Part shown: positions 1-44,059 of the stretch, one piece after another | Layout: each line of letters opens with the position of its first letter | Numbering within the stretch: the stretch's first letter is position 1 | Origin: an uncultured Candidatus Saccharibacteria bacterium | GTDB lineage: Bacteria; Patescibacteriota; Doudnabacteria; UBA920 | NCBI GenBank assembly: GCA_964650345.1 | Contig: CAZYSI010000002.1 | Location: 1-44,059 of the forward strand | Direction: 5' to 3' | Length of the DNA: 44,059 nucleotides | Program-made: the position numbers and the translations under genes | The notes under the pieces: generated by a model | What the model was told of the DNA's origin: nothing | Databases searched by the model: none | Seen by the model: the letters and a program-made list of their open reading frames with translations, nothing else

Positions 1-1103
1 CGGCAATTACAACCGTTCTTGCAAAGACCGGTGGTGCAAAGGCTCGCGATTACGCTAGCATCGACAACGCACCAGAAGAAAAAGCTCGTGGTATTACTAT
101 TAATACCTCACACGCTGAGTACGAATCAGCAAATCGTCACTACGCTCACGTAGACTGTCCTGGACACGCCGACTACATCAAAAACATGATTACCGGTGCT
201 GCTCAAATGGATGGTGCTATCTTGGTAGTATCTGCGACTGATGGCCCAATGCCTCAGACTCGCGAACACATTTTGCTTGCCCGCCAAGTAGGTGTGCCTC
301 ACATTGTTGTTTACATGAACAAGTGTGACATGGTTCAAGACACTGAACTTCTTGACTTAGTTGAAGAAGAAATCCGTGACTTGCTTACAAAGTACGAATT
401 CCCTGGCAAAGACACTCCAATCATTCGTGGTAGTGCACTTAAAGCTTTGGAAGGCGATACATCTGACATGGGTGAACCTTCTATCTTAAAGCTTGTTGAA
501 GCTTTGGATACTTTCATCCCTAACCCAGAACGTGCTACTGACCAACCATTCTTGATGCCGATTGAAGACATCTTCACAATTGAAGGTCGCGGTACTGTGG
601 TAACTGGTCGTATTGAACGCGGTATCATCAACATTAACGAAGAAGTTGAAATCGTTGGTATTCGTCCAACCTCCAAGACAGTTGTTACTGGTGTGGAAAT
701 GTTCAACAAGCAGTTGGATAAAGGTATGGCTGGTGACAATGCAGGTTTACTGCTTCGTGGTGTAAAGAAAGAAGAAGTAGAACGCGGTCAAGTTTTGGCT
801 AAGCCTGGTTCTATTACTCCTCACACTGAATTCTCTGCTGAAGTCTACATCTTGAACAAAGAAGAAGGTGGACGTCACACTCCATTCTTCAAAGGTTACA
901 AGCCTCAGTTCTACGTTCGTACCACTGACGTAACTGGTGAAGTTATCCTTCCTGAAGGTCAAGAAATGGTTATGCCTGGTGACACTGTAACTATCGATGT
1001 TAAGTTGATTACCCCGGTAGCCTTAGAAGAAAAAGGCAAATTCGCTATTCGCGAAGGTGGCCGTACCGTAGGTGCTGGTGTTGTTACTAAAATCATTAAG
1101 TAA
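1..1103 (+). CDS. tuf: Elongation factor Tu, 5'-truncated by window edge
   Basis: Frame is open from nt 3 ([11 protein letters not shown]...[44 protein letters not shown]). DCPGH and NKCD GTPase motifs are present, followed by EF-Tu domain II/III sequence to the stop at 1101-1103. Confidence 0.98.
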
Positions 1104-1124
1104 CAAATTAATACAGTTTGTATG

Positions 1125-1150
1125 AAAAACTCCCCGAAAGGGGAGTTTTT
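1125..1150 (+). terminator. Rho-independent terminator after tuf
   Basis: aaaaaCTCCCC-gaaa-GGGGAGttttt: perfect GC-rich stem, 4-nt loop, T-run downstream and A-run upstream. Confidence 0.85.
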
Positions 1151-1175
1151 GTTATTGCTGTAAATAAACGCTGTC

Positions 1176-1204
1176 TTTACAAAAACCTGTTCTTGTCTTA
1201 GAAT
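1176..1204 (+). promoter_or_regulatory. Sigma70-like promoter for the 1258 ORF
   Basis: TTTACA (1176-1181), 17-nt spacer, TAGAAT (1199-1204), about 50 nt upstream of the GTG start. Confidence 0.55.
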
Positions 1205-1257
1205 TAGCCGAATACCAAAAGCGGTAAATAGATATTATCTGTAGGAGGACAGATCAA

Positions 1258-1998
1258 GTGCACGCAAGCAAAGGAACAGGCGCTAAAACAGACGTTAGTA
1301 TTGTTCGTAACCCACGCCCAGGTATACGGGCGCTTATCGAGAAAGGTGTTAACCAGAGAGAGCGAGGCAAAAGCTTCGATTCTATAGAAATATTCAACGA
1401 GGCGATGCAATTGTCGGAAGAAATTCCTGATTATTCGCTATACGCTTCTGCTCTGGGGCATCGCATCGTTGCTTATAAACACCTGTATCAGAAACAGGGG
1501 AGTAAGGTTTTCCGTAATCTGATGAGGATTGATGCCGAAACAGGCCTCATTTTGTCTATTCCCGAAGCAGAAAAGGCACCTTTTTACTTGCGCATGGGCG
1601 ATGTCTATGCGATCGACAAAAAAAGGAAACTCGCTGAAGACTGCTACCGTCATGCTTACCAGTTGGTCAAAGGAAGTTCTGGTGAAAAAGAATACCTTGG
1701 TCATTTAGCGGAGGCCATGGCGCATAACGATAAGGGTGGCGAAGCCTTGCAGATCGTCCAGCCGAATCTGGTTGAGGCAATCGAGCTTTATGGCCCCCAT
1801 CCTAATGAGCACGGCCTGATCGTGATCTCTGGCATATATAAACGGCTGGCGGTGATAGCGAAAATTACTGACCAGAAAAAATTGTTTTTTGCCTCCGTTT
1901 GGCACTATTTGCGCTTGGCGACCACTCTGTGGTTGCTGCATAAGAATCCAATGCGTATGATGCAGCTGAAGAATTACATTCTTCATGGCCGCGACTAA
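1258..1998 (+). CDS. Hypothetical helical-repeat protein (246 aa) inserted between tuf and rpsJ
   Basis: GTG start preceded by AGGAGG (1243-1248, 9-nt spacing). It has its own promoter and terminator. I recognised no family motif. Confidence 0.6.
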   Translation: MHASKGTGAKTDVSIVRNPRPGIRALIEKGVNQRERGKSFDSIEIFNEAMQLSEEIPDYSLYASALGHRIVAYKHLYQKQGSKVFRNLMRIDAETGLILSIPEAEKAPFYLRMGDVYAIDKKRKLAEDCYRHAYQLVKGSSGEKEYLGHLAEAMAHNDKGGEALQIVQPNLVEAIELYGPHPNEHGLIVISGIYKRLAVIAKITDQKKLFFASVWHYLRLATTLWLLHKNPMRMMQLKNYILHGRD

Positions 1999-2024
1999 GC
2001 AGTTGTTAGTTGCAAGCTTTTTGG

Positions 2025-2054
2025 GCCGCGTTCTACAATGGACGCGGCTTTTTT
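2025..2054 (+). terminator. Rho-independent terminator
   Basis: GCCGCGT-10 nt loop-ACGCGGC followed by TTTTTT (2049-2054). Confidence 0.85.
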
Positions 2055-2102
2055 ACTGAATAACCTTTTGTACATAAAATTTGAGATTTTCTTCATAAAT
2101 AT

Positions 2103-2131
2103 TTGACATATATAGAAAAATAGCTTAAAAT
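2103..2131 (+). promoter_or_regulatory. Promoter of the S10 ribosomal protein operon
   Basis: TTGACA (2103-2108), exactly 17 nt, TAAAAT (2126-2131). The ~105-nt leader contains an 8-bp hairpin ttcgctta-taaa-taagcgaa (2180-2199). Confidence 0.7.
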
Positions 2132-2240
2132 ATTCAAGAATAGCTGAATATTCGTTTAGCTATCTTTTAAAGGCTCGAATTCGCTTATAAATAAGCGAAA
2201 TTTAGCCATTAATTCTTAACTTAGCTCATTGCCATAATCA

Positions 2241-2564
2241 ATGGAAAAAGCAGTTCACAAGCCGAAAATCCGAATAAAGATCCGCGCTTACGACCACAAG
2301 CTGATTGATCAAAGCTCAAAACAGATTGTGGAGACCGCCAAGCGAACCGGAGCCTCTATTTCTGGACCTGTCCCGTTGCCAACGGAAAAGAAGAAGTACA
2401 CCGTACTTCGTTCAACTTTCGTTCATAAAGACAGTCGCGAACAGTTCGAAATGCGCGTACATAAGCGTATGATCGACATCTTGGAACCAACTGCTAAAAC
2501 CATTGATTCCCTGACCAATCTCAATTTGCCTGCTGGCGTTGATGTTGAGATCAAAATGAGTTAA
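2241..2564 (+). CDS. rpsJ: 30S ribosomal protein S10
   Basis: [17 protein letters not shown]...[31 protein letters not shown] is the S10 signature. Operon position fits. Confidence 0.97.
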
Positions 2565-2710
2565 TCAAATTAATATTCACGAGTAAAAAAGTTCTGGACG
2601 TTTCCAGCCCAAACAGCTGACCGGGCCAGAAAACTATTTGCCACCAATACGAAACTCCTTTTGGATATTTTTGTGTGCTGGCTATATAGTTCGCACATTT
2701 TTGTTTTTAT

Positions 2711-3388
2711 ATGAACTTTATTGTCGGTAAAAAATTGAACATGACCCAGTACTTTGCGGAAAACGGGGAAGTAATCCCAGTTACCGTGCTTAGCGTACCT
2801 GAAATGGTTGTGACTCAAATTAAAACCGCAGAAGGAAAAGATCAGTACAATGCTGTGCAGTTAGGTGTGTCTAGCAATGTCGCTGGCAGCAAGAACACCA
2901 ATAAAGCAAAGACTGGTCATAGCAAAAAGTCTGGTACTGATGTTGTTTTTGGTAAGTTCGTAGAATTTCGTGTAGACGATACGAAGGATTACGAAGTTGG
3001 CAAAAAGCTCGATGCCGCGACTTTCCAAATTGGTGAAATGGTAAATGTAATTGGCGTAATGAAAGGACGTGGTTTTGCTGGTGCGATGAAGCGTCATGGT
3101 TTTGCTGGTTTTCCAGCATCACATGGTCACGACAAGCCTCGTTCAATGGGATCTATTGGTTCCCGTTACCCACAACACGTTAACAAAGGTCGCCGTATGC
3201 CTGGTCATATGGGCACCCAGAATGTTACCGTAAAGAATTTGCAAGTTGTAGATGTAGATCTAGAGCAGAGTTTAATGATGGTAAAAGGTGCAATTGGGGC
3301 TAATGGCGGTATGATCAAGATTACTTCTACTGGCACTGTTAAGCCATTATTTGTAGCTGCTCCTGAATCAGATAAGAAGAAGAAATAA
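2711..3388 (+). CDS. rplC: 50S ribosomal protein L3
   Basis: N-terminus IVGKKLNMTQYF..GEVIPVTVL and FAGAMKRHGF.G.PASHG are L3 motifs. Confidence 0.97.
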   Translation: MNFIVGKKLNMTQYFAENGEVIPVTVLSVPEMVVTQIKTAEGKDQYNAVQLGVSSNVAGSKNTNKAKTGHSKKSGTDVVFGKFVEFRVDDTKDYEVGKKLDAATFQIGEMVNVIGVMKGRGFAGAMKRHGFAGFPASHGHDKPRSMGSIGSRYPQHVNKGRRMPGHMGTQNVTVKNLQVVDVDLEQSLMMVKGAIGANGGMIKITSTGTVKPLFVAAPESDKKKK

Positions 3389-3394
3389 TAGACG

Positions 3395-4090
3395 ATGAAA
3401 ATTTCTGTATACAATCAAAATGCTGAAGTTACTGGTGAAATCGAATTAAACGATAAGATTTTTGGCGTGAAGCCAACTTTGCACTTGCTGGCAGAAGCAG
3501 TTCGTATTCAAGCAAGTAATGCTCGTAAAGGTTTGGCTAATACCAAGACTCGCGGTGAAGTTAGTGGTGGTGGTAAAAAGCCTTGGCGTCAAAAGGGAAC
3601 TGGTCGCGCTCGCGCTGGCTCTAACAGAAGCCCAATCTGGCGTCATGGTGGCGTAACTTTTGGTCCTACCTCCGACCGTAACTGGTCTTTGAAGATCAAC
3701 AAGAAAGCTAAGACTAAAGCTTTGTTTATGTCTTTGTCCGACAAAGTTACTGATGGTAAATTAATTGTTCTTGAAGGGTTGAATTTAGAAGCTGCTAAAA
3801 CCAAGCAGTTTGTGAAAGTTATGGAAAGCTTTGAAGCTAAGCTAAATGGTTTGGGCAACAAACAGTTGTTAATTACTCCGAAGAAAGATCAATCTATTTC
3901 CCGCGCCGCTCGCAACATCCCACATATTACTGAAGCGCTAGCAACTAGTCTGAACGTTACCGATGTGCTGAAAGCAGATACTTGTGTGATTTTGAAAGAG
4001 AGCTTGCCAGTAATTGAAAAAACTTATTTGAAAACTACTAAAGCACCGGCTAAGCCGGCAGCTAAAGCAGCTAGCAAAACTACTAAATAA
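3395..4090 (+). CDS. rplD: 50S ribosomal protein L4, with Lys/Ala/Pro-rich C-terminal tail
   Basis: TKTRGEVSGGGKKPWRQKGTGRAR.GS.RSP.WR.GG is the L4 motif. Operon position fits. Confidence 0.97.
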   Translation: MKISVYNQNAEVTGEIELNDKIFGVKPTLHLLAEAVRIQASNARKGLANTKTRGEVSGGGKKPWRQKGTGRARAGSNRSPIWRHGGVTFGPTSDRNWSLKINKKAKTKALFMSLSDKVTDGKLIVLEGLNLEAAKTKQFVKVMESFEAKLNGLGNKQLLITPKKDQSISRAARNIPHITEALATSLNVTDVLKADTCVILKESLPVIEKTYLKTTKAPAKPAAKAASKTTK

Positions 4091-4095
4091 CTCTA

Positions 4096-4491
4096 ATGGC
4101 CCTATTTTCTAAAAAAGAGAATACCGAAGAAACTACAGCAGTAGAAACCACTACAACTGACAACGTGGTTACTGAAACCACTCCTGTTTCTGTAGATTTG
4201 GATGCAAAAGCAACCCAGTCTTTAATCGTGCCTCGTCTTTCAGAAAAAGCTGGTCTAGTTAATAAACTAAACAAGTATGTTTTTACTGTTTGGGGTAAGG
4301 CTAATAAAGTCGAAGTTCGCAAAGCGGTTGAAAAGCAGTATGGCGTTAAGATCGATCGTGTCAATATGATTACTATGGCTGGCAAAACTCGCCGCTTTGG
4401 CCGTCGCTACGGTGTAACTCAAGCTTACAAGAAAGCAATTGTTACTCTTACCGCAAACAGCAAGAAAATTGATTTAGTAGAACCAAGTTAA
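4096..4491 (+). CDS. rplW: 50S ribosomal protein L23, with ~40-aa Thr/Glu-rich N-terminal extension
   Basis: Core is PRLSEKA....NKYVF.V...ANK.EV.KAVEK.YGVK...VN. Operon position fits. Confidence 0.93.
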   Translation: MALFSKKENTEETTAVETTTTDNVVTETTPVSVDLDAKATQSLIVPRLSEKAGLVNKLNKYVFTVWGKANKVEVRKAVEKQYGVKIDRVNMITMAGKTRRFGRRYGVTQAYKKAIVTLTANSKKIDLVEPS

Positions 4492-4494
4492 TAT

Positions 4495-5343
4495 ATGGCA
4501 GTTAAACTCTACAAACCAACTACTCCAGGACGTCGTTTCGCTAGCGTGACGGATTTTTCCGTGCTCAGCAAAACCGAGAAGACTCCAAAGGGACTAATTG
4601 TTGCTAAGGGTCGTAAAGCCGGCCGTAACAACTCTGGTAAAATTACTGTTCGCCATCAAGGTGGTGGAGCTCGCAAGAAGATTCGTTTAGTAGACTTTTC
4701 TCGTGTTGATTTGAAGAATATCCCTGGAACCGTTAAAACTATTGAATACGATCCAACTCGCACTGCATTTATTTCTTTGATTTTCTACAAGAATGGTGTA
4801 AAGCGTTACATTGTTACTCCTCAGGACTTGAAAGTTGGCGATACTGTAATCTACAGCGATACTGCAGAAATCCATCCTGGAAACCGTTTGCCTATGTCGG
4901 CAATTCCAATTGGTACAACTGTAAACGATGTTGAATTGATTCCTGGTCATGGCGGTAAAGTAGCACGCAGCGCTGGTAGCTCTCTATTATTACAGAACGT
5001 TGAAGGTGGTTACGCACTTCTTAAGATGCCTTCTGGTGAGATTCGCAAAGTGCGTGAAACCTGTACAGCTACTATTGGCTCTATTTCTAATTCTGATTGG
5101 ATGAACGTCCGTATTGGTAAAGCTGGTCGTAGTCGTCACATGGGTATTCGCCCAAGTGTTCGTGGTAAAGTGATGAACCCAGTTGATCACCCTCATGGTG
5201 GTGGAGAAGGTTCTAACTCTATTGGTATGAAATACCCAAAGACTCCTTGGGGTAAACATGCCATGGGTGTTCGTACTCGCGACAAGAAGAAGCCTAGCGG
5301 CAAGTTCATTATTAAGCGTCGTGTTAACAAACGTTCTAAGTAA
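4495..5343 (+). CDS. rplB: 50S ribosomal protein L2
   Basis: MAVKLYKPTTPGRR ... RGKVMNPVDHPHGGGEG are canonical L2 motifs. Confidence 0.98.
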   Translation: MAVKLYKPTTPGRRFASVTDFSVLSKTEKTPKGLIVAKGRKAGRNNSGKITVRHQGGGARKKIRLVDFSRVDLKNIPGTVKTIEYDPTRTAFISLIFYKNGVKRYIVTPQDLKVGDTVIYSDTAEIHPGNRLPMSAIPIGTTVNDVELIPGHGGKVARSAGSSLLLQNVEGGYALLKMPSGEIRKVRETCTATIGSISNSDWMNVRIGKAGRSRHMGIRPSVRGKVMNPVDHPHGGGEGSNSIGMKYPKTPWGKHAMGVRTRDKKKPSGKFIIKRRVNKRSK

Positions 5344-5367
5344 TAAGACGGTAATATCTATTAATTT

Positions 5368-5691
5368 ATGTCTAGAAGTTTAAAAAAAGGTCCATATATA
5401 GATCCTAGGTTGCTGAAGAAAGTTTTAGCCGGCAAACCAGGTGATAAAATCAAGACTTGGTCACGCTCAAGCAGCATTGGCCCAGAAATGGTTGGATTCA
5501 CATTTGGTGTTCATAACGGCCGCCAGCATGTCGATGTTTTCGTTACTGAATCCATGGTTGGTCACAAGCTTGGTGAATTTTCTCCGACTCGGAAGTTCAT
5601 TCGCCACGGAGGTAAGATGGCTAAGGAACAAGCTGCCGCTGCAGCCGCTGCGTCTAAGCCAGCTGCCGCTGCTCCAGCCAAGAAGAAATAA
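5368..5691 (+). CDS. rpsS: 30S ribosomal protein S19, with Ala-rich C-terminal tail
   Basis: [14 protein letters not shown]......IKTWSR.S.I.PEMVG.TF.VHNG......[14 protein letters not shown]. Confidence 0.97.
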
Positions 5692-5706
5692 CATTATTTA
5701 TTTGGG

Positions 5707-5769
5707 TTCTACAGAAGTGTCTGCTCAGAAAGCGGAGTCCACGCTTTCCTTACAGACACTTCTGTAGAA
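5707..5769 (+). promoter_or_regulatory. Long compound RNA hairpin in the rpsS-rplV spacer
   Basis: Perfect 17-bp inverted repeat ttctacagaagtgtctg (5707-5723) / cagacacttctgtagaa (5753-5769). It encloses a second 7-bp stem gaaagcg (5728-5734) / cgctttc (5742-5748). No flanking T-run. Confidence 0.6.
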
Positions 5770-5790
5770 CAGTAAAAAACATTTATCAAC

Positions 5791-6429
5791 ATGGCAGAAA
5801 AGACTGCACAACTGAATAAGAAAGCTGACAAAGCGCCAAAGCCTGCTGCTGAAAAGGTAAAGCCGGTTGCACCGCTTGTTCGAGCGCACGCGCGTAGTCT
5901 TCGCATTGCTCCTCGCAAAATGCGTTTAGTTACCAATTTGGTAAAGGACATGCGCGTAAACGATGCCGTTACTCAGCTACAGTTCCTAAACAAGAAGGGT
6001 GCGAAGATGTTGCAAAAGCTACTGCAATCTGCGGCTGCCAATGCGGAAAATAATTTCTCTTTAAACCGCGACAATATGTTTATTAAGACTATTACTTGCG
6101 ACATGGGTCCGGTTATGAAGCGATCTTTCCCTCGTGCTCGAGGTAGCGCGTTCATGATCCGCCGTAAGCTTAGTCATGTGAATGTTATTCTTGAAGAACG
6201 AGATGTGAAGCCGAAGAAGAAGCGTGCTCCAGTCGTTGCTAAAGCCGTTCGTCCAGAACCGAAAGATAAAACTTTGGAACTAGATAAAGCAGTTGATCCA
6301 AAATCTGAAGCGATCCAAACCTCAGTAGTAGAAGAGTCGAAGGCAGAGGAAACAGTTAAAGAAGTTCACAACGAAAACACTGCTGAGACTGTAAAAGAAG
6401 AAACCAGCCCTCAGAATCTGAATAAATAA
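5791..6429 (+). CDS. rplV: 50S ribosomal protein L22, with N- and C-terminal extensions (212 aa)
   Basis: Core is A.AR.LRIAPRKMRLV..LV......DA...L.F..KKGA....K.L.SA.ANAE... . Operon position fits. Confidence 0.95.
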   Translation: MAEKTAQLNKKADKAPKPAAEKVKPVAPLVRAHARSLRIAPRKMRLVTNLVKDMRVNDAVTQLQFLNKKGAKMLQKLLQSAAANAENNFSLNRDNMFIKTITCDMGPVMKRSFPRARGSAFMIRRKLSHVNVILEERDVKPKKKRAPVVAKAVRPEPKDKTLELDKAVDPKSEAIQTSVVEESKAEETVKEVHNENTAETVKEETSPQNLNK

Positions 6430-6475
6430 TTTACTATTAATAACCAGCCCTTACTTACAAAAGTAACTAATCAAA

Positions 6476-7114
6476 ATGGGAAATAAGATTAATCCAACTT
6501 CATTACGAATGAAAATCACCGATACTTGGAAGTCGAAGTGGTTTTCGAAGAGCAGTTACGTAGAACTTCTACGCGAAGACATTCGTATTCGGGAATACCT
6601 TGAAGCACATTTGCGCAAGGCTGGTTTGTCACGCATCGATATTGAACGTTTGAACGACGGTACAATTACTGTAATTATCCGCACTACTAAGCCAGGTCTA
6701 ATTATTGGTAAAGGTGGCGCTGGTATTGAAGAGTTAAAGAAGAAGATCAAGACAAAATTGAAGATCAAGAAAGAATTAAAGGTAAACATTGAAGAAATTC
6801 GTGATGTAAACATGCACGCAGCGGTAATTGCCGGTAATATTGCTGAACAGCTAGAAAAGCGTGTAGCGTTTCGCCGCTTAATGAAGCAATCTATAGAAGC
6901 AATTATGCAAGCTGGTGCTAAAGGTGTAAAAGTTGCAATTGGTGGTCGTTTGAATGGTGCGGAAATTGCTCGTACAGAACACCTTTCTGCTGGTAAAATC
7001 CCACTTCACACTTTACGTGCTGACATTGATTATGCTCAAGCTACTGCTCATACTACTTATGGCACTATTGGTGTGAAAGTTTGGATTTACCGAGGAGATA
7101 AATTTAATAACTAA
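6476..7114 (+). CDS. rpsC: 30S ribosomal protein S3
   Basis: [11 protein letters not shown]......W.SKWF; KH-domain [12 protein letters not shown]; C-terminal [11 protein letters not shown]....[14 protein letters not shown]. Confidence 0.98.
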
Positions 7115-7116
7115 TT

Positions 7117-7524
7117 ATGTTGATTCCTAAGAAAGTCAAACACCGCAAGCATCACCGCGGTCATAACAAAGGTAAAGCTACTTCTGGTAATTTTATTGCG
7201 TTTGGTTCTTTCGCGCTTAAAGCGTTGGAAGGCTCTTTCGTGACAGCTCGCCAGATTGAATCTGCTCGCCGCGCTATGACTCGTAGTATTAATCGTGGTG
7301 GGAAGATTTGGATTCGCATTTTCCCAGACAAACCAATCACAGACCATGGTAATGAATCGGTAATGGGTAGTGGTAAAGGTGCAGTATCTCACTTTGTTGC
7401 CGTTGTAAAAAAAGGCCGCATTTTGTATGAAATGGATGGTGTAACTGAAGCTCAAGCTCGCGAAGCCATGCGCCTTGCTGCTCACAAGCTACCAGTGAAG
7501 ACTAAGTTTTTGATTAAAGAATAG
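7117..7524 (+). CDS. rplP: 50S ribosomal protein L16
   Basis: [15 protein letters not shown]...G.A..G....FG.F.LKA.E......ARQIE.ARRAMTR. Confidence 0.98.
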
Positions 7525-7529
7525 CAGTC

Positions 7530-7712
7530 ATGAAGTATAAAGAATTATCCCAACAAACCAATGACCAGTTGCGTAAAGAGCTAGCTGAATTGCGTGCGAA
7601 AGCAAGCGATTTGGCACAGAAGAAGAAACTGGGCCAAGTAAAGAATGTTCACCAATTGGCTGGTATTCGCAAAGATATTGCCCGTATTTTAACTTATTTA
7701 AGAGCTAACTAG
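7530..7712 (+). CDS. rpmC: 50S ribosomal protein L29
   Basis: 60-aa helical protein (L..EL.ELR....L...K..GQ..N.H.....RKDIARI.T). Operon position fits. Confidence 0.93.
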
Positions 7713-7734
7713 GGCGCTAATTAACCTAATCACT

Positions 7735-8010
7735 ATGGAAGAAGTAAAACAGACTGAAAAGCAGTCTACAAAACAGCAAATGACCGGCACGGTTGTTTCG
7801 AATAAGATGGACAAGACTGTTGTGGTCAAGGTTGATGTGCGAAAGCGTCATCCGAAGTATCATAAGAGTTACACCAAGTCTTACAAGTTTAAGGCTCACG
7901 ATGCAGAAAATGGTTGCAATATTGGAGATCGTGTAATAATTGAATCTTGCCGACCAATTTCTAAAGACAAGGTGTTCAAAGTCATTAAGACTGTTCGTTC
8001 TGCCGCATAA
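7735..8010 (+). CDS. rpsQ: 30S ribosomal protein S17
   Basis: [16 protein letters not shown]......HPKY.K.......KAHD..N....GD.V.I.ECRP.SK.K. Confidence 0.96.
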
Positions 8011-8051
8011 TCGCAGTAAATCAAATTAACTAATCATCTTTATTAACCTGT

Positions 8052-8423
8052 ATGTTACAAGTACGATCCTTAATTAAAATCGCAGATAACACTGGCGCGA
8101 AAATCGTCAATGTTTTCAGCGTGAATGGAAAAAATGCCCGACGCTTTGCTGGTGTGGGTGATGTCGTAGCAGGATCAGTTCGTCAGGCAGCCCCTGGTGG
8201 CCAGGTTAAGAAAGGTGATAAAGTTTACGCATTAATTGTTCGCACCAAGAAAGAAATTCGTCGTAAAGACGGTTCTTATATTCGGTTCGATGAAAATGCA
8301 GGTGTTTTAGTAGATAAAGAAAAACATGAACCACGAGGTACTCGTATTTTCGGACCAGTTGCTCGTGAAATTCGTGATAAAGGCCATAACAAAATTGTGT
8401 CCATGGCTCCAGAGGTAATCTAA
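8052..8423 (+). CDS. rplN: 50S ribosomal protein L14
   Basis: MLQVRS...ADNTGAK......V...........GD.V..SV..A.P.G.VKKGD...A..VRT. Confidence 0.98.
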
Positions 8424-8747
8424 ATGACAATGATGAAGATGAAAATTAAGAAAGGCGACACAGTTAAGGTTTTGTCCGGTAAGGACAAAGGTAAAACTGG
8501 TTCTGTACTCCGCACTCTACCAAAACAAGGTAAAGTGGTTGTTGAGAATGTTAATTTACATACCAAATTTGAAAAAGGTAAGACCCGCCGTCAGGTTGGT
8601 CAGAAAATTACTTTGCCTGGACCAATGCAAGCCTCTAAGGTTATGTTAATCGATAGTAACTCTGGAAAGCCTAGCCGTATTGGTTACGAAATTTTAGAAA
8701 ATGGTACTAAGCAACGTATTGCTAAGAAAAGTGGCAAAGCTATTTAA
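8424..8747 (+). CDS. rplX: 50S ribosomal protein L24
   Basis: KOW motif IKKGDTVKVLSGKDKGKTG.V. Operon position fits. The start may be one of the in-frame ATGs a few codons downstream. Confidence 0.94.
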   Translation: MTMMKMKIKKGDTVKVLSGKDKGKTGSVLRTLPKQGKVVVENVNLHTKFEKGKTRRQVGQKITLPGPMQASKVMLIDSNSGKPSRIGYEILENGTKQRIAKKSGKAI

Positions 8748-8769
8748 CTCAAGGATTTAACCTAAGAAT

Positions 8770-9324
8770 ATGAACCGTTTACAAGAACAATATAATAAGC
8801 AGATCTTGCCGCAGCTCAAAGAGCAGTTTGGTTACAAGAACGCAATGGAAGTACCTAAAGTCCAAAAGGTTATCCTTAATGTTGGCATTGGCCGTTTCTT
8901 AAAAGACTCTAAGTTTGTAGAATCAATTAAGCGCGATATGGCTGCTATTGCAGGACAGGCTCCGGTGGAAACTAAGGCTCGGAAATCTATTGCTGGATTC
9001 AAGATTCGCGAACAGCAAGTAGTGGGTCTGGCAGTAACTCTTCGCGGTCAACGCATGTACGAATTTCTCGATAAGCTGGTTTCCGTAGCTCTTCCTCGTG
9101 TGAAAGATTTCCGGGGTATTTCTCCAAAAGGATTTGATGGTCGCGGCAACTACCACCTAGGACTGAAAGAGCATATTGTATTCCCAGAAATCTCTAATGA
9201 CGCGCTTGAACATATTTTCGGACTACAGGTATCTATAGTAACGAATGCTGGTAAAGATGAGCCAGCCAGAGCGCTCCTAAGTGCAATGAATTTTCCCTTT
9301 ATTAAACCCGCAGAAACTAAGTAA
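8770..9324 (+). CDS. rplE: 50S ribosomal protein L5
   Basis: NRL.E.Y.....P.L.E.F.YKN.M.VPK..K...N.G.G... and FDGRGNY..G..E...FPEI. Confidence 0.97.
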
Positions 9325-9329
9325 CTAAC

Positions 9330-9524
9330 ATGGCAAAAAAATCTCTAATCGCAAAAGCAAATAGAAGTTTGACCAAGCCGAAATTCTCGTCTCGAGTAAT
9401 CCGGCGTTGTTGGAAGTGCGGCCGCAAGGCTGGCTTCATGAGAGATTTTGCACTATGTCGCATTTGCTTCCGGGAATTGGCCAGCCGTGGCGAAATTCCA
9501 GGAATAGTAAAGGCTTCTTGGTAG
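9330..9524 (+). CDS. rpsN: 30S ribosomal protein S14, short zinc-binding type Z
   Basis: 64 aa with CWKCGR...CRIC (CxxC...CxxC) and a terminal KASW. Confidence 0.95.
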
Positions 9525-9539
9525 ATTAACTAAACCGAT

Positions 9540-9932
9540 ATGTACACAGACCCAATTTCAGACATGCTAACTCGTATCCGTAATGCTCTTGCTGCTCGTA
9601 AGGGTGAGTTAGTCATGCCTTATTCTAAATTCAAGCACGGTTTAGCTAATGTGCTCTTGCAAGAAGGATTTATTAGCGGTGTTAACGAACTTCCGGGACG
9701 GGTGAAGACTTTACAGTTGAACTTGAAGTATGACCAAGCTGGTAGCCCAGTAATTACCGGTATTAAGCGTGTTTCCACACCAGGACAGCGCATTTACTTG
9801 CCAGTAACAAAGATTCCTCGTACTAATGGTGGTTTTGGCGTGACAGTAGTGTCGACTTCACGCGGTCTTTTAACCGATAAGCAAGCCCGCAAAGACCGGG
9901 TTGGTGGAGAAGTAGTTTGCCAAATTTGGTAA
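9540..9932 (+). CDS. rpsH: 30S ribosomal protein S8
   Basis: DPISDMLTRIRNA.......V..P.SK......VL..EGFI and a C-terminal GGEV.C..W. Confidence 0.97.
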   Translation: MYTDPISDMLTRIRNALAARKGELVMPYSKFKHGLANVLLQEGFISGVNELPGRVKTLQLNLKYDQAGSPVITGIKRVSTPGQRIYLPVTKIPRTNGGFGVTVVSTSRGLLTDKQARKDRVGGEVVCQIW

Positions 9933-9948
9933 GCTGAAAGGATTTACT

Positions 9949-10542
9949 ATGAGTCGTATTGGAAAAAAACCAGTTGTATTGCCAGCCGGAGTTACCGCAG
10001 AGTTGAGTAATGGAGTTTTAACAGTGAAAGGACCGAAAGGGGAATTAAAGCAGGACATCCACCCAAAAGTTGATGTGAAAATTGAAACCGGAGAAAATGG
10101 TACTGAGATATTGATAGATGTCGCTAAAAAAGAAGACAAGCGTGAGAAATCTCTTTGGGGTTTATTCCGTTCTTTGGTGCAGAATATGGCAGATGGTGTT
10201 AACACTGGATACACTAAACAATTAGACATTGTTGGGGTTGGTTTCAAGGCTGAAGTTCGCGGTACTACTTTGGTCCTGAACCTAGGTTTCTCTCATGCGA
10301 TTGATTTTGAGATTCCAGCAGGTGTAGAAGTGAAAGTAGAAAAAGATCCAGCCAAAGTTACTATTTTGCAGTATCAGACTACAGTTACTCTAACTGGTAT
10401 TAACAAACAGCTCGTTGGTCAAACAGCAGCTAACATTCGTGAGTTGAAGAAACCAGAACCTTACAAAGGTAAAGGAATTAAGTATAGCGACGAAACCATT
10501 GTCCGTAAGGCAGGTAAAGTCGTTAAGGCGGTAGGTAAATAA
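9949..10542 (+). CDS. rplF: 50S ribosomal protein L6
   Basis: [12 protein letters not shown].......L.VKGPKGEL and [10 protein letters not shown]. Confidence 0.97.
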
Positions 10543-10544
10543 CC

Positions 10545-10904
10545 ATGACAACTAATAGAGAACAACTTAAAAGACAGAAGCGCACACTTCGTCACAATCG
10601 CGTGCGTAAGAGCACTGTTTCAAAAACTGACCGCCCGCGTTTGGCCGTGTTTCGTTCAGCTACCCATATTTACGCTCAAATAATTGATGACAAAGCTGGT
10701 AAAACTTTAGTAGCCAGTTCAAGCAGTGAACTAAAGGCAAAGGTTGCTAAAACCGATGCTGCTACTGCAGTTGGCAGCGCAGTTGCTGAAAAAGCAAAAG
10801 CAAAAGGTATTACTAAGGTAGTATTTGACCGGGGTGGTAACCGTTACCATGGTCGTGTAAAAGCTTTGGCTGAAGCAGCTCGCGCAGCTGGGTTGGAATT
10901 TTAA
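10545..10904 (+). CDS. rplR: 50S ribosomal protein L18
   Basis: RPRL.VFRS..HIYAQ.IDD..G.TL...S and [23 protein letters not shown]. Confidence 0.97.
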
Positions 10905-10924
10905 TTTCGCTAACAGATAAATTT

Positions 10925-11431
10925 ATGATGGACAAACGACAACGAAAACCTAATACTCGTGGCAATGATCGCCCGGTACGCGAATTCGACCAAAAGGTTG
11001 TAGAAGTAAAGCGTGTTACTCGTGTTACTGGTGGTGGCAAACGCATGCGTTTCCGTGCTTTGGTGGTTATTGGTGACCACAAAGGCAAAGTTGGTATTGG
11101 TCTACGAAAAGGTAATGATGTAGCCGAAAGCGTAAACAAGGCAGTGAACCAAGCTAAGAAGAATATGATTGTTTTACCTTTGGTAAACGATACTATCCCT
11201 CACGAAATAAAGTTGAAGTACAAATCTAGCCAAATTATTATGTTGCCAGCTCGCCCAGGTACTGGGGTAATTGCTGGTGGTGCTGTTCGTAGTGTACTCG
11301 ATATGGCAGGTGTTAAGAATGTAATTTCGAAAATGTTGGGCAGTAATAATAAAGTTAACAATGTCCGCGCTGCGTTTGAAGCCTTTAAGTCTATGCGTAG
11401 TAAAGAAACTATTCTAAACGCTCGCAAGTAA
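10925..11431 (+). CDS. rpsE: 30S ribosomal protein S5
   Basis: V...RV..V..GG...RF.ALVV.GD..G.VG.G..K...V..A. and PA..GTG.IAGG..R. Confidence 0.97.
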   Translation: MMDKRQRKPNTRGNDRPVREFDQKVVEVKRVTRVTGGGKRMRFRALVVIGDHKGKVGIGLRKGNDVAESVNKAVNQAKKNMIVLPLVNDTIPHEIKLKYKSSQIIMLPARPGTGVIAGGAVRSVLDMAGVKNVISKMLGSNNKVNNVRAAFEAFKSMRSKETILNARK

Positions 11432-11448
11432 CTTTTCATTTTAAATTT

Positions 11449-11880
11449 ATGATTAAATTACATCAATTAAAAAAGCATCCGAAATCTACTAAGCGTCGTA
11501 AAGTTGTGGGGCGTGGTCTTGGTAGTGGTCATGGTACTTATTCCACTCGGGGTGGAAAAGGCCAAACCGCTCGCACCGGCCATTCTAAAATGCCGGCTCG
11601 ATTTGAAGGTACACAGCCCTTAATCCGCCAATTGCCTAAACTTCGCGGCTTCAAGAGCTTGCACGCTAAAGCAACTGCAATTAAACTTGACGCGCTATCT
11701 GTATTTAAAGATGGTGATGAGGTAACTCTAGCGACTTTGCGTGGTAATGGCTTGTTGCCGACTGGCTCTAAGCGCGTGAAAATTTTGCAAGGCAAATTAT
11801 CTCGCAAATTGACTTTCAAAGTCCCTGTATCTGAAACTGCTAAGGCTACTATTGAAAAAGCTGGCGGCAGTGTGCGATAG
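11449..11880 (+). CDS. rplO: 50S ribosomal protein L15; follows rpsE directly with no L30 gene
   Basis: L..L......KR.K.VGRG.GSG.G.....G.KGQ.AR.G. The gap to rpsE is only 17 nt. Confidence 0.96.
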   Translation: MIKLHQLKKHPKSTKRRKVVGRGLGSGHGTYSTRGGKGQTARTGHSKMPARFEGTQPLIRQLPKLRGFKSLHAKATAIKLDALSVFKDGDEVTLATLRGNGLLPTGSKRVKILQGKLSRKLTFKVPVSETAKATIEKAGGSVR

Positions 11881-11899
11881 TAGTGTAAAATAAACAAGT

Positions 11900-13180
11900 A
11901 TGAATACTTTAGCCCTTATCTGGAAAACTAAAGACCTGCGCTGGAAAATTGTTGCAGTGCTTTTGCTATTGTTAGCCACTCGCGTTTTGGTTAATATCCC
12001 GATTCCAGGGATTAACGTTAGCGGCTTGCAAACCTTTTTTGAAAGCAACCAGTTCGTAAATTTGCTAAACATTTTTTCAGGTGGTGGGTTAAGTAATTTC
12101 TCCATTGCCATGCTTGGTGTGGGCCCTTATATTACTGCGTCTATTATTATGCAGTTGTTGACCATGATTGTCCCATCTCTAAAGGAATTACAGAAAGAAA
12201 GCGGCGAAGCTGGCCGAGCAAAAATTAACCAATACACTCGATTTTTAACGATTCCATTGTCTGTTTTGTCTGGGTTCGGGACTATTCGCTTAATTCAAAG
12301 TCAGGGTGGCGCAGAAATTTTAGGTGTGTTTAGTCCTTTCCAATGGTTTTTGACTCTACTCTGCGTAACAGCCGGATCTATGTTCGTAATGTGGATCGGT
12401 GAAATTATTTCTGAATATGGTATCGGTAATGGTCTGTCTTTGATTATCTTTGCTGGTATTGTGGCTTCCTTGCCGTCTAGCCTGCAATCATTGATTCAAT
12501 TGTACGATCCAAGTAAATTGCCAATGATTATTGCTTTTGCAGCAGCAATTATTTTAGTTATTGCTGGGGTAATTCTAGTAACAGAGGCGCAGCGCAATAT
12601 TCCGGTGTCGTATGCTAAGCGGCAACGAGGTGATCGTCAGGTTGGGGGAGTGGATTCGCATTTACCGCTTCGTTTGAATCAAGCCGGTGTTATTCCAATC
12701 ATTTTTGCTTTGTCTTTAATGCTGTTCCCAGCGATTATTGCGCAGTTCTTTGTGAATGCGAAGACTCCTGCTATTGCTAGCTTTGCACAAGATGCTATCA
12801 ACTTCACTAACAATCAAGGACTCTGGTATGGAATTGCTTACTTTGTGTTAGTGGTAGCCTTCACATATTTCTACACTAACATTGTTATTAACCCTGATGA
12901 TGTTTCTGAAAATATGCAGCGTAGTGGTGGCTTTATTCCTGGGCTTCGCCCTGGCCAACAGACTGCAAACTATTTGTACAAGGTTTTGAATCGTATAACT
13001 TTACCTGGTTCATTGTTCCTTGGTTTGGTAGCAGTCTTACCGTTTATTGTTCAGCAGTGGACTGGTACTCAATCTTTGACGTTAGGTGGTACTGGTTTGT
13101 TGATTGTAGTTTCCGTTGTGATTGAAACCATTAAGCAGGTTGAAGCTCAACTGACCATGCACGATTATCAGGGATACTAA
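11900..13180 (+). CDS. secY: Preprotein translocase subunit SecY
   Basis: 10-TM protein with PIPGIN...., LGVGPYITASIIMQLL, WIGE.I.E.GIGNG.SLIIFAGI. Canonical position after rplO. Confidence 0.97.
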   Translation: MNTLALIWKTKDLRWKIVAVLLLLLATRVLVNIPIPGINVSGLQTFFESNQFVNLLNIFSGGGLSNFSIAMLGVGPYITASIIMQLLTMIVPSLKELQKESGEAGRAKINQYTRFLTIPLSVLSGFGTIRLIQSQGGAEILGVFSPFQWFLTLLCVTAGSMFVMWIGEIISEYGIGNGLSLIIFAGIVASLPSSLQSLIQLYDPSKLPMIIAFAAAIILVIAGVILVTEAQRNIPVSYAKRQRGDRQVGGVDSHLPLRLNQAGVIPIIFALSLMLFPAIIAQFFVNAKTPAIASFAQDAINFTNNQGLWYGIAYFVLVVAFTYFYTNIVINPDDVSENMQRSGGFIPGLRPGQQTANYLYKVLNRITLPGSLFLGLVAVLPFIVQQWTGTQSLTLGGTGLLIVVSVVIETIKQVEAQLTMHDYQGY

Positions 13181-13192
13181 TCCATAGATTAT

Positions 13193-13266
13193 AAAACTAC
13201 TAGTTATCTTTTCATTGATCTTGCTTTGTCTCGATTCGTTAAAGAATAACTAGTGGTTTTTTATTT
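13193..13266 (+). terminator. Terminator-like long hairpin after secY
   Basis: 15-bp stem aaaactactagttat (13193-13207) / ataactagtggtttt (13246-13260, one G-U pair). The loop is 38 nt and a T-rich run follows to 13266. Confidence 0.5.
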
Positions 13267-13286
13267 TGCCCAATAGCTCTATAATA

Positions 13287-13295
13287 TGGTATAAT
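13287..13295 (+). promoter_or_regulatory. Extended -10 promoter element (TGGTATAAT)
   Basis: tggtataat lies 62 nt upstream of the 13358 ATG. An overlapping tataat sits at 13280-13285. The same motif recurs at 23189, 31877 and 33508. Confidence 0.5.
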
Positions 13296-13357
13296 TAGAG
13301 AAGGAAATGCACCTTTTTGCATAACTATTTGAAATAAACATCAATAAATTATAAAAA

Positions 13358-13762
13358 ATGCTATTTGATCCTAACCGCACTACTGCCAGCGAAAACAAAG
13401 CCAGTGCAGCGAATGATTTAGAAAAAGATAATATTGCTATACAGGGCGAGTTTCGTCCAGAACCAGTCGAAGAACCAGAAGGCTTAGGGGTTGAAACTGA
13501 AAATTTTACTAGTAGGCCACAAAATCCAGAGGAAGTTAAGTTAGCTCCTGATTTGCCCTCAGATGAAGTTGTGCAGCCAACAACCGAAATTCTTGCTCCA
13601 GAAACTATCTTAGAAGAAGATCATACCAAATTGACTGGAGAAAAAGAAGAACAGGCTCGTTTTTTAGAACATCTTCTTGCTGAAGATTCAAAAATTTTAG
13701 ATCCTAATTCAGAAATGGACCCTGCCACATTAAACGATATGGTTGATGGTATATCTCAATAA
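13358..13762 (+). CDS. Hypothetical acidic, Glu/Pro-rich protein (134 aa)
   Basis: ORF sits 28 nt upstream of the ATPase gene on the same strand. Low-complexity acidic composition, no TM helix, no recognised motif. Confidence 0.5.
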   Translation: MLFDPNRTTASENKASAANDLEKDNIAIQGEFRPEPVEEPEGLGVETENFTSRPQNPEEVKLAPDLPSDEVVQPTTEILAPETILEEDHTKLTGEKEEQARFLEHLLAEDSKILDPNSEMDPATLNDMVDGISQ

Positions 13763-13790
13763 AATTTCTATAAAACAAAACTAAAATCAA

Positions 13791-16346
13791 GTGCCTTTTG
13801 AATTAAGCACCATTGCCATTGCCGGAATAGTCCTAGCCGTTCTAATCGCGGTGTTTTTCGCATTTCTAGCATATTACTTGCATCGCCATTGGTATTACAC
13901 CAAAGTTATCCTGCCGCGCACTAAGAACTGGGTGTTTATGGAAATACAAATGCCGAAAGAGAGCTCTGAAGATAAAAATTCGCAGCTGCAAAATAACGAA
14001 GAGGGCAAGAAGAATCTCATTGCTGTAGCTGAGCAATTATTTACCTCACTTTCGGAAATTAGTCATGAGAATTGGTGGTTTCAGCCGAAAGAGTATATTA
14101 GTTTTGAAATTGCTTGCACTGACAAGAAGATTTCATTTTACATAAACTGTCCTCAGCATTTACAGCAACTCATTGAAAAACAATTGCAGGCTCAGTATCC
14201 GCATTCATTTGTAGAAATTGTTCGGGCATATAATCCTTTCCAAAAAGGTGGACAGGTGGTTGCAACGGAATTACAAACCACGCGTCCATATGTGTTCCCG
14301 ATTCGTACCTATAAAACCATGGAGACTGATCCTTTGAACTCTTTGACTAACGCAATGTCGAAATTAGGCGAAGGGGAAGGGGCTGCTATTCAATTCATAC
14401 TCTCACCTGCAGGGCATCATTGGCAACACAAACCACGCCATATGGCTTTGGAAATTCAGCAGGGAAAGAATCCGGATAAAGTAGTTAAAGGGGTTGGCGC
14501 GCGCGTGGCTTCGGAAGCGTTTTCAACTTTGAAAGACAGCACTCTGGGGAAAAATAATCCTTCCGCAGCAGGACAGCATCATCAAGATTTGTCGGGAATG
14601 TACAGCCCGATTAATCTGACTCCAATGCAGCAGGAGATGGTGAAGCGGTTTGAAGAGAAAGCCAGTCGACCAGGATTTAAAACTAATATCCGGATTGTTT
14701 GTTCATCTGTTAATCCTGGTGCAGCGGCAGTGAATTTGAATAATATTGTTTCATCTTTTTTGCAATACAACATGCCTCCATTTAATGGCTTTCGAATTAA
14801 AAAGCGAGCTCAGGCCTCGATCGTTAAAGATTTTATTTTCCGCATTTACCGCCGCTATGGCAGCAAAGCCATTTTAAATACGGAAGAACTAGCTAGTTTA
14901 TGGCATTTACCAACGCCATTTTTAGAAACTCCGAATATTAAGTGGCTGCAGTCTAAAAAGGCGCCGCCGCCAGTGAATTTGTCAAAAGAGGGAATTTTAA
15001 TTGGCCGAAATATTTACCGCGGGGTGGAAACGCAAATCTTTGCAGATCGAGATGATCGCCGCCGCCACATGTACATTCTGGGACGAACTGGTGTGGGTAA
15101 AACCGAGATCATGAAGTATATGTCTGTGCAGGATATTAAGAACGGCGAAGGATTATGCATTATCGACCCGCATGGTGATTTCATTGAGGATGTGTTACCA
15201 CACATTCCAAAGGAGCGTGCAGAAGATGTAATTTTGTTTGAGCCGTTCGATACTGAGCGTCCAATGGGTTTGAACATGCTCGAAGTTCGCCAAGAAGGGG
15301 AGAAAGATTTTGCGGTACAGGAAATGATCTCGATTTTTTACAAACTGGTGACTGACCCTGCAATGCTAGGGCCAATGTTTGAACACAACATGCGTAACGC
15401 CATGCTGACTTTAATGGCCGACGAAACTCATCCTGGAACCTTAGTAGAAATTCCACGTATTTTTACAGACGTTGAGTTCCAAAAATACAAGATTAGTAAA
15501 TTACAAGATCCAGTGGTGCGAGCGTTTTGGGAAAAAGAAATGGCTAAGACCAGTGACTTTCACAAGTCGGAAATGCTGGGTTACTTGGTTTCAAAAGTTG
15601 GGCGGTTCGTAGAAAATTCCATGATGCGAAATATTGTTGGGCAGCCCAAGAGCGCCTTTAATTTCCGCGATGTCATGGACAATGGCAAAATTTTGTTGGT
15701 GAATTTAGCCAAAGGTAAAGTTGGTGAAATGAATGCCAAGCTGATCGGCTTAATTTTAGTCAGTAAGATTCAAATGGCTGCTATGTCACGCGCGGATATT
15801 CCCGAAGAAGATCGTAAAGACTTTTATTTGTACGTGGATGAATTTCAAAACTTTATTACCGACGCGTTTTCAAGTATTTTGTCTGAGGCGCGAAAGTACC
15901 GCTTGAACTTAATTATTGGCCATCAGTTCTTAGGGCAATTATCGCAAGGAGCGGGTGTTCAAGGCGCAGGTAGCAATGATCTACGTGATGCTGTATTTGG
16001 TAATGCCGGCAGCATGGTCACATTCAGGATTGGCGTGGAAGATGCCGAAATTATGGCCAAGGAGTACGCTCCAGTGTTTAATGACTTCGATTTACTAAAT
16101 GTCGACCGGTTTAATGCTTTTGTAAAGTTAATGATTAACGGCACTGCCAGTAAACCATTTAACATGGCAACATATCCGTTGGAAAAAGCCACCGAAGAAC
16201 AGCGCGCCACTGCCGCAGCCATTCGTCAGTTATCTCGTTTGAAATTTGGTCGTCCACGCGCTGAAGTTGAAGCTGAAATTCTCGAAGCTAGTCGTGTGGC
16301 TGACATGATGGCAGCCGGTGAGGCTGGAATAGAAAAAACCGTTTAG
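13791..16346 (+). CDS. Membrane-anchored FtsK/HerA/VirD4(TraD)-superfamily P-loop ATPase, type IV coupling-protein-like (851 aa)
   Basis: GTG start. N-terminal TM helix IAIAGIVLAVLIAVFFAFLAYYL. Walker A GRTGVGKT (nt 15081-15104), then CIIDPHGDF. Walker B YLYVDEFQNF (Asp-Glu at 15837-15842). C-terminal GNAGSMVTFR pattern as in coupling proteins. Confidence 0.75.
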   Translation: MPFELSTIAIAGIVLAVLIAVFFAFLAYYLHRHWYYTKVILPRTKNWVFMEIQMPKESSEDKNSQLQNNEEGKKNLIAVAEQLFTSLSEISHENWWFQPKEYISFEIACTDKKISFYINCPQHLQQLIEKQLQAQYPHSFVEIVRAYNPFQKGGQVVATELQTTRPYVFPIRTYKTMETDPLNSLTNAMSKLGEGEGAAIQFILSPAGHHWQHKPRHMALEIQQGKNPDKVVKGVGARVASEAFSTLKDSTLGKNNPSAAGQHHQDLSGMYSPINLTPMQQEMVKRFEEKASRPGFKTNIRIVCSSVNPGAAAVNLNNIVSSFLQYNMPPFNGFRIKKRAQASIVKDFIFRIYRRYGSKAILNTEELASLWHLPTPFLETPNIKWLQSKKAPPPVNLSKEGILIGRNIYRGVETQIFADRDDRRRHMYILGRTGVGKTEIMKYMSVQDIKNGEGLCIIDPHGDFIEDVLPHIPKERAEDVILFEPFDTERPMGLNMLEVRQEGEKDFAVQEMISIFYKLVTDPAMLGPMFEHNMRNAMLTLMADETHPGTLVEIPRIFTDVEFQKYKISKLQDPVVRAFWEKEMAKTSDFHKSEMLGYLVSKVGRFVENSMMRNIVGQPKSAFNFRDVMDNGKILLVNLAKGKVGEMNAKLIGLILVSKIQMAAMSRADIPEEDRKDFYLYVDEFQNFITDAFSSILSEARKYRLNLIIGHQFLGQLSQGAGVQGAGSNDLRDAVFGNAGSMVTFRIGVEDAEIMAKEYAPVFNDFDLLNVDRFNAFVKLMINGTASKPFNMATYPLEKATEEQRATAAAIRQLSRLKFGRPRAEVEAEILEASRVADMMAAGEAGIEKTV

Positions 16347-16365
16347 GGTTACCAAAAAACATAAA

Positions 16366-16374
16366 TGATATAAT
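16366..16374 (+). promoter_or_regulatory. Extended -10 (TGATATAAT) placed 6 nt before an ATG; leaderless-type promoter candidate
   Basis: tgatataat at 16366-16374. The ATG of the next ORF is at 16381. Confidence 0.45.
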
Positions 16375-16380
16375 AGATTT

Positions 16381-17763
16381 ATGGGATTTTCTGAAAAACT
16401 TCAATACGCACATAGCCAAGCGCAGGATGCAAAGGATCATATTCAAGGCAGTATCGACGAGATAAAAGATAAGATTACAGAGAAGGTTGATCCTTTGAAA
16501 GAAAAGGCTACTGCAGTCGCCGATGCTTATCGAGGGGTTAAAACTGGCGCTAAGGAAATAGTTGGTAGAGTTAAAGATACTGCGATGTTGGCGCGTGACA
16601 AAGCAGCAGCTACGCGTGTTGATATTGAAGAGGCTAAAAATGACCTTCAATTTGCTGAGTTTTTGTCAAAATCCGGAAAAGATTTAGATTGGGATGCCGA
16701 ACAGTGGCAAGTTAGAGAAGCGTATGTTCAGTACGAACGAACCAAACATGTAACCGATAAAATTGGTAGTCTATTCACAGAGAAGCTGCAGAATGTAGTG
16801 GGCGATAGTCCAGAAGTTCGGTCGTTAATTTCCGACCATCTCATTGAGTTGGCTAATACTAACCCCTCAGAGTTGATAAAATTGGAACGTTACGCTAATG
16901 CCGTGTCTGAAAGTCAAAAGCAAATACTAGAGAAGCAAGCTGAGATTGATAAGTTAGCCGGTGATTTTGCGGGTGATTCAAGCAGAGAAGCAATGCAAGA
17001 TAAGTTAACTACTTTAAAAAAATCAAAGAGCATAAAGGGTCGCATTCTTCAGAAAATCGATAAAGTAGGTTTGGCTAATGAATATATGCTTGCCTCAGAA
17101 AGTGCGAGGAAAAATTACAATCTTGGATCAAGGCGTGAAATTACTGCTGAAATAAAACAGCTGAGAAAAGGCATTAAAGGGATTAAGAAATTAGAAGATG
17201 CTCAAACTGAGATTCGTAACAAGTTTGCCTTTGAGCGTGCCCAATTATTTTTAGATAGTGATTCTGCAAAGGATATCCATAGTCGACTAGAAGCCATTAT
17301 AAATCAGAAGTTCGCAGAATTATCTGCGACGCCTAGTCTAGGCAACACTAAACGACTTCATAAAGCTCACCGGGCATTGCGTACTGAGTTTGAAAATGAA
17401 GGAAGTATTGTACGTACTGGTATTGGTAAAAGAATTTTGAATGATTCCTTAAATAGTCCTACCGAAATAGTAGGTCGGAGTACAAGAGATTTGCTTGCTG
17501 ATGAAAATTATTTGGAGGGCGAGATCGAGGAGCGGGTTGTAAGAAGGTTAAAGACTTTAGTTGAAAATAGTTCAAATGACCAGTTATCTGATGAAGTAGA
17601 TAAGTATTTTAAAAAACAGCAGTTCGCAGGTGCATCCCCAAAGAAGTCAGCAGAGAAAGTTTGGGGGGCGTTGAATCAGGTACGTGATAGATTTTCTGTC
17701 ACAGACCCTAATCGAGTACGCGTTGATTGGTTGCTGAGGAAATTAGAATTTAGAACAGCATAG
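16381..17763 (+). CDS. Hypothetical coiled-coil protein (460 aa)
   Basis: Long Lys/Glu/Ala-rich heptad-like helical sequence. Tightly linked to the ATPase upstream and to the next ORF (2-nt gap). Confidence 0.65.
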   Translation: MGFSEKLQYAHSQAQDAKDHIQGSIDEIKDKITEKVDPLKEKATAVADAYRGVKTGAKEIVGRVKDTAMLARDKAAATRVDIEEAKNDLQFAEFLSKSGKDLDWDAEQWQVREAYVQYERTKHVTDKIGSLFTEKLQNVVGDSPEVRSLISDHLIELANTNPSELIKLERYANAVSESQKQILEKQAEIDKLAGDFAGDSSREAMQDKLTTLKKSKSIKGRILQKIDKVGLANEYMLASESARKNYNLGSRREITAEIKQLRKGIKGIKKLEDAQTEIRNKFAFERAQLFLDSDSAKDIHSRLEAIINQKFAELSATPSLGNTKRLHKAHRALRTEFENEGSIVRTGIGKRILNDSLNSPTEIVGRSTRDLLADENYLEGEIEERVVRRLKTLVENSSNDQLSDEVDKYFKKQQFAGASPKKSAEKVWGALNQVRDRFSVTDPNRVRVDWLLRKLEFRTA

Positions 17764-17764
17764 T

Positions 17765-18061
17765 ATGAATAAATTTGATATTGATAATTTTATAGAGTTG
17801 GTAGAAGCGAATAAGTTGGATGATGCTAGTCAGAAACTTGGTAATTATTTTGATAAACTTACACCAGCGGAAAAAGGAAAGGTCTATGTAGATATTGCAG
17901 GTATTTATATGCGCATGATTGCTGAAAATAACATGCGTTTGGTAGAATTTTTAGATGCTCAATTGGCTCGGTTGAGAGAAATAGATGAAATTGAGTCTAA
18001 CGCTAGTAATCAGATTAAAGATAGATTTGATTTAGCAGATCTTAGAAAAAAGCTGCAATAG
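17765..18061 (+). CDS. Hypothetical small helical protein (98 aa)
   Basis: Starts 2 nt after the previous stop. No recognised motif. Confidence 0.55.
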   Translation: MNKFDIDNFIELVEANKLDDASQKLGNYFDKLTPAEKGKVYVDIAGIYMRMIAENNMRLVEFLDAQLARLREIDEIESNASNQIKDRFDLADLRKKLQ

Positions 18062-18084
18062 TAAGAGTTTGATAGTTTACTTTT

Positions 18085-18112
18085 AAAATCCCCTTTAAAT
18101 AAAAGGGATTTT
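18085..18112 (+). terminator. Weak terminator-like hairpin
   Basis: aaaatccc (18085-18092) / gggatttt (18105-18112), 12-nt loop. The stem is AT-rich, so this is a low-confidence call. Confidence 0.4.
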
Positions 18113-18136
18113 AAATATTCTTAAAAATACTAAACC

Positions 18137-18165
18137 TTGACAAAACGTCTTAAATTTGCTATAAT
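18137..18165 (+). promoter_or_regulatory. Consensus sigma70 promoter of the lectin cassette
   Basis: TTGACA (18137-18142), 17 nt, TATAAT (18160-18165), with TGC immediately upstream of the -10. Confidence 0.75.
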
Positions 18166-18299
18166 TTGCTAAATTTGAACAATAGTAGCTGCTGACTTAT
18201 TTTTCCGGAAATGTTGGTTAAAAGCCTGTATTTCCGGCAAAGTAATCCTTTGCCTGTACATTCCAAATTAAATACTTTCTTACTAAGGAGCATACTGTA

Positions 18300-19610
18300 A
18301 TGGCAACATCACGAACCGACGTTGAAGCTGTTGTTGAGTTCTTTGATCCCAACAACAAAACCAAGTCAGATAAGAGCGGCAGAAATTACCCGCAGTATGG
18401 GTTTCTGTTCGTAATTGATGACGGGACTAGGATACCGATTCAAGACGAGGGTCTTGACGCGGCTATTAGTCCACAGCTCCGTAGAGATAATATCTTTACG
18501 GTGGATATTGTTGCTGATCCTACTAATCCCACAAGGGACAAAGTAAAAGCAACCAACTTTCGGTTTGTTAGAACCGAAGCCGGCGCTGCAGACAGCGCTA
18601 AGGCCAAATTCAAACCTGCCAAATCTGGTGCTCCTACACCTTCCTCAACAAAGGCCGACAAGGCCGATCCCAAACAAAATACTGAAGAGCTTTGGCGGCT
18701 CGAGGTAATGGGTGAACCAGTCGGAGGCGATAATAGCGGCGAATGGACAATATCCGTGGAGTTGGATAAAAACAACTACCCGGTACCAGACGCCAAGATC
18801 AAATTCCGTGCTGGATCGACAAGTTTCGTTGGGACGACCGGTCCCGAAGGCTGCATCGAACAGACCATAACTGTTTCAGATAATACGTATGGGCGGGTCG
18901 TTTACGACTCATCCCTGAGTATATCTGGAATACCGATTGCTGGACCAGATAAAGCTGTTGCCCCTAAGCGTAAGCTTACGGGTTGGCACTGGTTTAACAA
19001 TTTTTTGTATGGTTTTTGGACTGCTGTGCTTGTGCTTTCGATCATTCTGTGGGTACGGGCGGGTTATGTGGAGCTCACAACGCCTTACTCGCAGACCAAA
19101 TCGGTCAGCACAACACAGCAGGACAACGGCCGACCTAAGTTTTCTTGGGACAAGACTCAGCAACCTGCTCCAGAAACGGAGCAGGCAGCAGTAAGTTGGG
19201 GTGGTTACATTTGGAGCTGGACTCCAATGGGATCATTCCTCATTTTGCTACTCTGGTTCTTCCTTTGGATTATTTTGTTTCCGATTTGTTTCGGAGCGGA
19301 GATCTGGGAAGCTTTGCTGAATCAGTACCAAAAAAGCAAAGGCGCTATCGAGGCTTGGCGTCATACGCGTGAACCATTCCAGTATACCGTCGAGGTTATC
19401 CGGAATGGCGGCAAAATCGCTCAGAAACCGGTGTATATGTACAACGGCGAAAAAGTGAATAAGCCCGAGACGCGCTCGGAAGCGATGAGTTCGCTGAAGA
19501 ATATGAAATTCGGCGATATCAAAGAATTTATCAAGTTCGATTTGTTGTCGGATCTCGGCGTAATGCTATTCGACCGCTTCGTGCTTGGCAGACTATTTGG
19601 AGGAAGGTAA
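18300..19610 (+). CDS. Hypothetical two-TM membrane protein with N-terminal soluble domains (436 aa)
   Basis: AAGGAG lies 7-8 nt before the ATG. Soluble N-terminal ~230 aa with a Lys/Ala/Pro linker. TM helices FLYGFWTAVLVLSIILWV and FLILLLWFFLWIILFPICF. Confidence 0.7.
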   Translation: MATSRTDVEAVVEFFDPNNKTKSDKSGRNYPQYGFLFVIDDGTRIPIQDEGLDAAISPQLRRDNIFTVDIVADPTNPTRDKVKATNFRFVRTEAGAADSAKAKFKPAKSGAPTPSSTKADKADPKQNTEELWRLEVMGEPVGGDNSGEWTISVELDKNNYPVPDAKIKFRAGSTSFVGTTGPEGCIEQTITVSDNTYGRVVYDSSLSISGIPIAGPDKAVAPKRKLTGWHWFNNFLYGFWTAVLVLSIILWVRAGYVELTTPYSQTKSVSTTQQDNGRPKFSWDKTQQPAPETEQAAVSWGGYIWSWTPMGSFLILLLWFFLWIILFPICFGAEIWEALLNQYQKSKGAIEAWRHTREPFQYTVEVIRNGGKIAQKPVYMYNGEKVNKPETRSEAMSSLKNMKFGDIKEFIKFDLLSDLGVMLFDRFVLGRLFGGR

Positions 19611-19611
19611 C

Positions 19612-20661
19612 ATGGATACGTGGAAAAAAGTTGGAATCGCAGTGGTACTTCTGCTGCTGGTCGTTGTTGGTATTTTGATCTTCAAGGCCTTGGTCATGAA
19701 GTATTTCGATCTGACGCTGTCGTTGGTCTTTGTTTTGTCGGCATTCGTGCTGGCAGCGATCGCGCTAGCGTTCATTCACTTTTTTGCTCCTGAGAGCTCT
19801 CGCAGCTTTCTGACGAGTGGAGTTGTCGTGATGCTGGTTCTGTTCTGCGGGTGGTCAATCTATGCAGGCACTAGTCCAGTAGCGGCTAAAACCACGAAAA
19901 AAGGGATCGCGGCTCACTTTCTTAACTTCGCCAAAAATTTGTTGCCGGACAATTCAGCTAATGATGAGGTTACTCATCAGGCTGATATGGACTGCGACGA
20001 AGCAACTGCGGAGTTTCGCTATAATGTCGAGCAGAAATTGCTGGACAATTATAAGCAGGATGGCGATGTTGATAAGTACCTCCGTGCCCGAGCAGAATTG
20101 CAGGAGAAGTTGATGAAGAACACTGCTTTATGCAGTTCGGCATCACGTTCTTCGGTTACTCCTTCCTCGACGCCCGCGCCGGCGAGTACTCCCGCCTCAA
20201 CAACTTCTTCAACTAGCATGGTAGCAACTACGGGAACAACCAAAGTTTTCGTGGATGCTACTCGGTACAATGGAGTCGGGTCGGTTCAATTGATTTCTGG
20301 ACGAAAGTTCGAAATTAAAGGGACAGGCACGGCGGTGTGGAAAAATATTCCCGTAGGAAATCCGACAAAGTATGAATCTTGCGGTCCGGAAGGCACTTCG
20401 CCAACTGCATCGGTCAAGATGACCCGTGAGGAGTACTTCTCCAATATCGGGGACTACTTATGTCCTACGGCTCTCAAGGGTGCGCTCATTGCCAAAATTG
20501 GCAACGGGGCGTGGTTCCCGGTCGGAAAAAACTTTCAGGGGGTAGCCCAGAATGATGGGGTGCTGACTTTAGCGGTCAACGATCTTGATCCGCAAAAGCA
20601 GCCCACGTCGAACTGGGCAGACAATGGTGGTGGGTTCTCGGTGGCGGTCATCGTACACTGA
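19612..20661 (+). CDS. Membrane-anchored protein with C-terminal PA-IL (LecA)-like lectin domain
   Basis: I prefer the ATG at 19612 (GGAGGAAGG taa c ATG; SD at 19599-19603) over the 19585 ATG in the ORF track. Three N-terminal TM helices, then a Ser/Thr/Pro linker (SSVTPSSTPAPASTPASTTSSTS). The C-terminus reads CGPEG...GALIAKIGNG...GVLTLAVND...DNGGGFSVAVIV, resembling P. aeruginosa LecA as I recall it. Confidence 0.7.
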   Translation: MDTWKKVGIAVVLLLLVVVGILIFKALVMKYFDLTLSLVFVLSAFVLAAIALAFIHFFAPESSRSFLTSGVVVMLVLFCGWSIYAGTSPVAAKTTKKGIAAHFLNFAKNLLPDNSANDEVTHQADMDCDEATAEFRYNVEQKLLDNYKQDGDVDKYLRARAELQEKLMKNTALCSSASRSSVTPSSTPAPASTPASTTSSTSMVATTGTTKVFVDATRYNGVGSVQLISGRKFEIKGTGTAVWKNIPVGNPTKYESCGPEGTSPTASVKMTREEYFSNIGDYLCPTALKGALIAKIGNGAWFPVGKNFQGVAQNDGVLTLAVNDLDPQKQPTSNWADNGGGFSVAVIVH

Positions 20662-20675
20662 AGCCTATTTCACTG

Positions 20676-20716
20676 AAAGGGTTAGCGGATATAATTCGCT
20701 GACCCTTTTTATTTTG
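20676..20716 (+). terminator. Rho-independent terminator closing the lectin cassette
   Basis: aaagggttagcg-gatataatt-cgctgacccttt (one G-U pair) followed by ttattttg. Confidence 0.8.
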
Positions 20717-20741
20717 TCTAAGCACTAATTGCTTATATAAT
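20714..20741 (+). promoter_or_regulatory. Promoter candidate for a leaderless mRNA
   Basis: TTGTCT (20714-20719), 16 nt, TATAAT (20736-20741). The ATG at 20749 is only 7 nt downstream. Confidence 0.5.
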
Positions 20742-20748
20742 ATAGATT

Positions 20749-21687
20749 ATGTTGTTATCTTTTTTGAAGAAAAATTTTTATCTACATGAACTGATAATTA
20801 TCCCAGCTTTTATTGGGAGTGTAGGATTGAGTTGGTATTTTAGTCAAAATTACAATTGGTTGCCTCCATTTGCAGAATGGGTAATGCTAATTGCTTTGAT
20901 GTTTTTTATTGGTTTTGTATGTGTAAAAATTGCAACTGTTGGAATTAAGTTATTTTTTAAGTCTGAGATTGCTCAAAACAAATTTAATTATATAAAAACT
21001 TTCCGATTTATTAGAATTTTTTTTGCTATTTTTGTGTTGTTAATAATATATGAGAATTTACAACTCATTATTCCATCAATCGCTCCAACGCTTCAGGACC
21101 CTGCCTTGTTGTATTATGATGAACTGTTATTTGGTTTTTATCCGACTGATCCGTGGATTATGAACCTTGCCAATGTGTATCTCACAGAAATAATGAACGC
21201 AGTATACCTAACTTTCTATTTCTATATCCCTATTATTGCTCTGTTACTGTATGTTCAAAATTCGATTTCCGAAGCTTTGCGTTTTACGTTAGTAATGGTC
21301 ATTGCATTTCTAATCGCATTTGGACTTTATATATTAGTTCCCGGTATAGGACCCTTGTACTATCTTAAAGGTCAATTTCCTGTTGAATTAGACGGAACAT
21401 TGGTGAATTTAGTGCAGGGTATATTGCAGACCAGTGGAATTCCTCGCAATGTTTTTCCCAGCTTACATGTCGCTGGTAGTGCTATTCCGCTATACTTCTT
21501 TTACAAGAACTCTAAACCGTTGTTTATAGTTTGCTTGCCGGTCATTATTTTGTTGTGGCTATCGACCGTTTATTTGAGGTTGCATTACATTATTGATGTC
21601 TTTGCGGGGTGGTTTTTAGCAATTGTTTGCATAGCGCTTGGAACCTATTTATTTACGAAATGGAATGAAAAAACATTGGTTGATTAG
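20749..21687 (+). CDS. PAP2_C-type (sphingomyelin/IPC-synthase-like) lipid phosphotransferase family membrane protein
   Basis: Polytopic membrane protein with FPSLHVAGS and RLHYIIDVFAGW. These match the SGH / HYxxDVxxG signature of the PAP2 superfamily. Confidence 0.7.
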   Translation: MLLSFLKKNFYLHELIIIPAFIGSVGLSWYFSQNYNWLPPFAEWVMLIALMFFIGFVCVKIATVGIKLFFKSEIAQNKFNYIKTFRFIRIFFAIFVLLIIYENLQLIIPSIAPTLQDPALLYYDELLFGFYPTDPWIMNLANVYLTEIMNAVYLTFYFYIPIIALLLYVQNSISEALRFTLVMVIAFLIAFGLYILVPGIGPLYYLKGQFPVELDGTLVNLVQGILQTSGIPRNVFPSLHVAGSAIPLYFFYKNSKPLFIVCLPVIILLWLSTVYLRLHYIIDVFAGWFLAIVCIALGTYLFTKWNEKTLVD

Positions 21688-23185
21688 TTTGTGTTTAGTG
21701 GTTGCCATAATGGCCACTCTACAAATCCCTAACCGAACTCGGTTAGGGGATCCAGACGGGTTTTATCATGCCAAGGCTTCGCAGCTGCTGGAACAAGGAA
21801 ATTTATCAGATACTTTTCCGTACTTAGCATATACCACGTGGAAAGATGGTTATGCTGACCAACACTACCTTTATCATGCACTGCTGATTCCGTTTAATAA
21901 CGTGGATTCTTTGTTCCTGTCCATAATAATATTCGCTAGTCTAGCAGCCCTTGCCTTTTATTTGCTGTTTTCAGTATTGATGGTGAAAAGCAAGCTCTGG
22001 TGGCTACTAATTTTGATGCTGGGTTCAACTGACTTTTTGTTTCGTATTAATTTGGTTAAAGCCAACACGCTATCTTTAGCTTCGTTAGCAGCAATCATAT
22101 ATTTGCTGTGGAAGTGGCATGAAAAAAACAATTATTGGGTTGCTGCGGCAATTGGCGTTGTTAGTTTTTTGTTTGTATGGATTTACGGTGGGTTTGTGTT
22201 TGTCCCTGTAGTATTAGCTTTATATGTACTTTCAGTACTAATAACAGAGCGAAAATTTGATTACCTACCAGGACTTGCCAGTGCACTCGGCATAGTCATT
22301 GGATTACTCGTACATCCACATAACTCACATTTACTAGTTTTACTTTATGATCAGATTTTCCGGGCTGGGCTTGGTGCTGGAGCAGTTCCTGTGGGTAATG
22401 AATGGCTCCCTTTTAATATAGATTGGTTTTTAACTAGCAACATTCCATTGTTGTTGGTCTGGGTTTTAAGTTTAGCCGCAGTAATGGCTAAGATTTGGCA
22501 CAAACAAATTAGTTGGCTGGAGTTGTGGCTGCAGCTCATTGCTGTAGCTTTGTTGCTGTTAACCTTGCGTCATCGTCGGTTCATTGAATACTTTACGCCG
22601 TTTGCAGTATTATCAGCCAGTGTAGTTCTGACACCGTATTTGGCTAAATTAAATTGGCAACAAATTAAACTGAGCATAAAACAACACTGGCAATTAGGTT
22701 TTTCCGCTGGGTTTGTAGTTTTCCTAGTCGCTTCAGCATTTCTATACAACTTCCAGCACGTGTATGATTACTTGCAGGGTGGGGAAGAGACTCATCGGTT
22801 TGAAGAAGTTGCCCAGCAAATTTATACTCACAGTCAACCAGGTGACATTGTAATTAATACTCAGTGGGATCAGTTTCCGCAATTGTTCTATTGGAATAGT
22901 AAAAGTTATTACCCAATTGGGTTAGACCCGACGTTTATGTACATCTATAATGCAGATTTGTACTGGGATCTGCGCAAGATTGCCGATGATAATGAGAGCG
23001 ACTGGGAGTCTGTTGAATATTTGCATTCAATCGCCAGCAAAACTTTGAAAGGCAAGTTTTTATTCTTAGATGCAAATCGTAATATTAATATTCATAAGTA
23101 CATTCAAGAGCACGATACAGAGCAAAAATACTTCCAATTGATCTATGATTTAGACAACGTGGTAGCTTACCGTATTTTGCCGTAA
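21665..23185 (+). CDS. GT-C fold (ArnT/PMT-like) membrane glycosyltransferase candidate
   Basis: About 12 TM helices. The first extracytoplasmic loop reads GDPDGFYHAKAS (acidic DxD-like motif). There is a large C-terminal soluble domain. I prefer the ATG at 21665 (MKKHWLISL); the track start at 21638 is also possible. The gene overlaps the PAP2 gene. Confidence 0.55.
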   Translation: MKKHWLISLCLVVAIMATLQIPNRTRLGDPDGFYHAKASQLLEQGNLSDTFPYLAYTTWKDGYADQHYLYHALLIPFNNVDSLFLSIIIFASLAALAFYLLFSVLMVKSKLWWLLILMLGSTDFLFRINLVKANTLSLASLAAIIYLLWKWHEKNNYWVAAAIGVVSFLFVWIYGGFVFVPVVLALYVLSVLITERKFDYLPGLASALGIVIGLLVHPHNSHLLVLLYDQIFRAGLGAGAVPVGNEWLPFNIDWFLTSNIPLLLVWVLSLAAVMAKIWHKQISWLELWLQLIAVALLLLTLRHRRFIEYFTPFAVLSASVVLTPYLAKLNWQQIKLSIKQHWQLGFSAGFVVFLVASAFLYNFQHVYDYLQGGEETHRFEEVAQQIYTHSQPGDIVINTQWDQFPQLFYWNSKSYYPIGLDPTFMYIYNADLYWDLRKIADDNESDWESVEYLHSIASKTLKGKFLFLDANRNINIHKYIQEHDTEQKYFQLIYDLDNVVAYRILP

Positions 23186-23188
23186 ATA

Positions 23189-23197
23189 TGGTATAAT
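23189..23197 (+). promoter_or_regulatory. Extended -10 element (TGGTATAAT)
   Basis: tggtataat lies 24 nt upstream of the 23222 ATG. Confidence 0.5.
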
Positions 23198-23221
23198 TAA
23201 TGCGATAATTAAACCCAAAAC

Positions 23222-26200
23222 ATGTTGTTTCGCATAGGCGAGAGAAGTGGTTCTGATTTTGAAACAAAGCTAGATCCGGAGCGAAAACCGAGTGAAAATA
23301 TTAATGAGCTTGAGCAAACTAAAGCTGCTGAGGTTGATTTTGAAATAGGCAAAGAAGCAAAAGGTAAAGAAGGTATTAATGAACGTTTAGAAGAAGAATT
23401 GGGTGTCGTTGCAGAAAAAATTATTTCAAATAACGATGACTTAGAAAATTTAATAGAGAGTAATTTTTCAGACCGGTCACCAGAGGAAAAACAAAAAATT
23501 CTAGAACAACTGCAATCCGCAGCTGGCAAAGAAGAATTTAAGGGTCATGTTAAGGAGTTTTTGACTAAGTCCTTACCAAAAGATTTTACTGTAGGCGCTT
23601 TGGCTGGTTTCGCAGCTCCGCTAATAGCCAAGATAGCAGTTAAAAATTCAGCACGGGCTTTACTTGCTAGTAAAACATTTGGAGTGAGTGTGGCTGCTGG
23701 CGCGATCGCTAACGCTGTTGTTGAACCATTGAGACATTGGATTCGCAATAAAGAAAAAATTGTTGCAAAAGATATTGAATGGCAATTAGCAGCCGCTCAG
23801 TCGTCGGAGCAGCAAGCCGCTATTATCGCTCAGACCCAGAAAAGTTTGGAGGCAGGTCGGTTTCGTAAAGAGGACGAAGCTGGTGTTCGAGCACTATTGC
23901 AAGAACAGCTTGTAAAGGTACATTTAGAAACAAATAAAGAAGGTTTGGAAGGCAAGGATAAGGTTTTACAAATACTGGAAATTTCAAAATCTACCCGACG
24001 TGCTTTGTTTACGAAAGAGGGCAGGGCAGTGCGAAAGCTAATTAATAGCGTTGAGCTGCTTACTGAAAAAAATAAGGTTGGTTATAAGGAGCTAGCTTCA
24101 GCTTCACTTAAAGGCGCTCTTACTGGCGCTGTGGGGGGCGCTGTGGGGGGCGCACTTCATTATTTCCTTGTCGATGCCGGGTACGGCCAAAAAGCCGTCG
24201 ATGTTATCGGGGAGAAATTAAAGGCTGGTTGGTCTGTTTTGCGAAATATGAAAGGCAGTGGTGGCCCTGCGTTGGCATTTATTAACCCAACCTTAGCAAC
24301 TACTCTTTACGGGGAAGTAAGTAACTACGCTCCAGATGTTCCGGAGAAAGAAATTCCCGACGCTGTTAAGCAGGTCATTGCTAACAAAGCTGAGCAGTCT
24401 TTTACAACAGCACCACAAGGATTGTCGGAGATAAAGGACAAACTAGCAGAACAGGCGTTTTATTCTGATTTAGAGCAGGGTAATGGGGGAACGCATTTGG
24501 CTCGAAAAGCATTACATGATTACAGGGTTAATCTAATTAAATCCGGCGATCCTGATGCTGCAAATCTCTCTACTGAACAATTAATCTTCGCAGAAAATTG
24601 GTTTATTAAGCATAAGTTAGATAAATATGTTGAAGAAGGTGCGGATCATGCCTTTAAGCTAGGGGAGGAAGTAAAACCCTTTGATGGCGCAGATTTGAGA
24701 GAGGCAATTGAGGAAGCAAAAAAACTGAATGAGGAACAGCTAAAGAATTTGCACAAATATGTAGACAAGCTTTCTGAAAAAACCATTCACGAAATGCACG
24801 ATTTACAGAATTTTGAAAATGCAGCGAATGACTATACTAAAAACATTCAATCGCCGCAGCCAGATCAAAGTAATGTCGCACCGGGCACTAACCCTGCAAT
24901 AAGTCCAACACCTGAAAACTATGACAATTATCATCCAGACCCGTTAACCGATGAGGAGCGTAAAGCTATAAATGATTCGCAAGATCGTTTTCAAGAAGAT
25001 CAAGCTACTGGTGGTTCTGAGATAGATAAGCAGATTGAACAGTATTATGAGGACAACAAAGACACTGGTCTGAATGAATCAGAAAAAAATATTGAAAGCA
25101 TTAATTCTAAATTAATTGCAATTGCTAAACTAAATCTCATGGGAGGCATCTTGCTTGGTGGGGCTGCAGCAGGGTTTTATATGTTCAAGAAGTGGCAAAA
25201 AGAACGCCCTACTCCTGAGCAAAGTAGAGAGGCGATTGAACAGCTGCTACGCCAAAGAGAACTAGAGGTTGAGCTGGGAGAAGGCGTGACCGATAAAGAC
25301 ATACATAAGCAGTACAATAAATTAATTCGGGCCATAGAACAAGATTACGCTTATGGTGGTTTAGCAAATCTTGCCGGTAAAAAAATTGTATTAGAAAAAG
25401 CGCATAGTGCTAAGGAGCCCTGGGTAGATCATACTGACCCCGAGGTAATTCATTTACCTGTTTCTGTAAAACTTGATAAGTTAGAAAGGTTTATTAATCA
25501 GCTAGATGATGATGCAATCGATCAAGCTAAAGAGTTTTCAGAACGAAAATTATATGAAGCGGGTGATATTATGTTAGATTTGGAGGATGAGTTTCAAATA
25601 AGAATTAGGTTCATTAACAGAGGTCCGAATGGAGTAAGTTCACAACAATTAATTGACAACCTCGATCGATTCAGAAACGCTTTGCGTGACTTACCAGCAG
25701 AGGATTTGCACGGGACGAACTTCGTTCTAACTTATGCCTTAAATGAGCTCGATAAGTCAAGCGGAGATATCTACATAGATGTGGTAAGGCAAACCGATGA
25801 AGAACTATCAAAAGAACTAAGGCAGTTACTTGGGTTAGCCGAAAATATTGAATCTGGAAGTGGTGCTCCAATTTTGGCTGAGCCAGTTTTTGAAGACGAA
25901 CCAGAAGATGTTGATGAGCCTGACTCGTCTGGTATTGTAGAACCAGAAATTAATCCGGTCGAACAAGCTAGACAGGAGATTCAATCTGAATTCAATGAAA
26001 TAGAACGAAAGCATGGTATGAATATAGCTTTGGCTAATGATAAAACCGCAGAATTATTAATGCGCGACCGCAATTTAATGTTTAATTTGCAAGACGGCAT
26101 TGAAGATGCGAGTCGATTCTATCCAGGGATGTTTTATCCTTTCGAAGGTTTTAAAATAGTTCTTGATGATAAATGGGCTTTAGAAAAAGGGGTGCGCCAT

Positions 26201-27895
26201 ATTAACATAAAACAAGGTACACCAAAGCAAATTGCAGATTTTTTAGTTGACCCAGTGAGAGCATTGCGACGTAATAATGAGCCTGCAGCAAGTGGGGTTG
26301 ATAGCATTGAAGTGCGCAATATCGAAGGTAATGAATCAAATCGATTCTTCGAAGAGAATGAAGTTCAGATTCATGGCTCAGCCTATGAATTTAGTCCAGG
26401 TTCTTTTGCTAAACTTGAGGTTAAAGATTTAGTTGACGCAGGCTTAGAACCAAAGCATACAGTTGTTGTAGGAAGTACTGAGTTGAGAGTTTCTCAGCCT
26501 TATAATTTAGACAACGGTCGTCTGGCAGCGATGGTCTATGTGAAGCAAGGCGATGTTTATGTTCCTCGTTCCTATTACAAAAGTAATTCAGCTGTATCTT
26601 GGCGTTATTTGCCTACATATAGTAGAGAGTATGACCCTGAAACAGATCGTTACAATCGTCATTACGATAAAGGCTATGACGAGGATAGTTTAGATGCTAC
26701 TTGGGAAGTGCAAATGGCTTTAACTAAGATCGCAGCAGAACCGAATAATATTATCAATACTCCAAAGGATCCAGAATTCTATATGTTTGGGACATGTTGG
26801 GAGAAAGACAAAGATAATACTTATCAATTTTCGGTTGACGAGTTAGGTGAAACCTATAATGGTCAGTTTAAAGTACCTGAAAGTGATCGGCAGAAGCACG
26901 AAAATGTAGGCGGGTTTTTGGAATTTACTGGTGTGAATAAACTCGAGCCAGAAAAGGTTGGTTTTGCTAATCACGCTTTTAATCCGAACTTTGCTGAAGG
27001 TCCAATAGCGGAATGGCCTGACTATAGCCACATTTATGGTGCGATCACTAATAGGGTTTTTCAGAGTAAAAATAAGCAGCTTACTTATGTGATTCATGAA
27101 AGCGCAGAGGGAAAGGTGTGGATGAACATTCAGACTAATACTGAATTAACTCCAGTTGGTGTGAGGAAGAAGTGGTTTGATGGCGGAGACTTAACCTCAC
27201 CTGCGTATGAATACAAATATCCTAAGATTTCGAATAGTGGTGAATCTTATGTCTACGATCAAACTGGAGGTTATGGTGATGATTCCGATAGAAGAGGTAG
27301 TTATGTTGACATGTTTAAAAACTACAATAGCAAAATTCCTATTATTAAAGAGTATCGGGAATGGAGAAATAATCCACCCGCATCGCCACAGCCAGAGTTA
27401 GTTATTGAACCAGAGCCGGTTAAGCCTAAGCAAGCAGCTTCGTCTCCTCGAGATAGAACCCTGAAGCCAACTCCAGAAAGCCTTCGTAGCTACCCAATAG
27501 GTATTGATTCTGCGCCAGCAACTGAAGCCTGGGATCTCCTTCACTCGGAATCTAAAGAGAATCCATTTCGATCAAATATTGATGATGTTGTTCCACAGCT
27601 TAGCCAACTGGAAAATTGGGTTAATGAGCAAAGAGACTTCAGTGTAATTTACCCTGAATCTCCAATTGTAAAAGCATTTGAAATGCTGAACACGCTATTC
27701 GATTTTTATTCTGATGACGACCGAGCTCGTTCAACTGTTTCCTGGTTACGAGATACTATTAGACAGTTAAACCGCGTAAGTATGAGGCGAGCAGAAGAGC
27801 AAGCCAATGCTAATTTGGGTCGCGATAATTCAGAAGACCCAATTCCTAAAGTAAAGACCAATCGCTTAGAACGAAAACATGGTAAGAAGGAATAG
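23222..27895 (+). CDS. Giant multi-domain membrane protein (1557 aa), function unknown
   Basis: Uninterrupted 4.67-kb ORF. Hydrophobic Gly/Ala-rich segments: FTVGALAGFAAPLIAKIAV, GALTGAVGGAVGGALHYFLV, LMGGILLGGAAAGFYMF. Acidic coiled regions and an aromatic-rich C-terminal region of ~350 aa. No family motif recognised. Confidence 0.8.
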   Translation: MLFRIGERSGSDFETKLDPERKPSENINELEQTKAAEVDFEIGKEAKGKEGINERLEEELGVVAEKIISNNDDLENLIESNFSDRSPEEKQKILEQLQSAAGKEEFKGHVKEFLTKSLPKDFTVGALAGFAAPLIAKIAVKNSARALLASKTFGVSVAAGAIANAVVEPLRHWIRNKEKIVAKDIEWQLAAAQSSEQQAAIIAQTQKSLEAGRFRKEDEAGVRALLQEQLVKVHLETNKEGLEGKDKVLQILEISKSTRRALFTKEGRAVRKLINSVELLTEKNKVGYKELASASLKGALTGAVGGAVGGALHYFLVDAGYGQKAVDVIGEKLKAGWSVLRNMKGSGGPALAFINPTLATTLYGEVSNYAPDVPEKEIPDAVKQVIANKAEQSFTTAPQGLSEIKDKLAEQAFYSDLEQGNGGTHLARKALHDYRVNLIKSGDPDAANLSTEQLIFAENWFIKHKLDKYVEEGADHAFKLGEEVKPFDGADLREAIEEAKKLNEEQLKNLHKYVDKLSEKTIHEMHDLQNFENAANDYTKNIQSPQPDQSNVAPGTNPAISPTPENYDNYHPDPLTDEERKAINDSQDRFQEDQATGGSEIDKQIEQYYEDNKDTGLNESEKNIESINSKLIAIAKLNLMGGILLGGAAAGFYMFKKWQKERPTPEQSREAIEQLLRQRELEVELGEGVTDKDIHKQYNKLIRAIEQDYAYGGLANLAGKKIVLEKAHSAKEPWVDHTDPEVIHLPVSVKLDKLERFINQLDDDAIDQAKEFSERKLYEAGDIMLDLEDEFQIRIRFINRGPNGVSSQQLIDNLDRFRNALRDLPAEDLHGTNFVLTYALNELDKSSGDIYIDVVRQTDEELSKELRQLLGLAENIESGSGAPILAEPVFEDEPEDVDEPDSSGIVEPEINPVEQARQEIQSEFNEIERKHGMNIALANDKTAELLMRDRNLMFNLQDGIEDASRFYPGMFYPFEGFKIVLDDKWALEKGVRHINIKQGTPKQIADFLVDPVRALRRNNEPAASGVDSIEVRNIEGNESNRFFEENEVQIHGSAYEFSPGSFAKLEVKDLVDAGLEPKHTVVVGSTELRVSQPYNLDNGRLAAMVYVKQGDVYVPRSYYKSNSAVSWRYLPTYSREYDPETDRYNRHYDKGYDEDSLDATWEVQMALTKIAAEPNNIINTPKDPEFYMFGTCWEKDKDNTYQFSVDELGETYNGQFKVPESDRQKHENVGGFLEFTGVNKLEPEKVGFANHAFNPNFAEGPIAEWPDYSHIYGAITNRVFQSKNKQLTYVIHESAEGKVWMNIQTNTELTPVGVRKKWFDGGDLTSPAYEYKYPKISNSGESYVYDQTGGYGDDSDRRGSYVDMFKNYNSKIPIIKEYREWRNNPPASPQPELVIEPEPVKPKQAASSPRDRTLKPTPESLRSYPIGIDSAPATEAWDLLHSESKENPFRSNIDDVVPQLSQLENWVNEQRDFSVIYPESPIVKAFEMLNTLFDFYSDDDRARSTVSWLRDTIRQLNRVSMRRAEEQANANLGRDNSEDPIPKVKTNRLERKHGKKE

Positions 27896-27896
27896 G

Positions 27897-28211
27897 TTAA
27901 CGGCGATAGGAATCGTGGATAATTTTTAGTTCCTGTTCTATTGCTTCATCAATAGTTTTTAGTAGGCCAGGAACTTGAGAAGTGATATAAGAAATTTTTT
28001 CTTCTTTTTGTGGAGAGGGTAACTTTAGAGCGTCTTGATAATCTTCAGCTTGTTGTTCAGTTAATTGGGAAATCGTTACTTCAGTAATTAGGTTATCAAA
28101 GTGGCTGACAAGGGCTTTCACTGTTTCTGCTTTATCTTCATTAGATACGTTAATATCTAGAGCCGCTAAAAGCTCACGAGGGTTAATGTGTAGATTATTA
28201 ATCAAACTCAT
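27897..28211 (-). CDS. Hypothetical small acidic helical protein (104 aa)
   Basis: Convergent with the giant gene; the two stops are separated by 1 nt. A TGATATACT extended -10 lies 6 nt before its ATG. Confidence 0.55.
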   Translation of the reverse strand: MSLINNLHINPRELLAALDINVSNEDKAETVKALVSHFDNLITEVTISQLTEQQAEDYQDALKLPSPQKEEKISYITSQVPGLLKTIDEAIEQELKIIHDSYRR

Positions 28212-28217
28212 ATTTAA

Positions 28218-28226
28218 AGTATATCA
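28218..28226 (-). promoter_or_regulatory. Extended -10 (TGATATACT on minus strand), leaderless-type
   Basis: The minus strand reads ttGATATACTttaaatATG. The hexamer ends 6 nt before the start codon at 28211. Confidence 0.45.
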
Positions 28227-28241
28227 AAAGTTGTACTAAAC

Positions 28242-28272
28242 AAAAAAGCCCATATCAACAAATATGACATGG
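28242..28272 (-). terminator. Rho-independent terminator for the 28362-29396 gene
   Basis: Minus strand: CCATGTC-atatttgtt-GATATGG (7 bp including one G-U pair) followed by GCTTTTTTG. Confidence 0.65.
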
Positions 28273-28361
28273 AGACTTTTCGTTTAATTGTCTAATTCTT
28301 TTGCTATTTACTTTCCACCACTGTTTTACAGGGGCCAATTCCAATAGCATCTGAATTAAAT

Positions 28362-29396
28362 TCAGGTTATGGGTCCGCTCGGGGTCGGTGAGGTATTCGA
28401 ATTGCTCGAATTACTGTTCGTCGATCCGGACGGAGCCGCGGTATTGGAATTGCTGTTGCTGTTCTGCTGCTGCGAACTGGGATCAGGAGTCGGGCTAGGC
28501 GACGGCGTTGCCGCAGGAGCCTGGTTCGAACCTGGGTTTGTGTTCGCTGCAGGAGCAGTGGAATTGTCGGTGCCCTTGATCGTGACGGTAACGGCGACTT
28601 CGCACTTCGAGCCGCAATCTTTTGCAGCGTCGATCGTGGTGAACTTGATCGTAGCAGTGACATCCTGCGCATTCTTTTTCCCATTAAGCTTGGCAGTCAT
28701 GCGATTGGCAAGATCTGGGAAGGAGAGAAGCGCGTTCTGGGAATCGCTGGTGGCCTTGAGACGGGCAAGTATTGCATTACCGTCCTTGTCCTTGGCCTTA
28801 ATGACGATATTAGTTTCCACTGCAGTGTCGAGTTCGATGTTTGTGCTATCGGCCTCGAGACTGGCAACTTCCACCTTCTTCACTGTTACCTTGATGGCCT
28901 TGCGGAGCGCCGGGAATTCCTCGGACCCGATATAGAACGATCGAGTGCCGGGAAAGATCGAGTTAATGGTCAGCTTGTTGGTCTGCGCGTCGATCGAAGC
29001 GGTCGCAGTCTGCGACTTGCTGTAATCGGCGAGAAGCTTAGCGGTGAGCGAACTGTTATCGGCCTTTTTCAGGACGGACAGCTCTATCTCCAGCTGCTGA
29101 CCAGGGGTGGTTTCATATTCGTACTTGTCATCAGCGATGACAAACTTCGCCTCGGCCGTGTCGACTACCTCAGGCTTAGGAGCCGGGGGATTGTGTCGAC
29201 GAGCTGCTGCGGCTGTCTTCTTGACGCCGTTGCCATTGGCCTTTTTGGCGTGCTTCTTCTTGGCCTTCTTGGCCGAGTAGTTGTAAGCGGTCCGCGACGG
29301 GTTTATCGTCTGAGCCGACACCGAAAGGTGGCTTGCACACACGATGATACCGACGAAAAGTAACGAAATTATCGAAAGAATAGACAATCTTTTCAT
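28362..29396 (-). CDS. Secreted beta-rich (Ig-like repeat) protein with basic N-region and Ser/Asn/Pro-rich C-terminal tail
   Basis: Signal peptide MKRLSILSIISLLFVGIIVCASHLSVSAQ, then a Lys-rich stretch, two ~90-aa beta-strand-pattern modules, and the tail QQQNSNSNSNTAAPSGSTNSNSSNSNTSPTPSG. AGAGGAA lies before the ATG. G+C is markedly higher here: hand counts of two 60-nt lines gave 55% and 63%. Confidence 0.75.
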   Translation of the reverse strand: MKRLSILSIISLLFVGIIVCASHLSVSAQTINPSRTAYNYSAKKAKKKHAKKANGNGVKKTAAAARRHNPPAPKPEVVDTAEAKFVIADDKYEYETTPGQQLEIELSVLKKADNSSLTAKLLADYSKSQTATASIDAQTNKLTINSIFPGTRSFYIGSEEFPALRKAIKVTVKKVEVASLEADSTNIELDTAVETNIVIKAKDKDGNAILARLKATSDSQNALLSFPDLANRMTAKLNGKKNAQDVTATIKFTTIDAAKDCGSKCEVAVTVTIKGTDNSTAPAANTNPGSNQAPAATPSPSPTPDPSSQQQNSNSNSNTAAPSGSTNSNSSNSNTSPTPSGPIT

Positions 29397-29573
29397 GGTT
29401 TTCCTCTATTTGACTTAGAAATGTGCGGGTAGTCTGTATAGCGCTGGAACGCTGACCTTTTATCCCTTAAAGCTCCAGTTTCCGACAATTTTCTAGGATT
29501 TACTAGAAATTAGCTGAAACCAAAGCTCTAATGTAGTTTTATTTAATACAGTGCATATTTTAGCACATTTAGC

Positions 29574-29602
29574 TTGACTTGTCAAGTCTTTTGTGTTATA
29601 TT
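29574..29602 (+). promoter_or_regulatory. Sigma70-like promoter with palindrome over the -35
   Basis: TTGACT (29574-29579), 17 nt, TATATT (29597-29602). The palindrome CTTGAC-TT-GTCAAG (29573-29586) overlaps the -35. Confidence 0.6.
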
Positions 29603-29693
29603 AAATTGTTCTAAAAGCTGCATTTACTGTGATTTTTAGAGCAAAACAGTTAATTTTGTACATTTTCAACCTGTTCTGGAGGAACATTAGACT

Positions 29694-31769
29694 ATGAATA
29701 GTAACATCTTTTTAGCGCTTTTAGGTGTCTTTAACGTTTTAAGCCTTCTTATGCGACGGCGAGCGAAAAGCAAGCTGTCGCAGCGGGAGATCGACGCGTT
29801 GCTGACCAAATTTCCGCACCGGTCGGTAGACCAGTTGTTGTCGGCCGTTTATTCTTCACCAGTCGCTTTGGTTCGGTCACTGATCGACCATGCCGTTAAA
29901 TACAACGACGATTACACTGATGGTGATCGTGAGGCGGCAGTAGAGGTATTGTCCAAATTGTTCGTTAGTGTCGACTGGCAACCAAGAGTTTCTGGTTTGA
30001 CCGTAAAACGAATTTGGTCAGCAACCAAACAGCTAACCGAGTTGTCGGGAGCTGGCATTATCCTTGCTTTTGTCGTTTCGCTCATCGCTAATATTCTCGG
30101 GTATCTGTATTTTGAGAATTGGTGGATGTCCACCGTGGCGGTGACAGTTGGATACTTTGCTTTGGCTTCGTTTGTAGTTAGCGGTGTTCGCTACCTTTGG
30201 TCGCAGATGCCGTTGACTTCGCGTCTTGTAAAGGCGGGTCTAGTAATCGGCTTCCTTCTGTTTAGTTGGATGCCAATGATCATTTCTTATTTCTACCAAC
30301 CGGCAAGCGCGGTGGTTAATAAGGAACCTGGTATTATTGAGCAGGGAGCGATCGAGAAGCAGCTGGCGAAGATCTATGATCGTCCGCCAGTTCCTACTCG
30401 AGGAGTCCCAGCTTGGACTGCGATGGATATTAAGGTTGGCGCTAAGCGTCGATCTGAACTCAGCGCAGAACAGAAGACCTTGCGTGAATTATTGTTGGTA
30501 GACCAACTAACCTTTTCTTCTCTTAACACGACAGAAAAGGTAACTGGTTTCCAGCGTATGAAGAACTACACCACGCTCGTTTCGGCCTCCGTCGCCAATC
30601 TCTTAGTGCGCGATCCACAGGCTGGTAAGGACTTTGCTGAGCAAACAGGTTTACAACCCGAAAACCTGGCTGACTACTTCCTGGCAATTTTAGGGAAGGA
30701 GTCATCTTGGTCAAACGATTGTGAATCGGGGACCGGTCCGGTATGTCCCGCAGGTATTTCTATTGCCTTGGGGGAAGACGAGGGTTTGGTGAAGGGAAAT
30801 CAGGATCTTCGAAAGGTTCCGGAACATGCTATACCGATGATGGTTGAGTATGCTTATGGTAATTACCAAAAGCTTAATCGTCGTTGGGATCTGGCTGCTC
30901 TGGGTTATCATACTGGGCGTAGTCGCGCCTTAGGTTTGGTAAAGATTGCCCAAGAAGAGAATTTGCAATGGAAGACCTACATGGATATCTACTTTGCAGA
31001 TCCTGATAAATATCCACAAACCTGGGCTAAGGTCCAGGAAATCCATTCCAAGGACTTCGGTGATACCTACTGGCCTGGCATCATTCGCTATATGGAGCTT
31101 ATTTCTGTGTTTCGCACAGATGAAGAAGCTTTCCAAGAAATTGCGAAAGCGCAGCTCAGGAGGGTTGATGGTCGAAACATTGCCCCTAAGTACAAGTTCC
31201 ATACATTCTTTGACGAGAGCCTGTTGAATTTCGAGGGCATCGGTATGTTGAAGGACTTGAACGACTTGAAAGCTGCGGCTGCTAAAGGTTTGCTTGTAAC
31301 TGCACCGAACCATAACTCGATTAATTACCGCACAGCGGATGATCGAGGGATTGGTGCGAACGACAAGGCAAACGGTCTCGAGTACAAACGGTTAAGGCCT
31401 TTGGGTATTGGCGGTTTGTGGGCTGTGGGAACCTTGGTTGGTCGGCTTGATTCGCAGCAACGTCTGGACCTAACTTCCATGATTCGCACGGATGAGTACC
31501 AGAAAAAAGCGAATACTCGTGAGGATGTGGCTGTCCCAACTCATTTGTCGGGGTTGGTATTCGACATCTCGATGAAGGATATGAAGGATGACGATCCTGA
31601 ATACATCCGCATTGCATTCGCTCTCAATGAACTTGAGAATTACGGATGTGTAAGCTGGATGCCGGAAGGGAAAGCGTATCGAGCTTTCCATGTCGTCATT
31701 AATCCTTATCAGAAACAGTGCGTGGAGATGTTTATGAACAACTACCATGTTAGTGGTGCGGTCGGCTAA
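29694..31769 (+). CDS. Membrane-anchored putative cell-wall hydrolase: lytic-transglycosylase-like plus M15 (VanY-like) peptidase-like motifs
   Basis: GGAGG lies 11 nt before the ATG. The N-terminal ~200 aa contain several TM helices. LAILGKESSW (Glu codon 30699-30701) and AALGYHTG resemble SLT motifs I and III. SMIRTDEYQ, PTHLSGLVFD (31542-31565) and AYRAFHVV resemble the SxxR...Q / HxxGxxxD / xxH pattern of M15 peptidases. Confidence 0.6.
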   Translation: MNSNIFLALLGVFNVLSLLMRRRAKSKLSQREIDALLTKFPHRSVDQLLSAVYSSPVALVRSLIDHAVKYNDDYTDGDREAAVEVLSKLFVSVDWQPRVSGLTVKRIWSATKQLTELSGAGIILAFVVSLIANILGYLYFENWWMSTVAVTVGYFALASFVVSGVRYLWSQMPLTSRLVKAGLVIGFLLFSWMPMIISYFYQPASAVVNKEPGIIEQGAIEKQLAKIYDRPPVPTRGVPAWTAMDIKVGAKRRSELSAEQKTLRELLLVDQLTFSSLNTTEKVTGFQRMKNYTTLVSASVANLLVRDPQAGKDFAEQTGLQPENLADYFLAILGKESSWSNDCESGTGPVCPAGISIALGEDEGLVKGNQDLRKVPEHAIPMMVEYAYGNYQKLNRRWDLAALGYHTGRSRALGLVKIAQEENLQWKTYMDIYFADPDKYPQTWAKVQEIHSKDFGDTYWPGIIRYMELISVFRTDEEAFQEIAKAQLRRVDGRNIAPKYKFHTFFDESLLNFEGIGMLKDLNDLKAAAAKGLLVTAPNHNSINYRTADDRGIGANDKANGLEYKRLRPLGIGGLWAVGTLVGRLDSQQRLDLTSMIRTDEYQKKANTREDVAVPTHLSGLVFDISMKDMKDDDPEYIRIAFALNELENYGCVSWMPEGKAYRAFHVVINPYQKQCVEMFMNNYHVSGAVG

Positions 31770-31807
31770 CTCCGGCCTGGATTCATAGTCTCTGAACTGT
31801 TTTGCTC

Positions 31808-31842
31808 GCCGGCTCTTACTAAAAGTTTGAGCCGGCTTTTTT
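31808..31842 (+). terminator. Rho-independent terminator
   Basis: GCCGGCTC-13 nt-GAGCCGGC followed by TTTTTT. Confidence 0.88.
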
Positions 31843-31874
31843 ATACTAAATTTTCATTTGCCTTTCACCGAGAG

Positions 31875-31885
31875 TGTGGTATAAT
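31875..31885 (+). promoter_or_regulatory. Extended -10 element (TGTGGTATAAT)
   Basis: tgtggtataat, with ttgcct 16 nt upstream. An ~83-nt A/C-rich leader runs to the 31969 ATG. Confidence 0.55.
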
Positions 31886-31968
31886 ATTTCCAAGTCCTCG
31901 AAACATTTCGAAACCCAAACAAAATTATCAAAACAAACCTAAAACAAACATAGAAAGACCTTTAATTT

Positions 31969-32574
31969 ATGGATAAAACTGCTAATTTAGCGTTGGTTAT
32001 GCAGATGATCGATGCTGCGGAAAAGAATATTCAATCTGCCAAACAATTACTACGCGAAAGTGGGGGTATTGCGCCTGCACGTAGTAGCGCTTCTGCTGTA
32101 TTTGAAAAAGCTCAAAGCCTGTCTTCTTCTGAAGGGGGTAAGGTTATTGAAGGCGTATTCGACGGTCAAAATATGATCGGACCAGAAGGTAAACAATATC
32201 CAGTACCGGCTAATTATGCATCAAAAAGTAAGCTCGTCGAAGGTGATATGCTTAAACTCACTATTGCTGACGATGGTTCGTTCATTTACAAACAAATCGC
32301 TCCAGTAGAACGTCGCAAAGTTATGGGCACTCTGATGCAAGATGAGAAAGGCGATTACAAGGTTATTGCCGAGGGTAAATCTTTTAAAGTACTACTGGCA
32401 TCGTTAACTTACTTTAAAGCCGATGCAGGCGATGAGGTGACTATTGTCTTGCCACAAGATACTGACAGTGAATGGGCCGCAGTTGAACATGTTATTAAGC
32501 ACAACTCTTCGAACATTGATGCCGAAGCTGGGGGTATGGATATAGACGCCGAAGCTGGGGGAGAAGAATTCTAA
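31969..32574 (+). CDS. Hypothetical protein (201 aa) with C-terminal tandem IDAEAGG repeat
   Basis: ORF with 27-nt-period repeat units at 32518-32534 and 32545-32561. Its stop overlaps the next start (TAATG). Confidence 0.6.
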   Translation: MDKTANLALVMQMIDAAEKNIQSAKQLLRESGGIAPARSSASAVFEKAQSLSSSEGGKVIEGVFDGQNMIGPEGKQYPVPANYASKSKLVEGDMLKLTIADDGSFIYKQIAPVERRKVMGTLMQDEKGDYKVIAEGKSFKVLLASLTYFKADAGDEVTIVLPQDTDSEWAAVEHVIKHNSSNIDAEAGGMDIDAEAGGEEF

Positions 32575-33212
32575 TGCGCGAGCAAATCCGCCAACTCCTC
32601 AAACAGTACCCAATCATATTACAATTCATGAAGTTTGCAGCTATTGGATTCTTAACAGCTGCTTTAGACTTTTTAATTTTAAATTTTCTGTCCAAGTTAT
32701 TCGGAATTAATTCTGGAATACACTTGGGCTTAATTAATATTATCAGCTTTATTGCTGCTGTGATTCACAACTATTTGTGGCAACGCCACTGGACTTTTGC
32801 CGTTGGGCAAGATGTTGGTTTGTTCCGCAATTTTATTCGCTGTGTAATGGTGGGCGGAGCTGGTGTAGCGTTTATTGCAGCTGTCTTACTCTCCGCTCGG
32901 TTTGAAGCCAGTGCTGTAGTATATGCTGGTTTGTTGTTGGTATTCTTCTTGCTTCTTTGGGCGTTTTGGTCGACCTTTGAACTCTTGGCTACTCGTAATG
33001 CTGGTCAGGTTAGTGTTCAGTTTGCGGCTTTCTTGGTGGTAAGCATTATTGGTCTTTTGATTAACACTTTTATTGTCTCGTTTGCTTCTGCTTATTTAGT
33101 TGATTACGGCATTGCTGAGGATTTAGCTAAGAATATTGCTAAAATTGCCGCTAATGGTGTGTCATTGATTTGGAACTTTACAGGGTATAAATTGATAGTA
33201 TTTCGACGGTAG
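32574..33212 (+). CDS. GtrA-like family membrane protein, longer than usual (212 aa)
   Basis: N-terminus FMKFAAIGFLTAALDFLILNFL and C-terminus NGVSLIWNFTGYKLIVF are typical GtrA-family ends. There is an extra central hydrophobic region. Confidence 0.65.
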   Translation: MREQIRQLLKQYPIILQFMKFAAIGFLTAALDFLILNFLSKLFGINSGIHLGLINIISFIAAVIHNYLWQRHWTFAVGQDVGLFRNFIRCVMVGGAGVAFIAAVLLSARFEASAVVYAGLLLVFFLLLWAFWSTFELLATRNAGQVSVQFAAFLVVSIIGLLINTFIVSFASAYLVDYGIAEDLAKNIAKIAANGVSLIWNFTGYKLIVFRR

Positions 33213-33245
33213 CATATATTCATAAGAAGATAAAAATTTAAAATC

Positions 33246-33271
33246 AAAAAACACCCTTGCGGGTGTTTTTT
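33246..33271. terminator. Bidirectional rho-independent terminator
   Basis: aaaaaaCACCC-ttgc-GGGTGtttttt: A-run and T-run on either side. It lies between the gtrA-like gene (+) and the tRNA-like element (-). Confidence 0.85.
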
Positions 33272-33343
33272 CTGAGTCGGCAGATTTCTCTGAGACCAGG
33301 GTTGGTAAATATATTTTACCAATATGGGCCGCTTTGTCAAGTT

Positions 33344-33415
33344 TGGTGGACGGAAGGGGAATCGAACCCCTCCGACTCAGGTACCAACCCTGGTCATGCC
33401 ACCAGGACTCCGCCC
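33344..33415 (-). tRNA. Aberrant tRNA-like gene, 72 nt including encoded CCA; possible pseudogene
   Basis: Minus strand: GGGCGGA GTCCTGGTGGCATGA CCAGG GTTGGTA CCTGA GTCGG AGGGG TTCGATT CCCCT TCCGTCC A CCA. The T-arm is canonical and the 7-bp acceptor has G3-U70. The anticodon-like loop has U33 and UGG. Only 15 nt are available for positions 8-26, about 5 nt too few for a normal D-arm. Confidence 0.5.
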
Positions 33416-33505
33416 ATTGGTAAATCATAAAGAAATGGAGTTCAAGAACACATAAAGTTTTTCCCAAGAATATGGGAAAAAACTTCGCGCAGTTAAGGAT
33501 AAAAT

Positions 33506-33516
33506 TGTGGTATAAT
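33506..33516 (+). promoter_or_regulatory. Extended -10 element (TGTGGTATAAT) for dnaX, near-leaderless
   Basis: tgtggtataat ends 9 nt before the dnaX ATG at 33526. Confidence 0.55.
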
Positions 33517-33525
33517 TAAGCTAAT

Positions 33526-35070
33526 ATGGCTGTGTTTTATCAACAATATAGACCGCAGCGTTTTGCTGATGTAGTTGGACAAGAACCAATTGTTCAAACT
33601 CTCAAAAACGCAGCAGATAATAACGCTCTAGCGCATGCGTATTTGTTTACGGGAAGCCGTGGGGTAGGGAAGACAACCCTAGCTCGACTGTTGGCCAAGG
33701 CAGCTAATTGTCAGAAATTAGACAAGGGTGATCCATGTGGTAAATGCGATGTATGCATGGCTGTGGCTAATGGCTCATCTTTAGATATTATTGAAATTGA
33801 TGCTGCCTCTCACACAGGAGTAGATAACGTTCGTGAATTCATAGAGCATGCCCAATTCCGTCCAACTACTATGGCGCGGAAAGTTTTTATTATCGATGAG
33901 GTGCATATGCTTTCCAAAGCAGCCTTTAATGCACTCTTGAAAACTTTAGAAGAGCCACCAGAGCATGTGATGTTCATTTTAGCAACAACAGATATAGAAA
34001 AAGTGCCGGCAACGATTGCTTCACGCACCCAACGGTTCGATTTTAAGCGCATTAATCCGGAGCAAATGACAGAGGCGCTAGCAGTAATTGCAAAACATCA
34101 AAAATTGAAATTACCCGAAGGAGTTATTGAGGCAGTCGTGGCACAAGCCGAAGGTAGTATGCGCGATGCACTTAGTCGGTTAAACATGGTTGCTTCGTTG
34201 GGTGAAAAAATTTCTTTAGCCGAGGCGGAAAATTTGCTTGGAGTAACCCCTCGTAGTTTGGTGCAAGAATTAGTGGGACACATTGTTAATCACAACTCTG
34301 GTAAGCTGCCGGAATTTTTCGAAGCAGCCTTAGCTAAAGGAGCTGATCCGCTCGTATTTAACCGCAGTATTCTAATTTATTTACGCCATTTATTGAGCGC
34401 CAAATTAACTGGCACAGTACCTGCGGAGTTAAAAGATGATGCAGGCTTTGCAGAGCAGGTAAATAATATTCAATTGCCGCAGTTGTTATTTACTGTGCGG
34501 TTGTTTTTGCGCTCGTATAAAGAGTTGGGATATGCGCCATCTCCGGAATTACCGCTCTTACTCGCTTCTATTGAAGCTAGTATGCAGGGACAAGGTAGTG
34601 GAAGTGAAGTAGTCGCTATGCAGACTCAAAAGCCTCAGTCAGCGCCAGCAAAAACAGTTGAGCCTACTAAATCTGTTGAAAAAGTGGTAGCGGTGACCCA
34701 AGAGCCTGCTGTTTTAGATACTCAAGATGCTCCGGACAGCGTTAGTATGGAAGAATTACAATCCTGGTGGCCAGAGGTTATTAATCGAGTGAAGATTCAT
34801 AATAGTCCAATAGCAACTTTGCTCAAGAATTCACCAGTGACAGAAGTAGAAAATGGCCGAGTAACAGTGGCAGTAAAATACCTTTTCCATAAAGAACACT
34901 TAGATAATAAGAAACATTCCCAATTAGTAGTTCAGGCTATAAACGATGTCAGTGGGAAAAATTTACAATTTAAGTCGATTATTAAAAATAATTCCTTAGA
35001 ACCGATAACTAATACCGTGGACGCCTTAAGTGATGCATTAAAGGTGTTTGGCGGCGAACTCGTAGAATAA
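33526..35070 (+). CDS. dnaX: DNA polymerase III subunit gamma/tau
   Basis: YRPQRF.DVVGQE......L.NA......HAYLFTGSRGVGKTT.AR..AK..NC, zinc module CGKCDVC, and Walker B IIDEVHMLS. Confidence 0.95.
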   Translation: MAVFYQQYRPQRFADVVGQEPIVQTLKNAADNNALAHAYLFTGSRGVGKTTLARLLAKAANCQKLDKGDPCGKCDVCMAVANGSSLDIIEIDAASHTGVDNVREFIEHAQFRPTTMARKVFIIDEVHMLSKAAFNALLKTLEEPPEHVMFILATTDIEKVPATIASRTQRFDFKRINPEQMTEALAVIAKHQKLKLPEGVIEAVVAQAEGSMRDALSRLNMVASLGEKISLAEAENLLGVTPRSLVQELVGHIVNHNSGKLPEFFEAALAKGADPLVFNRSILIYLRHLLSAKLTGTVPAELKDDAGFAEQVNNIQLPQLLFTVRLFLRSYKELGYAPSPELPLLLASIEASMQGQGSGSEVVAMQTQKPQSAPAKTVEPTKSVEKVVAVTQEPAVLDTQDAPDSVSMEELQSWWPEVINRVKIHNSPIATLLKNSPVTEVENGRVTVAVKYLFHKEHLDNKKHSQLVVQAINDVSGKNLQFKSIIKNNSLEPITNTVDALSDALKVFGGELVE

Positions 35071-35120
35071 AAATTTACTAAAATAATTTTAAAATTAAAA
35101 TCAAATAAAACTAAAAACAA

Positions 35121-36722
35121 ATGGATTTTACTAATACCCCACGCAAATATTTAATCGGCTTTATTTTGGTCATAGTACTAATTCTCGCTATGATCACTTC
35201 CCTTAACCCTGGGACGTTAATGTTCCGCGATCCGACAGATTACGATGCTCAGCGAAAAGTAGCAGAAGCTGAAGCTCAGCAATATAACGAACTGTTAGCG
35301 AGCCTGGAGCCAAACTATGAAGCTAGTCAGCAGTTGTTAGAGAAAATTGCCACTGAAGACATTGTTAAGAAGGAAGTTGAGACTGCTCTAAAAATTAACC
35401 AAAAAGTTACTATTCCTACGGTAGCAGACTCTGAGTTTACTATTGCCCCACGCGGTGACCGTCCAGCGATGGTAGATTACGTCACGCGCTTGGGTTCAAT
35501 ATTTGAAAATTATAATACCGAAACCGAGCTCGCTCGCAATCAGGTGTATGGAGATTCAGCAGATAGTAACCAAATTGTGGCAGCGCGTGCTAAAACCGAA
35601 AGACTGGCTCAGAACTTGCGTGGTCTGCCTGTTCCAGCAGAAGCTTTGCCTATCCAAAAAGCTTATCTTGTTGCGTACGACAGCTATGAATCTTTTTTGA
35701 ATACCGCCGCAGAATATGCAAAGGGTATAAATCCTGAACCATGGGATGAAAACTATAACAACTACCGAGTGATAGATAATCGATTAGCTGTTGCAAATAT
35801 AGAGCTCGACAAGCTCTCTAAAAAATACGCCTTGGATTTGCCTATGCCAGAAGATTTACTGGCTAATTCTAACCGCTCGGAAGGTTTCTCTATAGTTAAA
35901 ACAGCGAATGCACAGATTGGAATAACTACCGTAATAGATATTAAAGCTGCTGCTGAGGTTGGTATACGAGCTGGGTTAGCACGGTCATTCGCTAAGTTCG
36001 CTACCACCATGCTCGACAAATTAGTCGGTCATATTGAGAAAAGTTTCGCAATTGCTAGCCAGCTGTATTACTCACAAGATCTTGGTCGTTACTACTCTGT
36101 CGAATATATGAAGAAGTTCGTGGCAGACCCGACAGAACAAGATATTATTCAAAAGTTTTTACCACAATATTTTTGTGTAAATCCAAAAGCTGGGGAATTA
36201 AAACAGATCTTTACTGCTAAGGCACGGGCGAATCAGGGCTCAGATATCGTAATTGACCCGAATGATCCGCAATTCTTAGACAAACTAGCTCGGCTTGGCG
36301 GTGACGCAAGGAATTATCCGCAGTGGTGGGAAGAATACTATACGACTTTAGCAGCACAAACCCAGCAAGCAGCCGAAGCTGCAGCAACGAAAGAAGTGCT
36401 TAGCCCAGGCTTAAAGTCTGGCCGCGATATAGTCACCGGACAAATTAATAAAACTATGTCATCAATATTTAACGTTCAGCAAGCAGCAATTTCTGGCAGC
36501 ATTCAGCTTGGAACTAGTAATGCTGAAAATGTCGTAAGTCAGATTGTGGCGGGAATTGTTGAGAACATGGTTAACAAATTTGTGTTTACACCAATTTCTG
36601 GTGGCGCCTCCAGTGGCGGTGGAGGAATCGGTGTAATTGGTGAAAAGAACGTTTGTTTAAACACAGCCCAACTTAAACCAATTGTCTCCGTTCCAAGCAC
36701 GCCAACTTTTTCGGGAAATTAA
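35121..36722 (+). CDS. Hypothetical N-terminally anchored protein (533 aa)
   Basis: Single TM helix YLIGFILVIVLILAMITSL. Helical extracytoplasmic body and a Gly-rich C-terminus (GGASSGGGGIG). No recognised motif. Confidence 0.65.
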   Translation: MDFTNTPRKYLIGFILVIVLILAMITSLNPGTLMFRDPTDYDAQRKVAEAEAQQYNELLASLEPNYEASQQLLEKIATEDIVKKEVETALKINQKVTIPTVADSEFTIAPRGDRPAMVDYVTRLGSIFENYNTETELARNQVYGDSADSNQIVAARAKTERLAQNLRGLPVPAEALPIQKAYLVAYDSYESFLNTAAEYAKGINPEPWDENYNNYRVIDNRLAVANIELDKLSKKYALDLPMPEDLLANSNRSEGFSIVKTANAQIGITTVIDIKAAAEVGIRAGLARSFAKFATTMLDKLVGHIEKSFAIASQLYYSQDLGRYYSVEYMKKFVADPTEQDIIQKFLPQYFCVNPKAGELKQIFTAKARANQGSDIVIDPNDPQFLDKLARLGGDARNYPQWWEEYYTTLAAQTQQAAEAAATKEVLSPGLKSGRDIVTGQINKTMSSIFNVQQAAISGSIQLGTSNAENVVSQIVAGIVENMVNKFVFTPISGGASSGGGGIGVIGEKNVCLNTAQLKPIVSVPSTPTFSGN

Positions 36723-36741
36723 ATCAATCTAAAAATAATTA

Positions 36742-37122
36742 ATGAGAATTTTAGGAATAGACTACGGCAGTAAACGGGTAGGGTTGGCGATTTCTGATGA
36801 ATCGCATACTCTGGCGCGAGAATTTGGCATTCAGTCGCCAGAGCAGTTTTGGAAAGAGATTGAAGGCTTAGTAGCAGAACAGGAGATCGAACGAATTATT
36901 ATTGGCTTGCCTCTGAATATGTCTGGGGAGCCGACTGATTCAACTAGGCGTGTTCAAGAATTTTGCGATAAGCTCGAGGAAAAAGTCTCAATTCCTATTG
37001 AATATATGGACGAGCGACTTTCTAGTGTCATGGCTGGTAATTTGCCAGGCGGTAAAAAAGATATAGATAGCCTAGCTGCGCAAATCATCTTGCAGAACTA
37101 TTTAGATCGCCAAAAACAGTAG
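36742..37122 (+). CDS. ruvX: Holliday junction resolvase-like nuclease RuvX/YqgF
   Basis: MRILGIDYGSKRVGLAISD ... IIIGLPLNMSG ... F...L ... DER.SS. Confidence 0.9.
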   Translation: MRILGIDYGSKRVGLAISDESHTLAREFGIQSPEQFWKEIEGLVAEQEIERIIIGLPLNMSGEPTDSTRRVQEFCDKLEEKVSIPIEYMDERLSSVMAGNLPGGKKDIDSLAAQIILQNYLDRQKQ

Positions 37123-37146
37123 CGCAAACAATTATTTTAACTTTCA

Positions 37147-38148
37147 ATGTCAGAATTTAGACAAAATCCAATTACTAAACAGTGGGTACTCATCGCCCCG
37201 ACCCGTTCTAAACGCCCGGAAGACTTTAAAACTTATAGCGTGATGGCTGGTTTGCCGGAGCTGGATTCAAAGTGTGTGTTTTGCCCAGGTAATGAAAATT
37301 TGAATCCGGATCTGTGTGATGATGTTTGTCGGATTCCTAACGACAATAATTGGCAGCTGCGTGTTATTCCTAATAAGTACCACGCCTTGGATCATAGCCC
37401 AGTGCTGTCTCAGCGCGAGTTTTACCAATCACGTGCAGGCTATGGTGACCATGAAGTAATCGTTACTAGAAAACATAACGAGCCAGTAGCGATGCAGTCG
37501 GCTCAGCTCATTGCTTTAACTTTGAAGAATTTCAAAGAACGAATTGAAATTTTAAGTCGTGATGAAAAAAATGCCTATGTTCAGGTTTTTCATAACCACG
37601 GGCGCGATGCTGGTGCATCGCTGGTACATCCGCATTACCAGATTCTCACTTCACCAATGGTGCCGCCACATATTCATTCTGAAATTTCTGGGGCGTACCA
37701 TTATTATCAAAATCATGGTATATGTATTTACTGCGATATCATGGAAGAAGAAGCAAGGTTGGGAGAGCGTCTAGTGTATGAAGATGAACATTTTATGGTA
37801 GTTTCGGCTTATGCTTCACGCAAGCCGTTTGAGACTTGGATTTTACCTAAGCGACATACGGCACGGTATGAAGATATTTCTGAAGTCGAAATAACCCATC
37901 TGTCTCATGTCTTAAAACACGTCTTAGGGGCTTTGTATACTAAGTTATCTGATCCACCGCTTAATTTTTACATCCATACAATGCCAGTTAAGCGTGAGCG
38001 TACTACGATGCATGAAGAGGGGAGTTACCATTGGCACTTAACTATTTTCCCTCGCTTAACAATTTGGGCTGGGTTTGAGTATGCAACAGGTATTCCAGTT
38101 AATCCAGTAACTCCGGAAGAAACTGCCAAGTTTTTAAGAGGAGATTAA
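37147..38148 (+). CDS. galT: Galactose-1-phosphate uridylyltransferase-like HIT-family nucleotidyltransferase
   Basis: R.NP.T..WV.IAP.R..RP, CVFCPGNE, VIPNKYHAL, and active-site HPHYQI (HxHxQ). Confidence 0.7.
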   Translation: MSEFRQNPITKQWVLIAPTRSKRPEDFKTYSVMAGLPELDSKCVFCPGNENLNPDLCDDVCRIPNDNNWQLRVIPNKYHALDHSPVLSQREFYQSRAGYGDHEVIVTRKHNEPVAMQSAQLIALTLKNFKERIEILSRDEKNAYVQVFHNHGRDAGASLVHPHYQILTSPMVPPHIHSEISGAYHYYQNHGICIYCDIMEEEARLGERLVYEDEHFMVVSAYASRKPFETWILPKRHTARYEDISEVEITHLSHVLKHVLGALYTKLSDPPLNFYIHTMPVKRERTTMHEEGSYHWHLTIFPRLTIWAGFEYATGIPVNPVTPEETAKFLRGD

Positions 38149-38173
38149 ATTTACAAAATTTTAGAATAATTTT

Positions 38174-38857
38174 ATGAGAAAACTAATAATCGGTAACTGG
38201 AAATTGAACCCAATGACAGTGCAGGAAGCTGTTGCGCTGGCTGCTCGGATAGAAATATCTACAATTAATGATGTAGTTATTTGCCCACCCCTGCCGTTTC
38301 TGGAGTCAATTGAATATCCACATGTAGGGGCACAAGATTGCTCCCCACATATAAAAGGCGCATACACAGGCGAAGTTTCACCAGCACAGTTAGCTAGTAT
38401 GGGTATTAAATATTGTATTGTTGGCCATAGCGAACGTCGTGCTATGGGTGAAACTGACGAAATGGTGAATGCCAAAGTTAAATCTTTACTAGACTACAAA
38501 ATTACTCCAGTGGTCTGTGTGGGTTTTGGCACGACTGTAAAAGAAGATACTTTGGAAGTTGCAGATGTTATTGGCGAACAGATTGCGCTAGCTTTAGAAG
38601 ATGTCGATCCAACTAAAGTGGTTGTGGCCTATGAGCCGGTTTGGGCAATTGGTACCAAGAATGCCGCTACTGCAGAACATGCTGAACAAATCGCTTTATA
38701 CATTACCACGAAACATGGGGTGAAGCGAGTATTGTATGGTGGTAGTGTGAATGGTAATAATGCAGAAGATTATTTGTCACAGCCCCACATTTCAGGGTTG
38801 CTAGTTGGTGGTGCTAGCTTGCTGCCGGATGATTTTAATAAAATTGTTGCACTGTAA
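38174..38857 (+). CDS. tpiA: Triosephosphate isomerase
   Basis: IIGNWKLN, GAYTGEVS, CIVGHSERR, AYEPVWAIGT, YGGSV. Confidence 0.95.
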   Translation: MRKLIIGNWKLNPMTVQEAVALAARIEISTINDVVICPPLPFLESIEYPHVGAQDCSPHIKGAYTGEVSPAQLASMGIKYCIVGHSERRAMGETDEMVNAKVKSLLDYKITPVVCVGFGTTVKEDTLEVADVIGEQIALALEDVDPTKVVVAYEPVWAIGTKNAATAEHAEQIALYITTKHGVKRVLYGGSVNGNNAEDYLSQPHISGLLVGGASLLPDDFNKIVAL

Positions 38858-38886
38858 TTTTGAACTAAATATAATTTTCAAATTCT

Positions 38887-39330
38887 ATGATATACATTGG
38901 TGCTGACCACGGCGGTTACAAAATGAAGGAGCAATTAAAAAAGTTTCTAAAAAAACAGAAGCTTGAGTTCGTTGATGCTGGCGCCAAAAGTCTGAAGGCA
39001 GGGGATGACTACCCTGATTATGCAAAAATTGTAGGTAAAAAGGTGTCACAAAATCCAATGGCTAACTCAGGAATATTGATTTGCCGCAGCGGGCAGGGTG
39101 TTTGCATGGTCGCGAATAAGTTTGTTCACGTTCGCGCAGCTTTAGTTTGGAATACAAAAGAAGCTGAAATGTCACGCAAGGATGATATGTCCAATGTTTT
39201 ATGTTTACCCTCAGATTATATTTCACAAAAAGATGCAGAAGCGATTGTAGATGTGTGGTTGAAGACTCCTTACTCGACGGAAGCGCGACATTTGAGAAGA
39301 GTAAAAAAAATCAGCGCCCTGGAGAAGTGA
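38887..39330 (+). CDS. rpiB: Ribose-5-phosphate isomerase B (RpiB/LacA/LacB family)
   Basis: IYIGADHGGYKMKE, GILICRSGQGVCMVANK, VRAAL, N.LCLP. Confidence 0.9.
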   Translation: MIYIGADHGGYKMKEQLKKFLKKQKLEFVDAGAKSLKAGDDYPDYAKIVGKKVSQNPMANSGILICRSGQGVCMVANKFVHVRAALVWNTKEAEMSRKDDMSNVLCLPSDYISQKDAEAIVDVWLKTPYSTEARHLRRVKKISALEK

Positions 39331-39336
39331 TAATTA

Positions 39337-39374
39337 AAAAAATCTCTAACCACCGATTGTGATTTGAGATTTTT
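39337..39374. terminator. Bidirectional terminator between convergent genes
   Basis: aaaaatctc (39337-39345) / gagattttt (39366-39374) with a 20-nt loop, between rpiB (+) and the 39396-39683 ORF (-). Confidence 0.55.
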
Positions 39375-39395
39375 TGTGGGATAGAACTCTAGTTT

Positions 39396-39683
39396 TTATT
39401 CGTATGGGTCTGGATCAGTATTTAGCTCCTGACCGCAATCAGGGCAAAACCTGATAAAGTTGAGAAACTGGTTATTTCCGTCAAAGAGTGCAGGTTTTCC
39501 TTCTAAGGAACCGACACGTCGACGAATTTCGCCGCTTTCTGAATAGGGCGATGAGCAGTAGATGTAATGATAATCAGCGTGGCCGTTATTGGCCATATGG
39601 CCATAGGCCATTTGATCAGCATACAGGTACTCTTCCTCTGAATCGATAAACGCGTGGTGCGCGCAACAAGTTCTAATAGACAT
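39396..39683 (-). CDS. Small Cys/His-rich zinc-ribbon-like protein (95 aa)
   Basis: CC.HH near the N-terminus and CPDC near the C-terminus. Strong GGAGG lies 5-6 nt before the ATG. It has its own consensus promoter. Confidence 0.6.
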   Translation of the reverse strand: MSIRTCCAHHAFIDSEEEYLYADQMAYGHMANNGHADYHYIYCSSPYSESGEIRRRVGSLEGKPALFDGNNQFLNFIRFCPDCGQELNTDPDPYE

Positions 39684-39717
39684 AGTAACCTCCGTGGTTT
39701 TTTATTCGAACTATTAT

Positions 39718-39746
39718 ATTATAGCATAAATAATTATATTTGTCAA
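39718..39746 (-). promoter_or_regulatory. Consensus sigma70 promoter (minus strand) for the zinc-ribbon ORF
   Basis: The minus strand reads TTGACA-17 nt-TATAAT with TGC just upstream of the -10. On the plus strand, tgtcaa is at 39741-39746 and attata at 39718-39723. Confidence 0.7.
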
Positions 39747-39771
39747 TAGGAACTGAAAAAGCCTCAAAAAC

Positions 39772-40428
39772 ATGATAATCCCAGCCATATTAGAAAAAAC
39801 TTCGCATGGATTTGCGGAAAAAATAGCATTACTTGCTTCCCTGAAAAGTAAAGTAAAAACAATTCAGGTAGATTTTGCTGATGGTCTTTTTGTGCCCAAC
39901 GAAACCATGGGTATTCACGATTTTGCTGAAATTGGGGATTTATCAAAGAAATACACTTGGGAAGCGCATCTTATGGTTATTAAGCCGCAAAACTTTGCTG
40001 ACTATAAAACTGCTGGGTTTAATACAATAATTGTTCATTACGAATCTTTTGATAGCGAACAACAACTAGAAGATGCTCTAGAGGCAATAGCAAGACTTGG
40101 TCTTAAGCCAGTCATTGCTATTAACCCCCATACATCAGTGTCAGTGCTTCGCTATTTTACAGATACTATTAATCAATTTACGATTCTTTCAGTTGAGCCA
40201 GGAAGGCAAGGAAATCCATTTTTACGCGAAAGCATTGAACGAGTGAAAATGTTGAGAGAAATGGCCCCAAATGCTACAATTGAGGTAGATGGTGGGATAA
40301 ATGTCAGCAATGCATCAGCCCTCCTAAACGCAGGCGCAGACTACCTTGCCGTAGGTAGCGCGCTGTTTGAAACAGAACACGTAAAACAAAACTTCGAACA
40401 AATTGAATCTGCAGGAACTACAATATAA
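39772..40428 (+). CDS. rpe: Ribulose-phosphate 3-epimerase
   Basis: IIPAIL, VDFADGLFVPNETMG, HLMV, VEPGRQGNPF, VDGGIN. Confidence 0.9.
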   Translation: MIIPAILEKTSHGFAEKIALLASLKSKVKTIQVDFADGLFVPNETMGIHDFAEIGDLSKKYTWEAHLMVIKPQNFADYKTAGFNTIIVHYESFDSEQQLEDALEAIARLGLKPVIAINPHTSVSVLRYFTDTINQFTILSVEPGRQGNPFLRESIERVKMLREMAPNATIEVDGGINVSNASALLNAGADYLAVGSALFETEHVKQNFEQIESAGTTI

Positions 40429-41245
40429 GGCTAATGATATCCGTCAGGACATAGTTAGCATGCTTGTCGAGGCCGGCTCTGGTCACAGTGCCGGACCTTT
40501 AGGATTAGCAGACATTTTTACGGCCCTGTATTTTAAAGTGATGAAACACGATCCAACTCACCCGGAGTGGAATGGGCGTGATCGTTTGGTGTTGTCGTGC
40601 GGGCATACTTGCCCGGTGTTGTACGCATCTTTAGCAGAAGCTGGATATTTTCCAGTTGAAGAGCTGAAGACTTTGCGCAAGTTCGGTACTCGCTTGCATG
40701 GTCACCCACACAATTTGGCGTTGCCAGGAATTGAAACCAGTAGTGGTCCTTTAGGACAAGGAAGCAGTCAGGCTGTAGGTATGGCATTGGCGTTTCGTAT
40801 GGACGGCCTCCGTAATCGTGTTTACCTGATTATGTCAGATGGCGAACAAAATGAAGGACAAATTTGGGAAGCGGTTATGCTAGCTGGTAAAGAGAAACTT
40901 CACAACCTCACTGCAATAATTGATCGTAACAATATTCAAATTGACGGTTTCACTGAAGACGTTATGCCATTAGAAAATTTGCGCGAAAAGTACGAAGCCT
41001 TTAACTGGCATGTCTTAGAGGTTGATGGGCATAACATAGATGCGATTATTAATGCCTATAAAGAAGCAGAAGCGATTTACGAAAAACCTACTGTTATTAT
41101 TGCGCATACTATTCCCGGCAAAGGTGTAGATTTTATGGAAGGCCGGTATGAGTGGCATGGCAAGCCACCATCAAAAGAAGAAGCTAAAGTTGCGCTACAA
41201 GAATTGCGCACACTTGGTGGAAAAATTAAAAGTGAGCATGAGTAA
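40403..41245 (+). CDS. tkt: Transketolase, N-terminal (thiamine-diphosphate-binding) subunit
   Basis: AGSGHSAGPLG, RDRLVLSCGH, HGHP, GPLGQG, SDGEQNEGQ.WEA, IDRN. Overlaps the rpe 3' end by 26 nt. Confidence 0.93.
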   Translation: MNLQELQYKANDIRQDIVSMLVEAGSGHSAGPLGLADIFTALYFKVMKHDPTHPEWNGRDRLVLSCGHTCPVLYASLAEAGYFPVEELKTLRKFGTRLHGHPHNLALPGIETSSGPLGQGSSQAVGMALAFRMDGLRNRVYLIMSDGEQNEGQIWEAVMLAGKEKLHNLTAIIDRNNIQIDGFTEDVMPLENLREKYEAFNWHVLEVDGHNIDAIINAYKEAEAIYEKPTVIIAHTIPGKGVDFMEGRYEWHGKPPSKEEAKVALQELRTLGGKIKSEHE

Positions 41246-41259
41246 TTAACATCGAATAT

Positions 41260-42558
41260 ATGTCTGAATTAGAACTAAAACCAAATATAGAGAAAACCTC
41301 GCTGTCGAATTTGCAAGAGCAGCTAGATGCCTTAAAGTCTCAGCATGATCAGGAGAAGGGCCGAGAGAATGAGCGATACAAAGATCTGGTGCAAATGGCT
41401 GTAGAAATGGCTGGTGGGAACGTAAAATTGGCTCAAGCTACGGATCGCTCCTATCTTACATTTCCAAGTCTACCTGATGCGCATCGAAAATCCCTTTATG
41501 AATTTGAGATAAATCGCAAGCAGGAAATTGAGGATCGAACTTTAGATCTAAAGGCTAAGACGGAAAAGTTGGAGTCTGTAAAAAGTAATTTCCAGAGTTT
41601 GCAGGAGGCCGGAGCGCTTACTGAGGAGCAGTTACATCAATTCGAAGCTCAGATCCAGGAGGAAGAAGCAATTTTGGCTGGGGAGTCGGAAGCCATTAAA
41701 ACTTTGGGTAGCACTTTGAAAGATGATTATAATGATTTAGCTGAAAAGTTTCGAAAAATTGAAACCAAGCAAGACAACATAGCTGCTAATCCAGGTGAAT
41801 TTGCGATTGAAACGGTTTTGGAAATGAATAAAGACGATATGACAGAAGAACAGATTGCATCATTTAAAGCCGATGTAGAGCAGGTTTTAAAAGAGCAGCA
41901 AAACGAAGCTTGGGCAACGAAGCAGTTGGAAGAGAAAATGGAATTTCTTAAATTCGAAGAAGGTGTGGTCGAAGAGTTCGCCCAGCGCCTTTCTGCAATT
42001 AAAGCAAAGATTGAGGCGCATATGCCTGCTTTTGCGACTATTTCTCCGGACGTAAAAGTGCAGCTGGCGCCAGAGCTTAAAAGCCGGTTACAAGAACATC
42101 AAAAACAAATTGAGAAATTGCTTGGCAGTCTCTATATGACTAGCGGTAAAGCTAAAGATACAGAACAGCTTATAAGAGAGTTGAGGGCAATGTATGATCT
42201 TTATCGGGACCAATATTATGAAATTCATAACACTCTCATTAACTTTTTAAACGATGCTTCACATCAAGACCAAAATAAAGACGGCCAAGTTATGGGATTA
42301 GGGAGGGTAACATTAAGAGAAATTGGTGAAAGTGATAACAGTCTAACCTGGGTTAAACAGCCTAATTTACAAAATAAAGTTAGTGAGCTGAATGATCAAG
42401 CCAGAATTGTTCAAATGCGGGCAAAGGTATTGTCTAAGGAAATTAATTCCTATTGCAAAAAAACTCAAGAAGCAATGGAGGAATTTCGTAAGCAATTAGA
42501 AGGGTTGTGTGACTCTAAAATTAGAGAATACGCAGCTAAGTTAAACCAGCGCAGATAA
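41260..42558 (+). CDS. Hypothetical coiled-coil protein (432 aa) inserted between the two transketolase subunit genes
   Basis: Glu/Lys/Gln-rich helical sequence, no TM helix, no recognised motif. Same strand, with 14-nt and 28-nt gaps to its neighbours. Confidence 0.65.
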   Translation: MSELELKPNIEKTSLSNLQEQLDALKSQHDQEKGRENERYKDLVQMAVEMAGGNVKLAQATDRSYLTFPSLPDAHRKSLYEFEINRKQEIEDRTLDLKAKTEKLESVKSNFQSLQEAGALTEEQLHQFEAQIQEEEAILAGESEAIKTLGSTLKDDYNDLAEKFRKIETKQDNIAANPGEFAIETVLEMNKDDMTEEQIASFKADVEQVLKEQQNEAWATKQLEEKMEFLKFEEGVVEEFAQRLSAIKAKIEAHMPAFATISPDVKVQLAPELKSRLQEHQKQIEKLLGSLYMTSGKAKDTEQLIRELRAMYDLYRDQYYEIHNTLINFLNDASHQDQNKDGQVMGLGRVTLREIGESDNSLTWVKQPNLQNKVSELNDQARIVQMRAKVLSKEINSYCKKTQEAMEEFRKQLEGLCDSKIREYAAKLNQRR

Positions 42559-42586
42559 TTAACTTACTAATGTAAGTAGAAAATAA

Positions 42587-43579
42587 ATGCTAAACCCTCA
42601 AGCAAAACTTAATCCAAAGATCGGGCAAGCCGACATTGAAGCAGTCCCCAGCAGAAATGGTTTTGGGGAAGCGCTTTTGCAATTGGGCGAGCATCATAAG
42701 GAAGTAGTGGCTTTAACAGGCGATTTAGCAGAAAGTACCCGTGTTCTAGAGTTTGCGCAGAAGTACCCAGATCGTTTTGTTGAGTGTGGTGTGGCCGAAC
42801 AAAATATGATGGGCGTTGCAGCTGGAATGGCTTTGGCAGGTAAAACCCCTTTTGTATGCAGCTACGCTACTTTTAGTCCTGGACGAGCGTGGGATCAATT
42901 GCGTGTTTCTGTGGCGTACAGCAAGGCGAATGTAAAGGTTGCTGGTCACCACACTGGTCTTTCCGTAGGACCAGATGGCGCCACTCATCAAGCTTTAGAA
43001 GATATTGCTATTGTTCGTACATTACCTAACATGACAGTCTTAGTGCCGTGTGATTCAGTAGAAGCTCGTAAAACCACTCTCGCGCTTGGTGGTACAGCAG
43101 GGCCAGCCTACTTCCGACTAGGTCGGGAAAAAACTCCTGTAATTACCACTGAGGAAACTCCTTTTACAGTGGGTAAGGCGCAGGTACTAAAAGAAGGCAC
43201 AGATGTCGCTGTAATTGGCTGTGGTCCAATTCTCTACAGCGGTCTTCTCGCAGCGATGGAACTCGAAAAAGAAAATATTAATGTCTTAGTTATAAACAAC
43301 CATACAATCAAACCGATGGATACCGAAACAATTGTTTGGGCAGCAAAAATGACAGGCGCTGTAGTAACAATCGAAGAGCATCAGATTATGGGTGGTGCAG
43401 GCTCAGCCGTGGTTGAAGTATTAGCTCAAAGGCAACCAGTACCAGTAGAAATGGTTGGTATGCCAGACAGTTTTGGTGAAAGTGGCGACCCAGAGCAACT
43501 TCTTAGAAAATTTGGCATGGATAAGGACGCAATAAAAGCAGCTATTAAAAAAGTTCTAACTAGAAAGCAGAATCAATGA
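42587..43579 (+). CDS. tkt: Transketolase, C-terminal (pyrimidine-binding) subunit
   Basis: R..FGEAL..LG, FVECGVAEQNMMGVAAG.A, GPDGATHQALEDIAI.R.LPNM.V..P.D. Confidence 0.93.
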   Translation: MLNPQAKLNPKIGQADIEAVPSRNGFGEALLQLGEHHKEVVALTGDLAESTRVLEFAQKYPDRFVECGVAEQNMMGVAAGMALAGKTPFVCSYATFSPGRAWDQLRVSVAYSKANVKVAGHHTGLSVGPDGATHQALEDIAIVRTLPNMTVLVPCDSVEARKTTLALGGTAGPAYFRLGREKTPVITTEETPFTVGKAQVLKEGTDVAVIGCGPILYSGLLAAMELEKENINVLVINNHTIKPMDTETIVWAAKMTGAVVTIEEHQIMGGAGSAVVEVLAQRQPVPVEMVGMPDSFGESGDPEQLLRKFGMDKDAIKAAIKKVLTRKQNQ

Positions 43580-44059
43580 AAAAGCCTATGAAAAAAACTA
43601 CACAAAAAACTAAAGCCATTAAAACTAAATATGACCTCATTTCTATTGGCGACCCAACCATAGATACGTTTTTGTTAATTCACGATGTAGAGGTGAAGCG
43701 GATTAAGGGCGAGTTGAAAGCGCTTATTAGCTGGGGCGATAAATTACCAGTGGACGATTATTATCGAACAGTGGCTGGTAATGCAGCAAACAACGCTGTT
43801 GGTAGCGCACGACTTGGTTTAAAAACTGCGTATTATGCAATTTTTGCCCATGATGCCGGTGGGCGGGAAATTTTGCACAAAATGCGCAAAGAAAAAGTTT
43901 CTGACGAGTATTTGAAAATTAATGATAAACATCCGACTAACGCATCAACGGTGTTGAGCTACCAAGGGGAGCGGACAATTTTTGTTTATCATGAACATCG
44001 TCGTTACAAACTTCCTAAATTAGCGCCAGCGAAGTGGGTGTATTTGACTAGTATGGCGT
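43576..44059 (+). CDS. PfkB-family carbohydrate kinase, 3'-truncated by window edge
   Basis: Not in the ORF track because it has no stop. The ATG overlaps the tkt stop (ATGA). My translation: MKKPMKKTTQ...YDLISIGDPTIDTF...VAGNAANNAVGSARLGLKT...; DxxG(G/A)NxAN..A..LG is the PfkB N-terminal signature. Confidence 0.75.
   Translation, partial: MKKPMKKTTQKTKAIKTKYDLISIGDPTIDTFLLIHDVEVKRIKGELKALISWGDKLPVDDYYRTVAGNAANNAVGSARLGLKTAYYAIFAHDAGGREILHKMRKEKVSDEYLKINDKHPTNASTVLSYQGERTIFVYHEHRRYKLPKLAPAKWVYLTSMA

Follow-up and report, generated by a model that had tools for sequence, protein, structure and literature searches.

The interval that follows secY in the window (the whole stretch of 44,059 nucleotides analysed here) is probably a composite with two histories, a core ATPase module at 13.36-18.06 kb and a replacement-type flexible island at 18.3-31.8 kb. 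This composition is visible in the synteny pattern, in the folds and families of the encoded proteins, in a compositional mosaic, and in candidate transcription-unit boundaries. All twelve open reading frames of the interval are real (Table 1). The annotation agrees with the original prediction that no housekeeping genes follow secY, yet the ATPase gene has the behaviour of a core gene.

Table 1. Features of the interval and of its conserved right flank (positions in the window).
Feature	Position	Strand	Basis
Acidic protein, 134 aa, net charge -23, probably disordered	13358-13762	+	Composition
ATPase, 851 aa, membrane-anchored, core	13791-16346	+	Pfam, PDB profile matches, motifs, synteny
ATPase, DUF8128 N-domain	about 13908-14990	+	Domain match
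ATPase, TrwB/VirD4-type coupling-protein NTPase domain	about 14994-16190	+	Domain match
Coiled-coil protein (cc), 460 aa, no TM	16381-17763	+	hhalign, BLASTP, position
sm98, 98-aa helical protein	17765-18061	+	Always paired with cc gene
Hairpin, preceding the promoter	18082-18115	+	Consensus match
Sigma-70-type promoter, 12/12 consensus, TG extension	18137-18165	+	Consensus match
tm436, 436 aa, 2 TM, function unassigned, GC3 0.50	18300-19610	+	Singleton
Lectin-like membrane protein, 3 TM, S/T/P-rich linker, GC3 0.55	19585-20661	+	Pfam PA-IL, LecA
PA-IL (LecA)-like C-terminal domain of lectin protein	about 20239-20655	+	Below-threshold match
Terminator-like hairpin, 16-pair stem, T tail; closes tm436-lectin unit	20675-20709	+	Consensus match
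PAP2_3 lipid-phosphate phosphatase/phosphotransferase, 6 TM	20749-21687	+	Pfam 1.3e-17
GT-C-fold glycosyltransferase	21638-23185	+	AlphaFold2 + Foldseek
Giant protein, 1557 aa	23222-27895	+	Shared N-terminal module, C-terminal domain
Giant, N-terminal module, glycine-rich hydrophobic segments	about 23369-24916	+	Shared with giants of 7 relatives
Giant, C-terminal domain, beta-rich, ~365 aa	26282-27376	+	Follows central acidic region
DUF5663-family protein, 104 aa	27897-28211	-	Co-occurs with giant
ig344, 344 aa, signal-peptide-like N-terminus, Lys-rich segment, S/N/P/T-rich tail, GC3 0.65	28362-29396	-	Singleton
slt691, 691 aa, 4 TM, GC3 0.51	29694-31769	+	Weak but concordant matches
slt691, SLT-like domain, E336-S motif	30645-30932	+	Pfam SLT, PHROG 342
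slt691, LAS/M15-like H-x6-D...H domain	31455-31733	+	Motif
Conserved right flank, p201 and GtrA-family genes	31969-33212	+	Synteny, identity
p201, function unassigned	31969-32574	+	~71% identical across loci
GtrA-family protein	32574-33212	+	Conserved flank gene

The comparison set consists of 80 related Patescibacteria loci, many titled Doudnabacteria, taken from species representatives with 10 kb flanks and our own simple ORF calling. Mapping of all window proteins by tblastn and HMMs revealed the fixed order secY–ATPase–p201–GtrA–DnaX in the 80 loci, across which the island genes are rare or absent; in this backbone the acidic protein is encoded between secY and the ATPase gene. In most relatives the ATPase gene directly adjoins p201, without an island. 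The median spacer between the two genes is 891 bp (n = 57 loci); it is 15.6 kb in the window, and at least 5 kb in 12 of the 14 informative close relatives versus 5 of the 52 distant ones. The ATPase–p201 junction is expanded in the clade of the window. Synteny in related genomes, on which the original prediction had made its case depend, is found for sub-modules of the interval but not for the interval as a whole.

The predicted coupling-protein-like ATPase, anchored by a single N-terminal TM segment, is confirmed as TrwB/VirD4-like: the Pfam matches to TrwB_AAD_bind (1.9e-9) and DUF87 (1.2e-7) both pass the curated cut-offs, and among the solved structures in PDB TrwB ranks first (3.2e-8), followed by DotL and then HerA. 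The Walker A (GRTGVGKT, residue 431) and Walker B (YVDEF, residue 681) motifs are invariant, and more than 3000 homologues are found at 70-90% identity. The gene lies at one chromosomal site in 80 of 80 loci, and its mean identity over 54 loci is 73.2%, as compared with 73.6% for SecY, 44% for DnaX and 58% for RuvX. Both the ATPase gene and that of its acidic partner belong to the vertically inherited core.

Beyond this phylum, members of the ATPase family typically reside on plasmids and in phages: phrog_5156 matches the ATPase at 3.9e-92, and homologues are present in 51 phage and 369 plasmid records. Full-length homologues on Bacillus and Embleya plasmids adjoin VirB4-like, PrgI, replication-relaxation and NlpC/P60 genes, and the homologue of phage G adjoins a VirB-like gene. 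The coupling proteins of these monoderm (MPF-FATA-type) plasmids and phage G gp156 are 20-31% identical to the ATPase along some 80% of the length, a stretch that includes most of what lies before the NTPase domain; unlike in the monoderm systems, VirB4-like ATPase, PrgI, replication-relaxation and NlpC/P60 neighbours are absent from the window and the 80 loci. The database labels of these homologues are 'DUF87 domain-containing' and 'type IV secretory system conjugative DNA transfer family'. Such affinities, together with the foreign GC3 of four island genes and the resemblance of the SLT-like domain of slt691 to a phage internal virion protein, could be read as traces of a decayed integrated mobile element, an ICE or prophage remnant that left its coupling protein and cargo behind in the chromosome. 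This reading is highly unlikely, as the ATPase is not part of a recognisable ICE, no integrase, relaxase, tRNA or flanking direct repeat having been found in the window; slt691 and the C-terminal domain of the giant protein match nothing in phage records or in IMG/VR, and the GC3 of the ATPase gene (0.43) is only about 1.3 SD over the core mean, far under that of the four foreign-like genes. Since the gene occupies the same site in 80 loci and its divergence tracks SecY, any capture was ancient and the gene is now core.

A survey of 2918 Patescibacteria genomes counted 5713 VirD4-type homologues but only 148 close to virB4 (Quinonero-Coronel et al. 2025, PMC12102498). Judged by shared features, the window ATPase matches these already reported 'orphan' coupling-protein homologues, being a TrwB/VirD4-like NTPase encoded on the chromosome away from a virB4 cluster, without a relaxase, and widespread. 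What it adds to their description is a fixed site after secY in this lineage, SecY-level conservation, the DUF8128 N-domain, an acidic partner that is likewise conserved, and a hypervariable slot beside the ATPase gene. The ATPase probably descends from the coupling protein of monoderm conjugation systems. Its gene is now passed on vertically, closing the ribosomal-protein/secY cluster with neither VirB4 nor a relaxase nearby, and the protein may still work as a hexamer anchored in the membrane, an ATP-driven translocase or a receptor for substrates, with a housekeeping role.

Both partners proposed for the ATPase were also borne out. The acidic protein contains 33 D/E versus 10 K/R residues, and an acidic ORF (median 129 aa, median net charge -10) lies at the same position in 70 loci; these proteins are too divergent for homology to be detected by BLAST or HMM beyond a C-terminal hh-N-[DG]-hh motif, observed in 12 of the 70 versus 0.25 expected from shuffles. 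Through this conserved motif the acidic partner would dock or regulate the ATPase. The coiled-coil protein is homologous to the positional family in close relatives (hhalign E 1.7e-6 over 334 columns, negative controls run) and matches its counterpart in the closest relative at 4e-68 in BLASTP. The ATPase of that relative is 90% identical, the neighbouring cc and sm98 proteins 31% and 38%; on these sequence comparisons cc, encoded downstream of the ATPase, is a partner specific to this clade and evolves very fast. The sm98 family is present in L001, L002, L004, L006 and L151, and cc and sm98 occur together in at least five loci, while the 92-95 aa ORFs at the sm98 position in L084, L085 and L152 are likened to it by size and position alone. 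Because the island always adjoins the ATPase gene, with which cc and sm98 are kept, some functional coupling of the ATPase with at least its immediate neighbours may exist.

The hairpin and promoter at 18082-18165 likely separate the ATPase operon from the island. The 18.3-31.8 kb segment, which consists for the most part of membrane and envelope genes, is accessory, since its gene set varies from one close relative to the next between constant flanks: the island ORFs of the loci, 228 in number, fall into 125 clusters, and the island of L152 carries a kinase/PP2C/VWA cassette in place of the genes of the window. The label of an accessory envelope locus therefore fits this segment, of which the glycosylation cassette and the wall hydrolase are the envelope-related parts, but not the core ATPase module. 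The GC3 of tm436, the lectin gene, ig344 and slt691 is foreign-like in comparison with that of core genes (0.365 +/- 0.05). Consensus scans, whose promoter and terminator calls are consensus matches only, indicate at least five candidate transcription units in the island, with divergent promoter-like sites at about 29570-29600. The insert is made of interchangeable cassettes: TM-lectin plus PAP2/GT2 plus GT-C, giant plus DUF5663, and foreign-GC3 singletons. In the window it would have grown at the ATPase–p201 junction, within this clade, from four independent cassettes: tm436 with the TM-anchored PA-IL-like lectin, of foreign GC; PAP2_3 with the GT-C transferase; the membrane-anchored giant with its DUF5663 partner; and the secreted protein with a membrane-anchored transglycosylase/metallopeptidase-like wall hydrolase, both of foreign GC3.

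Replacement-type flexible genomic islands ('glycotype' islands) are known from free-living bacteria. The island shares with them a fixed site among core genes, differing gene sets in close relatives, richness in envelope and glycosylation functions, patches of atypical composition and the absence of mobility genes. Unlike them, it contains giants, DUF5663 partners and a wall hydrolase and, in relatives, the kinase/PP2C/VWA cassette.

The first gene of the island, tm436, has no homologue in the 80 related loci. The lectin-like protein that follows it, whose true start is probably the ATG at 19612, scores 17.9 bits against PA-IL, under the cut-off of 22.5, and matches LecA at E 0.011; its family, present in 3 of the 80 other loci, includes homologues that reach 2.6e-7 and 25.2 bits. 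The predicted LecA-like lectin is thus upheld only by homologues that pass the threshold which the window protein itself does not reach. The C-terminal half aligns to residues 55-114 of LecA (PA-IL), the galactophilic lectin of Pseudomonas aeruginosa, including an N-D...(N/D)-N-x-G-x-F segment, which in LecA contains the Ca/galactose ligands D100, N107 and N108. Unlike LecA, the domain is joined to an anchor that spans the membrane several times, and its gene lies among those for glycosylation. This setting would suit a module that binds the carbohydrate made by the pathway itself better than an adhesin for host cells. The TM-lectin...GT-C arrangement recurs in 7-8 loci.

The next two genes, the end of the first overlapping the start of the second, encode the expected lipid head-group enzyme and GT-C glycosyltransferase. 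The former has the PAP2_3 catalytic motifs PSLH and HYIID, a weak match to phosphoinositol dihydroceramide synthase (8e-6, far under the cut-off), and a single ortholog, in L001. The latter has no Pfam or PDB sequence match, and its fold is established by an AlphaFold2 model (pLDDT 96.7, pTM 0.93) for which Foldseek returned STT3, AglB, PglB, DPY19, ALG12 and ArnT (E down to 1.9e-10, TM 0.6-0.72). The closest structural neighbours are the oligosaccharyltransferases STT3, AglB and PglB, not GtrC or ArnT, but their WWDYG motif is not conserved, QWDQF standing in its place. The family is small (66 clusters), with an invariant D-x-D after TM1.

Pathways in which GT-C transferases use polyprenyl-phosphate sugars include GtrA/GtrB/GtrC O-antigen glucosylation, ArnC/ArnT and PMT/DPY19. 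PAP2_3 and GT-C, with the adjoining GtrA and the GT2 of relatives, would by analogy resemble a pathway of the Gtr/ArnT type: the GT-C fold is shared, a GtrA-family gene is conserved beside the island, and in relatives a GT2 domain is fused to GT-C (L084) or encoded by an overlapping gene just upstream (L085), the GT-C gene with GT2 always lying near p201–GtrA. As with gtrC, GT-C is the variable component, several paralogous multi-TM families filling the slot. Unlike in those pathways, the window has no GT2 gene, its position being occupied by PAP2_3, and for this reason the proposed Gtr-like pathway is incomplete here. A polyprenyl-phosphate-linked sugar would be made inside, flipped, and passed to an envelope acceptor outside.

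The 1557-aa ORF of the giant protein is genuine, but its description as multi-TM was overstated, as the protein has only 2-4 hydrophobic segments and is 17% acidic. The giants of the islands have a ~600 aa N-terminal module in common and differ in their C-termini. The C-terminal domain of the window giant, with no known structural match in structure comparison, is common to 559 protein clusters (310-5186 aa), often in C-terminal position and almost only in proteins without a signal peptide or TM segments; on this distribution it is probably cytoplasmic. Giant and DUF5663 genes co-occur in the same eight loci, the latter being inverted in the window and in L023. The common N-terminal module with differing C-termini and the wide spread of the C-terminal domain, with the rapid turnover of content between conserved flanks and the presence of small helical partners of ~100 aa, would also fit an anti-phage defence or inter-bacterial conflict island, in which the giant would act as an effector resembling polymorphic toxins, with the small helical proteins as its chaperones or immunity factors. 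This appears improbable: PADLOC gave only a generic P-loop match (ATPase to mad8), no toxin, nuclease or immunity family was recognised, the C-terminal domain offers no structural neighbour from which to read an activity, and of the 63 carriers of this domain only 2 have a DUF5663 gene next to them.

At the far end of the composite interval, ig344 was predicted as a secreted Ig-like protein; beyond a signal-peptide-like N-terminus and a weak internal repeat (z = 2.1) nothing was found to back the Ig label, and no homologue occurs in the 80 related loci. The combination of transglycosylase-like and M15-like motifs in slt691 is backed by weak but concordant matches (PHROG 342, 1.3e-3; T7 gp16 transglycosylase, 0.014), although SLT itself stays below its cut-off (20.7 versus 21.3); H617-x6-D624...H666 is invariant in the three family members, and the gene is found in 2 of the 80 other loci. 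The order of an N-terminal membrane anchor, a transglycosylase-like and a peptidase-like domain recalls the bifunctional wall hydrolases of Gram-positive conjugation systems, PrgK, CwlT and TcpG (PMC12102498). Unlike these, slt691 carries the LAS/M15-like signature instead of CHAP or NlpC/P60 and does not adjoin VirB4; its GC3 is foreign, and few relatives have it.

This layout bears on the idea behind the original prediction, a single host-interface or secretion apparatus made up of all twelve genes, in which the lectin and the secreted protein would bind a partner cell, the hydrolase would open its peptidoglycan and the ATPase would drive the transfer of macromolecules. In favour of it, the ATPase is truly homologous to coupling proteins and its plasmid homologues adjoin wall hydrolases, the island is always directly downstream of the ATPase gene in this clade, and T4SS genes are essential for epibiotic growth of one Saccharimonadia strain (PMC12102498), whereas the t4cp homologue of S. 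epibionticum was reported to be non-essential (PMC12102498). A single apparatus is nevertheless unlikely and is not supported, because the ATPase and its acidic partner are core and most relatives have the ATPase without an island, because no other locus of the set combines lectin, giant, hydrolase and secreted protein, because four genes of foreign GC3 and several candidate transcription units are involved, and because the C-terminal domain of the giant is probably cytoplasmic. No VirB4, VirB6, PrgI or relaxase homologue was found in the window or the 80 loci, in agreement with the predicted lack of canonical secretion-system genes. If the composite reading of a core ATPase module beside a flexible island is true, turnover of the island would diversify the cell envelope.

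Every protein of the window was mapped by tblastn, iterated HMMs and gene maps on 80 loci, taken with 10 kb flanks, in each of which the ATPase of the interval under study has a relative. All twelve ORFs placed after secY by the original prediction are real (see the table of features), and their grouping into one host-interface apparatus of twelve genes is not supported by synteny across the 80 loci. The interval joins two things, a vertically inherited, strongly constrained, repurposed ATPase module of the coupling type and a replacement-type flexible island of mostly membrane and envelope genes at a clade-specific hotspot. The conserved gene order is rplO - secY - (small genes) - acidic ORF - ATPase - (0-3 small ORFs) - p201 - GtrA - DnaX - p533 - RuvX, and p201 is in every case the right-hand limit of the variable slot, directly adjoining the ATPase gene in many relatives. 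In the 57 loci showing both genes the spacer between ATPase and p201 has a median length of 891 bp and is shorter than 2 kb in 46; that of the window, 15.6 kb, is the largest seen. Among the 14 informative loci with an ATPase sharing 75% or more identity with that of the window, 12 have an insert of at least 5 kb, versus 5 of 52 more distant loci.

Coordinates of the features discussed (positions in the window, unless a related locus is named)
Feature	Coordinates	Strand	Size	Description
ORF 3' of tuf	1258-1998		246 aa	Directly 3' of tuf
Interval under study	13358-31842		twelve ORFs	After secY
Acidic ORF	13358-13762			5' of ATPase
ATPase	13791-16346		851 aa	Coupling-protein-like
cc460	16381-17763			Coiled-coil (cc) family
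sm98	17765-18061			Small helical partner
tm436	18300-19610			Start of island (18.3-31.8 kb)
Lectin	19585-20661			LecA-like
PAP2_3	20749-21687			PAP2_3 family
GT-C	21638-23185			Glycosyltransferase
Giant protein	23222-27895		1557 aa	Island giant
Beta-rich domain	26282-27376		~365 aa	Residues 1021-1385 of the giant protein
DUF5663 gene	27897-28211	-	104 aa	Accompanies giant proteins
ig344	28362-29396	-		Predicted as Ig-like
slt691	29694-31769			Wall hydrolase candidate
p201	31969-32574		201 aa	Right border of slot
Tandem repeat in p201	32515-32561			Short, in acidic tail
GtrA-family gene	32574-33212			Follows p201
p533	35121-36722		533 aa	Between dnaX and ruvX
Transketolase, N half	40403-41245
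ORF between transketolase halves	41260-42558		432 aa
Transketolase, C half	42587-43579
DUF5663 gene of locus L023	19988-20296			Strand opposite to giant
Cassette of locus L152	10987-16287			PP2C-like/VWA/Ser-Thr kinase, same slot

The 228 ORFs found in the slot group into 125 clusters; tm436, ig344 and, by BLAST, cc460 are singletons, while slt691 recurs in two loci, PAP2 in one and the lectin family in three. As in replacement-type flexible islands, one site flanked by conserved core genes has differing content in close relatives and contains no mobility genes. The third-position composition (GC3) of the core genes is 0.365 +/- 0.05, compared with 0.50 in tm436, 0.55 in the lectin gene, 0.65 in ig344 and 0.51 in slt691, the remaining island genes being native-looking. 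Between sm98 and tm436 lie a hairpin and an extended -10 promoter with a perfect (12/12) match, a terminator with a 16-bp stem lies 3' of the lectin gene, and divergent promoter-like sites separate ig344 from slt691, all of these signals being consensus matches alone; both the composition and the signals fit a mosaic. In locus L152 a cassette of PP2C-like (a faint Pfam match), VWA and Ser-Thr kinase genes occupies the same slot after a pair of genes of cc and sm98 size; the ATPase of this locus is 86% identical to that of the window, and its island content is nevertheless very different.

Two other explanations of the island were considered. An integrative conjugative element or a prophage would bring an integrase or a relaxase, attachment repeats and, frequently, a tRNA target. 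No integrase or relaxase family was detected in the window by Pfam and PHROG searches, the window contains no tRNA gene, and no significant direct or inverted repeats flank the island, so the mobile element reading was rejected. A defence island was rejected as well, since a PADLOC search matched the ATPase alone, to the generic ATPase model mad8 (8.9e-16), and none of nine other proteins.

Outside the interval the window is housekeeping, save for a few ORFs without a family match, with EF-Tu, ribosomal proteins and SecY encoded upstream and a GtrA-family protein, DnaX, RuvX, GalT, TpiA, RpiB, Rpe and a split transketolase downstream; GC skew is positive across the whole window. Genes that usually follow secY, such as adk, map, infA, rpmJ and rpsM, are absent from the window (13181-13357 and further downstream of secY), and in this lineage the ATPase module comes after secY in their place. 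In some distant relatives (L035, L036) the stretch from secY to the acidic ORF contains four tandem ORFs of about 180 aa, so that the distance from secY to the ATPase gene varies there too. Among the ORFs of the surroundings, neither the 432-aa ORF between the transketolase halves nor p533 has a Pfam match, p533 being syntenic in at least 27 loci at about 34% identity, and the 246-aa ORF next to tuf has a high GC3 (0.51) and weak TPR matches below Pfam thresholds. Among species-representative genomes, those with the closest relatives of the ATPase bear the titles Candidatus Doudnabacteria, 'Patescibacteria group' or 'uncultured Ca. Saccharibacteria', the last being a generic title used for one MAG series.

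The description of the ATPase as coupling-protein-like and membrane-anchored was confirmed. The Pfam families TrwB_AAD_bind (37.3 bits against a cut-off of 20.5, residues 423-726) and DUF87 match above their curated thresholds, among solved structures the coupling proteins TrwB (3.2e-8) and DotL (1e-3) come closest, and the Walker motifs GRTGVGKT and YVDEF of a P-loop NTPase are invariant. The protein is anchored by one N-terminal hydrophobic segment (residues ~7-29); classical type IV coupling proteins usually have two. A DUF8128 N-domain is precomputed for its relatives. That the protein is a VirB4 rather than a coupling protein was rejected, as a PDB profile search ranks TrwB first, DotL second and HerA third and leaves VirB4 unmatched.

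Outside the phylum, the full-length homologues (20-31% identity across some 80% of the length) are the coupling proteins of Bacillus phage G and of conjugation clusters in monoderms, with VirB4-like, PrgI, replication-relaxation and NlpC/P60 genes as neighbours. The neighbours of the plasmid homologues, conjugal-transfer proteins among them, served as queries against the 80 loci and the window. No VirB4, PrgI, relaxase or conjugal-transfer homologue was found in the 44-kb window or within 10 kb in the 80 loci, and the NlpC/P60 and replication-relaxation queries had no match in either. A type IV coupling protein works with a VirB4-containing mating-pair-formation system and with a relaxase or substrate, and the genes for these are usually found close by. 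Patescibacteria have tiny genomes and have nonetheless kept coupling-protein homologues. Of 5713 VirD4-type homologues across 2918 Patescibacteria genomes just 148 lie near virB4, and the copy of S. epibionticum is reported to be non-essential and to be a possible exaptation (PMC12102498). The data on the ATPase agree with this picture of VirD4-type homologues away from virB4, and what is new here relative to PMC12102498 is the set of partners, i.e., the acidic ORF, cc and sm98.

More than 3000 homologues of the ATPase are 70-90% identical. In the same loci its identity is 73.2%, compared with 73.6% for SecY, 69% for L15, 58% for RuvX and 44% for DnaX. The acidic upstream partner that had been proposed is indeed strongly acidic, and an acidic ORF (median 129 aa, median net charge -10) lies 5' of the ATPase gene in 70 loci. 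Between relatives, the one recognisable part of its sequence is a C-terminal hh-N-[DG]-hh motif, present in 12 of the 70 versus 0.25 expected from shuffles. On the other side, a coiled-coil gene (~400 aa) and a helical gene (~95 aa) directly follow the ATPase gene in all close relatives examined. The downstream coiled-coil partner held up in that cc460 lacks a TM segment and, in an alignment with controls, is a divergent member of this fast-evolving family at the same position; the label itself was read from the sequence. In the closest relative the ATPase is 90% identical, the adjacent cc ortholog 31% and the sm98 ortholog 38%. Coupling of the ATPase to its immediate neighbours is possible. 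A degenerate replication-relaxation protein, akin to the neighbours of the plasmid homologues, was rejected as the identity of cc460 (hhalign E 0.39-0.91), and so were sm98, DUF5663 and cc homology of the 77- and 147-aa ORFs found between ATPase and p201 in distant relatives (hhalign probabilities <1%).

Within the island, the proposed GT-C glycosyltransferase was borne out by structure. Pfam and PDB profile searches gave no match, and structure prediction alone resolved the fold: the AlphaFold2 model, built on a 64-sequence alignment (pLDDT 96.7), combines a polytopic membrane domain with a C-terminal soluble domain, as in GT-C enzymes. All of its Foldseek neighbours at E <= 1e-3 (24 PDB matches, TM 0.49-0.72 normalised to the query) are GT-C enzymes, among them STT3, AglB, PglB, DPY19, ALG12, ArnT and AftA. 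The acidic motif of the first extracytoplasmic loop is represented by D29-P-D31, which follows TM1 and is invariant in the 64 sequences. None of eight members of the family has any match in Pfam, the oligosaccharyltransferase (STT3/AglB/PglB) profile included; of the WWDYG motif W401-D402 alone is conserved, within QWDQF, and the C-terminal domain has just ~130 aa. In two relatives a GT2 gene overlaps the GT-C start (L085) or a GT2 domain is fused to GT-C (L084), in both cases just 5' of p201-GtrA; this arrangement and the adjacent GtrA are indirect indications that the enzyme may use a lipid-phosphate-linked sugar donor.

The gene predicted to encode a lipid head-group transferase belongs firmly to the PAP2_3 family (64.7 bits against a cut-off of 27) and has its catalytic motifs (PSLH at residue 237, HYIID at 279); the enzyme would be either a phosphatase or a head-group transferase. 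The LecA-like lectin finds support through its homologues: the window protein itself stays below the PA-IL threshold (17.9 against 22.5 bits; LecA E 0.011), its homologues reach 2.6e-7, and a sister family of polytopic TM proteins with the same C-terminal domain passes with 25.2 bits. Of the Ca2+- and galactose-binding residues of LecA, D100, N107 (as D) and N108 have aligned counterparts in the window protein; the N-terminal ligands Y36, H50 and Q53 are unaligned. In 7-8 loci a PA-IL-like polytopic protein is encoded one gene 5' of the GT-C family, the intervening gene encoding PAP2_3, another multi-TM protein or another product. It is also worth mentioning that the GtrA-family gene and its relatives share ~41% identity, against ~71% for the neighbouring p201; the divergence of GtrA may follow that of the island's glycosylation cassettes. 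Lectin, PAP2/GT2, GT-C and GtrA are the most coherent cassette, which resembles a Gtr/ArnT-style pathway of extracytoplasmic glycosylation, the variable parts of which would diversify the cell surface.

The wall hydrolase that had been predicted to combine transglycosylase-like and M15-like motifs is a candidate in both parts. For the former, weak and concordant matches were obtained to Pfam SLT (20.7 bits against a cut-off of 21.3), PHROG 342 (1.3e-3) and T7 gp16 (0.014), and the E-S motif is present as E336-S337. For the latter, the H-x6-D...H signature (H617, D624, H666) is invariant in the three slt691 homologues, DUF5715 being the sole and weak profile match (0.03). In phage records slt691 has no match. 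The predicted Ig-like protein, ig344, gained no support for that designation: it has a signal-peptide-like N-terminus, and Pfam, PHROG and PDB searches revealed neither a bacterial Ig-like domain nor any other match (internal repeat z = 2.1). PDB sequence searches were likewise negative for tm436 and for p201, and an 18-sequence profile of p201 matched nothing in Pfam or PDB. The latter protein, ~71% identical across 54 loci and as conserved as SecY, starts with a helix; its C-terminal part is rich in beta structure, and its acidic tail contains a short tandem repeat.

The giant protein, described earlier as multi-TM, has just 2-4 hydrophobic segments and is otherwise very hydrophilic. A word-indexed search found only the protein itself, phage records and IMG/VR gave no match, and it has only the N-terminal ~600 aa in common with other island giants. 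An exhaustive HMMER search with residues 651-1557 detected a beta-rich domain of ~365 aa in 559 protein clusters (at 50% identity), whose members range from 310 to 5186 aa and often carry it C-terminally. No Pfam model covers the domain, Pfam being empty on 10 giant family members and 10 carriers, and its model (pLDDT 87) has no structural neighbour by Foldseek in PDB or BFVD. Among the full-length carriers, drawn from 64 metagenomic loci (L087-L150), 51 of 52 lack an N-terminal hydrophobic segment, and the residues that follow the last hydrophobic segment of the giant protein are basic; its C-terminal domain is therefore probably cytoplasmic, which makes it a poor fit to a surface adhesin. 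Several carriers, without signal peptides, have in common an N-terminal motif resembling R-Q-Q-x-K-I. The giant family and the DUF5663 gene occur in exactly the same eight loci, and a second giant family is accompanied by a DUF5663-like gene in two further loci. As a general partner of the C-terminal domain DUF5663 was rejected (2 of 63 loci), as it goes with giant proteins instead. Its gene is on the strand opposite to the giant in the window and in locus L023, and directly 3' of the giant on the same strand in the six other loci, a small inversion.

In type VII secretion, variable cassettes of effectors and chaperones come after the FtsK-like EssC ATPase. By analogy, the ATPase with its acidic partner might work on its own, independently of VirB4, as a membrane translocase or substrate receptor with clients encoded in the adjacent hypervariable slot, a proposal that we regard as improbable. 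The clients would be signal-less proteins, e.g., the giant with its exchangeable C-terminus, and the fast-evolving helical partners of ~100 aa. The two systems are alike in having a variable slot after the ATPase, and the slot always abuts it; the C-terminus of the ATPase is, however, invariant here, unlike in EssC variants, which counts against such a translocase. In its favour are also the divergence of the cc and sm98 partners, down to 31-38% identity beside an ATPase at 90%, the structure of the giants, with a conserved N-module and variable C-termini, and the carriers of the C-terminal domain without Sec signals. Most relatives are islandless, and pairs of giant and DUF5663 also occur far from any such ATPase, both of which argue against it.

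For genome scanning, the lesson of the vertically inherited module beside a replaceable island is that a row of suggestive envelope genes next to a secretion-type ATPase is no evidence of a system before synteny has been checked. The slot is a natural experiment in which membrane and envelope genes of an uncultivated lineage turn over rapidly. From it come two unannotated families for follow-up, namely GT-C glycosyltransferases whose fold resembles that of oligosaccharyltransferases and which are associated with GT2 and GtrA, and the confidently modelled ~365-aa domain with its hundreds of protein clusters. The locus as a whole presents a family of coupling-protein homologues as constrained as SecY, with a fixed place where the ribosomal-protein/secY cluster ends and always paired with an acidic, probably disordered protein, which points to an essential, repurposed function, and the acidic, cc and sm98 partners are concrete candidates for testing what this ATPase does.

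Follow-up and report, generated by a model that had tools for sequence, protein, structure and literature searches.

The window that we analysed, a 44,059-nt stretch of DNA, contains an open reading frame of 851 amino acids (aa) that had originally been predicted to encode an orphan, membrane-anchored ATPase resembling coupling proteins (T4CPs). The open reading frame is real: it has one N-terminal transmembrane (TM) helix, and all of the motifs quoted for it lie where they had been placed. The features of this locus are as follows:

13266-13295, + strand: candidate sigma-70-like promoter, TTGCCC-18-TATAAT with TG, in the spacer between secY and the 134-aa gene
13358-13762, + strand: 134-aa acidic (net -23), Pro/Glu-rich protein, a positionally conserved upstream ORF
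13791-16346, + strand: 851-aa DUF8128 plus VirD4/TrwB-type coupling-protein ATPase, short 'S' subfamily, GTG start
13812-13868, + strand: single N-terminal TM helix, aa 8-26 (hydropathy 3.11), conserved in homologues
13929-14990, + strand: DUF8128 N-domain (aa ~47-400), alpha/beta, with a predicted fold like that of the VirB4 N-terminal domain (PF26449, AF2, Foldseek, hhalign)
14991-16190, + strand: T4CP nucleotide-binding domain with inserted all-alpha domain, aa ~500-632 (Pfam, PDB TrwB, AF2)
16381-18061, + strand: 460-aa coiled-coil gene (16381-17763) and 98-aa gene, following gaps of 34 nt and 1 nt
16381-31769, no strand assigned: variable island of ~15.4 kb that separates the ATPase from the conserved 201-aa gene
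31969-33212, + strand: genes for a 201-aa protein (31969-32574) and a GtrA-family membrane protein (32574-33212), conserved downstream block
33526-35070, + strand: dnaX, after the GtrA gene (Pfam)

The start codon of the ATPase is backed by an N-terminal sequence, 'MPxELxTI...', that is kept in 46 homologues. Walker A, GRTGVGKT, occupies aa 431-438 (nt 15081-15104) and is followed by CIIDPHGDF (aa 456-464); Walker B, YLYVDEFQNF, spans aa 679-688 (nt 15825-15854) or, in the form FYLYVDEF, aa 678-685 (nt 15822-15845), with a GHQ motif at aa 710-712 and GNAGSMVTFR at aa 737-746 (nt 15999-16028). The N-terminal anchor of a T4CP typically has two TM helices. A hydropathy scan of the window protein predicts one helix only, aa 8-26, which makes its topology atypical, and in the AF2 model the N-terminal end is one long helix (aa 7-46); both agree with the membrane anchoring that had been proposed. 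Because the positive residues come after the TM helix, the orientation is probably N-out/C-in.

Assignment of the protein to the FtsK/HerA/VirD4 group, first made from its motifs, is confirmed by matches above cut-off to two Pfam families, i.e., TrwB_AAD_bind (PF10412; aa 423-726, model positions 14-295, 1.9e-9, 37.3 bits against a cut-off of 20.5) and DUF87 (PF01935; 1.2e-7, 32.5 bits against 23.2), the latter covering the generic P-loop region only (aa 424-475), and by the alignment of PDB TrwB (1e9r) with aa 419-726 at 3.2e-8. The best NCBIfam matches are TraD/VirD4-like, and a profile of the ATPase family, when searched against PDB, ranks TrwB first, DotL next and then HerA, with VirB4 (TrwK) absent. 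Across these HMM searches, the family scoring best was a translocase (T4CP) family and not a non-translocase P-loop family. The best Foldseek matches of the full-length model are to TrwK/VirB4 (3.8e-15, ~940 aligned columns), and TrwB, DotL and Cag-beta are also among the top matches. The P-loop domain of the FtsK/HerA superfamily is present with both Walker motifs, and between them is inserted an all-alpha domain, which is visible in the PF10412 alignment and in the AF2 model, where it forms eight helices (aa 502-630; pLDDT there 52-67).

Pfam returned no match to AAA_10, CagE_TrbE_VirB or P-loop_TraG at E<=0.1 (for comparison, a plasmid Gram-positive VirB4 reaches 3e-116 on AAA_10), and none to PF01580, PF09397 or PF13491, the families looked for as signs of the FtsK motor, gamma domain and 4TM N-region; the protein has a single TM helix. 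HerA is not indicated either: the NCBIfam HerA models gave values of 0.0036-0.077, no HAS-barrel signal was found, and a Pfam scan of the window ORFs detected no NurA-like neighbour. Taken together, the sequence matches support placement of the ATPase in the VirD4/TraD/TrwB (coupling-protein) branch of the FtsK/HerA superfamily. Membership in a defence system (MADS mad8 or Dnd/HerA-type) was considered and rejected: PADLOC mad8 matched the ATPase alone (8.9e-16), 0 of the 8 scanned neighbours matched PADLOC, and the mad8 match is taken to reflect a general resemblance within the family.

The DUF8128 domain

From the TM helix to the P-loop there are, as had been noted, some 400 aa, but the accompanying statement that they contain no recognised motif does not hold: the region corresponds to Pfam DUF8128. 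Precomputed annotation places PF26449 on the window protein's own cluster, on L001 and on all 120 homologues among the matches listed, so that an N-terminal DUF8128 is a subfamily feature that the window protein possesses. The domain comprises about 350-360 aa and is closed by a conserved linker, LNTEELASLWHLPTP..ETPNIKWL (nt 14874-14918 onward). Querying with the N-domain yielded 2,066 clusters at 50% identity, whose full-length members are mostly 800-1,100 aa. Literature searches on PF26449 and DUF8128 found nothing.

Plasmid T4CPs align with the window protein over its full length in tblastn at 22-31% identity, examples being WP_121549396.1 (B. subtilis NZ_CP032854.1) and WP_331738717.1 (Embleya NZ_CP108778.1). 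In hhalign, the N-domain matches the N-regions of the Bacillus and Embleya plasmid proteins at 97.2% (3.4e-11) and 94.8% (4.9e-8), respectively, and haloarchaeal and Sulfolobus plasmids encode homologues of the ATPase as well. As judged from these alignments, a long T4CP subfamily, also present on Gram-positive and archaeal plasmids, has DUF8128 as its standard N-domain.

When the N-domain was modelled alone (AF2; pLDDT 88.3, pTM 0.86), the top 14 Foldseek matches were all TrwK/VirB4 chains (6.9e-7 to 2e-3, probability 0.99-1.0), with TMq values of 0.40-0.44. Sequence homology between DUF8128 and VirB4 was rejected, since the DUF8128 profile found no match in PDB, TrwK included, and gave a probability of 0.2% against the Gram-positive VirB4, leaving similarity at the level of the fold. 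That the resemblance to the VirB4 N-domain is confined to this level (TMq ~0.43) was counted against the explanation that we favour below.

Conservation and genomic context

The ATPase has more than 3,000 homologues, and ones that are 48-88% identical occur in Doudna-, Falkow-, Buchanan-, Kerfeld-, Magasanik- and Parcubacteria. Compared with the window, the ATPase has a median identity of 71%, SecY 69% and L15 66%; in a second set of loci, the ATPase has 70% and DnaX 44%. Divergence of the ATPase tracks that of both SecY (rho 0.74) and DnaX (rho 0.86). By these sequence measures, Patescibacteria inherit the gene vertically as part of their core, and it is conserved about as well as SecY and L15 and well above DnaX; as a member of a core family of this group (CPR) that is highly conserved and already catalogued, it is not a one-off oddity. 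The family consists of two paralogous subfamilies, short (S) and long (L; 920-1130 aa), of which the window copy is S. Members of S score 590-890 bits against one another and those of L mostly 650-980 (P0268, an outlier, is lower), compared with ~420-530 across the two subfamilies. Both paralogues retain Walker A and the FYLYVDEF form of Walker B, and they sometimes occur in tandem.

Several classes share a syntenic block that runs from a small acidic ORF through the T4CP to the 201-aa protein, GtrA and dnaX, with ruvX (36742) likewise in the conserved downstream portion. The 201-aa family was found in 60/82 loci, GtrA in 46/82 and dnaX in 53/82, always downstream and on the same strand. Pfam, NCBIfam and PDB contain no match to the 201-aa protein. 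For the 201-aa protein, GtrA and dnaX no T4SS role is known, which was counted against a T4SS-coupling reading. Although the original prediction regarded a stand-alone ATPase next to secY as unusual, secY adjoins the locus in just 35 of the 82 loci (window counted), cysS/corA taking its place in other classes, and the orphan state is the rule for the family; adjacency to secY is clade-specific, without any tie to secretion.

The scan for conjugation genes covered the window ORFs from 13358 to 43579, plus EF-Tu and a TPR protein, with Pfam (and with NCBIfam and PADLOC on subsets), and left out two minus-strand ORFs of 104 aa (27897-28211) and 95 aa (39396-39683). The reported lack of relaxase, VirB4, VirB6 and pilin genes was reproduced among the scanned ORFs, and within the window there is no T4SS or ICE backbone that would contradict the orphan status of the gene. 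Across 81 homologous loci, jackhmmer searches seeded with plasmid VirB4, Replic_Relax, TcpE, PrgI and VirB6-like proteins recovered no VirB4, relaxase or VirB3/6 homologue within 10 kb of the ATPase. Hence, the linkage to a relaxase or a VirB4-containing T4SS that is typical of T4CPs was found neither in the 44-kb window nor in the 81 loci. The absence of T4SS components from the window and from the 10-kb surroundings of the gene in these loci was also counted against T4SS coupling. The sole T4SS-type hint in the window is a sub-threshold SLT-domain match (20.7 bits; cut-off, 21.3) in a 691-aa membrane protein (29694-31769). An ICE or prophage origin of the ATPase itself was rejected: the window has no tRNA, its scanned ORFs include no integrase or relaxase family, and no relatives of the ATPase were found in IMG/VR.

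This arrangement is general. Orphan T4CPs in Patescibacteria were published in 2025, in a census that counted 5,713 T4CP homologues in 2,918 genomes, just 148 of them near virB4, as well as only 109 relaxase homologues in 103 genomes, and separation of T4CP from T4SS is the rule in the phylum (PMC12102498). Among the rows listed from Table S1 of that study, the one Doudnabacteria-class genome is VirB4-positive. Because the orphan state is the rule for this ATPase family, a T4SS is likely to be encoded elsewhere in the genome from which the window derives.

Both of the genes said to flank the ATPase, encoding the 134-aa and 460-aa proteins, exist. In 67 loci, the ATPase is preceded, at a distance of under 200 nt, by a small ORF on the same strand, and the 134-aa protein, which is probably disordered, displays no detectable sequence similarity even to its counterpart in an 88%-identical relative. 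The small upstream ORFs share a degenerate C-terminal motif, whose strict sub-motif occurs in 12/53 as against 0.43 in shuffles; the window protein fits only the looser pattern, as judged by eye. The promoter upstream of this gene is a candidate only, in that such sites are no more frequent region-wide (16) than expected by chance (15.1). Downstream, the 460-aa and 98-aa genes are probably co-transcribed in the window genome but are lineage-specific, and are followed by a terminator-like hairpin (18091-18107) and a 12/12 promoter-like site (18137-18165). Homologues of the 98-aa protein were found in L002 and L003 only. The 460-aa gene is missing in most relatives, and its product was rejected as a conserved partner: jackhmmer detected 0 homologues in the 81 loci, and positional equivalents scored 35% in hhalign. 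It is the first gene of the variable island, which also encodes envelope and giant proteins, PAP2, a GT-C-like protein and the SLT-like membrane protein. Most relatives lack the island, the 201-aa gene lying ~0.1-1 kb past the ATPase, and close relatives differ in its content, with a few divergent families recurring.

Candidate functions

The architecture of the protein is that of a TM anchor, a cytoplasmic DUF8128 domain with a predicted fold like the VirB4 N-domain, and a TrwB-like domain with an all-alpha insert and intact Walker motifs; in Patescibacteria, the neighbourhood of the plasmid coupling proteins has been lost, and the gene now sits in a conserved block as a core gene of housekeeping grade. 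With slightly more confidence than doubt, we view it as a chromosomal, vertically inherited VirD4-family T4CP of the DUF8128 subfamily, the short Patescibacteria paralogue, and from this we infer a function in T4SS coupling; more broadly, it would serve either as the coupling ATPase of a distant T4SS or as an exapted translocase. By analogy with TrwB, the ATPase may form a membrane-anchored hexamer that would use ATP to recruit a macromolecular substrate and push it to an MPF-FATA-like T4SS, encoded elsewhere in most Patescibacteria. The near-absence of relaxases from the phylum would make protein a more likely substrate than relaxase-bound DNA. DUF8128 could provide a docking surface for the membrane complex, and the small acidic upstream protein might act as an auxiliary factor, a regulator or a substrate.

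Experimental evidence comes from Ca. Southlakia epibionticum ML1, in which T4SS genes are essential and the one recognised T4CP is SEML1_0293 (PMC10633639; PMC12102498), a gene flagged as belonging to a core, Patescibacteria-enriched family and non-essential by Tn-seq (PMC10633639). This difference argues against obligatory coupling of T4CP to T4SS, at least for the L paralogue: P0274, which has the topA-sigma-T4CP context in common with SEML1_0293 and contains DUF8128, is its orthologue.

It is possible, though we do not lean toward it, that the S-type ATPase and its small acidic partner constitute an exapted, T4SS-independent housekeeping motor in the membrane that could export or import DNA or another polymer. 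The housekeeping-level conservation of the gene, its position in a core chromosomal block, the 0 of 81 loci near T4SS genes and the weak NCBIfam matches to CedD (1e-5) and CedB (6e-5) are all consistent with such a motor; exaptation is allowed for by the published census (PMC12102498), and Streptomyces TraB is described as a T4CP that acts without other T4SS subunits (PMC12857230). Moreover, the essential T4CP-like gene SEML1_0142 of S. epibionticum comes right after an essential 139-aa ORF, a likeness to the window in gene order. A single TM helix, however, gives no obvious channel; no conserved polytopic partner adjoins the protein save GtrA, whose known role differs, and its closest characterisable relatives are plasmid T4CPs beside VirB4-type T4SSs. 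A more specific proposal, which we consider rather doubtful, is that the two proteins form an essential, T4SS-independent membrane machine of Patescibacteria, the counterpart of SEML1_0141/SEML1_0142, that arose from a plasmid coupling protein with a VirB4-like N-domain and moves a host-derived or cell-envelope macromolecule instead of conjugative DNA. If this were true, the S subfamily would be a surviving intermediate that links VirB4 with VirD4.

The remaining alternatives fare worse. That the protein replaces FtsK or HerA to segregate chromosomes or to repair DNA is improbable: superfamily membership with a DUF87 match, and the presence of dnaX (33526) and ruvX in the conserved block, would fit a role in DNA metabolism, yet the protein lacks an FtsK_SpoIIIE match, gamma domain, 4TM region and HAS barrel, TrwB and DotL outrank HerA in every search, and S. 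epibionticum (Saccharibacteria) has a canonical essential FtsK (SEML1_0096) besides its T4CP-like genes. That a divergent T4SS has this protein as its VirB4-type core ATPase is very improbable, despite the VirB4-like N-domain preceding a C-terminal ATPase and the Foldseek rankings of both models: it matches none of the VirB4 Pfam families named above, whereas the true Gram-positive protein matches AAA_10, sequence profiles retrieve T4CPs but no VirB4, the TM anchor and all-alpha domain are T4CP-like, and the plasmid homologue is present alongside a separate VirB4. Hardly tenable is the view that the locus is a decayed integrated conjugative element of which the 15-kb island is the remainder. 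The island is variable, lies directly downstream and has a slightly raised GC content (0.45-0.47 vs ~0.40-0.43), and the ATPase family has plasmid-borne relatives; but the synteny of this locus, which recurs in several classes, and SecY-level conservation contradict decay. Intact Walker motifs, the lack of tRNA, integrase and relaxase noted above, and an ATPase that stays constant while the island varies or, in most relatives, is missing also count against it.

Patescibacteria live as obligate epibionts, and their genomes are tiny. An ATPase kept at SecY-level conservation in such genomes therefore likely matters for this lifestyle. The T4SS of Patescibacteria is essential in the one tractable species, yet is without a recognised coupling protein and relaxase, and the role of the dispersed T4CP-like ATPases would tell whether it moves DNA, proteins or other cargo. 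That the family is catalogued as Patescibacteria core, and that orphan T4CPs occur, is already known. New relative to the published census are the paralogous S and L lineages with intact ATPase motifs in both, sometimes in tandem; the N-domain common to plasmid T4CPs, with its predicted VirB4-like fold; the conserved small acidic upstream partner of the S type; and the recognition that the sole experimental data point identified (non-essentiality) concerns the L type and not that of the window.

Comparison with known systems

With TrwB (R388), VirD4 and TraD, the window protein shares a membrane-anchored FtsK/HerA-superfamily domain, the inserted all-alpha domain, Walker A and B, and a 'GHQ..QL' motif. 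It differs from them in having one TM helix instead of two and ~350 aa of DUF8128 between anchor and ATPase, and its gene is a chromosomal core gene with no nearby relaxase or T4SS genes rather than a gene of a plasmid or ICE. The long DUF87/T4CP proteins of monoderm and archaeal conjugative plasmids share its whole architecture, including the DUF8128-like N-domain and the 'EELA..hLP' linker; their genes, however, have a Replic_Relax relaxase-like gene directly after them and cluster with TcpE/PrgI, VirB4 (AAA_10) and other conjugal-transfer genes, none of which accompany the window gene.

VirB4, the signature protein of a complete T4SS, lacks a TM anchor. VirB4/TrwK structures (PDB 7o42, 8rtd) are the best structural matches of the window protein and, like it, combine an N-terminal alpha/beta domain with a C-terminal ATPase, but TM-scores are modest (~0.4) and the sequence shows no similarity to VirB4 families. 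SEML1_0293 is likewise a Patescibacteria protein with DUF8128 and TrwB_AAD_bind whose gene lies far from the T4SS cluster; it belongs, via its orthologue P0274, to the L subfamily and has other neighbours, whereas the window protein is S. Streptomyces TraB, FtsK/SpoIIIE and archaeal HerA/Ced have the ATPase superfamily in common with the window protein, which differs from FtsK/SpoIIIE, HerA and Ced in lacking FtsK_SpoIIIE, gamma-domain and HAS-barrel signals, their scores being far below those of T4CPs. TraB and Ced demonstrate that motors of this kind are able to move DNA without a VirB-type channel.

A coupling-protein ATPase and its N-terminal domain

The open reading frame at 13791-16346 (+) translates into a protein of 851 aa, and the four motifs quoted in the original prediction are all found at the positions assigned to them in this translation:

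aa 431-438 (nt 15081-15104), + strand: GRTGVGKT, Walker A
aa 456-464, + strand: CIIDPHGDF
aa 679-688, + strand: YLYVDEFQNF, Walker B
aa 737-746, + strand: GNAGSMVTFR

A hydropathy scan likewise recovered the single transmembrane helix, as one strong segment at aa 8-26, and the GTG start is supported because the N-terminus is conserved among 46 homologues. The protein matched TrwB_AAD_bind (1.9e-9, aa 423-726) and DUF87 (1.2e-7) in Pfam, both above gathering cut-offs, and its best NCBIfam matches were TraD and VirD4-like models. Searches of the PDB returned TrwB (1e9r) at 3.2e-8 over aa 419-726, then DotL and HerA, a ranking reproduced by a profile of the 46 family sequences. In an AF2 model of the full-length ATPase (pLDDT 70.9), a helical insertion at aa 502-630 separates Walker A from Walker B, and as modelled it is the all-alpha domain of type IV coupling proteins (T4CPs). 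The proposed placement in the FtsK/HerA/VirD4 clade is therefore right, and these results narrow it to the VirD4/TraD/TrwB branch.

In the large N-domain the original prediction recognised no motif, but the N-terminal ~360 aa are Pfam PF26449 (DUF8128), which is present in the precomputed annotation of every homologue. Used alone as a query, the N-domain retrieved 2,066 clusters at 50% identity; since the full-length ones are mostly 800-1,100 aa, DUF8128 is essentially always fused to this type of ATPase. Modelled alone with a diverse alignment, the domain gave a confident fold (pLDDT 88.3, pTM 0.86), and its best 14 matches in the PDB were all R388 TrwK/VirB4 chains (E 6.9e-7 to 2e-3, probability 0.99-1.0, TMq 0.40-0.44), with noise-level E-values thereafter. 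VirB4 was also the best structural match of the full-length model, co-linear over ~940 columns (3.8e-15). Profile comparisons gave no signal of similarity between DUF8128 and VirB4 at the sequence level, and we regard DUF8128 as having a predicted VirB4-N-domain-like fold, not proven homology.

Relatives with the same architecture occur on plasmids. A tblastn search of PLSDB with the ATPase matched 690 records, Sulfolobus plasmids among them, and near-full-length matches, which spanned about aa 50-830 (75-88% of the query) at 22-31% identity, came from Bacillus and related bacteria, Streptomyces, Embleya and haloarchaea. In B. subtilis, a plasmid of 24.7 kb carries an 886-aa 'DUF87' homologue with a Replic_Relax gene, TcpE, VirB4 and other conjugal-transfer genes after it, and the gene order on an Embleya plasmid is PrgI, VirB4-like, T4CP, Replic_Relax and NlpC/P60. 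The DUF8128 profile matched the N-regions of the Bacillus and Embleya T4CPs (97.2%, 3.4e-11, and 94.8%, 4.9e-8); judged from these profile matches, a large N-domain is therefore normal for a long T4CP subfamily, with DUF8128 in this role in monoderm and archaeal conjugation systems.

A conserved chromosomal locus

The gene content of the window resembles that of a Patescibacteria/CPR chromosome, with EF-Tu, an S10/spc ribosomal operon ending in secY, dnaX, ruvX, tpiA, rpiB, rpe and a split transketolase. The halves of the latter (N-terminal gene 40403-41245, C-terminal gene 42587-43579) are separated by an unrelated 432-aa ORF (41260-42558) with only a weak SMC-related match in NCBIfam and none in Pfam.

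More than 3,000 homologues of the ATPase were recovered, the best 120 all full length and 70-100% identical; in a search that took one genome per GTDB species, MAGs named as Doudna-, Falkow-, Buchanan-, Kerfeld-, Magasanik- and Parcubacteria had full-length homologues of 48-88% identity. We called and clustered ORFs in the window plus 81 loci. The order that is kept runs from a small ORF through the ATPase, optional genes of 77-183 aa, a 201-aa protein and GtrA to dnaX, and, counting the window, the 201-aa protein occurs in 60/82 loci, GtrA in 46/82 and dnaX in 53/82. The adjacency to secY that had appeared unusual is present in the window, but secY/L15 lies upstream in just 35 of the 82 loci, a position that cysS and a CorA-like gene occupy in other classes. 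Median identity to the window at the same loci was 71% for the ATPase, 69% for SecY and 66% for L15, and in a second set of loci 70% for the ATPase vs. 44% for DnaX; divergence of the ATPase correlates with that of SecY (rho 0.74) and DnaX (rho 0.86). No relative of the ATPase was found in IMG/VR. The gene for the ATPase belongs to the vertically inherited core and is strongly constrained; it is not the remnant of an ICE. The 201-aa protein (31969-32574), whose core reads EGVFDGQNMIGPDGKQYPVPANYASKSKLVEGDVLKLTI..DGSFIYKQIGPVER and whose gene follows shortly after the ATPase, shows very high conservation from class to class in the Patescibacteria, with a median identity (70%) equal to that of the ATPase, and is without a match in Pfam, NCBIfam or the PDB.

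The position of the 134-aa acidic protein encoded just upstream (13358-13762, +) is also conserved: a same-strand ORF of <200 aa begins the arrangement, <=200 nt upstream of the ATPase, in 67 loci, and it takes two forms. The acidic form is Pro/Glu-rich and 82-196 aa long (mostly 110-150 aa), the window copy having a net charge of -23. A jackhmmer search for its homologues returned nothing, even in a relative whose ATPase is 88% identical, because this form diverges so fast. Judged by eye, a bipartite helical pattern recurs at the C-terminus of many acidic copies, and a strict C-terminal sub-motif was found in 12/53, vs. 0.43 in shuffles. The other form, of ~170 aa, carries the C-terminal motif LIPGVNKFFLEQEAKIKTDKI. 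It is typical of Falkow-, Buchanan-, Magasanik- and Parcubacteria-type loci (L060-L081), where its conserved amphipathic C-terminus reads 'W.+LIPGVNKFF.EQEAKIKTDKI'. In a Kerfeldbacteria locus (L067, 9437-12514), the upstream ORF is in frame with the ATPase, forming a single ORF of 1,025 aa, and this fusion suggests that the two proteins are physically linked.

The 460-aa coiled-coil gene on the other side is not a conserved partner. It is the first gene of a variable island of ~15.4 kb, with slightly raised GC (0.45-0.47), which lies between the ATPase and the 201-aa gene and is confined to the near clade of the window. Its content varies among relatives, with a few recurring divergent families (the 98-aa protein, a membrane protein that is lectin-like, another that is SLT-like, and giant acidic proteins).

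Contents of the variable island and nearby candidate sites
16381-31769: coiled-coil protein, 98-aa protein, PAP2, 9-TM GT-C-like protein
16381-31769: two membrane proteins, the C-terminus of one weakly PA-IL lectin-like
16381-31769: acidic giant protein, 1,557 aa, net charge -73
16381-31769: anchored protein, 344 aa, minus strand
16381-31769: 691-aa protein, 4 TM, sub-threshold SLT domain
13266-13295: promoter-like candidate site, pattern match
18091-18107: terminator-like hairpin, directly before the next site
18137-18165: promoter-like site, TTGACA-17-TATAAT with extended TG, perfect 12/12 sigma-70 consensus

These candidate sites, from pattern matches whose overall count is not above chance, would fit a transcription unit that in this genome comprises the genes for the acidic protein, the ATPase, the 460-aa protein and the 98-aa protein. 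The site at 18137-18165 precedes the gene for a 436-aa membrane protein, and its 12/12 score is unusual, since other candidates in the region score 9-10/12.

Paralogues, and what the ATPase might serve

The family is divided by its bit-score matrix into a short type (S, ~800-860 aa, including the window protein) and a long type (L, ~920-1,130 aa, including P0274, a 930-aa protein with DUF8128). Scores are 590-890 within S, mostly 650-980 within L (the outlier P0268 is lower) and 420-530 between the two; both types retain Walker A and the FYLYVDEF Walker B. One locus (L087, 3273-8985) holds a 102-aa ORF, an S type (806 aa) and an L type (994 aa) in tandem, and in another (L075) a fragment of the L type, at 21589-22362, lies ~9 kb from the S gene. 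Such proximity may point to a hetero-oligomer, or to paralogues that divide the work between them.

Candidatus Southlakia epibionticum ML1 (Saccharibacteria) carries two T4CP-like genes (PMC10633639, Wang et al. 2023, Tables S1 and S2), both flagged as core and Patescibacteria-enriched. SEML1_0293 (921 aa, PF10412 at aa 402-719) is non-essential, with normalised reads dropping from 5817 to 2940 to 1372; SEML1_0142 (a 1,019-aa 'TraM recognition domain' ATPase, P-loop domain at aa 381-800) and the 139-aa ORF directly 5' of it, SEML1_0141, are essential in Tn-seq (PMC10633639). Published discussions of the T4SS take up just the non-essential SEML1_0293 (PMC12102498). Because that gene shares its topA-sigma-T4CP context with P0274, the sole experimental datum identified, non-essentiality, concerns the L paralogue and not the S type of the window.

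In line with the original prediction, no T4SS, relaxase or pilin family was detected in any scanned ORF of the window, where the sole hint is the sub-threshold SLT match, and the 10 kb around every locus contain no homologue of VirB4, Replic_Relax, TcpE, PrgI or VirB6-like proteins. The orphan state of T4CPs in Patescibacteria is already published. By analogy with the TrwB hexamer, and with T4CPs that act with auxiliary proteins (PMC12857230), the ATPase would form a membrane-anchored hexamer that recruits substrates and energises their transfer. The most parsimonious target would be a chromosomal MPF-FATA-like T4SS encoded elsewhere; a Doudnabacteria-class genome in Table S1 of PMC12102498 is VirB4-positive. 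In that case DUF8128 might do the docking, with the small acidic protein serving as an auxiliary factor or as a regulator. Relaxases are nearly lacking in the phylum, PMC12102498 counting only 109 homologues in 103 genomes, so protein is a likelier substrate than conjugative DNA.

The main rival to a coupling protein serving a distant T4SS is an exapted translocase that works independently of any T4SS, a course for which the same source leaves room because the ML1 T4CP it considers is non-essential. Other readings are poorly supported. An FtsK/HerA-like role, to which the HerA and DUF87 matches might point, is at odds with the presence in ML1 of a canonical essential FtsK, SEML1_0096 (PMC10633639). 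The structural matches might suggest a VirB4, but the family profile did not find VirB4 in the PDB, and the B. subtilis plasmid homologue stands beside a separate VirB4 (AAA_10 at 3e-116). Descent from an ICE is argued against by conservation at the level of SecY.

The original observation is thus real and its family assignment right. Domain architecture, family, plasmid relatives, core-gene status and the conserved small upstream ORF are established here; the new findings are the division of the family into S and L, the fold of DUF8128 and its plasmid ancestry, the conserved small partner ORF and the SecY-level conservation. In the plasmid conjugation systems, a T4CP with DUF8128 coexists with a separate VirB4; in ML1, SEML1_0141 and SEML1_0142 mirror the pairing of small ORF and ATPase in the window; and a regulator bound to a T4CP has a precedent in CagZ with Cag-beta (PDB 8dol), which is among the structural matches of the ATPase.

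Follow-up and report, generated by a model that had tools for sequence, protein, structure and literature searches.

A two-gene cassette (ORF1 and ORF2) was identified in the window, a stretch of 44,059 nucleotides from the 0.8-Mb genome of a Patescibacteria member whose records are labelled Doudnabacteria or Saccharibacteria. With a probability of about 0.7, this cassette represents, in its species, a resident operon that evolves fast and lies in a hypervariable island of the genus, most likely encoding a surface glycan-recognition pair. In the proposed mechanism, the slot of the cassette would be fixed between the core VirD4-like ATPase gene, which follows secY, and a conserved 201-aa gene, gtrA and dnaX. 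As read from the sequence, transcription would start at a locus-resident consensus sigma-70 promoter and run into a leader of about 130 nt whose structure is conserved; ORF1 and ORF2 would be translated from canonical Shine-Dalgarno sites with translational coupling, and a strong intrinsic terminator would end the transcript. Judged from the predicted folds, the two proteins may act as a surface glycan-recognition module in adhesion or partner recognition, and rapid divergence, combined with the recombination of short tracts between strains, would diversify the operon. The raised G+C and strong signals would then be the hallmark of a genome-wide accessory minority, not foreign marks. Partner recognition and attachment by the ultrasmall, partner-dependent Patescibacteria are largely unknown, and the ORF2 lectin is a concrete candidate module, predicted in a hypervariable slot that carries strong expression signals and is common to the whole genus.

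ORF1 (436 aa, 18300-19610) and ORF2 (349 aa, 19612-20661) lie on the forward strand, as do all features described below, and are framed by a 12/12 promoter, AAGGAG and GGAGG sites and a terminator with a 16-bp stem. The sigma-70 consensus promoter (18137-18165) consists of TTGACA at 18137-18142 and TATAAT at 18160-18165, with a 17-nt spacer and a TG before the -10 element (TTGACA-17-(TG)cTATAAT). It is the sole 12/12 site between 13 and 32 kb of the window and one of seven perfect TTGACA-N17-TATAAT sites in the 807-kb genome, in which all 16 TTGACA-N17-TAnAAT sites are intergenic. A terminator-like hairpin with 16-nt arms (94% complementary) closes the preceding 460-aa/98-aa gene pair at 18082-18115, and its equivalent is kept in L001, L002 and L003. 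The Shine-Dalgarno sequence AAGGAG of ORF1 (18285-18290) was read 9 nt 5' of the ATG at 18300, and the GGAGG of ORF2 (19599-19603) is located 8 nt 5' of the ATG at 19612. The latter is coded by conserved C-terminal Gly-Gly codons of ORF1 (...FGG[KR] C-terminus). The ORF1 stop codon (TAA, 19608-19610) is followed by the ORF2 start 1 nt further on, a junction that is identical in L001. The intrinsic terminator (20675-20719, also delimited as 20675-20709) comprises a 16-bp stem, a 3-nt loop and a T-run; its RNA fold has an energy of -22.4 kcal/mol (z = -4.9), and none of 200 shuffled sequences folded as well. The perfect promoter, strong ribosome-binding sites, coupled start and clean terminator reported in the initial annotation were thus all confirmed on the sequence, and the consensus elements of a sigma-70 promoter, a Shine-Dalgarno-led operon and an intrinsic terminator stand at the correct spacing. 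The 3' end of the 16S rRNA in two congeneric genomes, from which the anti-Shine-Dalgarno sequence was taken, is GGATCACCTCCTTTCT, and the tail CCUCC is kept in the genus; a search of the source assembly itself by regular expression and RF00177 did not find a 16S rRNA gene.

The 5' leader (18166-18299, about 130 nt) contains a long stem (18197-18212/18230-18245) and an alternative short hairpin, GGCAAAG (18236-18242)-TAATC-CTTTGCC (18248-18254), directly followed on its 3' side by the box TGTACATT at 18255-18262. The short hairpin shows compensatory changes in relatives (GGCAAAG/CTTTGCC versus GGGAAG/CTTCCC) and GNRA loops. With a strict pattern, hairpin plus box were found at cassette heads only and nowhere else in the source genome or in 800 kb of genome G018. 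An Rfam scan of positions 17900-20900 returned two sub-threshold chance matches and none in the leader.

The conserved gene order of the backbone is r-proteins, SecY, the VirD4-like gene, a gap, the 201-aa gene, GtrA and DnaX. The genes from SecY onward were each found in about 48-82 loci and the upstream r-protein genes in fewer, and the VirD4-like gene is present in all 26 genus genomes with 69-88% identity. The gap after it spans 0.1-2 kb in almost every relative from outside the genus; in most genus members it is 4-16 kb long and variable in content. Among the predicted products of the island in this gap are membrane-anchored proteins, a lectin head, PAP2, an SLT hydrolase and giant membrane proteins. 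All island genes, the low-G+C neighbours of the cassette included, share 27-58% identity where core proteins share 82-91%. A fixed, core-flanked site with content differing per genome, which marks a replacement-type flexible island, was found.

The cassette-head promoter matches the consensus at 12/12 positions in seven relatives (L001, L002, L030, L036, L037, L044 and L045) and at 10-11/12 positions in five others (L029, L072, L085, L041 and L050). More than 10 relatives thus have this promoter, with the leader and ribosome-binding site, in the corresponding slot, and these signals, the hairpin and box of the leader included, are kept ahead of unrelated-looking, very different cargo. The first cassette genes of the various lineages often carry a cold-shock/OB-like N-terminal domain, and a PA-IL-like C-terminal domain is present in the last cassette genes of at least nine lineages. 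The homology between first genes is a reading of this pattern with scores that are not significant; when ORF1 was compared by BLASTP with the leading cassette genes of L010, L022, L002 and L009, no match was significant, and an HMM of the ORF1 N-domain recovered its own family alone. Because the slot is found across the genus, the cassette is regarded as a resident variable locus and not as a recent foreign insert.

The initial annotation had described the cassette as unlike its neighbours in composition and regulation, which was borne out. The G+C content of its coding sequence is 49.1%, compared with 41.2% for the genome, and only 0.18% of 2.4-kb windows (mean 41.3%, sd 2.0) reach this value. 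The GC3 values of the two genes (0.50 and 0.55) fall at the 95th and 98th percentiles, respectively. The reported contrast with the flanks holds, the 98-aa gene having 32% and the PAP2 gene 34% G+C, whereas whole r-protein genes reach only about 45% and not the 47% stated. The neighbouring genes indeed have no Shine-Dalgarno sequences, as do 87% of genes genome-wide. In the tetranucleotide comparison, the raw distance of the cassette is deviant (98th percentile) but GC-normalised usage is no outlier (87th percentile, z 0.9). The cargo is accessory: none of 94 genomes in the family carries ORF1, bar two marginal C-terminal matches at E ~1e-3, and of 60 relatives 2 have a detectable ORF2.

On this basis it had been suggested that the expression unit was acquired horizontally, possibly from a host-like bacterium. 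In this explanation, the whole promoter-gene-terminator unit would be a recent arrival from a bacterium outside the lineage, for example a host-like, higher-G+C organism that uses ribosome-binding sites. The raised G+C and GC3, the absence of both genes from nearly all congeneric genomes and the self-contained appearance of the unit fit this explanation, which is nevertheless very improbable and largely refuted. The promoter, upstream terminator, leader hairpin with box and ribosome-binding sites are syntenic in relatives, and the promoter type is native, being intergenic throughout the genome. The homologues of ORF1 and ORF2 with readable context are all from Patescibacteria and all in the same slot, and the composition is not foreign: the G+C step recurs at the same position in relatives and follows their own G+C, and tetranucleotide usage is ordinary once normalised. 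Orthologues at the same locus in relatives had been named beforehand as evidence against a foreign origin, and by this criterion the idea of a recent insertion fails. No mobility genes, integrase, tRNA or flanking direct repeats were found around the cassette, and neither a tblastn search of plasmids with ORF2 nor one of phages with ORF1 gave a match. A recent genomic island is recognized by a deviant signature beyond G+C, an empty or signal-free site in relatives, and mobility marks or an outside donor, and none of these was found. Contamination or chimerism of the metagenome-assembled genome was discounted, given the presence of the cassette at 99.95% identity in an independent assembly.

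The GC3 of the cassette cargo tracks that of each resident genome with a constant offset. Island genes with a ribosome-binding site have GC3 above the backbone in 18 of 19 loci (Wilcoxon p = 6e-6), and the fit is island-gene GC3 = 1.06 x backbone + 0.08 (Spearman rho 0.64), a trend that holds without two leverage loci. GC-biased gene conversion alone was discounted as the cause because island genes that have diverged just as far but lack a ribosome-binding site show no G+C enrichment. Codon adaptation to high expression was also discounted, as the GC3 of the EF-Tu and r-protein genes is only 0.28-0.40.

The cassette belongs to a class of about 40-65 scattered accessory genes that share a near-consensus promoter, a strong ribosome-binding site and high GC3. 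A strong ribosome-binding site at -20 to -4 was found in 69% of genes with GC3 of 0.48 or more versus 4.9% of the others; chance occurrence of the motif in G+C-rich sequence was discounted on the basis of control windows, in which it reached 0-3%. Genes of this class have stronger promoters than the rest, are mostly accessory, and lie scattered as single genes, often on the opposite strand; most have no Pfam family. For 10% of them, versus 60% of other genes, a complete genome of the genus contains a homologue, and among non-conserved genes GC3 is 0.498 with and 0.362 without a ribosome-binding site. The association between ribosome-binding site and GC3 was replicated in a single-contig congeneric genome, which also speaks against contamination as the source of the high-G+C genes. 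Some members of the class look like beta-barrel proteins of diderms, and a reverse transcriptase is also among them. Many other genes of the source genome look leaderless from their sequence, with TAnAAT ending exactly 6 nt 5' of the start codon in 39 genes. A literature search on Shine-Dalgarno usage in Patescibacteria yielded nothing pertinent. For annotation, high-G+C cassettes led by ribosome-binding sites in such genomes should not be taken as recent foreign DNA by default, and the way in which ribosome-binding site, promoter strength, GC3 and accessory status go together points to some unexplained force behind the lasting compositional offset.

An ancient capture could also account for such a class. 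The whole high-GC3 set, the ancestor of the cassette included, would derive from a distinct pool of flexible genes that has a composition and expression signals of its own, perhaps elements circulating among Patescibacteria or other bacteria, and repeated exchange would prevent full amelioration. The low conservation and high GC3 of the class, its scattered, single genes with strong promoters of their own, the beta-barrel-like proteins and reverse transcriptase, and a short recombination tract visible in ORF2 are consistent with this explanation, but it is distinctly unlikely given that cargo GC3 tracks the resident genome with a slope of about 1, that the leader is locus-specific, that no donor or vehicle was found and that equally divergent neighbours lacking ribosome-binding sites show no G+C enrichment. 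Accessory status, higher G+C and ribosome-binding sites are also expected of a captured foreign gene pool. A wider proposal, somewhat doubtful at present, is that the genus runs two expression regimes: a core that is leaderless or free of ribosome-binding sites, and a scattered, fast-turnover accessory set that combines promoters close to the consensus with long leaders, strong ribosome-binding sites and GC3 about 8-10 points above the resident value. The slot after the VirD4-like ATPase gene would then be an "expression socket" in which promoter and covarying hairpin stay fixed while partner-recognition cargo is exchanged without an integrase.

ORF2 is predicted to contain three N-terminal membrane helices that anchor a LecA-fold lectin-like head outside the cell through a helical stalk and a Ser/Thr/Pro linker. 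The LecA/PA-IL-fold lectin-like domain (residues ~205-349; 20224-20658), identified from the predicted model and Foldseek, has a pLDDT of 84-93 over most of its length. Foldseek matched it to the LecA chains 4cp9, 1l7l and 2vxj with E values of 2e-9 to 4e-8 and TM-scores of 0.83-0.85, and the predicted model shows the LecA-type beta-sandwich. LecA of Pseudomonas aeruginosa, PllA of Photorhabdus and the EclA N-domain of Enterobacter superpose on the predicted fold of residues ~205-349 (TM-score 0.75-0.85; E 2e-9 to 3e-6). Sequence similarity to LecA is weak (identity ~26%; phmmer E 0.0028). Pfam PA-IL (PF07828) scored 18.0 bits (E 0.003) on ORF2 and 21.7 bits on the last cassette gene of L037, both under the gathering cutoff of 22.5. 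A profile of ORF2 homologues reached only E 0.21 against PDB sequences, its best match being EclA, and NCBIfam, PHROGs and PADLOC gave nothing for ORF2. LecA is a free soluble protein of 121 aa, whereas the ORF2 domain is the C-terminal head of a stalked protein anchored by three helices. The Ca2+/galactose ligands of LecA are the Tyr36 carbonyl, His50, Gln53, Asp100, Thr104 and Asn107 (PMC12684298). The family-invariant loop ND.DP.K....NW.DN..G of ORF2 is a candidate ligand site, with a spacing that differs from the LecA ligands. A sister strain (99.95% identical) differs at 10 positions over 21 kb, 6 of which are packed into 31 bp at 20580-20610 (four synonymous changes plus L325V and P331S), and this cluster falls in the loop NDLDPQKQPTSNW of the lectin domain.

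ORF1 is predicted to be a hairpin-anchored membrane protein with cytoplasmic OB-like, Ig-like and C-terminal domains. The predicted model has an OB/cold-shock-like N-domain (residues ~5-92), an Ig-like beta-sandwich (129-213; pLDDT 81-89), membrane helices at 228-260 and 309-346 and a C-terminal alpha/beta domain. The N-terminal parts of ORF1 and ORF2 were modelled at low confidence, and the membrane topology of both was judged by eye from charge distribution. The family of ORF1 numbers 11 proteins in a set of 1.84 billion representatives. A fold search of ORF1 against the PDB gave no match at E <= 1e-3 and weak cold-shock/IF1-like matches only; Pfam, NCBIfam, PHROGs and PADLOC gave nothing.

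A variable surface glycan-recognition module is the most likely function of the predicted pair. With the same locus history, the pair could instead serve the VirD4-like translocation ATPase as an accessory that organises the envelope or binds the cell's own glycans, or it could be a sensor. The constant position after a core coupling-protein-like ATPase and the predicted cytoplasmic location of the OB-like and Ig-like domains of ORF1 are in keeping with such roles; one relative's cassette moreover adds PP2C, VWA and Ser/Thr kinase genes and another a VWA gene. This reading is unlikely, however: relatives from outside the genus nearly all possess the ATPase but no cassette of this kind, which is therefore no obligatory partner of the ATPase, and the hypervariability and the recombination tract in a lectin loop fit outward-facing recognition.

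The cassette resembles several known systems in part. Integrons have a conserved resident promoter that drives variable cargo, and phage morons are promoter-gene-terminator units between other genes. The cassette slot shares with integron arrays the pairing of a conserved resident promoter with variable cargo, but no integrase, attC or attI was found there; like a moron, the cassette is a promoter-gene-terminator unit between other genes, but it lies outside any prophage and has no PHROGs matches. Replacement-type flexible islands occupy one core-flanked chromosomal site and hold strain-specific genes for surface structures (e.g., O-antigen and glycosylation islands). The cassette island is similarly fixed between core genes, has content that is divergent or non-homologous in each genome, and contains genes for predicted membrane and putative surface proteins without integrase, tRNA or flanking repeats. 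It differs in that it is found in a 0.8-Mb Patescibacteria genome, the cassette sub-slot keeps its promoter and leader before variable cargo, and the G+C of this cargo exceeds that of the core instead of falling below it.

The cassette contains two genes on the forward strand, ORF1 (18300-19610, 436 aa) and ORF2 (19612-20661, 349 aa). Its promoter is composed of TTGACA (18137-18142), a 17-nt spacer and TATAAT (18160-18165) with TG before the -10 element, and is the sole 12/12 match between 13 and 32 kb. The ribosome-binding sites AAGGAG and GGAGG lie 9 nt and 8 nt upstream of the ATG codons at 18300 and 19612, respectively, and 1 nt separates the stop codon of ORF1 (19608-19610) from the start of ORF2. 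A terminator consisting of a 16-bp hairpin and a T-run was found at 20675-20719 on the same strand (fold -22.4 kcal/mol, z = -4.9). The promoter, Shine-Dalgarno sites, coupled start and terminator described in the initial annotation were all confirmed in the sequence. The genes adjoining the cassette are without ribosome-binding sites. The GGAGG of ORF2 falls within the end of ORF1 (19596-19610), where it is spelled by the codons of a conserved C-terminal Gly-Gly. The C-terminus of ORF1 reads ...FGG(K/R)-stop in all three close homologues, and the Gly-Gly pair may be under a double constraint, as RNA and as protein.

The initial annotation suggested that this unit was horizontally acquired, and windowed G+C and GC3 do set it apart. 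The coding part has 49.1% G+C compared with 41.2% for the genome, a value reached by 0.18% of the 2.4-kb genome windows, and the GC3 values of ORF1 (0.50) and ORF2 (0.55) fall at the 95th and 98th percentiles, respectively. The raw tetranucleotide distance is at the 98th percentile, whereas after G+C normalisation the signature is ordinary (87th percentile, z = 0.9) and gives no support to a foreign origin. A similar step from low-G+C flanks to a higher cassette is present in the syntenic loci L001, L002 and L003 of relatives. Across 19 loci, GC3 of island genes with a ribosome-binding site equals 1.06 times that of the backbone plus 0.08 and exceeds the backbone in 18 of them (Wilcoxon p = 6e-6); island genes without such a site track the backbone (slope 0.99, intercept -0.01). 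The trend remains after two leverage loci are dropped. Because island GC3 follows that of its own backbone, the offset travels with each genome, which would not be expected of un-ameliorated foreign DNA.

The window comes from a Patescibacteria genome (807 kb, 63 contigs), the relatives of which are named Candidatus Doudnabacteria or uncultured Candidatus Saccharibacteria. A backbone derived by ORF clustering of 84 syntenic loci comprises the r-protein operon, SecY, a VirD4-like/DUF8128 ATPase (gene present in 82 of 84), a variable gap, a 201-aa gene, GtrA and DnaX. Among relatives outside the genus of the window, nearly all have a gap of 0.1-2 kb, whereas in most members of the genus it is occupied by a 4-16 kb island (15.6 kb in the window). 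The ATPase is found in 26/26 genus genomes at 69-88% identity. All island genes are only 27-58% identical between genomes in which ATPase and SecY are 82-91% identical, and this low identity extends to the low-G+C neighbours encoding 460-aa, 98-aa, PAP2 and 515-aa proteins. Assignment of the cargo to a flexible, compositionally distinct part of the genome is supported. A 1557-aa giant membrane protein (23222-27895) and a 691-aa SLT-domain protein (29694-31769) did not cluster with any family from the 84 syntenic loci, apart from a partial 26% match of the giant in L036; the corresponding position in other genomes is taken by different giant genes (884-1516 aa). One relative carries a gene for a PemK-type toxin between gtrA and dnaX (L116:15464-15853, -).

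The promoter TTGACAaaa...TGcTATAAT also heads the cassettes of many relatives, with 12/12 matches in L001, L002, L030, L036, L037, L044 and L045 and 10-11/12 matches in L029, L072, L085, L041 and L050. The first genes behind this shared promoter have no significant similarity to one another by BLASTP. The promoter is followed by a conserved leader containing the hairpin GGCAAAG/CTTTGCC, often with a GNRA loop, then the box GYACATTAAAA and the ribosome-binding site. In three lineages, compensatory changes have turned the hairpin into GGGAAG/CTTCCC. The window also contains a long alternative stem (18197-18212/18230-18245), which competes with the short hairpin and may act as a switch. The strict hairpin and box pattern is confined to cassette heads, with no other occurrence in the window's own genome or in 800 kb of a congeneric genome. 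The promoter type is considered native because all 16 TTGACA-N17-TAnAAT sites in the own genome are intergenic. The comparison indicates that the expression signals of the cassette are resident at the locus; recent acquisition of a foreign expression unit is not supported, as the same promoter and leader head cassettes in relatives.

Similar signals mark a minority class of genes genome-wide. In the own genome, 87% of genes are without a ribosome-binding site, and a strong site at -20 to -4 is found in 69% of genes with GC3 of at least 0.48 versus 4.9% of others (control windows, 0-3%). The class, approximately 40-65 mostly accessory genes, combines a strong site, a near-consensus promoter and high GC3, and under strict criteria (n = 41) its members are scattered singly and mostly lack a Pfam family. 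A promoter score of at least 11 was obtained for 46% of the class (vs. 9%), and 10% is conserved in the congeneric complete genome compared with 60% of other genes. Non-conserved genes have GC3 of 0.498 with a ribosome-binding site and 0.362 without. The association is repeated, more weakly, in the single-contig congeneric genome G018, and the CCUCC tail is kept in the 16S rRNA of the genus. Since this class shares its signals and GC3, the cassette is placed in a minority expression regime. Members in the window include 1258-1998, 18300-20661, 28362-29396 (-) and 29694-31769. In 39 genes, the distance from the end of a TAnAAT box to the start codon is exactly 6 nt (background 3-4 per position; examples in the window, 16381, 20749 and 33526), and many ordinary operon-leading genes look leaderless.

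Two causes of the high GC3 were considered and rejected: translational selection, as GC3 is low in EF-Tu and r-protein genes, and biased gene conversion alone, as no enrichment is seen in island genes that are equally divergent but have no ribosome-binding site. The gene at 28362-29396 (-), the most extreme of the window (54% G+C, GC3 0.65), has an 11/12 promoter with TG (29585-29557), no Pfam family and no relative in any syntenic locus. Elsewhere in the genome, C8:20187-20756 (-), C7:17071-17895 and C9:19937-20545 (-) encode small proteins that have a signal peptide and terminate in ...YSF, ...LSF and ...YKF, respectively. These genes have ribosome-binding sites and high GC3, and their products, without Pfam match, resemble diderm outer-membrane beta-barrels, though in a Patescibacteria MAG. 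The class also includes a reverse transcriptase (RVT_1, E 2e-17; C6:22468-23484, -).

ORF1 contains an OB/cold-shock-like N-terminal domain, an Ig-like sandwich (model pLDDT 81-89), two membrane helices and a small C-terminal domain; a fold search gave no significant match. Eleven relatives were found among 1.84 billion representatives, and none in 94 family genomes except two marginal C-terminal matches (E ~1e-3). The sole readable homologue context, L001, has the same slot, promoter and 1-nt gene junction. The first genes of several other cassettes open with a similar cold-shock-like pattern, as judged by eye and from a faint precomputed Pfam hint.

In ORF2, three hydrophobic helices at the N-terminus are followed by a helical stalk, a Ser/Thr/Pro linker and, at the C-terminus, a domain of approximately 145 aa (pLDDT 84-93 across most of its length). 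Structural comparison matches the modelled domain to LecA, PllA and EclA (TM-score 0.75-0.85, E 2e-9 to 3e-6); similarity at the sequence level is weak (Pfam PA-IL, 18 bits, below the cutoff of 22.5; phmmer, E 0.0028). The predicted folds and architecture suggest that ORF1 and ORF2 are a surface glycan-recognition pair. The subfamily comprises only 10 proteins among 5.8 billion. Its gene is the last of the cassette, in the same slot, in all seven readable contexts (window, L111, L002, L003/L029, L115, L116 and L117), and lies directly upstream of PAP2 in five. A host-like bacterium as donor finds no support, all readable contexts of ORF1 and the ORF2 domain being this slot. In L032, L047 and L037, the final gene of the cassette likewise has a PA-IL-like end, but a more divergent one. 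The cassette of L115 (1382-9431) is enlarged: ahead of the lectin gene it has a faint PP2C match, VWA, a Ser/Thr kinase of 702 aa and three small genes. A VWA gene is also present in L034.

Across 21 kb, the window shares 99.95% identity with an assembly obtained independently from a different sample. Of the 10 differences from this sister strain, six are confined to 31 bp (20580-20610) of the lectin loop NDLDPQKQPTSNW, which is flanked by family-invariant Asn/Asp residues. These substitutions (four synonymous, L325V and P331S) show the pattern expected when a diverged allele has donated a short tract by recombination. The VirD4-like gene of the sister assembly is called as a 440-aa fragment because of a 100-N scaffold gap (L111:5313-5412, approximately window 14786-15023); the fragment is an artefact of assembly and the gene is not disrupted. 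A second cluster of differences from the sister strain, three substitutions in 32 bp (14006-14037), affects the same gene in its N-terminal part.

Follow-up and report, generated by a model that had tools for sequence, protein, structure and literature searches.

We analysed a window of 44,059 nucleotides of DNA from an uncultured Candidatus Saccharibacteria bacterium. On its forward strand, an open reading frame extending over positions 19585-20661 in the ORF listing contains a gene for a membrane protein that ends in a domain related to LecA (PA-IL), a lectin of Pseudomonas aeruginosa. This candidate lectin gene starts with the ATG at 19612, 1 nt past the TAA of the upstream gene, and the gene call of a 99% identical protein (P0001) has the same start and the same length of 349 aa. 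The features of the locus and of the encoded protein are as follows:

18137..18165, forward strand: promoter-like site TTGACA-17-TATAAT with TG upstream, serving the two-gene unit (consensus match 12/12)
18300..19610, forward strand: upstream partner gene, 436 aa (ORF; its stop lies 1 nt before the ATG of the candidate lectin gene)
19598..19603, forward strand: Shine-Dalgarno sequence GGAGGA of the candidate lectin gene (direct sequence reading)
19612..20661, forward strand: candidate lectin gene, 349 aa plus stop (ORF, ribosome-binding site, P0001 match)
19630..19869, forward strand: three transmembrane helices, about residues 7-29, 35-58 and 61-86 (hydropathy, AF2)
19993..20142, forward strand: stalk formed by a helical hairpin, residues 128-177, whose two ends carry Cys128 and Cys174 (AF2)
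20143..20238, forward strand: Ser/Thr/Pro-rich flexible linker, residues 178-209 (composition, AF2)
20239..20658, forward strand: PA-IL (LecA)-fold beta-sandwich domain, residues 210-349 (Pfam, hhalign, AF2, Foldseek)
20338..20340, forward strand: Trp243, counterpart of LecA Tyr36, a main-chain Ca2+ ligand (hhalign; invariant in 26 sequences)
20578..20625, forward strand: extended predicted Ca2+-binding loop N323-D324...N334-W-A-D337-N338 (alignments)
20675..20709, forward strand: intrinsic terminator at which the bicistronic unit ends, with a T-rich tail behind a 16-bp stem

The candidate lectin gene and the upstream membrane-protein gene form one bicistronic, co-transcribed unit, and translation of the former is coupled to that of the latter. 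A small terminator-like hairpin (18091-18107) precedes the promoter-like site of the unit. Past its terminator, a second promoter-like site (20714-20741) lies ahead of a gene for a PAP2 lipid phosphatase. The candidate lectin gene and PAP2 are not co-transcribed, being separated by this strong terminator and by the second promoter-like site. The 436-aa upstream partner is a largely cytoplasmic protein with a beta-rich N-terminal part, two transmembrane segments near residues 234 and 313, and a conserved C-terminal ...FGGR. It had no match in Pfam, NCBIfam or the PDB, and its orthologue in L009 (28% identity, E = 2e-42) adjoins the orthologue of the anchor.

The encoded protein begins with three transmembrane helices; further along there is a helical hairpin flanked by Cys residues, from which a 32-aa linker leads to the C-terminal domain of 140 aa. 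Both the three-transmembrane anchor and the Ser/Thr/Pro stalk named in a preliminary description of this DNA are borne out. Hydropathy (peaks of 3.1, 2.8 and 2.0) and the AF2 model (helices 2-30, 35-58 and 61-86 at pLDDT 68-88) agree on the anchor. The linker is 72% Ser, Thr or Pro and is predicted to be disordered, with pLDDT <50 across residues 179-203; putative O-glycosylation of this stalk is plausible. The hairpin was modeled as helices 128-150 and 153-177, with a pLDDT of about 80. The Cys128/Cys174 pair at its ends is kept in P0002, in P0003 and in the 235-aa orthologue of L009, and it persists in sequences that are only about 25-45% identical. A search of NCBIfam with the protein returned nothing. 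The Pfam family DUF6056 (PF19528) scored 22.5 bits in the transmembrane region only (residues 11-113), below its gathering threshold of 27, and we read this score as likeness between hydrophobic helices and rejected membership. Cortexin and MGC-24 were rejected along with it, all of these matches being sub-threshold and located in transmembrane or low-complexity regions.

The C-terminal domain, which the preliminary description had placed at 20239-20658, corresponds exactly to the last 140 codons. When searched singly, it resembles LecA at marginal scores. LecA was its best PDB sequence match (phmmer, E = 0.011), and the proposed search against Pfam PA-IL (PF07828) did return a match, with E = 7e-4 and 20.0 bits for the domain alone (17.9 bits for the full protein), but under the gathering threshold of 22.5 bits. 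The match spans only profile positions 55-118 of 121, and the orthologues P0002, P0005 and P0009 had no PF07828 match at E ≤ 0.01. Profile comparison was far more sensitive: hhalign aligned a 26-sequence profile to LecA residues 6-118 over 110 columns, with 93% probability and E = 3.5e-7. Among relatives found with the domain profile, 52 of 119 match PF07828 (best E = 1.3e-15).

The AF2 model of the domain (pLDDT 71-98) can be superimposed on the LecA jelly-roll beta-sandwich (Foldseek E = 1.3e-9, TM 0.82-0.85, rmsd 2.6-3.0 Å, 26% identity), as the earlier comparison with LecA had anticipated. All 11 significant Foldseek matches in the PDB are LecA, PllA or EclA's N-terminal domain (EclA-N), with E from 1.3e-9 to 9e-7 and TM from 0.75 to 0.85, and the next PDB match has E = 0.05. 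The BFVD viral structure library held no match at E ≤ 0.001. The LecA sequence that the preliminary description quoted is 100% identical to that of PDB 1l7l, and the motif matches drawn from it are reproduced by HMMER, which aligns query positions 291-353 with LecA 55-114. The claim of homology over the C-terminal 140 aa is therefore upheld by hhalign and Foldseek: the domain, though divergent, is genuinely homologous to PA-IL (LecA) and belongs to a subtype recognizable by 'GTAVWKN...ECGPxGT...SNI..YxCP'.

In LecA, Ca2+ is bound by the side chains of D100, N107 and N108 and by the main chain of Y36 and T104. Our alignments map Y36, D100, T104, N107 and N108 to W243, D324, N334, D337 and N338, with a 6-residue insertion relative to LecA between D324 and N334. 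These Ca2+-site equivalents are invariant in seven orthologues; among the 26 sequences, conservation of each of the five reaches at least 90% (D324 and N338 included), and D337 and N323 are invariant. At the level of sequence alignment, then, the Ca2+-ligand residues of LecA are conserved in the domain, but its galactose-specific contacts are not. His50 and Gln53 of LecA bind O6 of galactose (PMC9321714). In place of the loop that carries them, the domain has a longer insertion of about 12-20 aa that is helical in part, with a short helix; no His/Gln pair for galactose O6 is conserved in the 26 sequences, and two hhalign runs placed His50 differently. Since the loop with the galactose-specific residues has been replaced, the label "galactophilic" is not supported. 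Elsewhere in the domain, we considered a conserved Cys257-Cys284 disulfide and make no such claim, because relatives lack one Cys or the other independently, and the two do not covary.

By analogy, the situation of the domain resembles that of EclA-N from Enterobacter cloacae (PDB 6ygq), a strong structural match (Foldseek E = 6e-8). The crystal structure of EclA-N has Ca2+ coordinated by a D...D-N pattern (D114, D121 and N122), as predicted here; its galactose contacts are likewise not conserved, an extended loop opens the site, and EclA-N keeps its Ca2+ site yet has no known sugar ligand (PMC11875179). In EclA, too, the N-terminal PA-IL domain is one module of a larger protein. However, EclA is soluble and fused to a second, fucose-binding lectin domain rather than to a polytopic anchor and stalk, and it comes from a gammaproteobacterial pathogen, whereas our protein comes from a Saccharibacteria epibiont. 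PllA from Photorhabdus (PDB 5odu and 5ofz) has the same fold (E about 6e-7 to 9e-7) and an Asp-Asn pair at the LecA N107-N108 positions, but it is a soluble alpha-galactoside-specific tetramer and its specificity loop is not shared. LecA itself (PDB 1l7l, 4cp9 and 2vxj) shares with the domain the jelly-roll beta-sandwich and the motifs GAL(I/V)xKIGN, (L/I)xxND and DN/NN-x-G-x-F. It lacks the 6-aa insertion in the Ca2+ loop, and its N107 is Asp in the domain, PllA and EclA. In contrast to the 121-aa soluble, anchorless homotetramer of LecA, the candidate lectin is a 349-aa protein with three transmembrane helices, a stalk, a linker and a C-terminal domain, and so does not take the small soluble single-domain form of LecA and PllA.

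The architecture had been described as new. This holds against the characterized LecA, PllA and EclA, but metagenomic relatives are also anchored. In metagenomic sequence space, a single hydrophobic segment at the N-terminus occurs in 62 of the best 150 relatives, where we read it as a signal peptide or signal anchor, and about 20 of the 150 have two or more hydrophobic segments. A further comparison is with the metagenomic single-pass 'WKN-type' proteins P0012-P0029, which belong to the same divergent subtype (E = 1e-33 to 1e-17), have the same insertions and are N-terminally anchored or secreted. They differ in that a single hydrophobic segment lies at their N-terminus; a second PA-IL-like domain is added in several of them (for example, P0012, P0014, P0016, P0020 and P0021). 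Other fusion partners of the PA-IL-like domain are M23 peptidase, TIR and kinase domains, and the M23 fusions fit a targeting or binding module. Across orthologues of the candidate lectin, the domain is 57-71% identical while the anchors fall into four mutually unalignable classes, which argues that function resides in the domain.

The gene lies within a hypervariable envelope block in an otherwise conserved Saccharibacteria chromosome, with flanks that are 82-88% identical between related genomes. Orthologues occupy syntenic loci, other genomes repeatedly have polytopic proteins with a PA-IL-like end in this slot, and one related genome retains the anchor while the domain is absent. Neighboring genes with a link to envelope glycans encode the PAP2 lipid phosphatase, a polytopic 515-aa protein and GtrA. 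A homologue of the 515-aa protein, P0174, is fused to a GT2 glycosyltransferase; the 515-aa protein itself had no PDB sequence match, and an NCBIfam search of nine neighbors gave only far-sub-threshold PAP2-related and TraD/VirD4-like matches. PAP2 was rejected as a synteny anchor for lectin-free loci: its only four close orthologues are all on contigs that bear the lectin, and farther matches are unrelated diderm loci. The 515-aa neighbor replaced it as the anchor for comparing the slot. In the near-identical strain L006, all six differences fall in codons 323-333.

We propose that the protein is a candidate surface-displayed, Ca2+-dependent glycan receptor or adhesin, to which we assign no sugar specificity, and we put the probability of this reading at roughly 60%. 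The anchor would be inserted with its N-terminus inside and its C-terminus outside, and the hairpin, probably disulfide-stapled, would together with the linker keep the domain clear of the membrane, either inside the wall or past it. The domain may bind a carbohydrate diol via its Ca2+ ion, as LecA does. Specificity would be set by the subfamily-specific loops, so the ligand is probably not an alpha-galactoside of the LecA type. The likeliest ligands would be envelope glycans of the epibiont's host bacterium, with the protein then serving as an adhesin or host-recognition receptor; the putative adhesin role toward a partner cell suggested in the preliminary description is plausible. For host binding by Saccharibacteria, glycan recognition by still-unidentified lectins has been proposed (PMC11623550). 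Counting against the proposed receptor or adhesin role are the sub-threshold Pfam PA-IL score, the failure of the loop with the galactose-specific residues of LecA to align, the inserted residues that set the Ca2+ ligand D324 apart from the other ligands, the Lys/Arg count of the protein alone, the possibly insufficient length of stalk and linker, and the case of EclA-N, which combines an intact Ca2+ site with no identified sugar ligand.

Alternatively, the domain could bind the wall or envelope glycopolymer of its own cell, organizing or tethering the envelope or sensing its state, with no part in host recognition. The stalk and the 32-aa linker may be too short to reach the outside of a Gram-positive-type wall, which would favor binding to the cell's own polymers; the gene adjoins the envelope-glycan genes, and in relatives the domain occurs joined to M23 peptidoglycan peptidases. 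However, the terminator and new promoter part the gene from PAP2, and the anchor occurs without the domain in the related genome mentioned above. The hypervariability of the block and the clustering of strain differences in the ligand loop are a better fit to an outward-facing, diversifying interaction than to housekeeping. We therefore consider binding to the cell's own envelope unlikely.

A PA-IL fold that is no lectin at all, in which the domain makes protein-protein contacts or holds a structural Ca2+ within a membrane complex with the operon partner, for example in signaling, seems to us quite improbable. It would accommodate the replaced specificity loop, the lengthened Ca2+ loop, the precedent of EclA-N and the translational coupling to a largely cytoplasmic two-transmembrane partner. 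Yet the subfamily conserves each of the five Ca2+-site positions, and in LecA this ion bridges the sugar (PMC9321714). Furthermore, the characterized members of the fold are lectin domains without exception.

Display of a glycan receptor on the surface also depends on topology, where the evidence is divided. For the protein alone, the N-terminal side has 3 Lys/Arg and the C-terminal side has 6, among them four lysines just after the third transmembrane helix; taken literally, this count would place the domain in the cytoplasm, like the bulk of LecA in Pseudomonas. Against this, the domain is on the Lys/Arg-poor side in 8 of 10 related anchors (the full-length orthologues P0002 and P0003, plus 6 of the 7 others). 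The Ser/Thr/Pro-rich linker, the Cys pair kept at the hairpin ends and the signal-peptide-like N-termini of many relatives likewise argue against a reversed orientation, which we regard as highly improbable. The outside location previously claimed is thus suggested by positive-inside counts on related anchors, although the protein's own count is contrary to it. Finally, the chance that the LecA resemblance is accidental or compositional, or that the ORF is not a gene, is negligible despite the marginal single-sequence scores, given the PF07828 matches of relatives, the strong profile, transitive and structural evidence from hhalign and Foldseek, the orthologues in syntenic loci and the flanking ribosome-binding site and terminator.

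To our knowledge, every member of the Saccharibacteria in cultivation lives attached to a host bacterium, and nearly all study of the LecA family has concerned soluble virulence lectins from a few Gammaproteobacteria. The present family extends LecA-type proteins to the candidate phyla radiation, where they take a membrane-anchored form, and exposes a divergent PA-IL subtype that the Pfam model mostly misses. Every relative with a source name that we looked up is annotated as 'hypothetical protein', and we found no prior description in the literature on PA-IL, LecA or PF07828 in Saccharibacteria or Patescibacteria or in the Southlakia Tn-seq supplements. The lectins and glycan targets of host recognition in Saccharibacteria remain to be identified (PMC11623550). 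The gene family offers a concrete, recombinantly expressible candidate for this role, combining a well-understood sugar-binding scaffold, apparently conserved Ca2+ residues, new specificity loops and a fast-evolving envelope locus. The minor pilins PilX1 and PilX2 of Nanosynbacter lyticus TM7x have likewise been proposed to bind glycans in host recognition (PMC11623550), but they have unrelated L-type and PLL-type lectin-like folds and sit on type IV pili, and their role is genetically supported.

A broader and more speculative proposal, which we hold to be unlikely as a whole, is that polytopic proteins with PA-IL-like ends are receptors for host glycans and determine the host range of this Saccharibacteria lineage. 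Anchors and lectin subtypes would be swapped in the hypervariable envelope block, the Ca2+/ligand loop would be diversified between strains by short recombination tracts, and the coupled, mostly cytoplasmic upstream protein would relay or stabilize binding. As a source of the six clustered strain differences, we also considered a diversity-generating retroelement. No template repeat of 20572-20618 was found (with up to 3 mismatches allowed, the window has no second copy, and no repeat covers the stretch) and no reverse transcriptase domain was present among the ORFs scanned, so this was rejected; a short recombination tract is the likelier origin of the differences.

The final 140 codons of a plus-strand gene, 20239-20658, encode the domain under study. 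An ORF listing begins this gene at a TTG at 19585. Translation really begins with the ATG at 19612, which lies 1 nt past the upstream gene's TAA and has a GGAGGA Shine-Dalgarno sequence 8 nt ahead; the 349-aa gene call of P0001, a 99%-identical metagenomic protein, agrees with this start. Short minus-strand ORFs beneath the gene have no support, and the window contains no tRNA or Rfam elements. The parts of the protein are as follows:

Residues about 7-29, 35-58 and 61-86: three hydrophobic helices (hydropathy; AlphaFold2 helices 2-30, 35-58 and 61-86)
Residues 87-127: juxtamembrane stretch of low confidence (AlphaFold2 pLDDT mostly <50)
Residues 128-150 and 153-177: antiparallel helical hairpin (pLDDT ~80), with Cys128 at one end and Cys174 at the other
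Residues 178-209: linker, 72% Ser/Thr/Pro, predicted disordered
Residues 210-349: C-terminal beta domain (profile, Pfam and AlphaFold2/Foldseek comparisons)

The three-TM anchor and Ser/Thr/Pro stalk of the preliminary description are therefore both borne out.

The C-terminal domain had been called a galactophilic, PA-IL (LecA)-like lectin. Single-sequence evidence for LecA homology is marginal: Pfam PA-IL (PF07828) matches the domain, but at 20.0 bits against a cut-off of 22.5 bits and with the second half of the model only, and the best PDB sequence match of the protein is LecA at E 0.011. The 140-aa domain is common to seven homologues (57-71% identity), whose profile retrieved 224 proteins at E ≤ 1e-3 from 1.84 billion representatives. 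Pfam PA-IL matched 52 of the 119 relatives scanned (best E 1.3e-15), and no other family is common to those 119. A 26-sequence profile aligned to LecA over residues 6-118 (probability 93%, E 3.5e-7). We regard this evidence from the relatives' sequences as decisive for PA-IL homology.

We then modeled the protein with AlphaFold2 using the 26-sequence alignment. Domain pLDDT was 71-98 per 10-residue block and at least 90 over most of the domain. Foldseek against the PDB ranked LecA first (E 1.3e-9, TM 0.82-0.85, rmsd 2.6-3.0 Å), followed by EclA-N and then PllA. All 11 significant matches came from this family, the next match having an E of 0.05, and an earlier 7-sequence model gave an identical ranking. 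Since the relatives' profiles and the structural comparison agree, residues 210-349 are a genuine but divergent PA-IL homologue, as the preliminary description proposed; the LecA sequence that it gave is also correct (100% match to 1l7l).

In LecA, galactose O3 and O4 bridge a Ca2+ ion, Asn107 additionally touches O2/O3, Thr104 and Asp100 contact O4, and His50 and Gln53 contact O6 (PMC9321714). The ion ligands of EclA-N are Asp114, Asp121, Asn122 and two main-chain oxygens (PMC11875179). By alignment, LecA Y36, D100, T104, N107 and N108 correspond to W243, D324, N334, D337 and N338, none of which varies among the seven orthologues. Across the 26 sequences, W243, N323 and D337 are invariant, and the conservation of D324 and N338 is 90% or higher. 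Unlike LecA, the protein has six extra residues (DPQKQP-type) between D324 and N334, and a longer, partly helical insertion that allows no consistent alignment replaces the His50/Gln53 loop. With the Ca2+ positions kept and this loop replaced, Ca2+-mediated sugar binding is likely, whereas the sequence does not support galactose specificity, and "galactophilic" needs correction. The same situation has been described for EclA-N (PMC11875179).

The extended Ca2+/ligand loop also differs between near-identical strains. The window and L006, the contig carrying P0001, share 99.915% identity over 7,050 bp, and all six differences (four synonymous, two non-synonymous) fall within 31 bp inside this loop, in codons 323-333 (20578-20610). 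Such clustering is not random; by our arithmetic its chance is about (31/7050)^5, roughly 1e-12, the first site being free. A diversity-generating retroelement could produce such differences, but no template repeat was found in the window and no reverse transcriptase in the ORFs scanned, so the differences most likely came from a diverged allele through a short recombination tract.

To assess topology, we tallied loop K/R residues for ten related anchors. The lectin domain lies on the K/R-poor side in eight of the ten, and the P0010 anchor is nearly balanced. The window protein's own count is contrary (3 vs 6), with four lysines within the first 25 residues past TM3, but P0002 and P0003, full-length orthologues of the same architecture, favor the outside (4 vs 2 and 4 vs 1). 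The Ser/Thr/Pro-rich linker, the Cys residues at either end of the hairpin (kept in P0002 and P0003 and in the orthologue from L009 despite ~25-45% overall identity) and the relatives' N-termini also favor an outside location; 62 of the best 150 relatives carry just one N-terminal hydrophobic segment, which is what a signal peptide or signal anchor should look like. We therefore consider the lectin domain very probably extracytoplasmic (about 0.85), a call that for the window protein rests mainly on relatives. The original observation is confirmed and the core of its interpretation holds. The protein most likely functions as a Ca2+-dependent glycan receptor or adhesin displayed on the surface of an epibiotic bacterium.

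Among the orthologues, four classes of N-terminal anchor occur, with no detectable similarity between them:

Class 1: three TM (window protein)
Class 2: three TM (P0002/P0003)
Class 3: six TM (P0004/P0007)
Class 4: seven or so TM (P0005/P0006/P0009)

Across these classes the lectin domain remains 57-71% identical. Conversely, positions 9217-9924 of the related genome L009 encode a 235-aa protein that is orthologous to the three-TM anchor, the Cys-flanked hairpin and the start of the linker in the window protein (E 6e-21) but ends without a PA-IL domain. The lectin domain thus behaves as a cargo module carried by interchangeable membrane stalks.

The window belongs to the core chromosome, with genes for EF-Tu, SecY, DnaX, RuvX, GalT, TIM, RpiB, Rpe and transketolase, and ORFs upstream of SecY that are ribosomal-protein-sized. 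The lectin gene and the upstream gene, encoding a 436-aa two-TM protein, form a two-gene unit:

18137-18165: sigma-70-type promoter, perfect match
Between the two genes: gap of 1 nt
20675-20709: terminator with a 16-bp stem, ending the unit
Ahead of the PAP2 gene: further promoter-like site

In L009, a 448-aa orthologue of the upstream protein (E 2e-42) adjoins the anchor orthologue. Conservation between the window and the related genomes L001/L003 and L002 is very uneven:

Protein identity between the window and related genomes
SecY: 85-87% (L001/L003, L002)
VirD4/TraD-like ATPase: 82-88% (L001/L003, L002)
201-aa protein: 84% (L001/L003 only)
Lectin: 58% (L001/L003, domain); 40% (L002, residues 88-346)
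515-aa membrane protein: 47% (L001/L003); 57% over a partial match (L002)
PAP2: 35-45% (L001/L003, L002)
Upstream partner: no BLAST match (L001/L003, L002)

Compared with L001, L002, L009, L010 and L011, the stretch at 17765-23185 has, between a conserved ~95-aa gene and the conserved 515-aa membrane protein, a hypervariable block of 2-6 genes (35-58% identity down to unalignable) in an otherwise syntenic Saccharibacteria chromosome with flanks 82-88% identical. In three further Saccharibacteria genomes the order SecY ... 95-aa gene - [block] - 515-aa homologue ... GtrA - DnaX is retained, with 2-6 different genes in the block. Two of these three, L010 and L011, have polytopic proteins with PA-IL-like C-termini there: 460 aa with six TM (L010 6944-8326; C-terminus 76 bits to P0021, anchor homologous to the P0004/P0007 class) and 535 aa with seven TM (L011 6370-7977; C-terminus 42 bits to P0044). 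Both ends are of a more canonical short-loop type, and Pfam detected neither. Membrane-anchored PA-IL-like proteins thus recur in this hypervariable envelope block.

The 515-aa polytopic protein (21638-23185) matches nothing in Pfam, NCBIfam or the PDB; one of its 67 homologue clusters carries a fused GT2 glycosyltransferase domain, which, with PAP2 and GtrA nearby, suggests an envelope-glycan function. The 1,557-aa ORF at 23222-27895 has two hydrophobic segments and no family match; L001, L009, L010 and L011 lack it at the corresponding position, so it is apparently an insertion specific to the strain, within the same variable region. Two genes after SecY, 13791-16346 encodes the 851-aa VirD4/TraD-like ATPase compared above. 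Its Pfam matches are TrwB/TraD/VirD4-like and DUF87 (HerA-type), and its syntenic orthologues in L001, L002, L009, L010 and L011 have DUF8128 on record. A published Saccharibacteria T4SS was reported without a recognisable coupling protein (PMC10633639). The GalT (galactose-1-phosphate uridylyltransferase) gene at 37147-38148, in the conserved downstream frame, is conserved whether or not a genome has the lectin and therefore implies no connection with it.

The characterised members of the family are LecA and PllA, both soluble tetramers, and EclA, which was presented in 2024 as the first case of a LecA domain joined to another domain (PMC11875179). A literature search found no PA-IL-type lectins described from Saccharibacteria or Patescibacteria, and all relatives checked with a source name are called hypothetical protein. 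However, exported, anchored or enzyme-fused PA-IL-like domains are common among uncharacterised metagenomic proteins; the architecture, described at first as new, is therefore new only against characterised proteins. Five single-pass anchored relatives (P0012, P0014, P0016, P0020 and P0021) carry the divergent WKN-type PA-IL-like domain in tandem with a second one that is also PA-IL-like. Pfam PA-IL found nothing on P0014; P0012 is the only one in which it passes on the second domain, and for P0016 and P0021 the stretch that matches best is in the WKN-type domain.

Follow-up and report, generated by a model that had tools for sequence, protein, structure and literature searches.

A giant membrane protein with a conserved carrier, exchangeable cargo and a small acidic partner in ultrasmall Saccharibacteria-type bacteria

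Introduction

In polymorphic toxins (Rhs, CDI/CdiA, LXG and MuF types; Zhang, Aravind and colleagues) a conserved N-terminal carrier is combined with swapped C-terminal domains. Among those substrates of type IV secretion systems (T4SS) that have small, acidic chaperones or adaptors and a signal at the C-terminus, we considered VirE2-VirE1 of Agrobacterium, the IcmS/IcmW-dependent Dot/Icm effectors, the XVIPCD-bearing X-Tfe of Xanthomonas and Stenotrophomonas, and transmembrane T4SS effectors; this comparison draws on the literature (PMC8740702; PMC12981334) and on general knowledge. In Patescibacteria the T4SS is essential for epibiotic growth, has no relaxase and may export proteins (PMC10633639; PMC12102498), and the t4cp homologue of S. 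epibionticum is not essential (PMC12102498). Actinobacterial hosts sense Saccharibacteria via a kinase/phosphatase/FHA pathway (PMC13622651). In another consortium, ‘Chlorochromatium aggregatum’, giant symbiosis proteins are reported to be intracellular in the producing epibiont and to pass to the partner bacterium (bioRxiv 10.64898/2026.03.19.712371).

Here we describe a giant protein encoded in a window of 44,059 nucleotides, which is the whole stretch of DNA analyzed. Like polymorphic toxins, it combines a conserved N-terminal carrier with exchanged C-terminal cargo, an accessory distribution and fast evolution, and its own cargo, here called domain X, is met again in many lineages as the very last domain of unrelated giants. 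It differs from them in that none of the known trafficking domains (RHS, PAAR, LXG, TPS, haemagglutinin repeats) was found, no toxin fold was recognized and the variable cargo has a conserved tail behind it; moreover, the adjacent small gene is constant across cargoes, while an immunity gene would co-vary. With T4SS substrates the giant shares a large size without a Sec signal, a conserved module at the C-terminus whose end is basic, an adjoining small acidic protein, weakly hydrophobic transmembrane (TM) segments and a VirD4-like coupling ATPase in the neighborhood. However, no sequence or profile similarity to them was detected; the ATPase is a core gene present also without the module, and a VirB4 apparatus was not identified in the assembly. 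T6SS prePAAR effectors with Eag (DUF1795) chaperones likewise have N-terminal hydrophobic helices, a small dedicated partner and a variable C-terminal domain, but no PAAR, Rhs or Eag homology was found in our module, and to our knowledge no T6SS is known in Patescibacteria. Membrane-anchored PP2C phosphatases (SpoIIE, PF07228; PstP-type) resemble the sister protein P0002, whose PP2C domain is cytoplasmic on a membrane carrier and which has a small partner of ~100 aa encoded beside it; the giant itself carries no PP2C domain, its partner has no STAS match, and neither cognate kinases nor FHA proteins occur in its producers. The ‘C. aggregatum’ giants are similarly outsized but RTX-like and haemagglutinin-like, and are related to the giant studied here neither in sequence nor in domains.

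Results

The coordinates of all features are collected in Table 1. The initial annotation had singled out the giant ORF as the largest in the window, and its extent and ATG start were verified; the genome contains longer ORFs, of 2520 and 1964 aa. The extended -10-like element is a putative promoter element, its function being suggested by its sequence, and no Shine-Dalgarno motif could be read in the short leader. The frame is open across 4.7 kb and collinear with full-length relatives in other genomes. Furthermore, an independent ENA contig (L075) contains a sequence orthologous to the final 243 codons (81% amino acid identity) in the same arrangement, with a convergent small gene one base away, and for this 3′ end dN/dS was ~0.07 (dN 0.12; dS 1.8, near saturation). 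Close orthologs of the giant are thus under strong purifying selection. The frameshift or assembly artefact that had been considered possible, and likewise a decaying pseudogene, are effectively refuted by the uninterrupted frame, the independent ortholog and the confidently predicted fold of domain X, with nothing found in their favor; the giant ORF is confirmed as a real gene.

Table 1. Features of the giant gene and its neighborhood (nucleotide positions within the window).
Feature	Position	Residues (aa)	Strand	Remarks
VirD4/TraD-like coupling ATPase	13791..16346		+	core gene; left edge of variable island
515-aa polytopic membrane protein	21638..23185		+	directly upstream of the giant, conserved there
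Extended -10-like element TGgTATAAT	23189..23197		+	25 nt upstream of the giant's ATG; read from sequence
Giant ORF P0001	23222..27895 (incl. stop codon)	1557 aa	+	ATG start
N-domain	23369..24856	~50-545	+	lineage-specific, all-helical
Hydrophobic Gly/Ala helix pair	23582..23731	121-142, 148-170	+	probable hairpin
Hydrophobic glycine-zipper helix 3	24116..24172	299-317 (ALTGAVGGAVGGALHYFLV)	+	from hydropathy and alignment
Conserved helical subdomain	24431..24823	~404-534	+	motif T..AR..LHDY..N ... AED; predicted extracytoplasmic
Pro/Asn/Gln-rich spacer	24827..25021	~536-600	+	27 P/N/Q in aa 501-600
TM helix 4	25100..25186	627-655	+	followed by KKWQKERP
Orphan middle region	25187..26338	656-1039	+	no relative detected
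Domain X	26339..27358	1040-1379	+	widespread, uncharacterized, beta-rich
C-terminal helical tail	27599..27892	1460-1557	+	basic end
Small acidic partner	27897..28211	104 aa	-	pI 4.7; convergent, one base from the giant's stop codon

The description as a multi-TM protein without a recognizable catalytic motif was upheld. Searches of Pfam, NCBIfam, PADLOC and PDB sequences assigned no family to the giant. Of the three Gly/Ala-rich hydrophobic segments reported previously all are present, but the first consists of two helices, giving four in total. Their Kyte-Doolittle maxima range from 1.37 to 1.81, and each contains small-xxx-small zipper motifs. In the family alignment G160 of the helix pair and G298, A299 and G302 in the region of helix 3 are invariant; prion-protein matches to the latter region were weak and purely compositional, and were dismissed. 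The composition of the protein, acidic overall and with a spacer rich in Pro, Asn and Gln, also agreed with the first description. An AF2 model of the N-domain was all-helical with a mean pLDDT of 57, and only the conserved helical subdomain reached 75-91. No signal peptide was found in the giant. A TM4-equivalent helix and a following K/R cluster occur in most relatives, and because of this cluster the last ~900 aa, and with them the globular domain, are predicted to be cytoplasmic in the producer. Only aa ~318-626 are predicted to be extracytoplasmic, among them the helical subdomain, on account of its charge flanks. Topology prediction via charge flanks therefore placed the globular domain in the cytoplasm and not at the surface. 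In the middle region neither relatives nor internal repeats were detected.

The aromatic-rich globular region that had been noted near the C-terminus proved to be a bounded conserved domain, domain X. Aromatic enrichment amounts to 13-16 F/W/Y per 100 aa in aa 1101-1400, compared to 3-9 in most other windows of the protein. The AF2 model of domain X was confident (pLDDT 91.8, pTM 0.89), and it matched no fold in PDB or BFVD and no sequence in Pfam or PDB. A profile search retrieved 1044 representative clusters, with holders in Patescibacteria, Omnitrophota, Planctomycetes and Gammaproteobacteria MAGs of ~1 Mb; the holders are lineages that are reduced or depend on a host, such as classes of Patescibacteria, Omnitrophica, and Gammaproteobacteria whose MAGs measure 0.9-1.6 Mb. 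Within the 150 best proteins the domain is often the last one of the chain, not only in giants (1800-3900 aa) but also in 67 of the 98 proteins shorter than 800 aa, and Sec signals are almost entirely lacking. These free-standing homologs (<800 aa) almost all (96/98) lack a signal peptide or TM helix. Fusions of domain X were found with FHA (P0098, P0150) and with PP2C (P0048, P0143), typical cytoplasmic signaling domains. At 28 domain X loci no conserved immunity-like neighbor was detected.

Proteins of 826-1557 aa share the N-domain; they occur in 24 of 95 family genomes and in 32 of 146 genomes of the class sample. A tail module of ~150 aa is shared by P0002, G082, G076a, G093, P0007 and P0008; its profile gave a weak, collinear match to aa 1460-1533 of the giant (E-value 1.3e-3, from a small database). 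The last 50 aa of the giant have a net charge of +5, a modest positive charge that is not universal in the family. N-domain and tail are retained while the cargo is swapped, as judged from the sequences of the relatives: P0002 carries a PP2C/SpoIIE-like domain in the cargo slot of this membrane carrier, facing the cytoplasm, the giant and G076a carry domain X, and others carry unrecognized sequence. P0002 and G076a have the tail in common and N-domains that are 44% identical, while their cargo is PP2C in one and domain X in the other. G082 retains both carrier ends and nearly no cargo.

The small partner of ~105 aa tracks the carrier and not the cargo. By tblastn, 15 of 16 N-domain loci had it immediately 3′ of the giant, as did L074 and the G093 fragment, and it was absent from six loci without the giant. 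Its pI ranged from 4.05 to 4.72 across ten copies, dN/dS was ~0.05, and the copy next to our giant is 31% identical to that of L074. As the partners of one PP2C-type and one domain-X-type locus are 49% identical, the protein is not a cargo-specific immunity protein. Relatives of the partner gave a borderline match to DUF5663, and the partner itself matched no known Pfam family, STAS included. Its small size and acidity are shared with secretion chaperones, and by this analogy a chaperone-like role is putative. The giant is therewith a member of a lineage-specific two-gene carrier and partner module of ultrasmall Saccharibacteria-type bacteria. The search for homologs and their neighborhood thus revealed widespread relatives of domain X and a conserved gene beside the giant; the initial annotation had missed both, as well as the cassette architecture.

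As annotated, the giant gene lies between glycosylation genes and a wall hydrolase: PAP2 and the 515-aa membrane protein stand on one side and an SLT-type hydrolase on the other. The 515-aa protein, without a Pfam match, shares 53% identity with its counterpart upstream of P0002, and a same-sized gene lies upstream in G082. The coupling ATPase (Pfam TrwB_AAD_bind and NCBIfam TraD matches) is 76-88% identical across the genus whether the giant is present or not. The N-domain is only ~26% identical where the upstream gene shows 53% and the VirD4-like gene 76-88%; by these sequence identities the module diverges far faster than its flanking genes. It is accessory, being present in 24 of 95 family genomes and 8 of 28 genera, and four genomes of the same genus have the syntenic site without the giant gene. 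This agrees with the earlier suggestion of interface-molecule traits, as interface molecules tend to be accessory and fast-evolving.

Pkinase matches above cut-off and FHA domains were absent from G000 and seven relatives, while control genomes were positive. VirB4 was not identified in the 93.6%-complete assembly, and a PF03135 search was empty; AAA_10 matches considered as VirB4 candidates are FtsK and a coupling-ATPase paralog. PADLOC gave no match for the giant, the partner, their relatives or neighbors, and neither a nuclease, NTPase or sensor domain typical of defense systems nor, by Pfam, a cell-wall anchor or known adhesin repeat was found.

Discussion

Our best reading, which we hold tentatively and short of calling it probable, is that the giant might be a polymorphic effector directed at the host and assisted by a chaperone-like partner. 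It would be made without a Sec signal, the small acidic protein would hold or escort it, and the hydrophobic N-domain would insert, or hand the giant over, at cell-cell contact. The route could be the patescibacterial type IV machinery or the neighboring coupling ATPase; the link between the module and this ATPase is positional only, as the latter is core and also found in genomes without the giant. The cargo would then act inside the host bacterium. In favor of this reading are the modular architecture, the partner that stays constant across cargoes, the accessory and fast-evolving nature of the module, the distribution of domain X, the lack of Hanks kinases and FHA proteins in the producers, and the published role of the patescibacterial T4SS. 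Against it are the missing VirB4, the non-essential t4cp homologue of S. epibionticum, the weak tail match, the modest C-terminal charge, the replaced conserved positions of domain X in this copy and the lack of an immunity-like neighbor at domain X loci. The likeliest target process would be host Ser/Thr phospho-signaling, because domain X is fused to FHA or PP2C elsewhere and PP2C fills the cargo slot of the sister protein.

The main rival, which we find doubtful, is a resident transmembrane signaling or scaffold protein. The external helical loop of ~310 aa (aa 318-626) would sense the envelope or the host surface, the exchangeable PP2C and domain X modules would work within the producer, with the small acidic protein as their regulator or substrate, much as SpoIIE, a membrane-anchored PP2C phosphatase, has SpoIIAA. 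The K/R cluster after TM4 in the giant and most relatives fits such a protein, and the cytoplasmic placement of the cargo that the positive-inside rule predicts would suit it equally well. The lack of a signal peptide in the giant and of export signals in free-standing domain X proteins, the co-occurrence of domain X with classic cytoplasmic signaling modules, the lack of a cargo-specific immunity gene and the strong purifying selection on close orthologs point in the same direction. However, neither a Hanks kinase above cut-off nor an FHA protein was found in the producers as a signaling counterpart, most genomes of the genus do without the module, close relatives differ in their output domains but retain the putative sensor, and divergence is far above that of flanking genes. 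Dispensability, swapped outputs and fast divergence are traits of conflict or interface genes rather than of housekeeping signaling.

That giant and partner form an anti-phage or other conflict module of the abortive-infection type, with a membrane anchor, variable effectors and a small regulator, appears improbable. Patchy distribution within a variable island, fast divergence with modular effector slots, the two-gene architecture and Gly-zipper helices that could permeabilize a membrane would be expected of it, but PADLOC was empty, defense-type domains are lacking, and the fixed chromosomal position beside core genes is unlike that of mobile defense islands. Very unlikely, too, is the surface protein of the initial annotation, an adhesin displaying the C-terminal globular domain as a host-binding interface. 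The neighborhood (lectin cassette, PAP2, membrane glycosyltransferase-like gene, SLT hydrolase) and the accessory, fast-evolving nature of the giant would fit, and the modeled aromatic beta-rich domain could bind ligands. Nevertheless, there is no signal peptide, wall anchor or known adhesin repeat, nearly all short domain X proteins lack an export signal or anchor, and the alternative cargo is a PP2C phosphatase, with domain X fused to FHA or PP2C elsewhere; a simple surface protein is not favored because, from the charges around TM4, the large C-terminal part (900 aa) is predicted to lie inside the producer.

Under the effector reading, domain X cargo may serve the producer in acting on its host bacterium. 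The giant's copy keeps 57 of 66 conserved positions, and the losses cluster at aa 1265-1278; other residues stand in for the conserved C, D, R and E. With its most conserved charged cluster substituted, this copy may serve binding rather than catalysis.

Reading frame and composition of the giant gene

The giant gene encodes a protein of 1557 aa (P0001) and is the largest of the window, as initially annotated. Two longer ORFs, of 2520 and 1964 aa, lie elsewhere in its genome (G000; 0.81 Mb in 63 contigs, 93.6% complete), outside contig C2. An extended -10-like element could be read ahead of the gene, and no Shine-Dalgarno sequence was found before its ATG. The reading frame is collinear with full-length relatives from other genomes, and the last 243 codons of an ortholog were recovered on an independent ENA contig (L075) with 81% amino acid identity, followed one base past the stop by the same convergent small gene. 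Comparing the window with L075, Nei-Gojobori dN/dS was ~0.07 for the 3' end of the giant gene and ~0.05 for the small partner gene, with dS near saturation. Close orthologs of the module are under purifying selection, and an artefactual ORF is essentially excluded.

The initial annotation was borne out in composition: the protein is acidic, aa ~536-600 form a P/N/Q-rich spacer, and its C-terminal region is rich in aromatic residues. The Gly/Ala-rich hydrophobic segments were present as well, but hydropathy resolves four helices instead of three. Searches of Pfam, NCBIfam, PADLOC and PDB sequences with the whole protein returned no family.

Features of the giant gene and its neighborhood in the window
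Feature	Position	Strand	Remark
VirD4-like ATPase	13791-16346	+	left edge of the island
515-aa polytopic membrane protein	21638-23185	+	upstream of the giant gene; no Pfam match
Extended -10-like element, TGgTATAAT	25 nt upstream of the giant gene's ATG		read from the sequence
Giant ORF, 1557 aa	23222-27895	+	ATG start; largest ORF
Hydrophobic helix 3 (aa 299-317)	24116-24172	+	weak, compositional match to prion protein
Partner ORF, 104 aa	27897-28211	-	homologous to the gene that immediately follows P0002 (31% identity, E 7e-16)

A conserved carrier with exchangeable cargo

The giant gene belongs to a lineage-specific module that combines a carrier and a small partner with exchangeable cargo. 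A search of genomes of the same family with the giant protein split it into modules, and the retrieved ORFs were compared by all-against-all BLAST. An N-domain (aa ~50-545) was common to proteins of 826-1557 aa, while past it the sequences were mostly unrelated. P0001 matched the N-domain profile with E 5.7e-144, and it has the transmembrane helix with K/R flank and the ~105-aa acidic gene on its 3' side that mark the carrier family. In a word-based homologue search with the whole protein the sister protein P0002 was the sole match (26% identity over aa 56-543); the same kind of search with the middle region of the query (aa 656-1039) returned only the query itself, and no internal repeats were found in aa 656-1045.

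P0002 carries a PP2C phosphatase (aa 751-1010) in place of the C-terminal domain of the query, which we call domain X (aa 1040-1379); no PP2C catalytic domain (PF00481, PF13672, PF07228) was found in P0001 by Pfam search. Such an exchange is seen between P0002 and the relative G076a, which are 44% identical in the N-domain and have the tail in common, but differ in cargo, PP2C vs domain X. The tail, ~150 aa at the C-terminus, is common to a subgroup (P0002, G082, G076a, G093, P0007, P0008), of which G082 keeps both ends with almost no cargo. The match of the query to the tail profile (aa 1460-1533) was weak but collinear (E 1.3e-3, in a small database). G000 itself yielded no paralogs of the three elements (N-domain, domain X, partner). 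The genome G076 encodes two carriers, of 1286 aa (L021:2694-6554, -) and 1029 aa (L027:1475-4564, +), each with its own partner downstream. Variant arrangements of the module are found in G007, where an additional 882-aa ORF separates giant gene and partner (L031:477-3125 and 3127-6303, both -), and in G036, G037 and G039, where ~830-860-aa proteins carry the N-domain at their C-terminal end.

By tblastn, 15 of 16 N-domain loci have the small partner immediately 3' of the giant gene, as do L074 and the G093 fragment; by the same method it was absent from six syntenic loci that have no giant gene. It is encoded on the strand of the giant gene in most loci and convergently in the window and in G075. 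The window's copy matched the partner profile with E 1.6e-33, and all 10 copies examined were acidic (pI 4.05-4.72). As partners of a PP2C-type and a domain-X-type locus are still 49% identical, the partner tracks the carrier and not the cargo. DUF5663 (PF18908) matched the G025 copy at 23.0 bits (E 1.2e-4), borderline to the gathering cut-off of 23.7, and the G075 copy at 14.8 bits, with no match for the window's copy.

Genomic setting and distribution

The position of the giant gene is constant in many relatives, where dnaX flanks it on one side and secY, a small gene and the VirD4/TraD-like ATPase lie on the opposite side. By the N-domain profile, the module is present in 24 of 95 family genomes (8 of 28 genera) and in 32 of the 146 genomes of the class sample, all from one order. 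Four genomes of the same genus have this interval without a giant gene. In a fifth (G085), the VirD4-like gene is immediately followed by a 1516-aa ORF unrelated to the giant (L070:2936-7486, +), with no Pfam match, no N-domain and no small partner; species seem to differ in which giant gene the island contains. Across the genus, identity of the VirD4-like protein is 76-88%. Between the window and the contig of P0002, identity is 53% for the 515-aa membrane protein upstream, as against 26% for the N-domain of the giant. The patchy distribution, together with this contrast to the flanking genes, indicates an accessory module that diverges or recombines much faster than its neighbors. The 515-aa membrane protein is kept beside the giant gene in L074 (53% identity), with an equally sized gene in G082, so it may be functionally linked to the module.

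Predicted topology

The four hydrophobic helices (aa 121-142, 148-170, 299-317, and 627-655) reached Kyte-Doolittle maxima of 1.37-1.81, each with small-xxx-small zipper motifs, and no signal peptide was found in the giant protein. Most relatives have a hydrophobic helix after the N-domain, which in the query and nearly all others is followed by a K/R cluster; in the query KKWQKERP follows the fourth helix, and other clusters read KLKKHLKH, RRIAKNR, and RGRQRKAE. From the positive-inside rule, cargo and tail (~900 aa in the query) are predicted on the cytoplasmic side of the producer, and only aa ~318-626 would face outward. This stretch includes the sole confidently modeled helical subdomain (aa ~404-534, pLDDT 75-91) of an otherwise low-confidence, all-helical N-domain model (pLDDT 57).

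Foldseek with this low-confidence model found no fold relative; ABC-transporter transmembrane domains and ClyA/Smh pore-formers were rejected as noise (E >0.5). Mammalian prion protein, in its hydrophobic core of AGAAAAGAVVGGLGG type, also matched the N-domain profile weakly (E 0.04-1). We rejected homology here too, the match being compositional and limited to the Gly/Ala zipper of helix 3.

Domain X

We searched 1.84 billion representative proteins with a four-sequence profile of domain X and obtained 1044 clusters with E of 1e-3 or lower, of which 426 reached 1e-30 or lower, in proteins of 264-5186 aa. P0001 matched the ~306-position profile over its full length (positions 2-306, E 8.3e-136), with the family motifs RSYYxSNSxxxWRYLPxY, YxKG, GT, TPAxEY, and YVDMFxNY. 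In a metagenome scan with the single giant protein, all matches were relatives of domain X. The query keeps 57 of the 66 positions conserved at 80% or more, and five of its nine losses fall in aa 1265-1278 (F, C, D, R, E to I, H, S, K, Q). There the family has the cluster F-C-x-D-x-x-G-R-x-W-...-E (D 95%, R 91%, E 88%, C 85%), the query I-H-E-S-A-E-G-K-V-W-...-Q; the nearest relatives G076a, G029, and G093 keep the family's charged/Cys cluster.

The C-terminal region that looked globular in the initial annotation is predicted here with a confident fold. An AF2 model from a 40-sequence alignment (pLDDT 91.8, pTM 0.89) is mostly beta, and Foldseek found no relative of it in PDB (best E 0.024, TM 0.13) or BFVD (best E 0.0057, TM 0.10). 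Profile searches of PDB sequences with domain X came back empty, Pfam, NCBIfam, PADLOC and PDB-sequence searches with the profiles A2 and A4, which define the family, and A6 gave no meaningful match, and no Pfam family covers domain X among 91 scanned members. Internal duplication was not detected (hhalign probability 0.1). Domain X is a widespread, uncharacterised domain of probably new fold, and the family appears undescribed.

Named genomes with domain X include several classes of Patescibacteria, Omnitrophica, Planctomycetales, and MAGs of uncultured Gammaproteobacteria (0.9-1.6 Mb). Of the best 150 proteins, 98 are shorter than 800 aa, and 96 of these are free of hydrophobic segments; domain X ends within five residues of the C-terminus in 67 of the 98, as it does in many 1800-3900-aa giants. 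A comparison of ORFs of at least 100 aa in 28 loci showed no conserved neighbor or immunity gene for domain X. The 91 scanned proteins also contain FHA (3), PP2C (2-3), and TPR domains; FHA adjoins domain X in P0098 and P0150, and PP2C lies ahead of it in P0048 and P0143. By these predicted fusions domain X is linked to Ser/Thr phospho-signaling modules.

Secretion machinery and phospho-signaling in the genome

No VirB4 was identified in the G000 assembly (93.6% complete, 63 contigs): PF03135 had no match, and the AAA_10 matches were FtsK and a 625-aa paralog of the coupling ATPase. This second coupling-ATPase-like ORF (G000:C16:1505-2287, -, L072; AAA_10 34.9 bits) has relatives of 586-607 aa whose identity to the VirD4-like protein of the window (aa ~409-830) is 44-46%. 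The net charge of the last 50 aa was +5 to +8 in the tail-bearing subgroup and ~0 in other members; C-terminal charge is only weakly informative as a type IV signal, since 10.5% of G000 ORFs reach +5 or more over their last 30 aa. IcmL was found neither in the Gammaproteobacteria MAGs nor in the control genomes.

Neither a Pkinase above the Pfam cut-off nor an FHA domain was found in G000 and seven relatives, while control genomes did match. These eight genomes seem to lack Hanks-type Ser/Thr signaling, which would leave PP2C or domain X without obvious endogenous partners.

Possible functions

The module is like polymorphic toxin systems in that the N-terminal region is conserved while close relatives (P0002 vs G076a) have different C-terminal domains. 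No recognised trafficking or secretion domain (RHS, PAAR, LXG, TPS/haemagglutinin, MuF, and others) was found by Pfam/NCBIfam in the query, 16 family members, or 22 giant domain X proteins, and the downstream small gene is kept across cargoes instead of co-varying with them as an immunity gene would. The tail module of the subgroup, weakly matched in the query, would be a candidate for the C-terminal signal of a type IV secretion substrate. In its build the module is comparable to polymorphic effector systems and to chaperoned substrates of type IV or type VI secretion; with no known trafficking domain and an adjacent gene that does not follow the cargo, it fails to qualify for those families.

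We tentatively favor a host-directed polymorphic effector, a reading that may well be right but that we hold with less than even confidence. It is favored by the conserved carrier and tail with swapped cargo, by the small acidic, chaperone-like partner that tracks the carrier, by the weakly hydrophobic helices, and by the accessory, fast-evolving nature of the module. The bias of domain X to host-dependent lineages and to the C-termini of giant proteins points the same way, as does the lack of Hanks kinases above cut-off and FHA domains in the eight genomes. The literature makes it plausible: the Saccharibacteria T4SS is essential for epibiotic growth, has no relaxase, and is a possible protein exporter (PMC10633639); homologues of the coupling protein are found widely, in most cases distant from virB4 (PMC12102498); actinobacterial hosts detect Saccharibacteria via a kinase/phosphatase/FHA pathway (PMC13622651); and a study on another consortium reports giant epibiont proteins that pass to the partner bacterium (10.64898/2026.03.19.712371). 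Against an effector count the core nature of the VirD4-like gene, which is present in genomes without the module and whose homologue is non-essential in S. epibionticum (PMC12102498), the failure to identify VirB4, and the weak C-terminal charge signal. The predicted topology also counts against it, fitting equally well a resident transmembrane signaling or scaffold protein, the main rival, which we regard as a somewhat unlikely but serious explanation. A defense module, for which PADLOC gave no match, is improbable, and a displayed adhesin slightly more so.

To our knowledge, no substrate is known for the patescibacterial type IV system, itself essential for epibiotic growth. As an effector locus, this one would be a concrete candidate for host manipulation by Patescibacteria, with a modular carrier, exchangeable cargo, a dedicated partner, and a conserved coupling ATPase nearby; the PP2C of P0002 is the sort of activity that might counteract the kinase/FHA pathway with which hosts among the actinobacteria were recently shown to sense these epibionts. 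A bolder proposal, which we think quite unlikely, is that giant and acidic partner are the first substrate-chaperone pair of a repurposed patescibacterial type IV machinery or of an orphan coupling ATPase, with a host-silencing domain X. Domain X would then be a new-fold module, catalytic or binding to the phosphothreonine pathway, that epibionts and other host-dependent bacteria inject, and that would silence the kinase/phosphatase/FHA threat-sensing of bacterial hosts, e.g., the Esr-Esx pathway of Actinomycetaceae.

As a large uncharacterised family (>1000 clusters at 50% identity) with a very confidently predicted fold and no PDB, BFVD, or Pfam relative, present in giant proteins of several host-dependent phyla and tied to FHA and PP2C domains, domain X is a good target for structure determination and biochemistry. 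In L041 (Omnitrophica UBA6253) and L044 (a Planctomycetales, uncultured) domain X has a central position within ORFs of >5600 aa that overrun both ends of the 17-kb loci, and several antisense ORF matches in common suggest that the two giants are homologous along their length.
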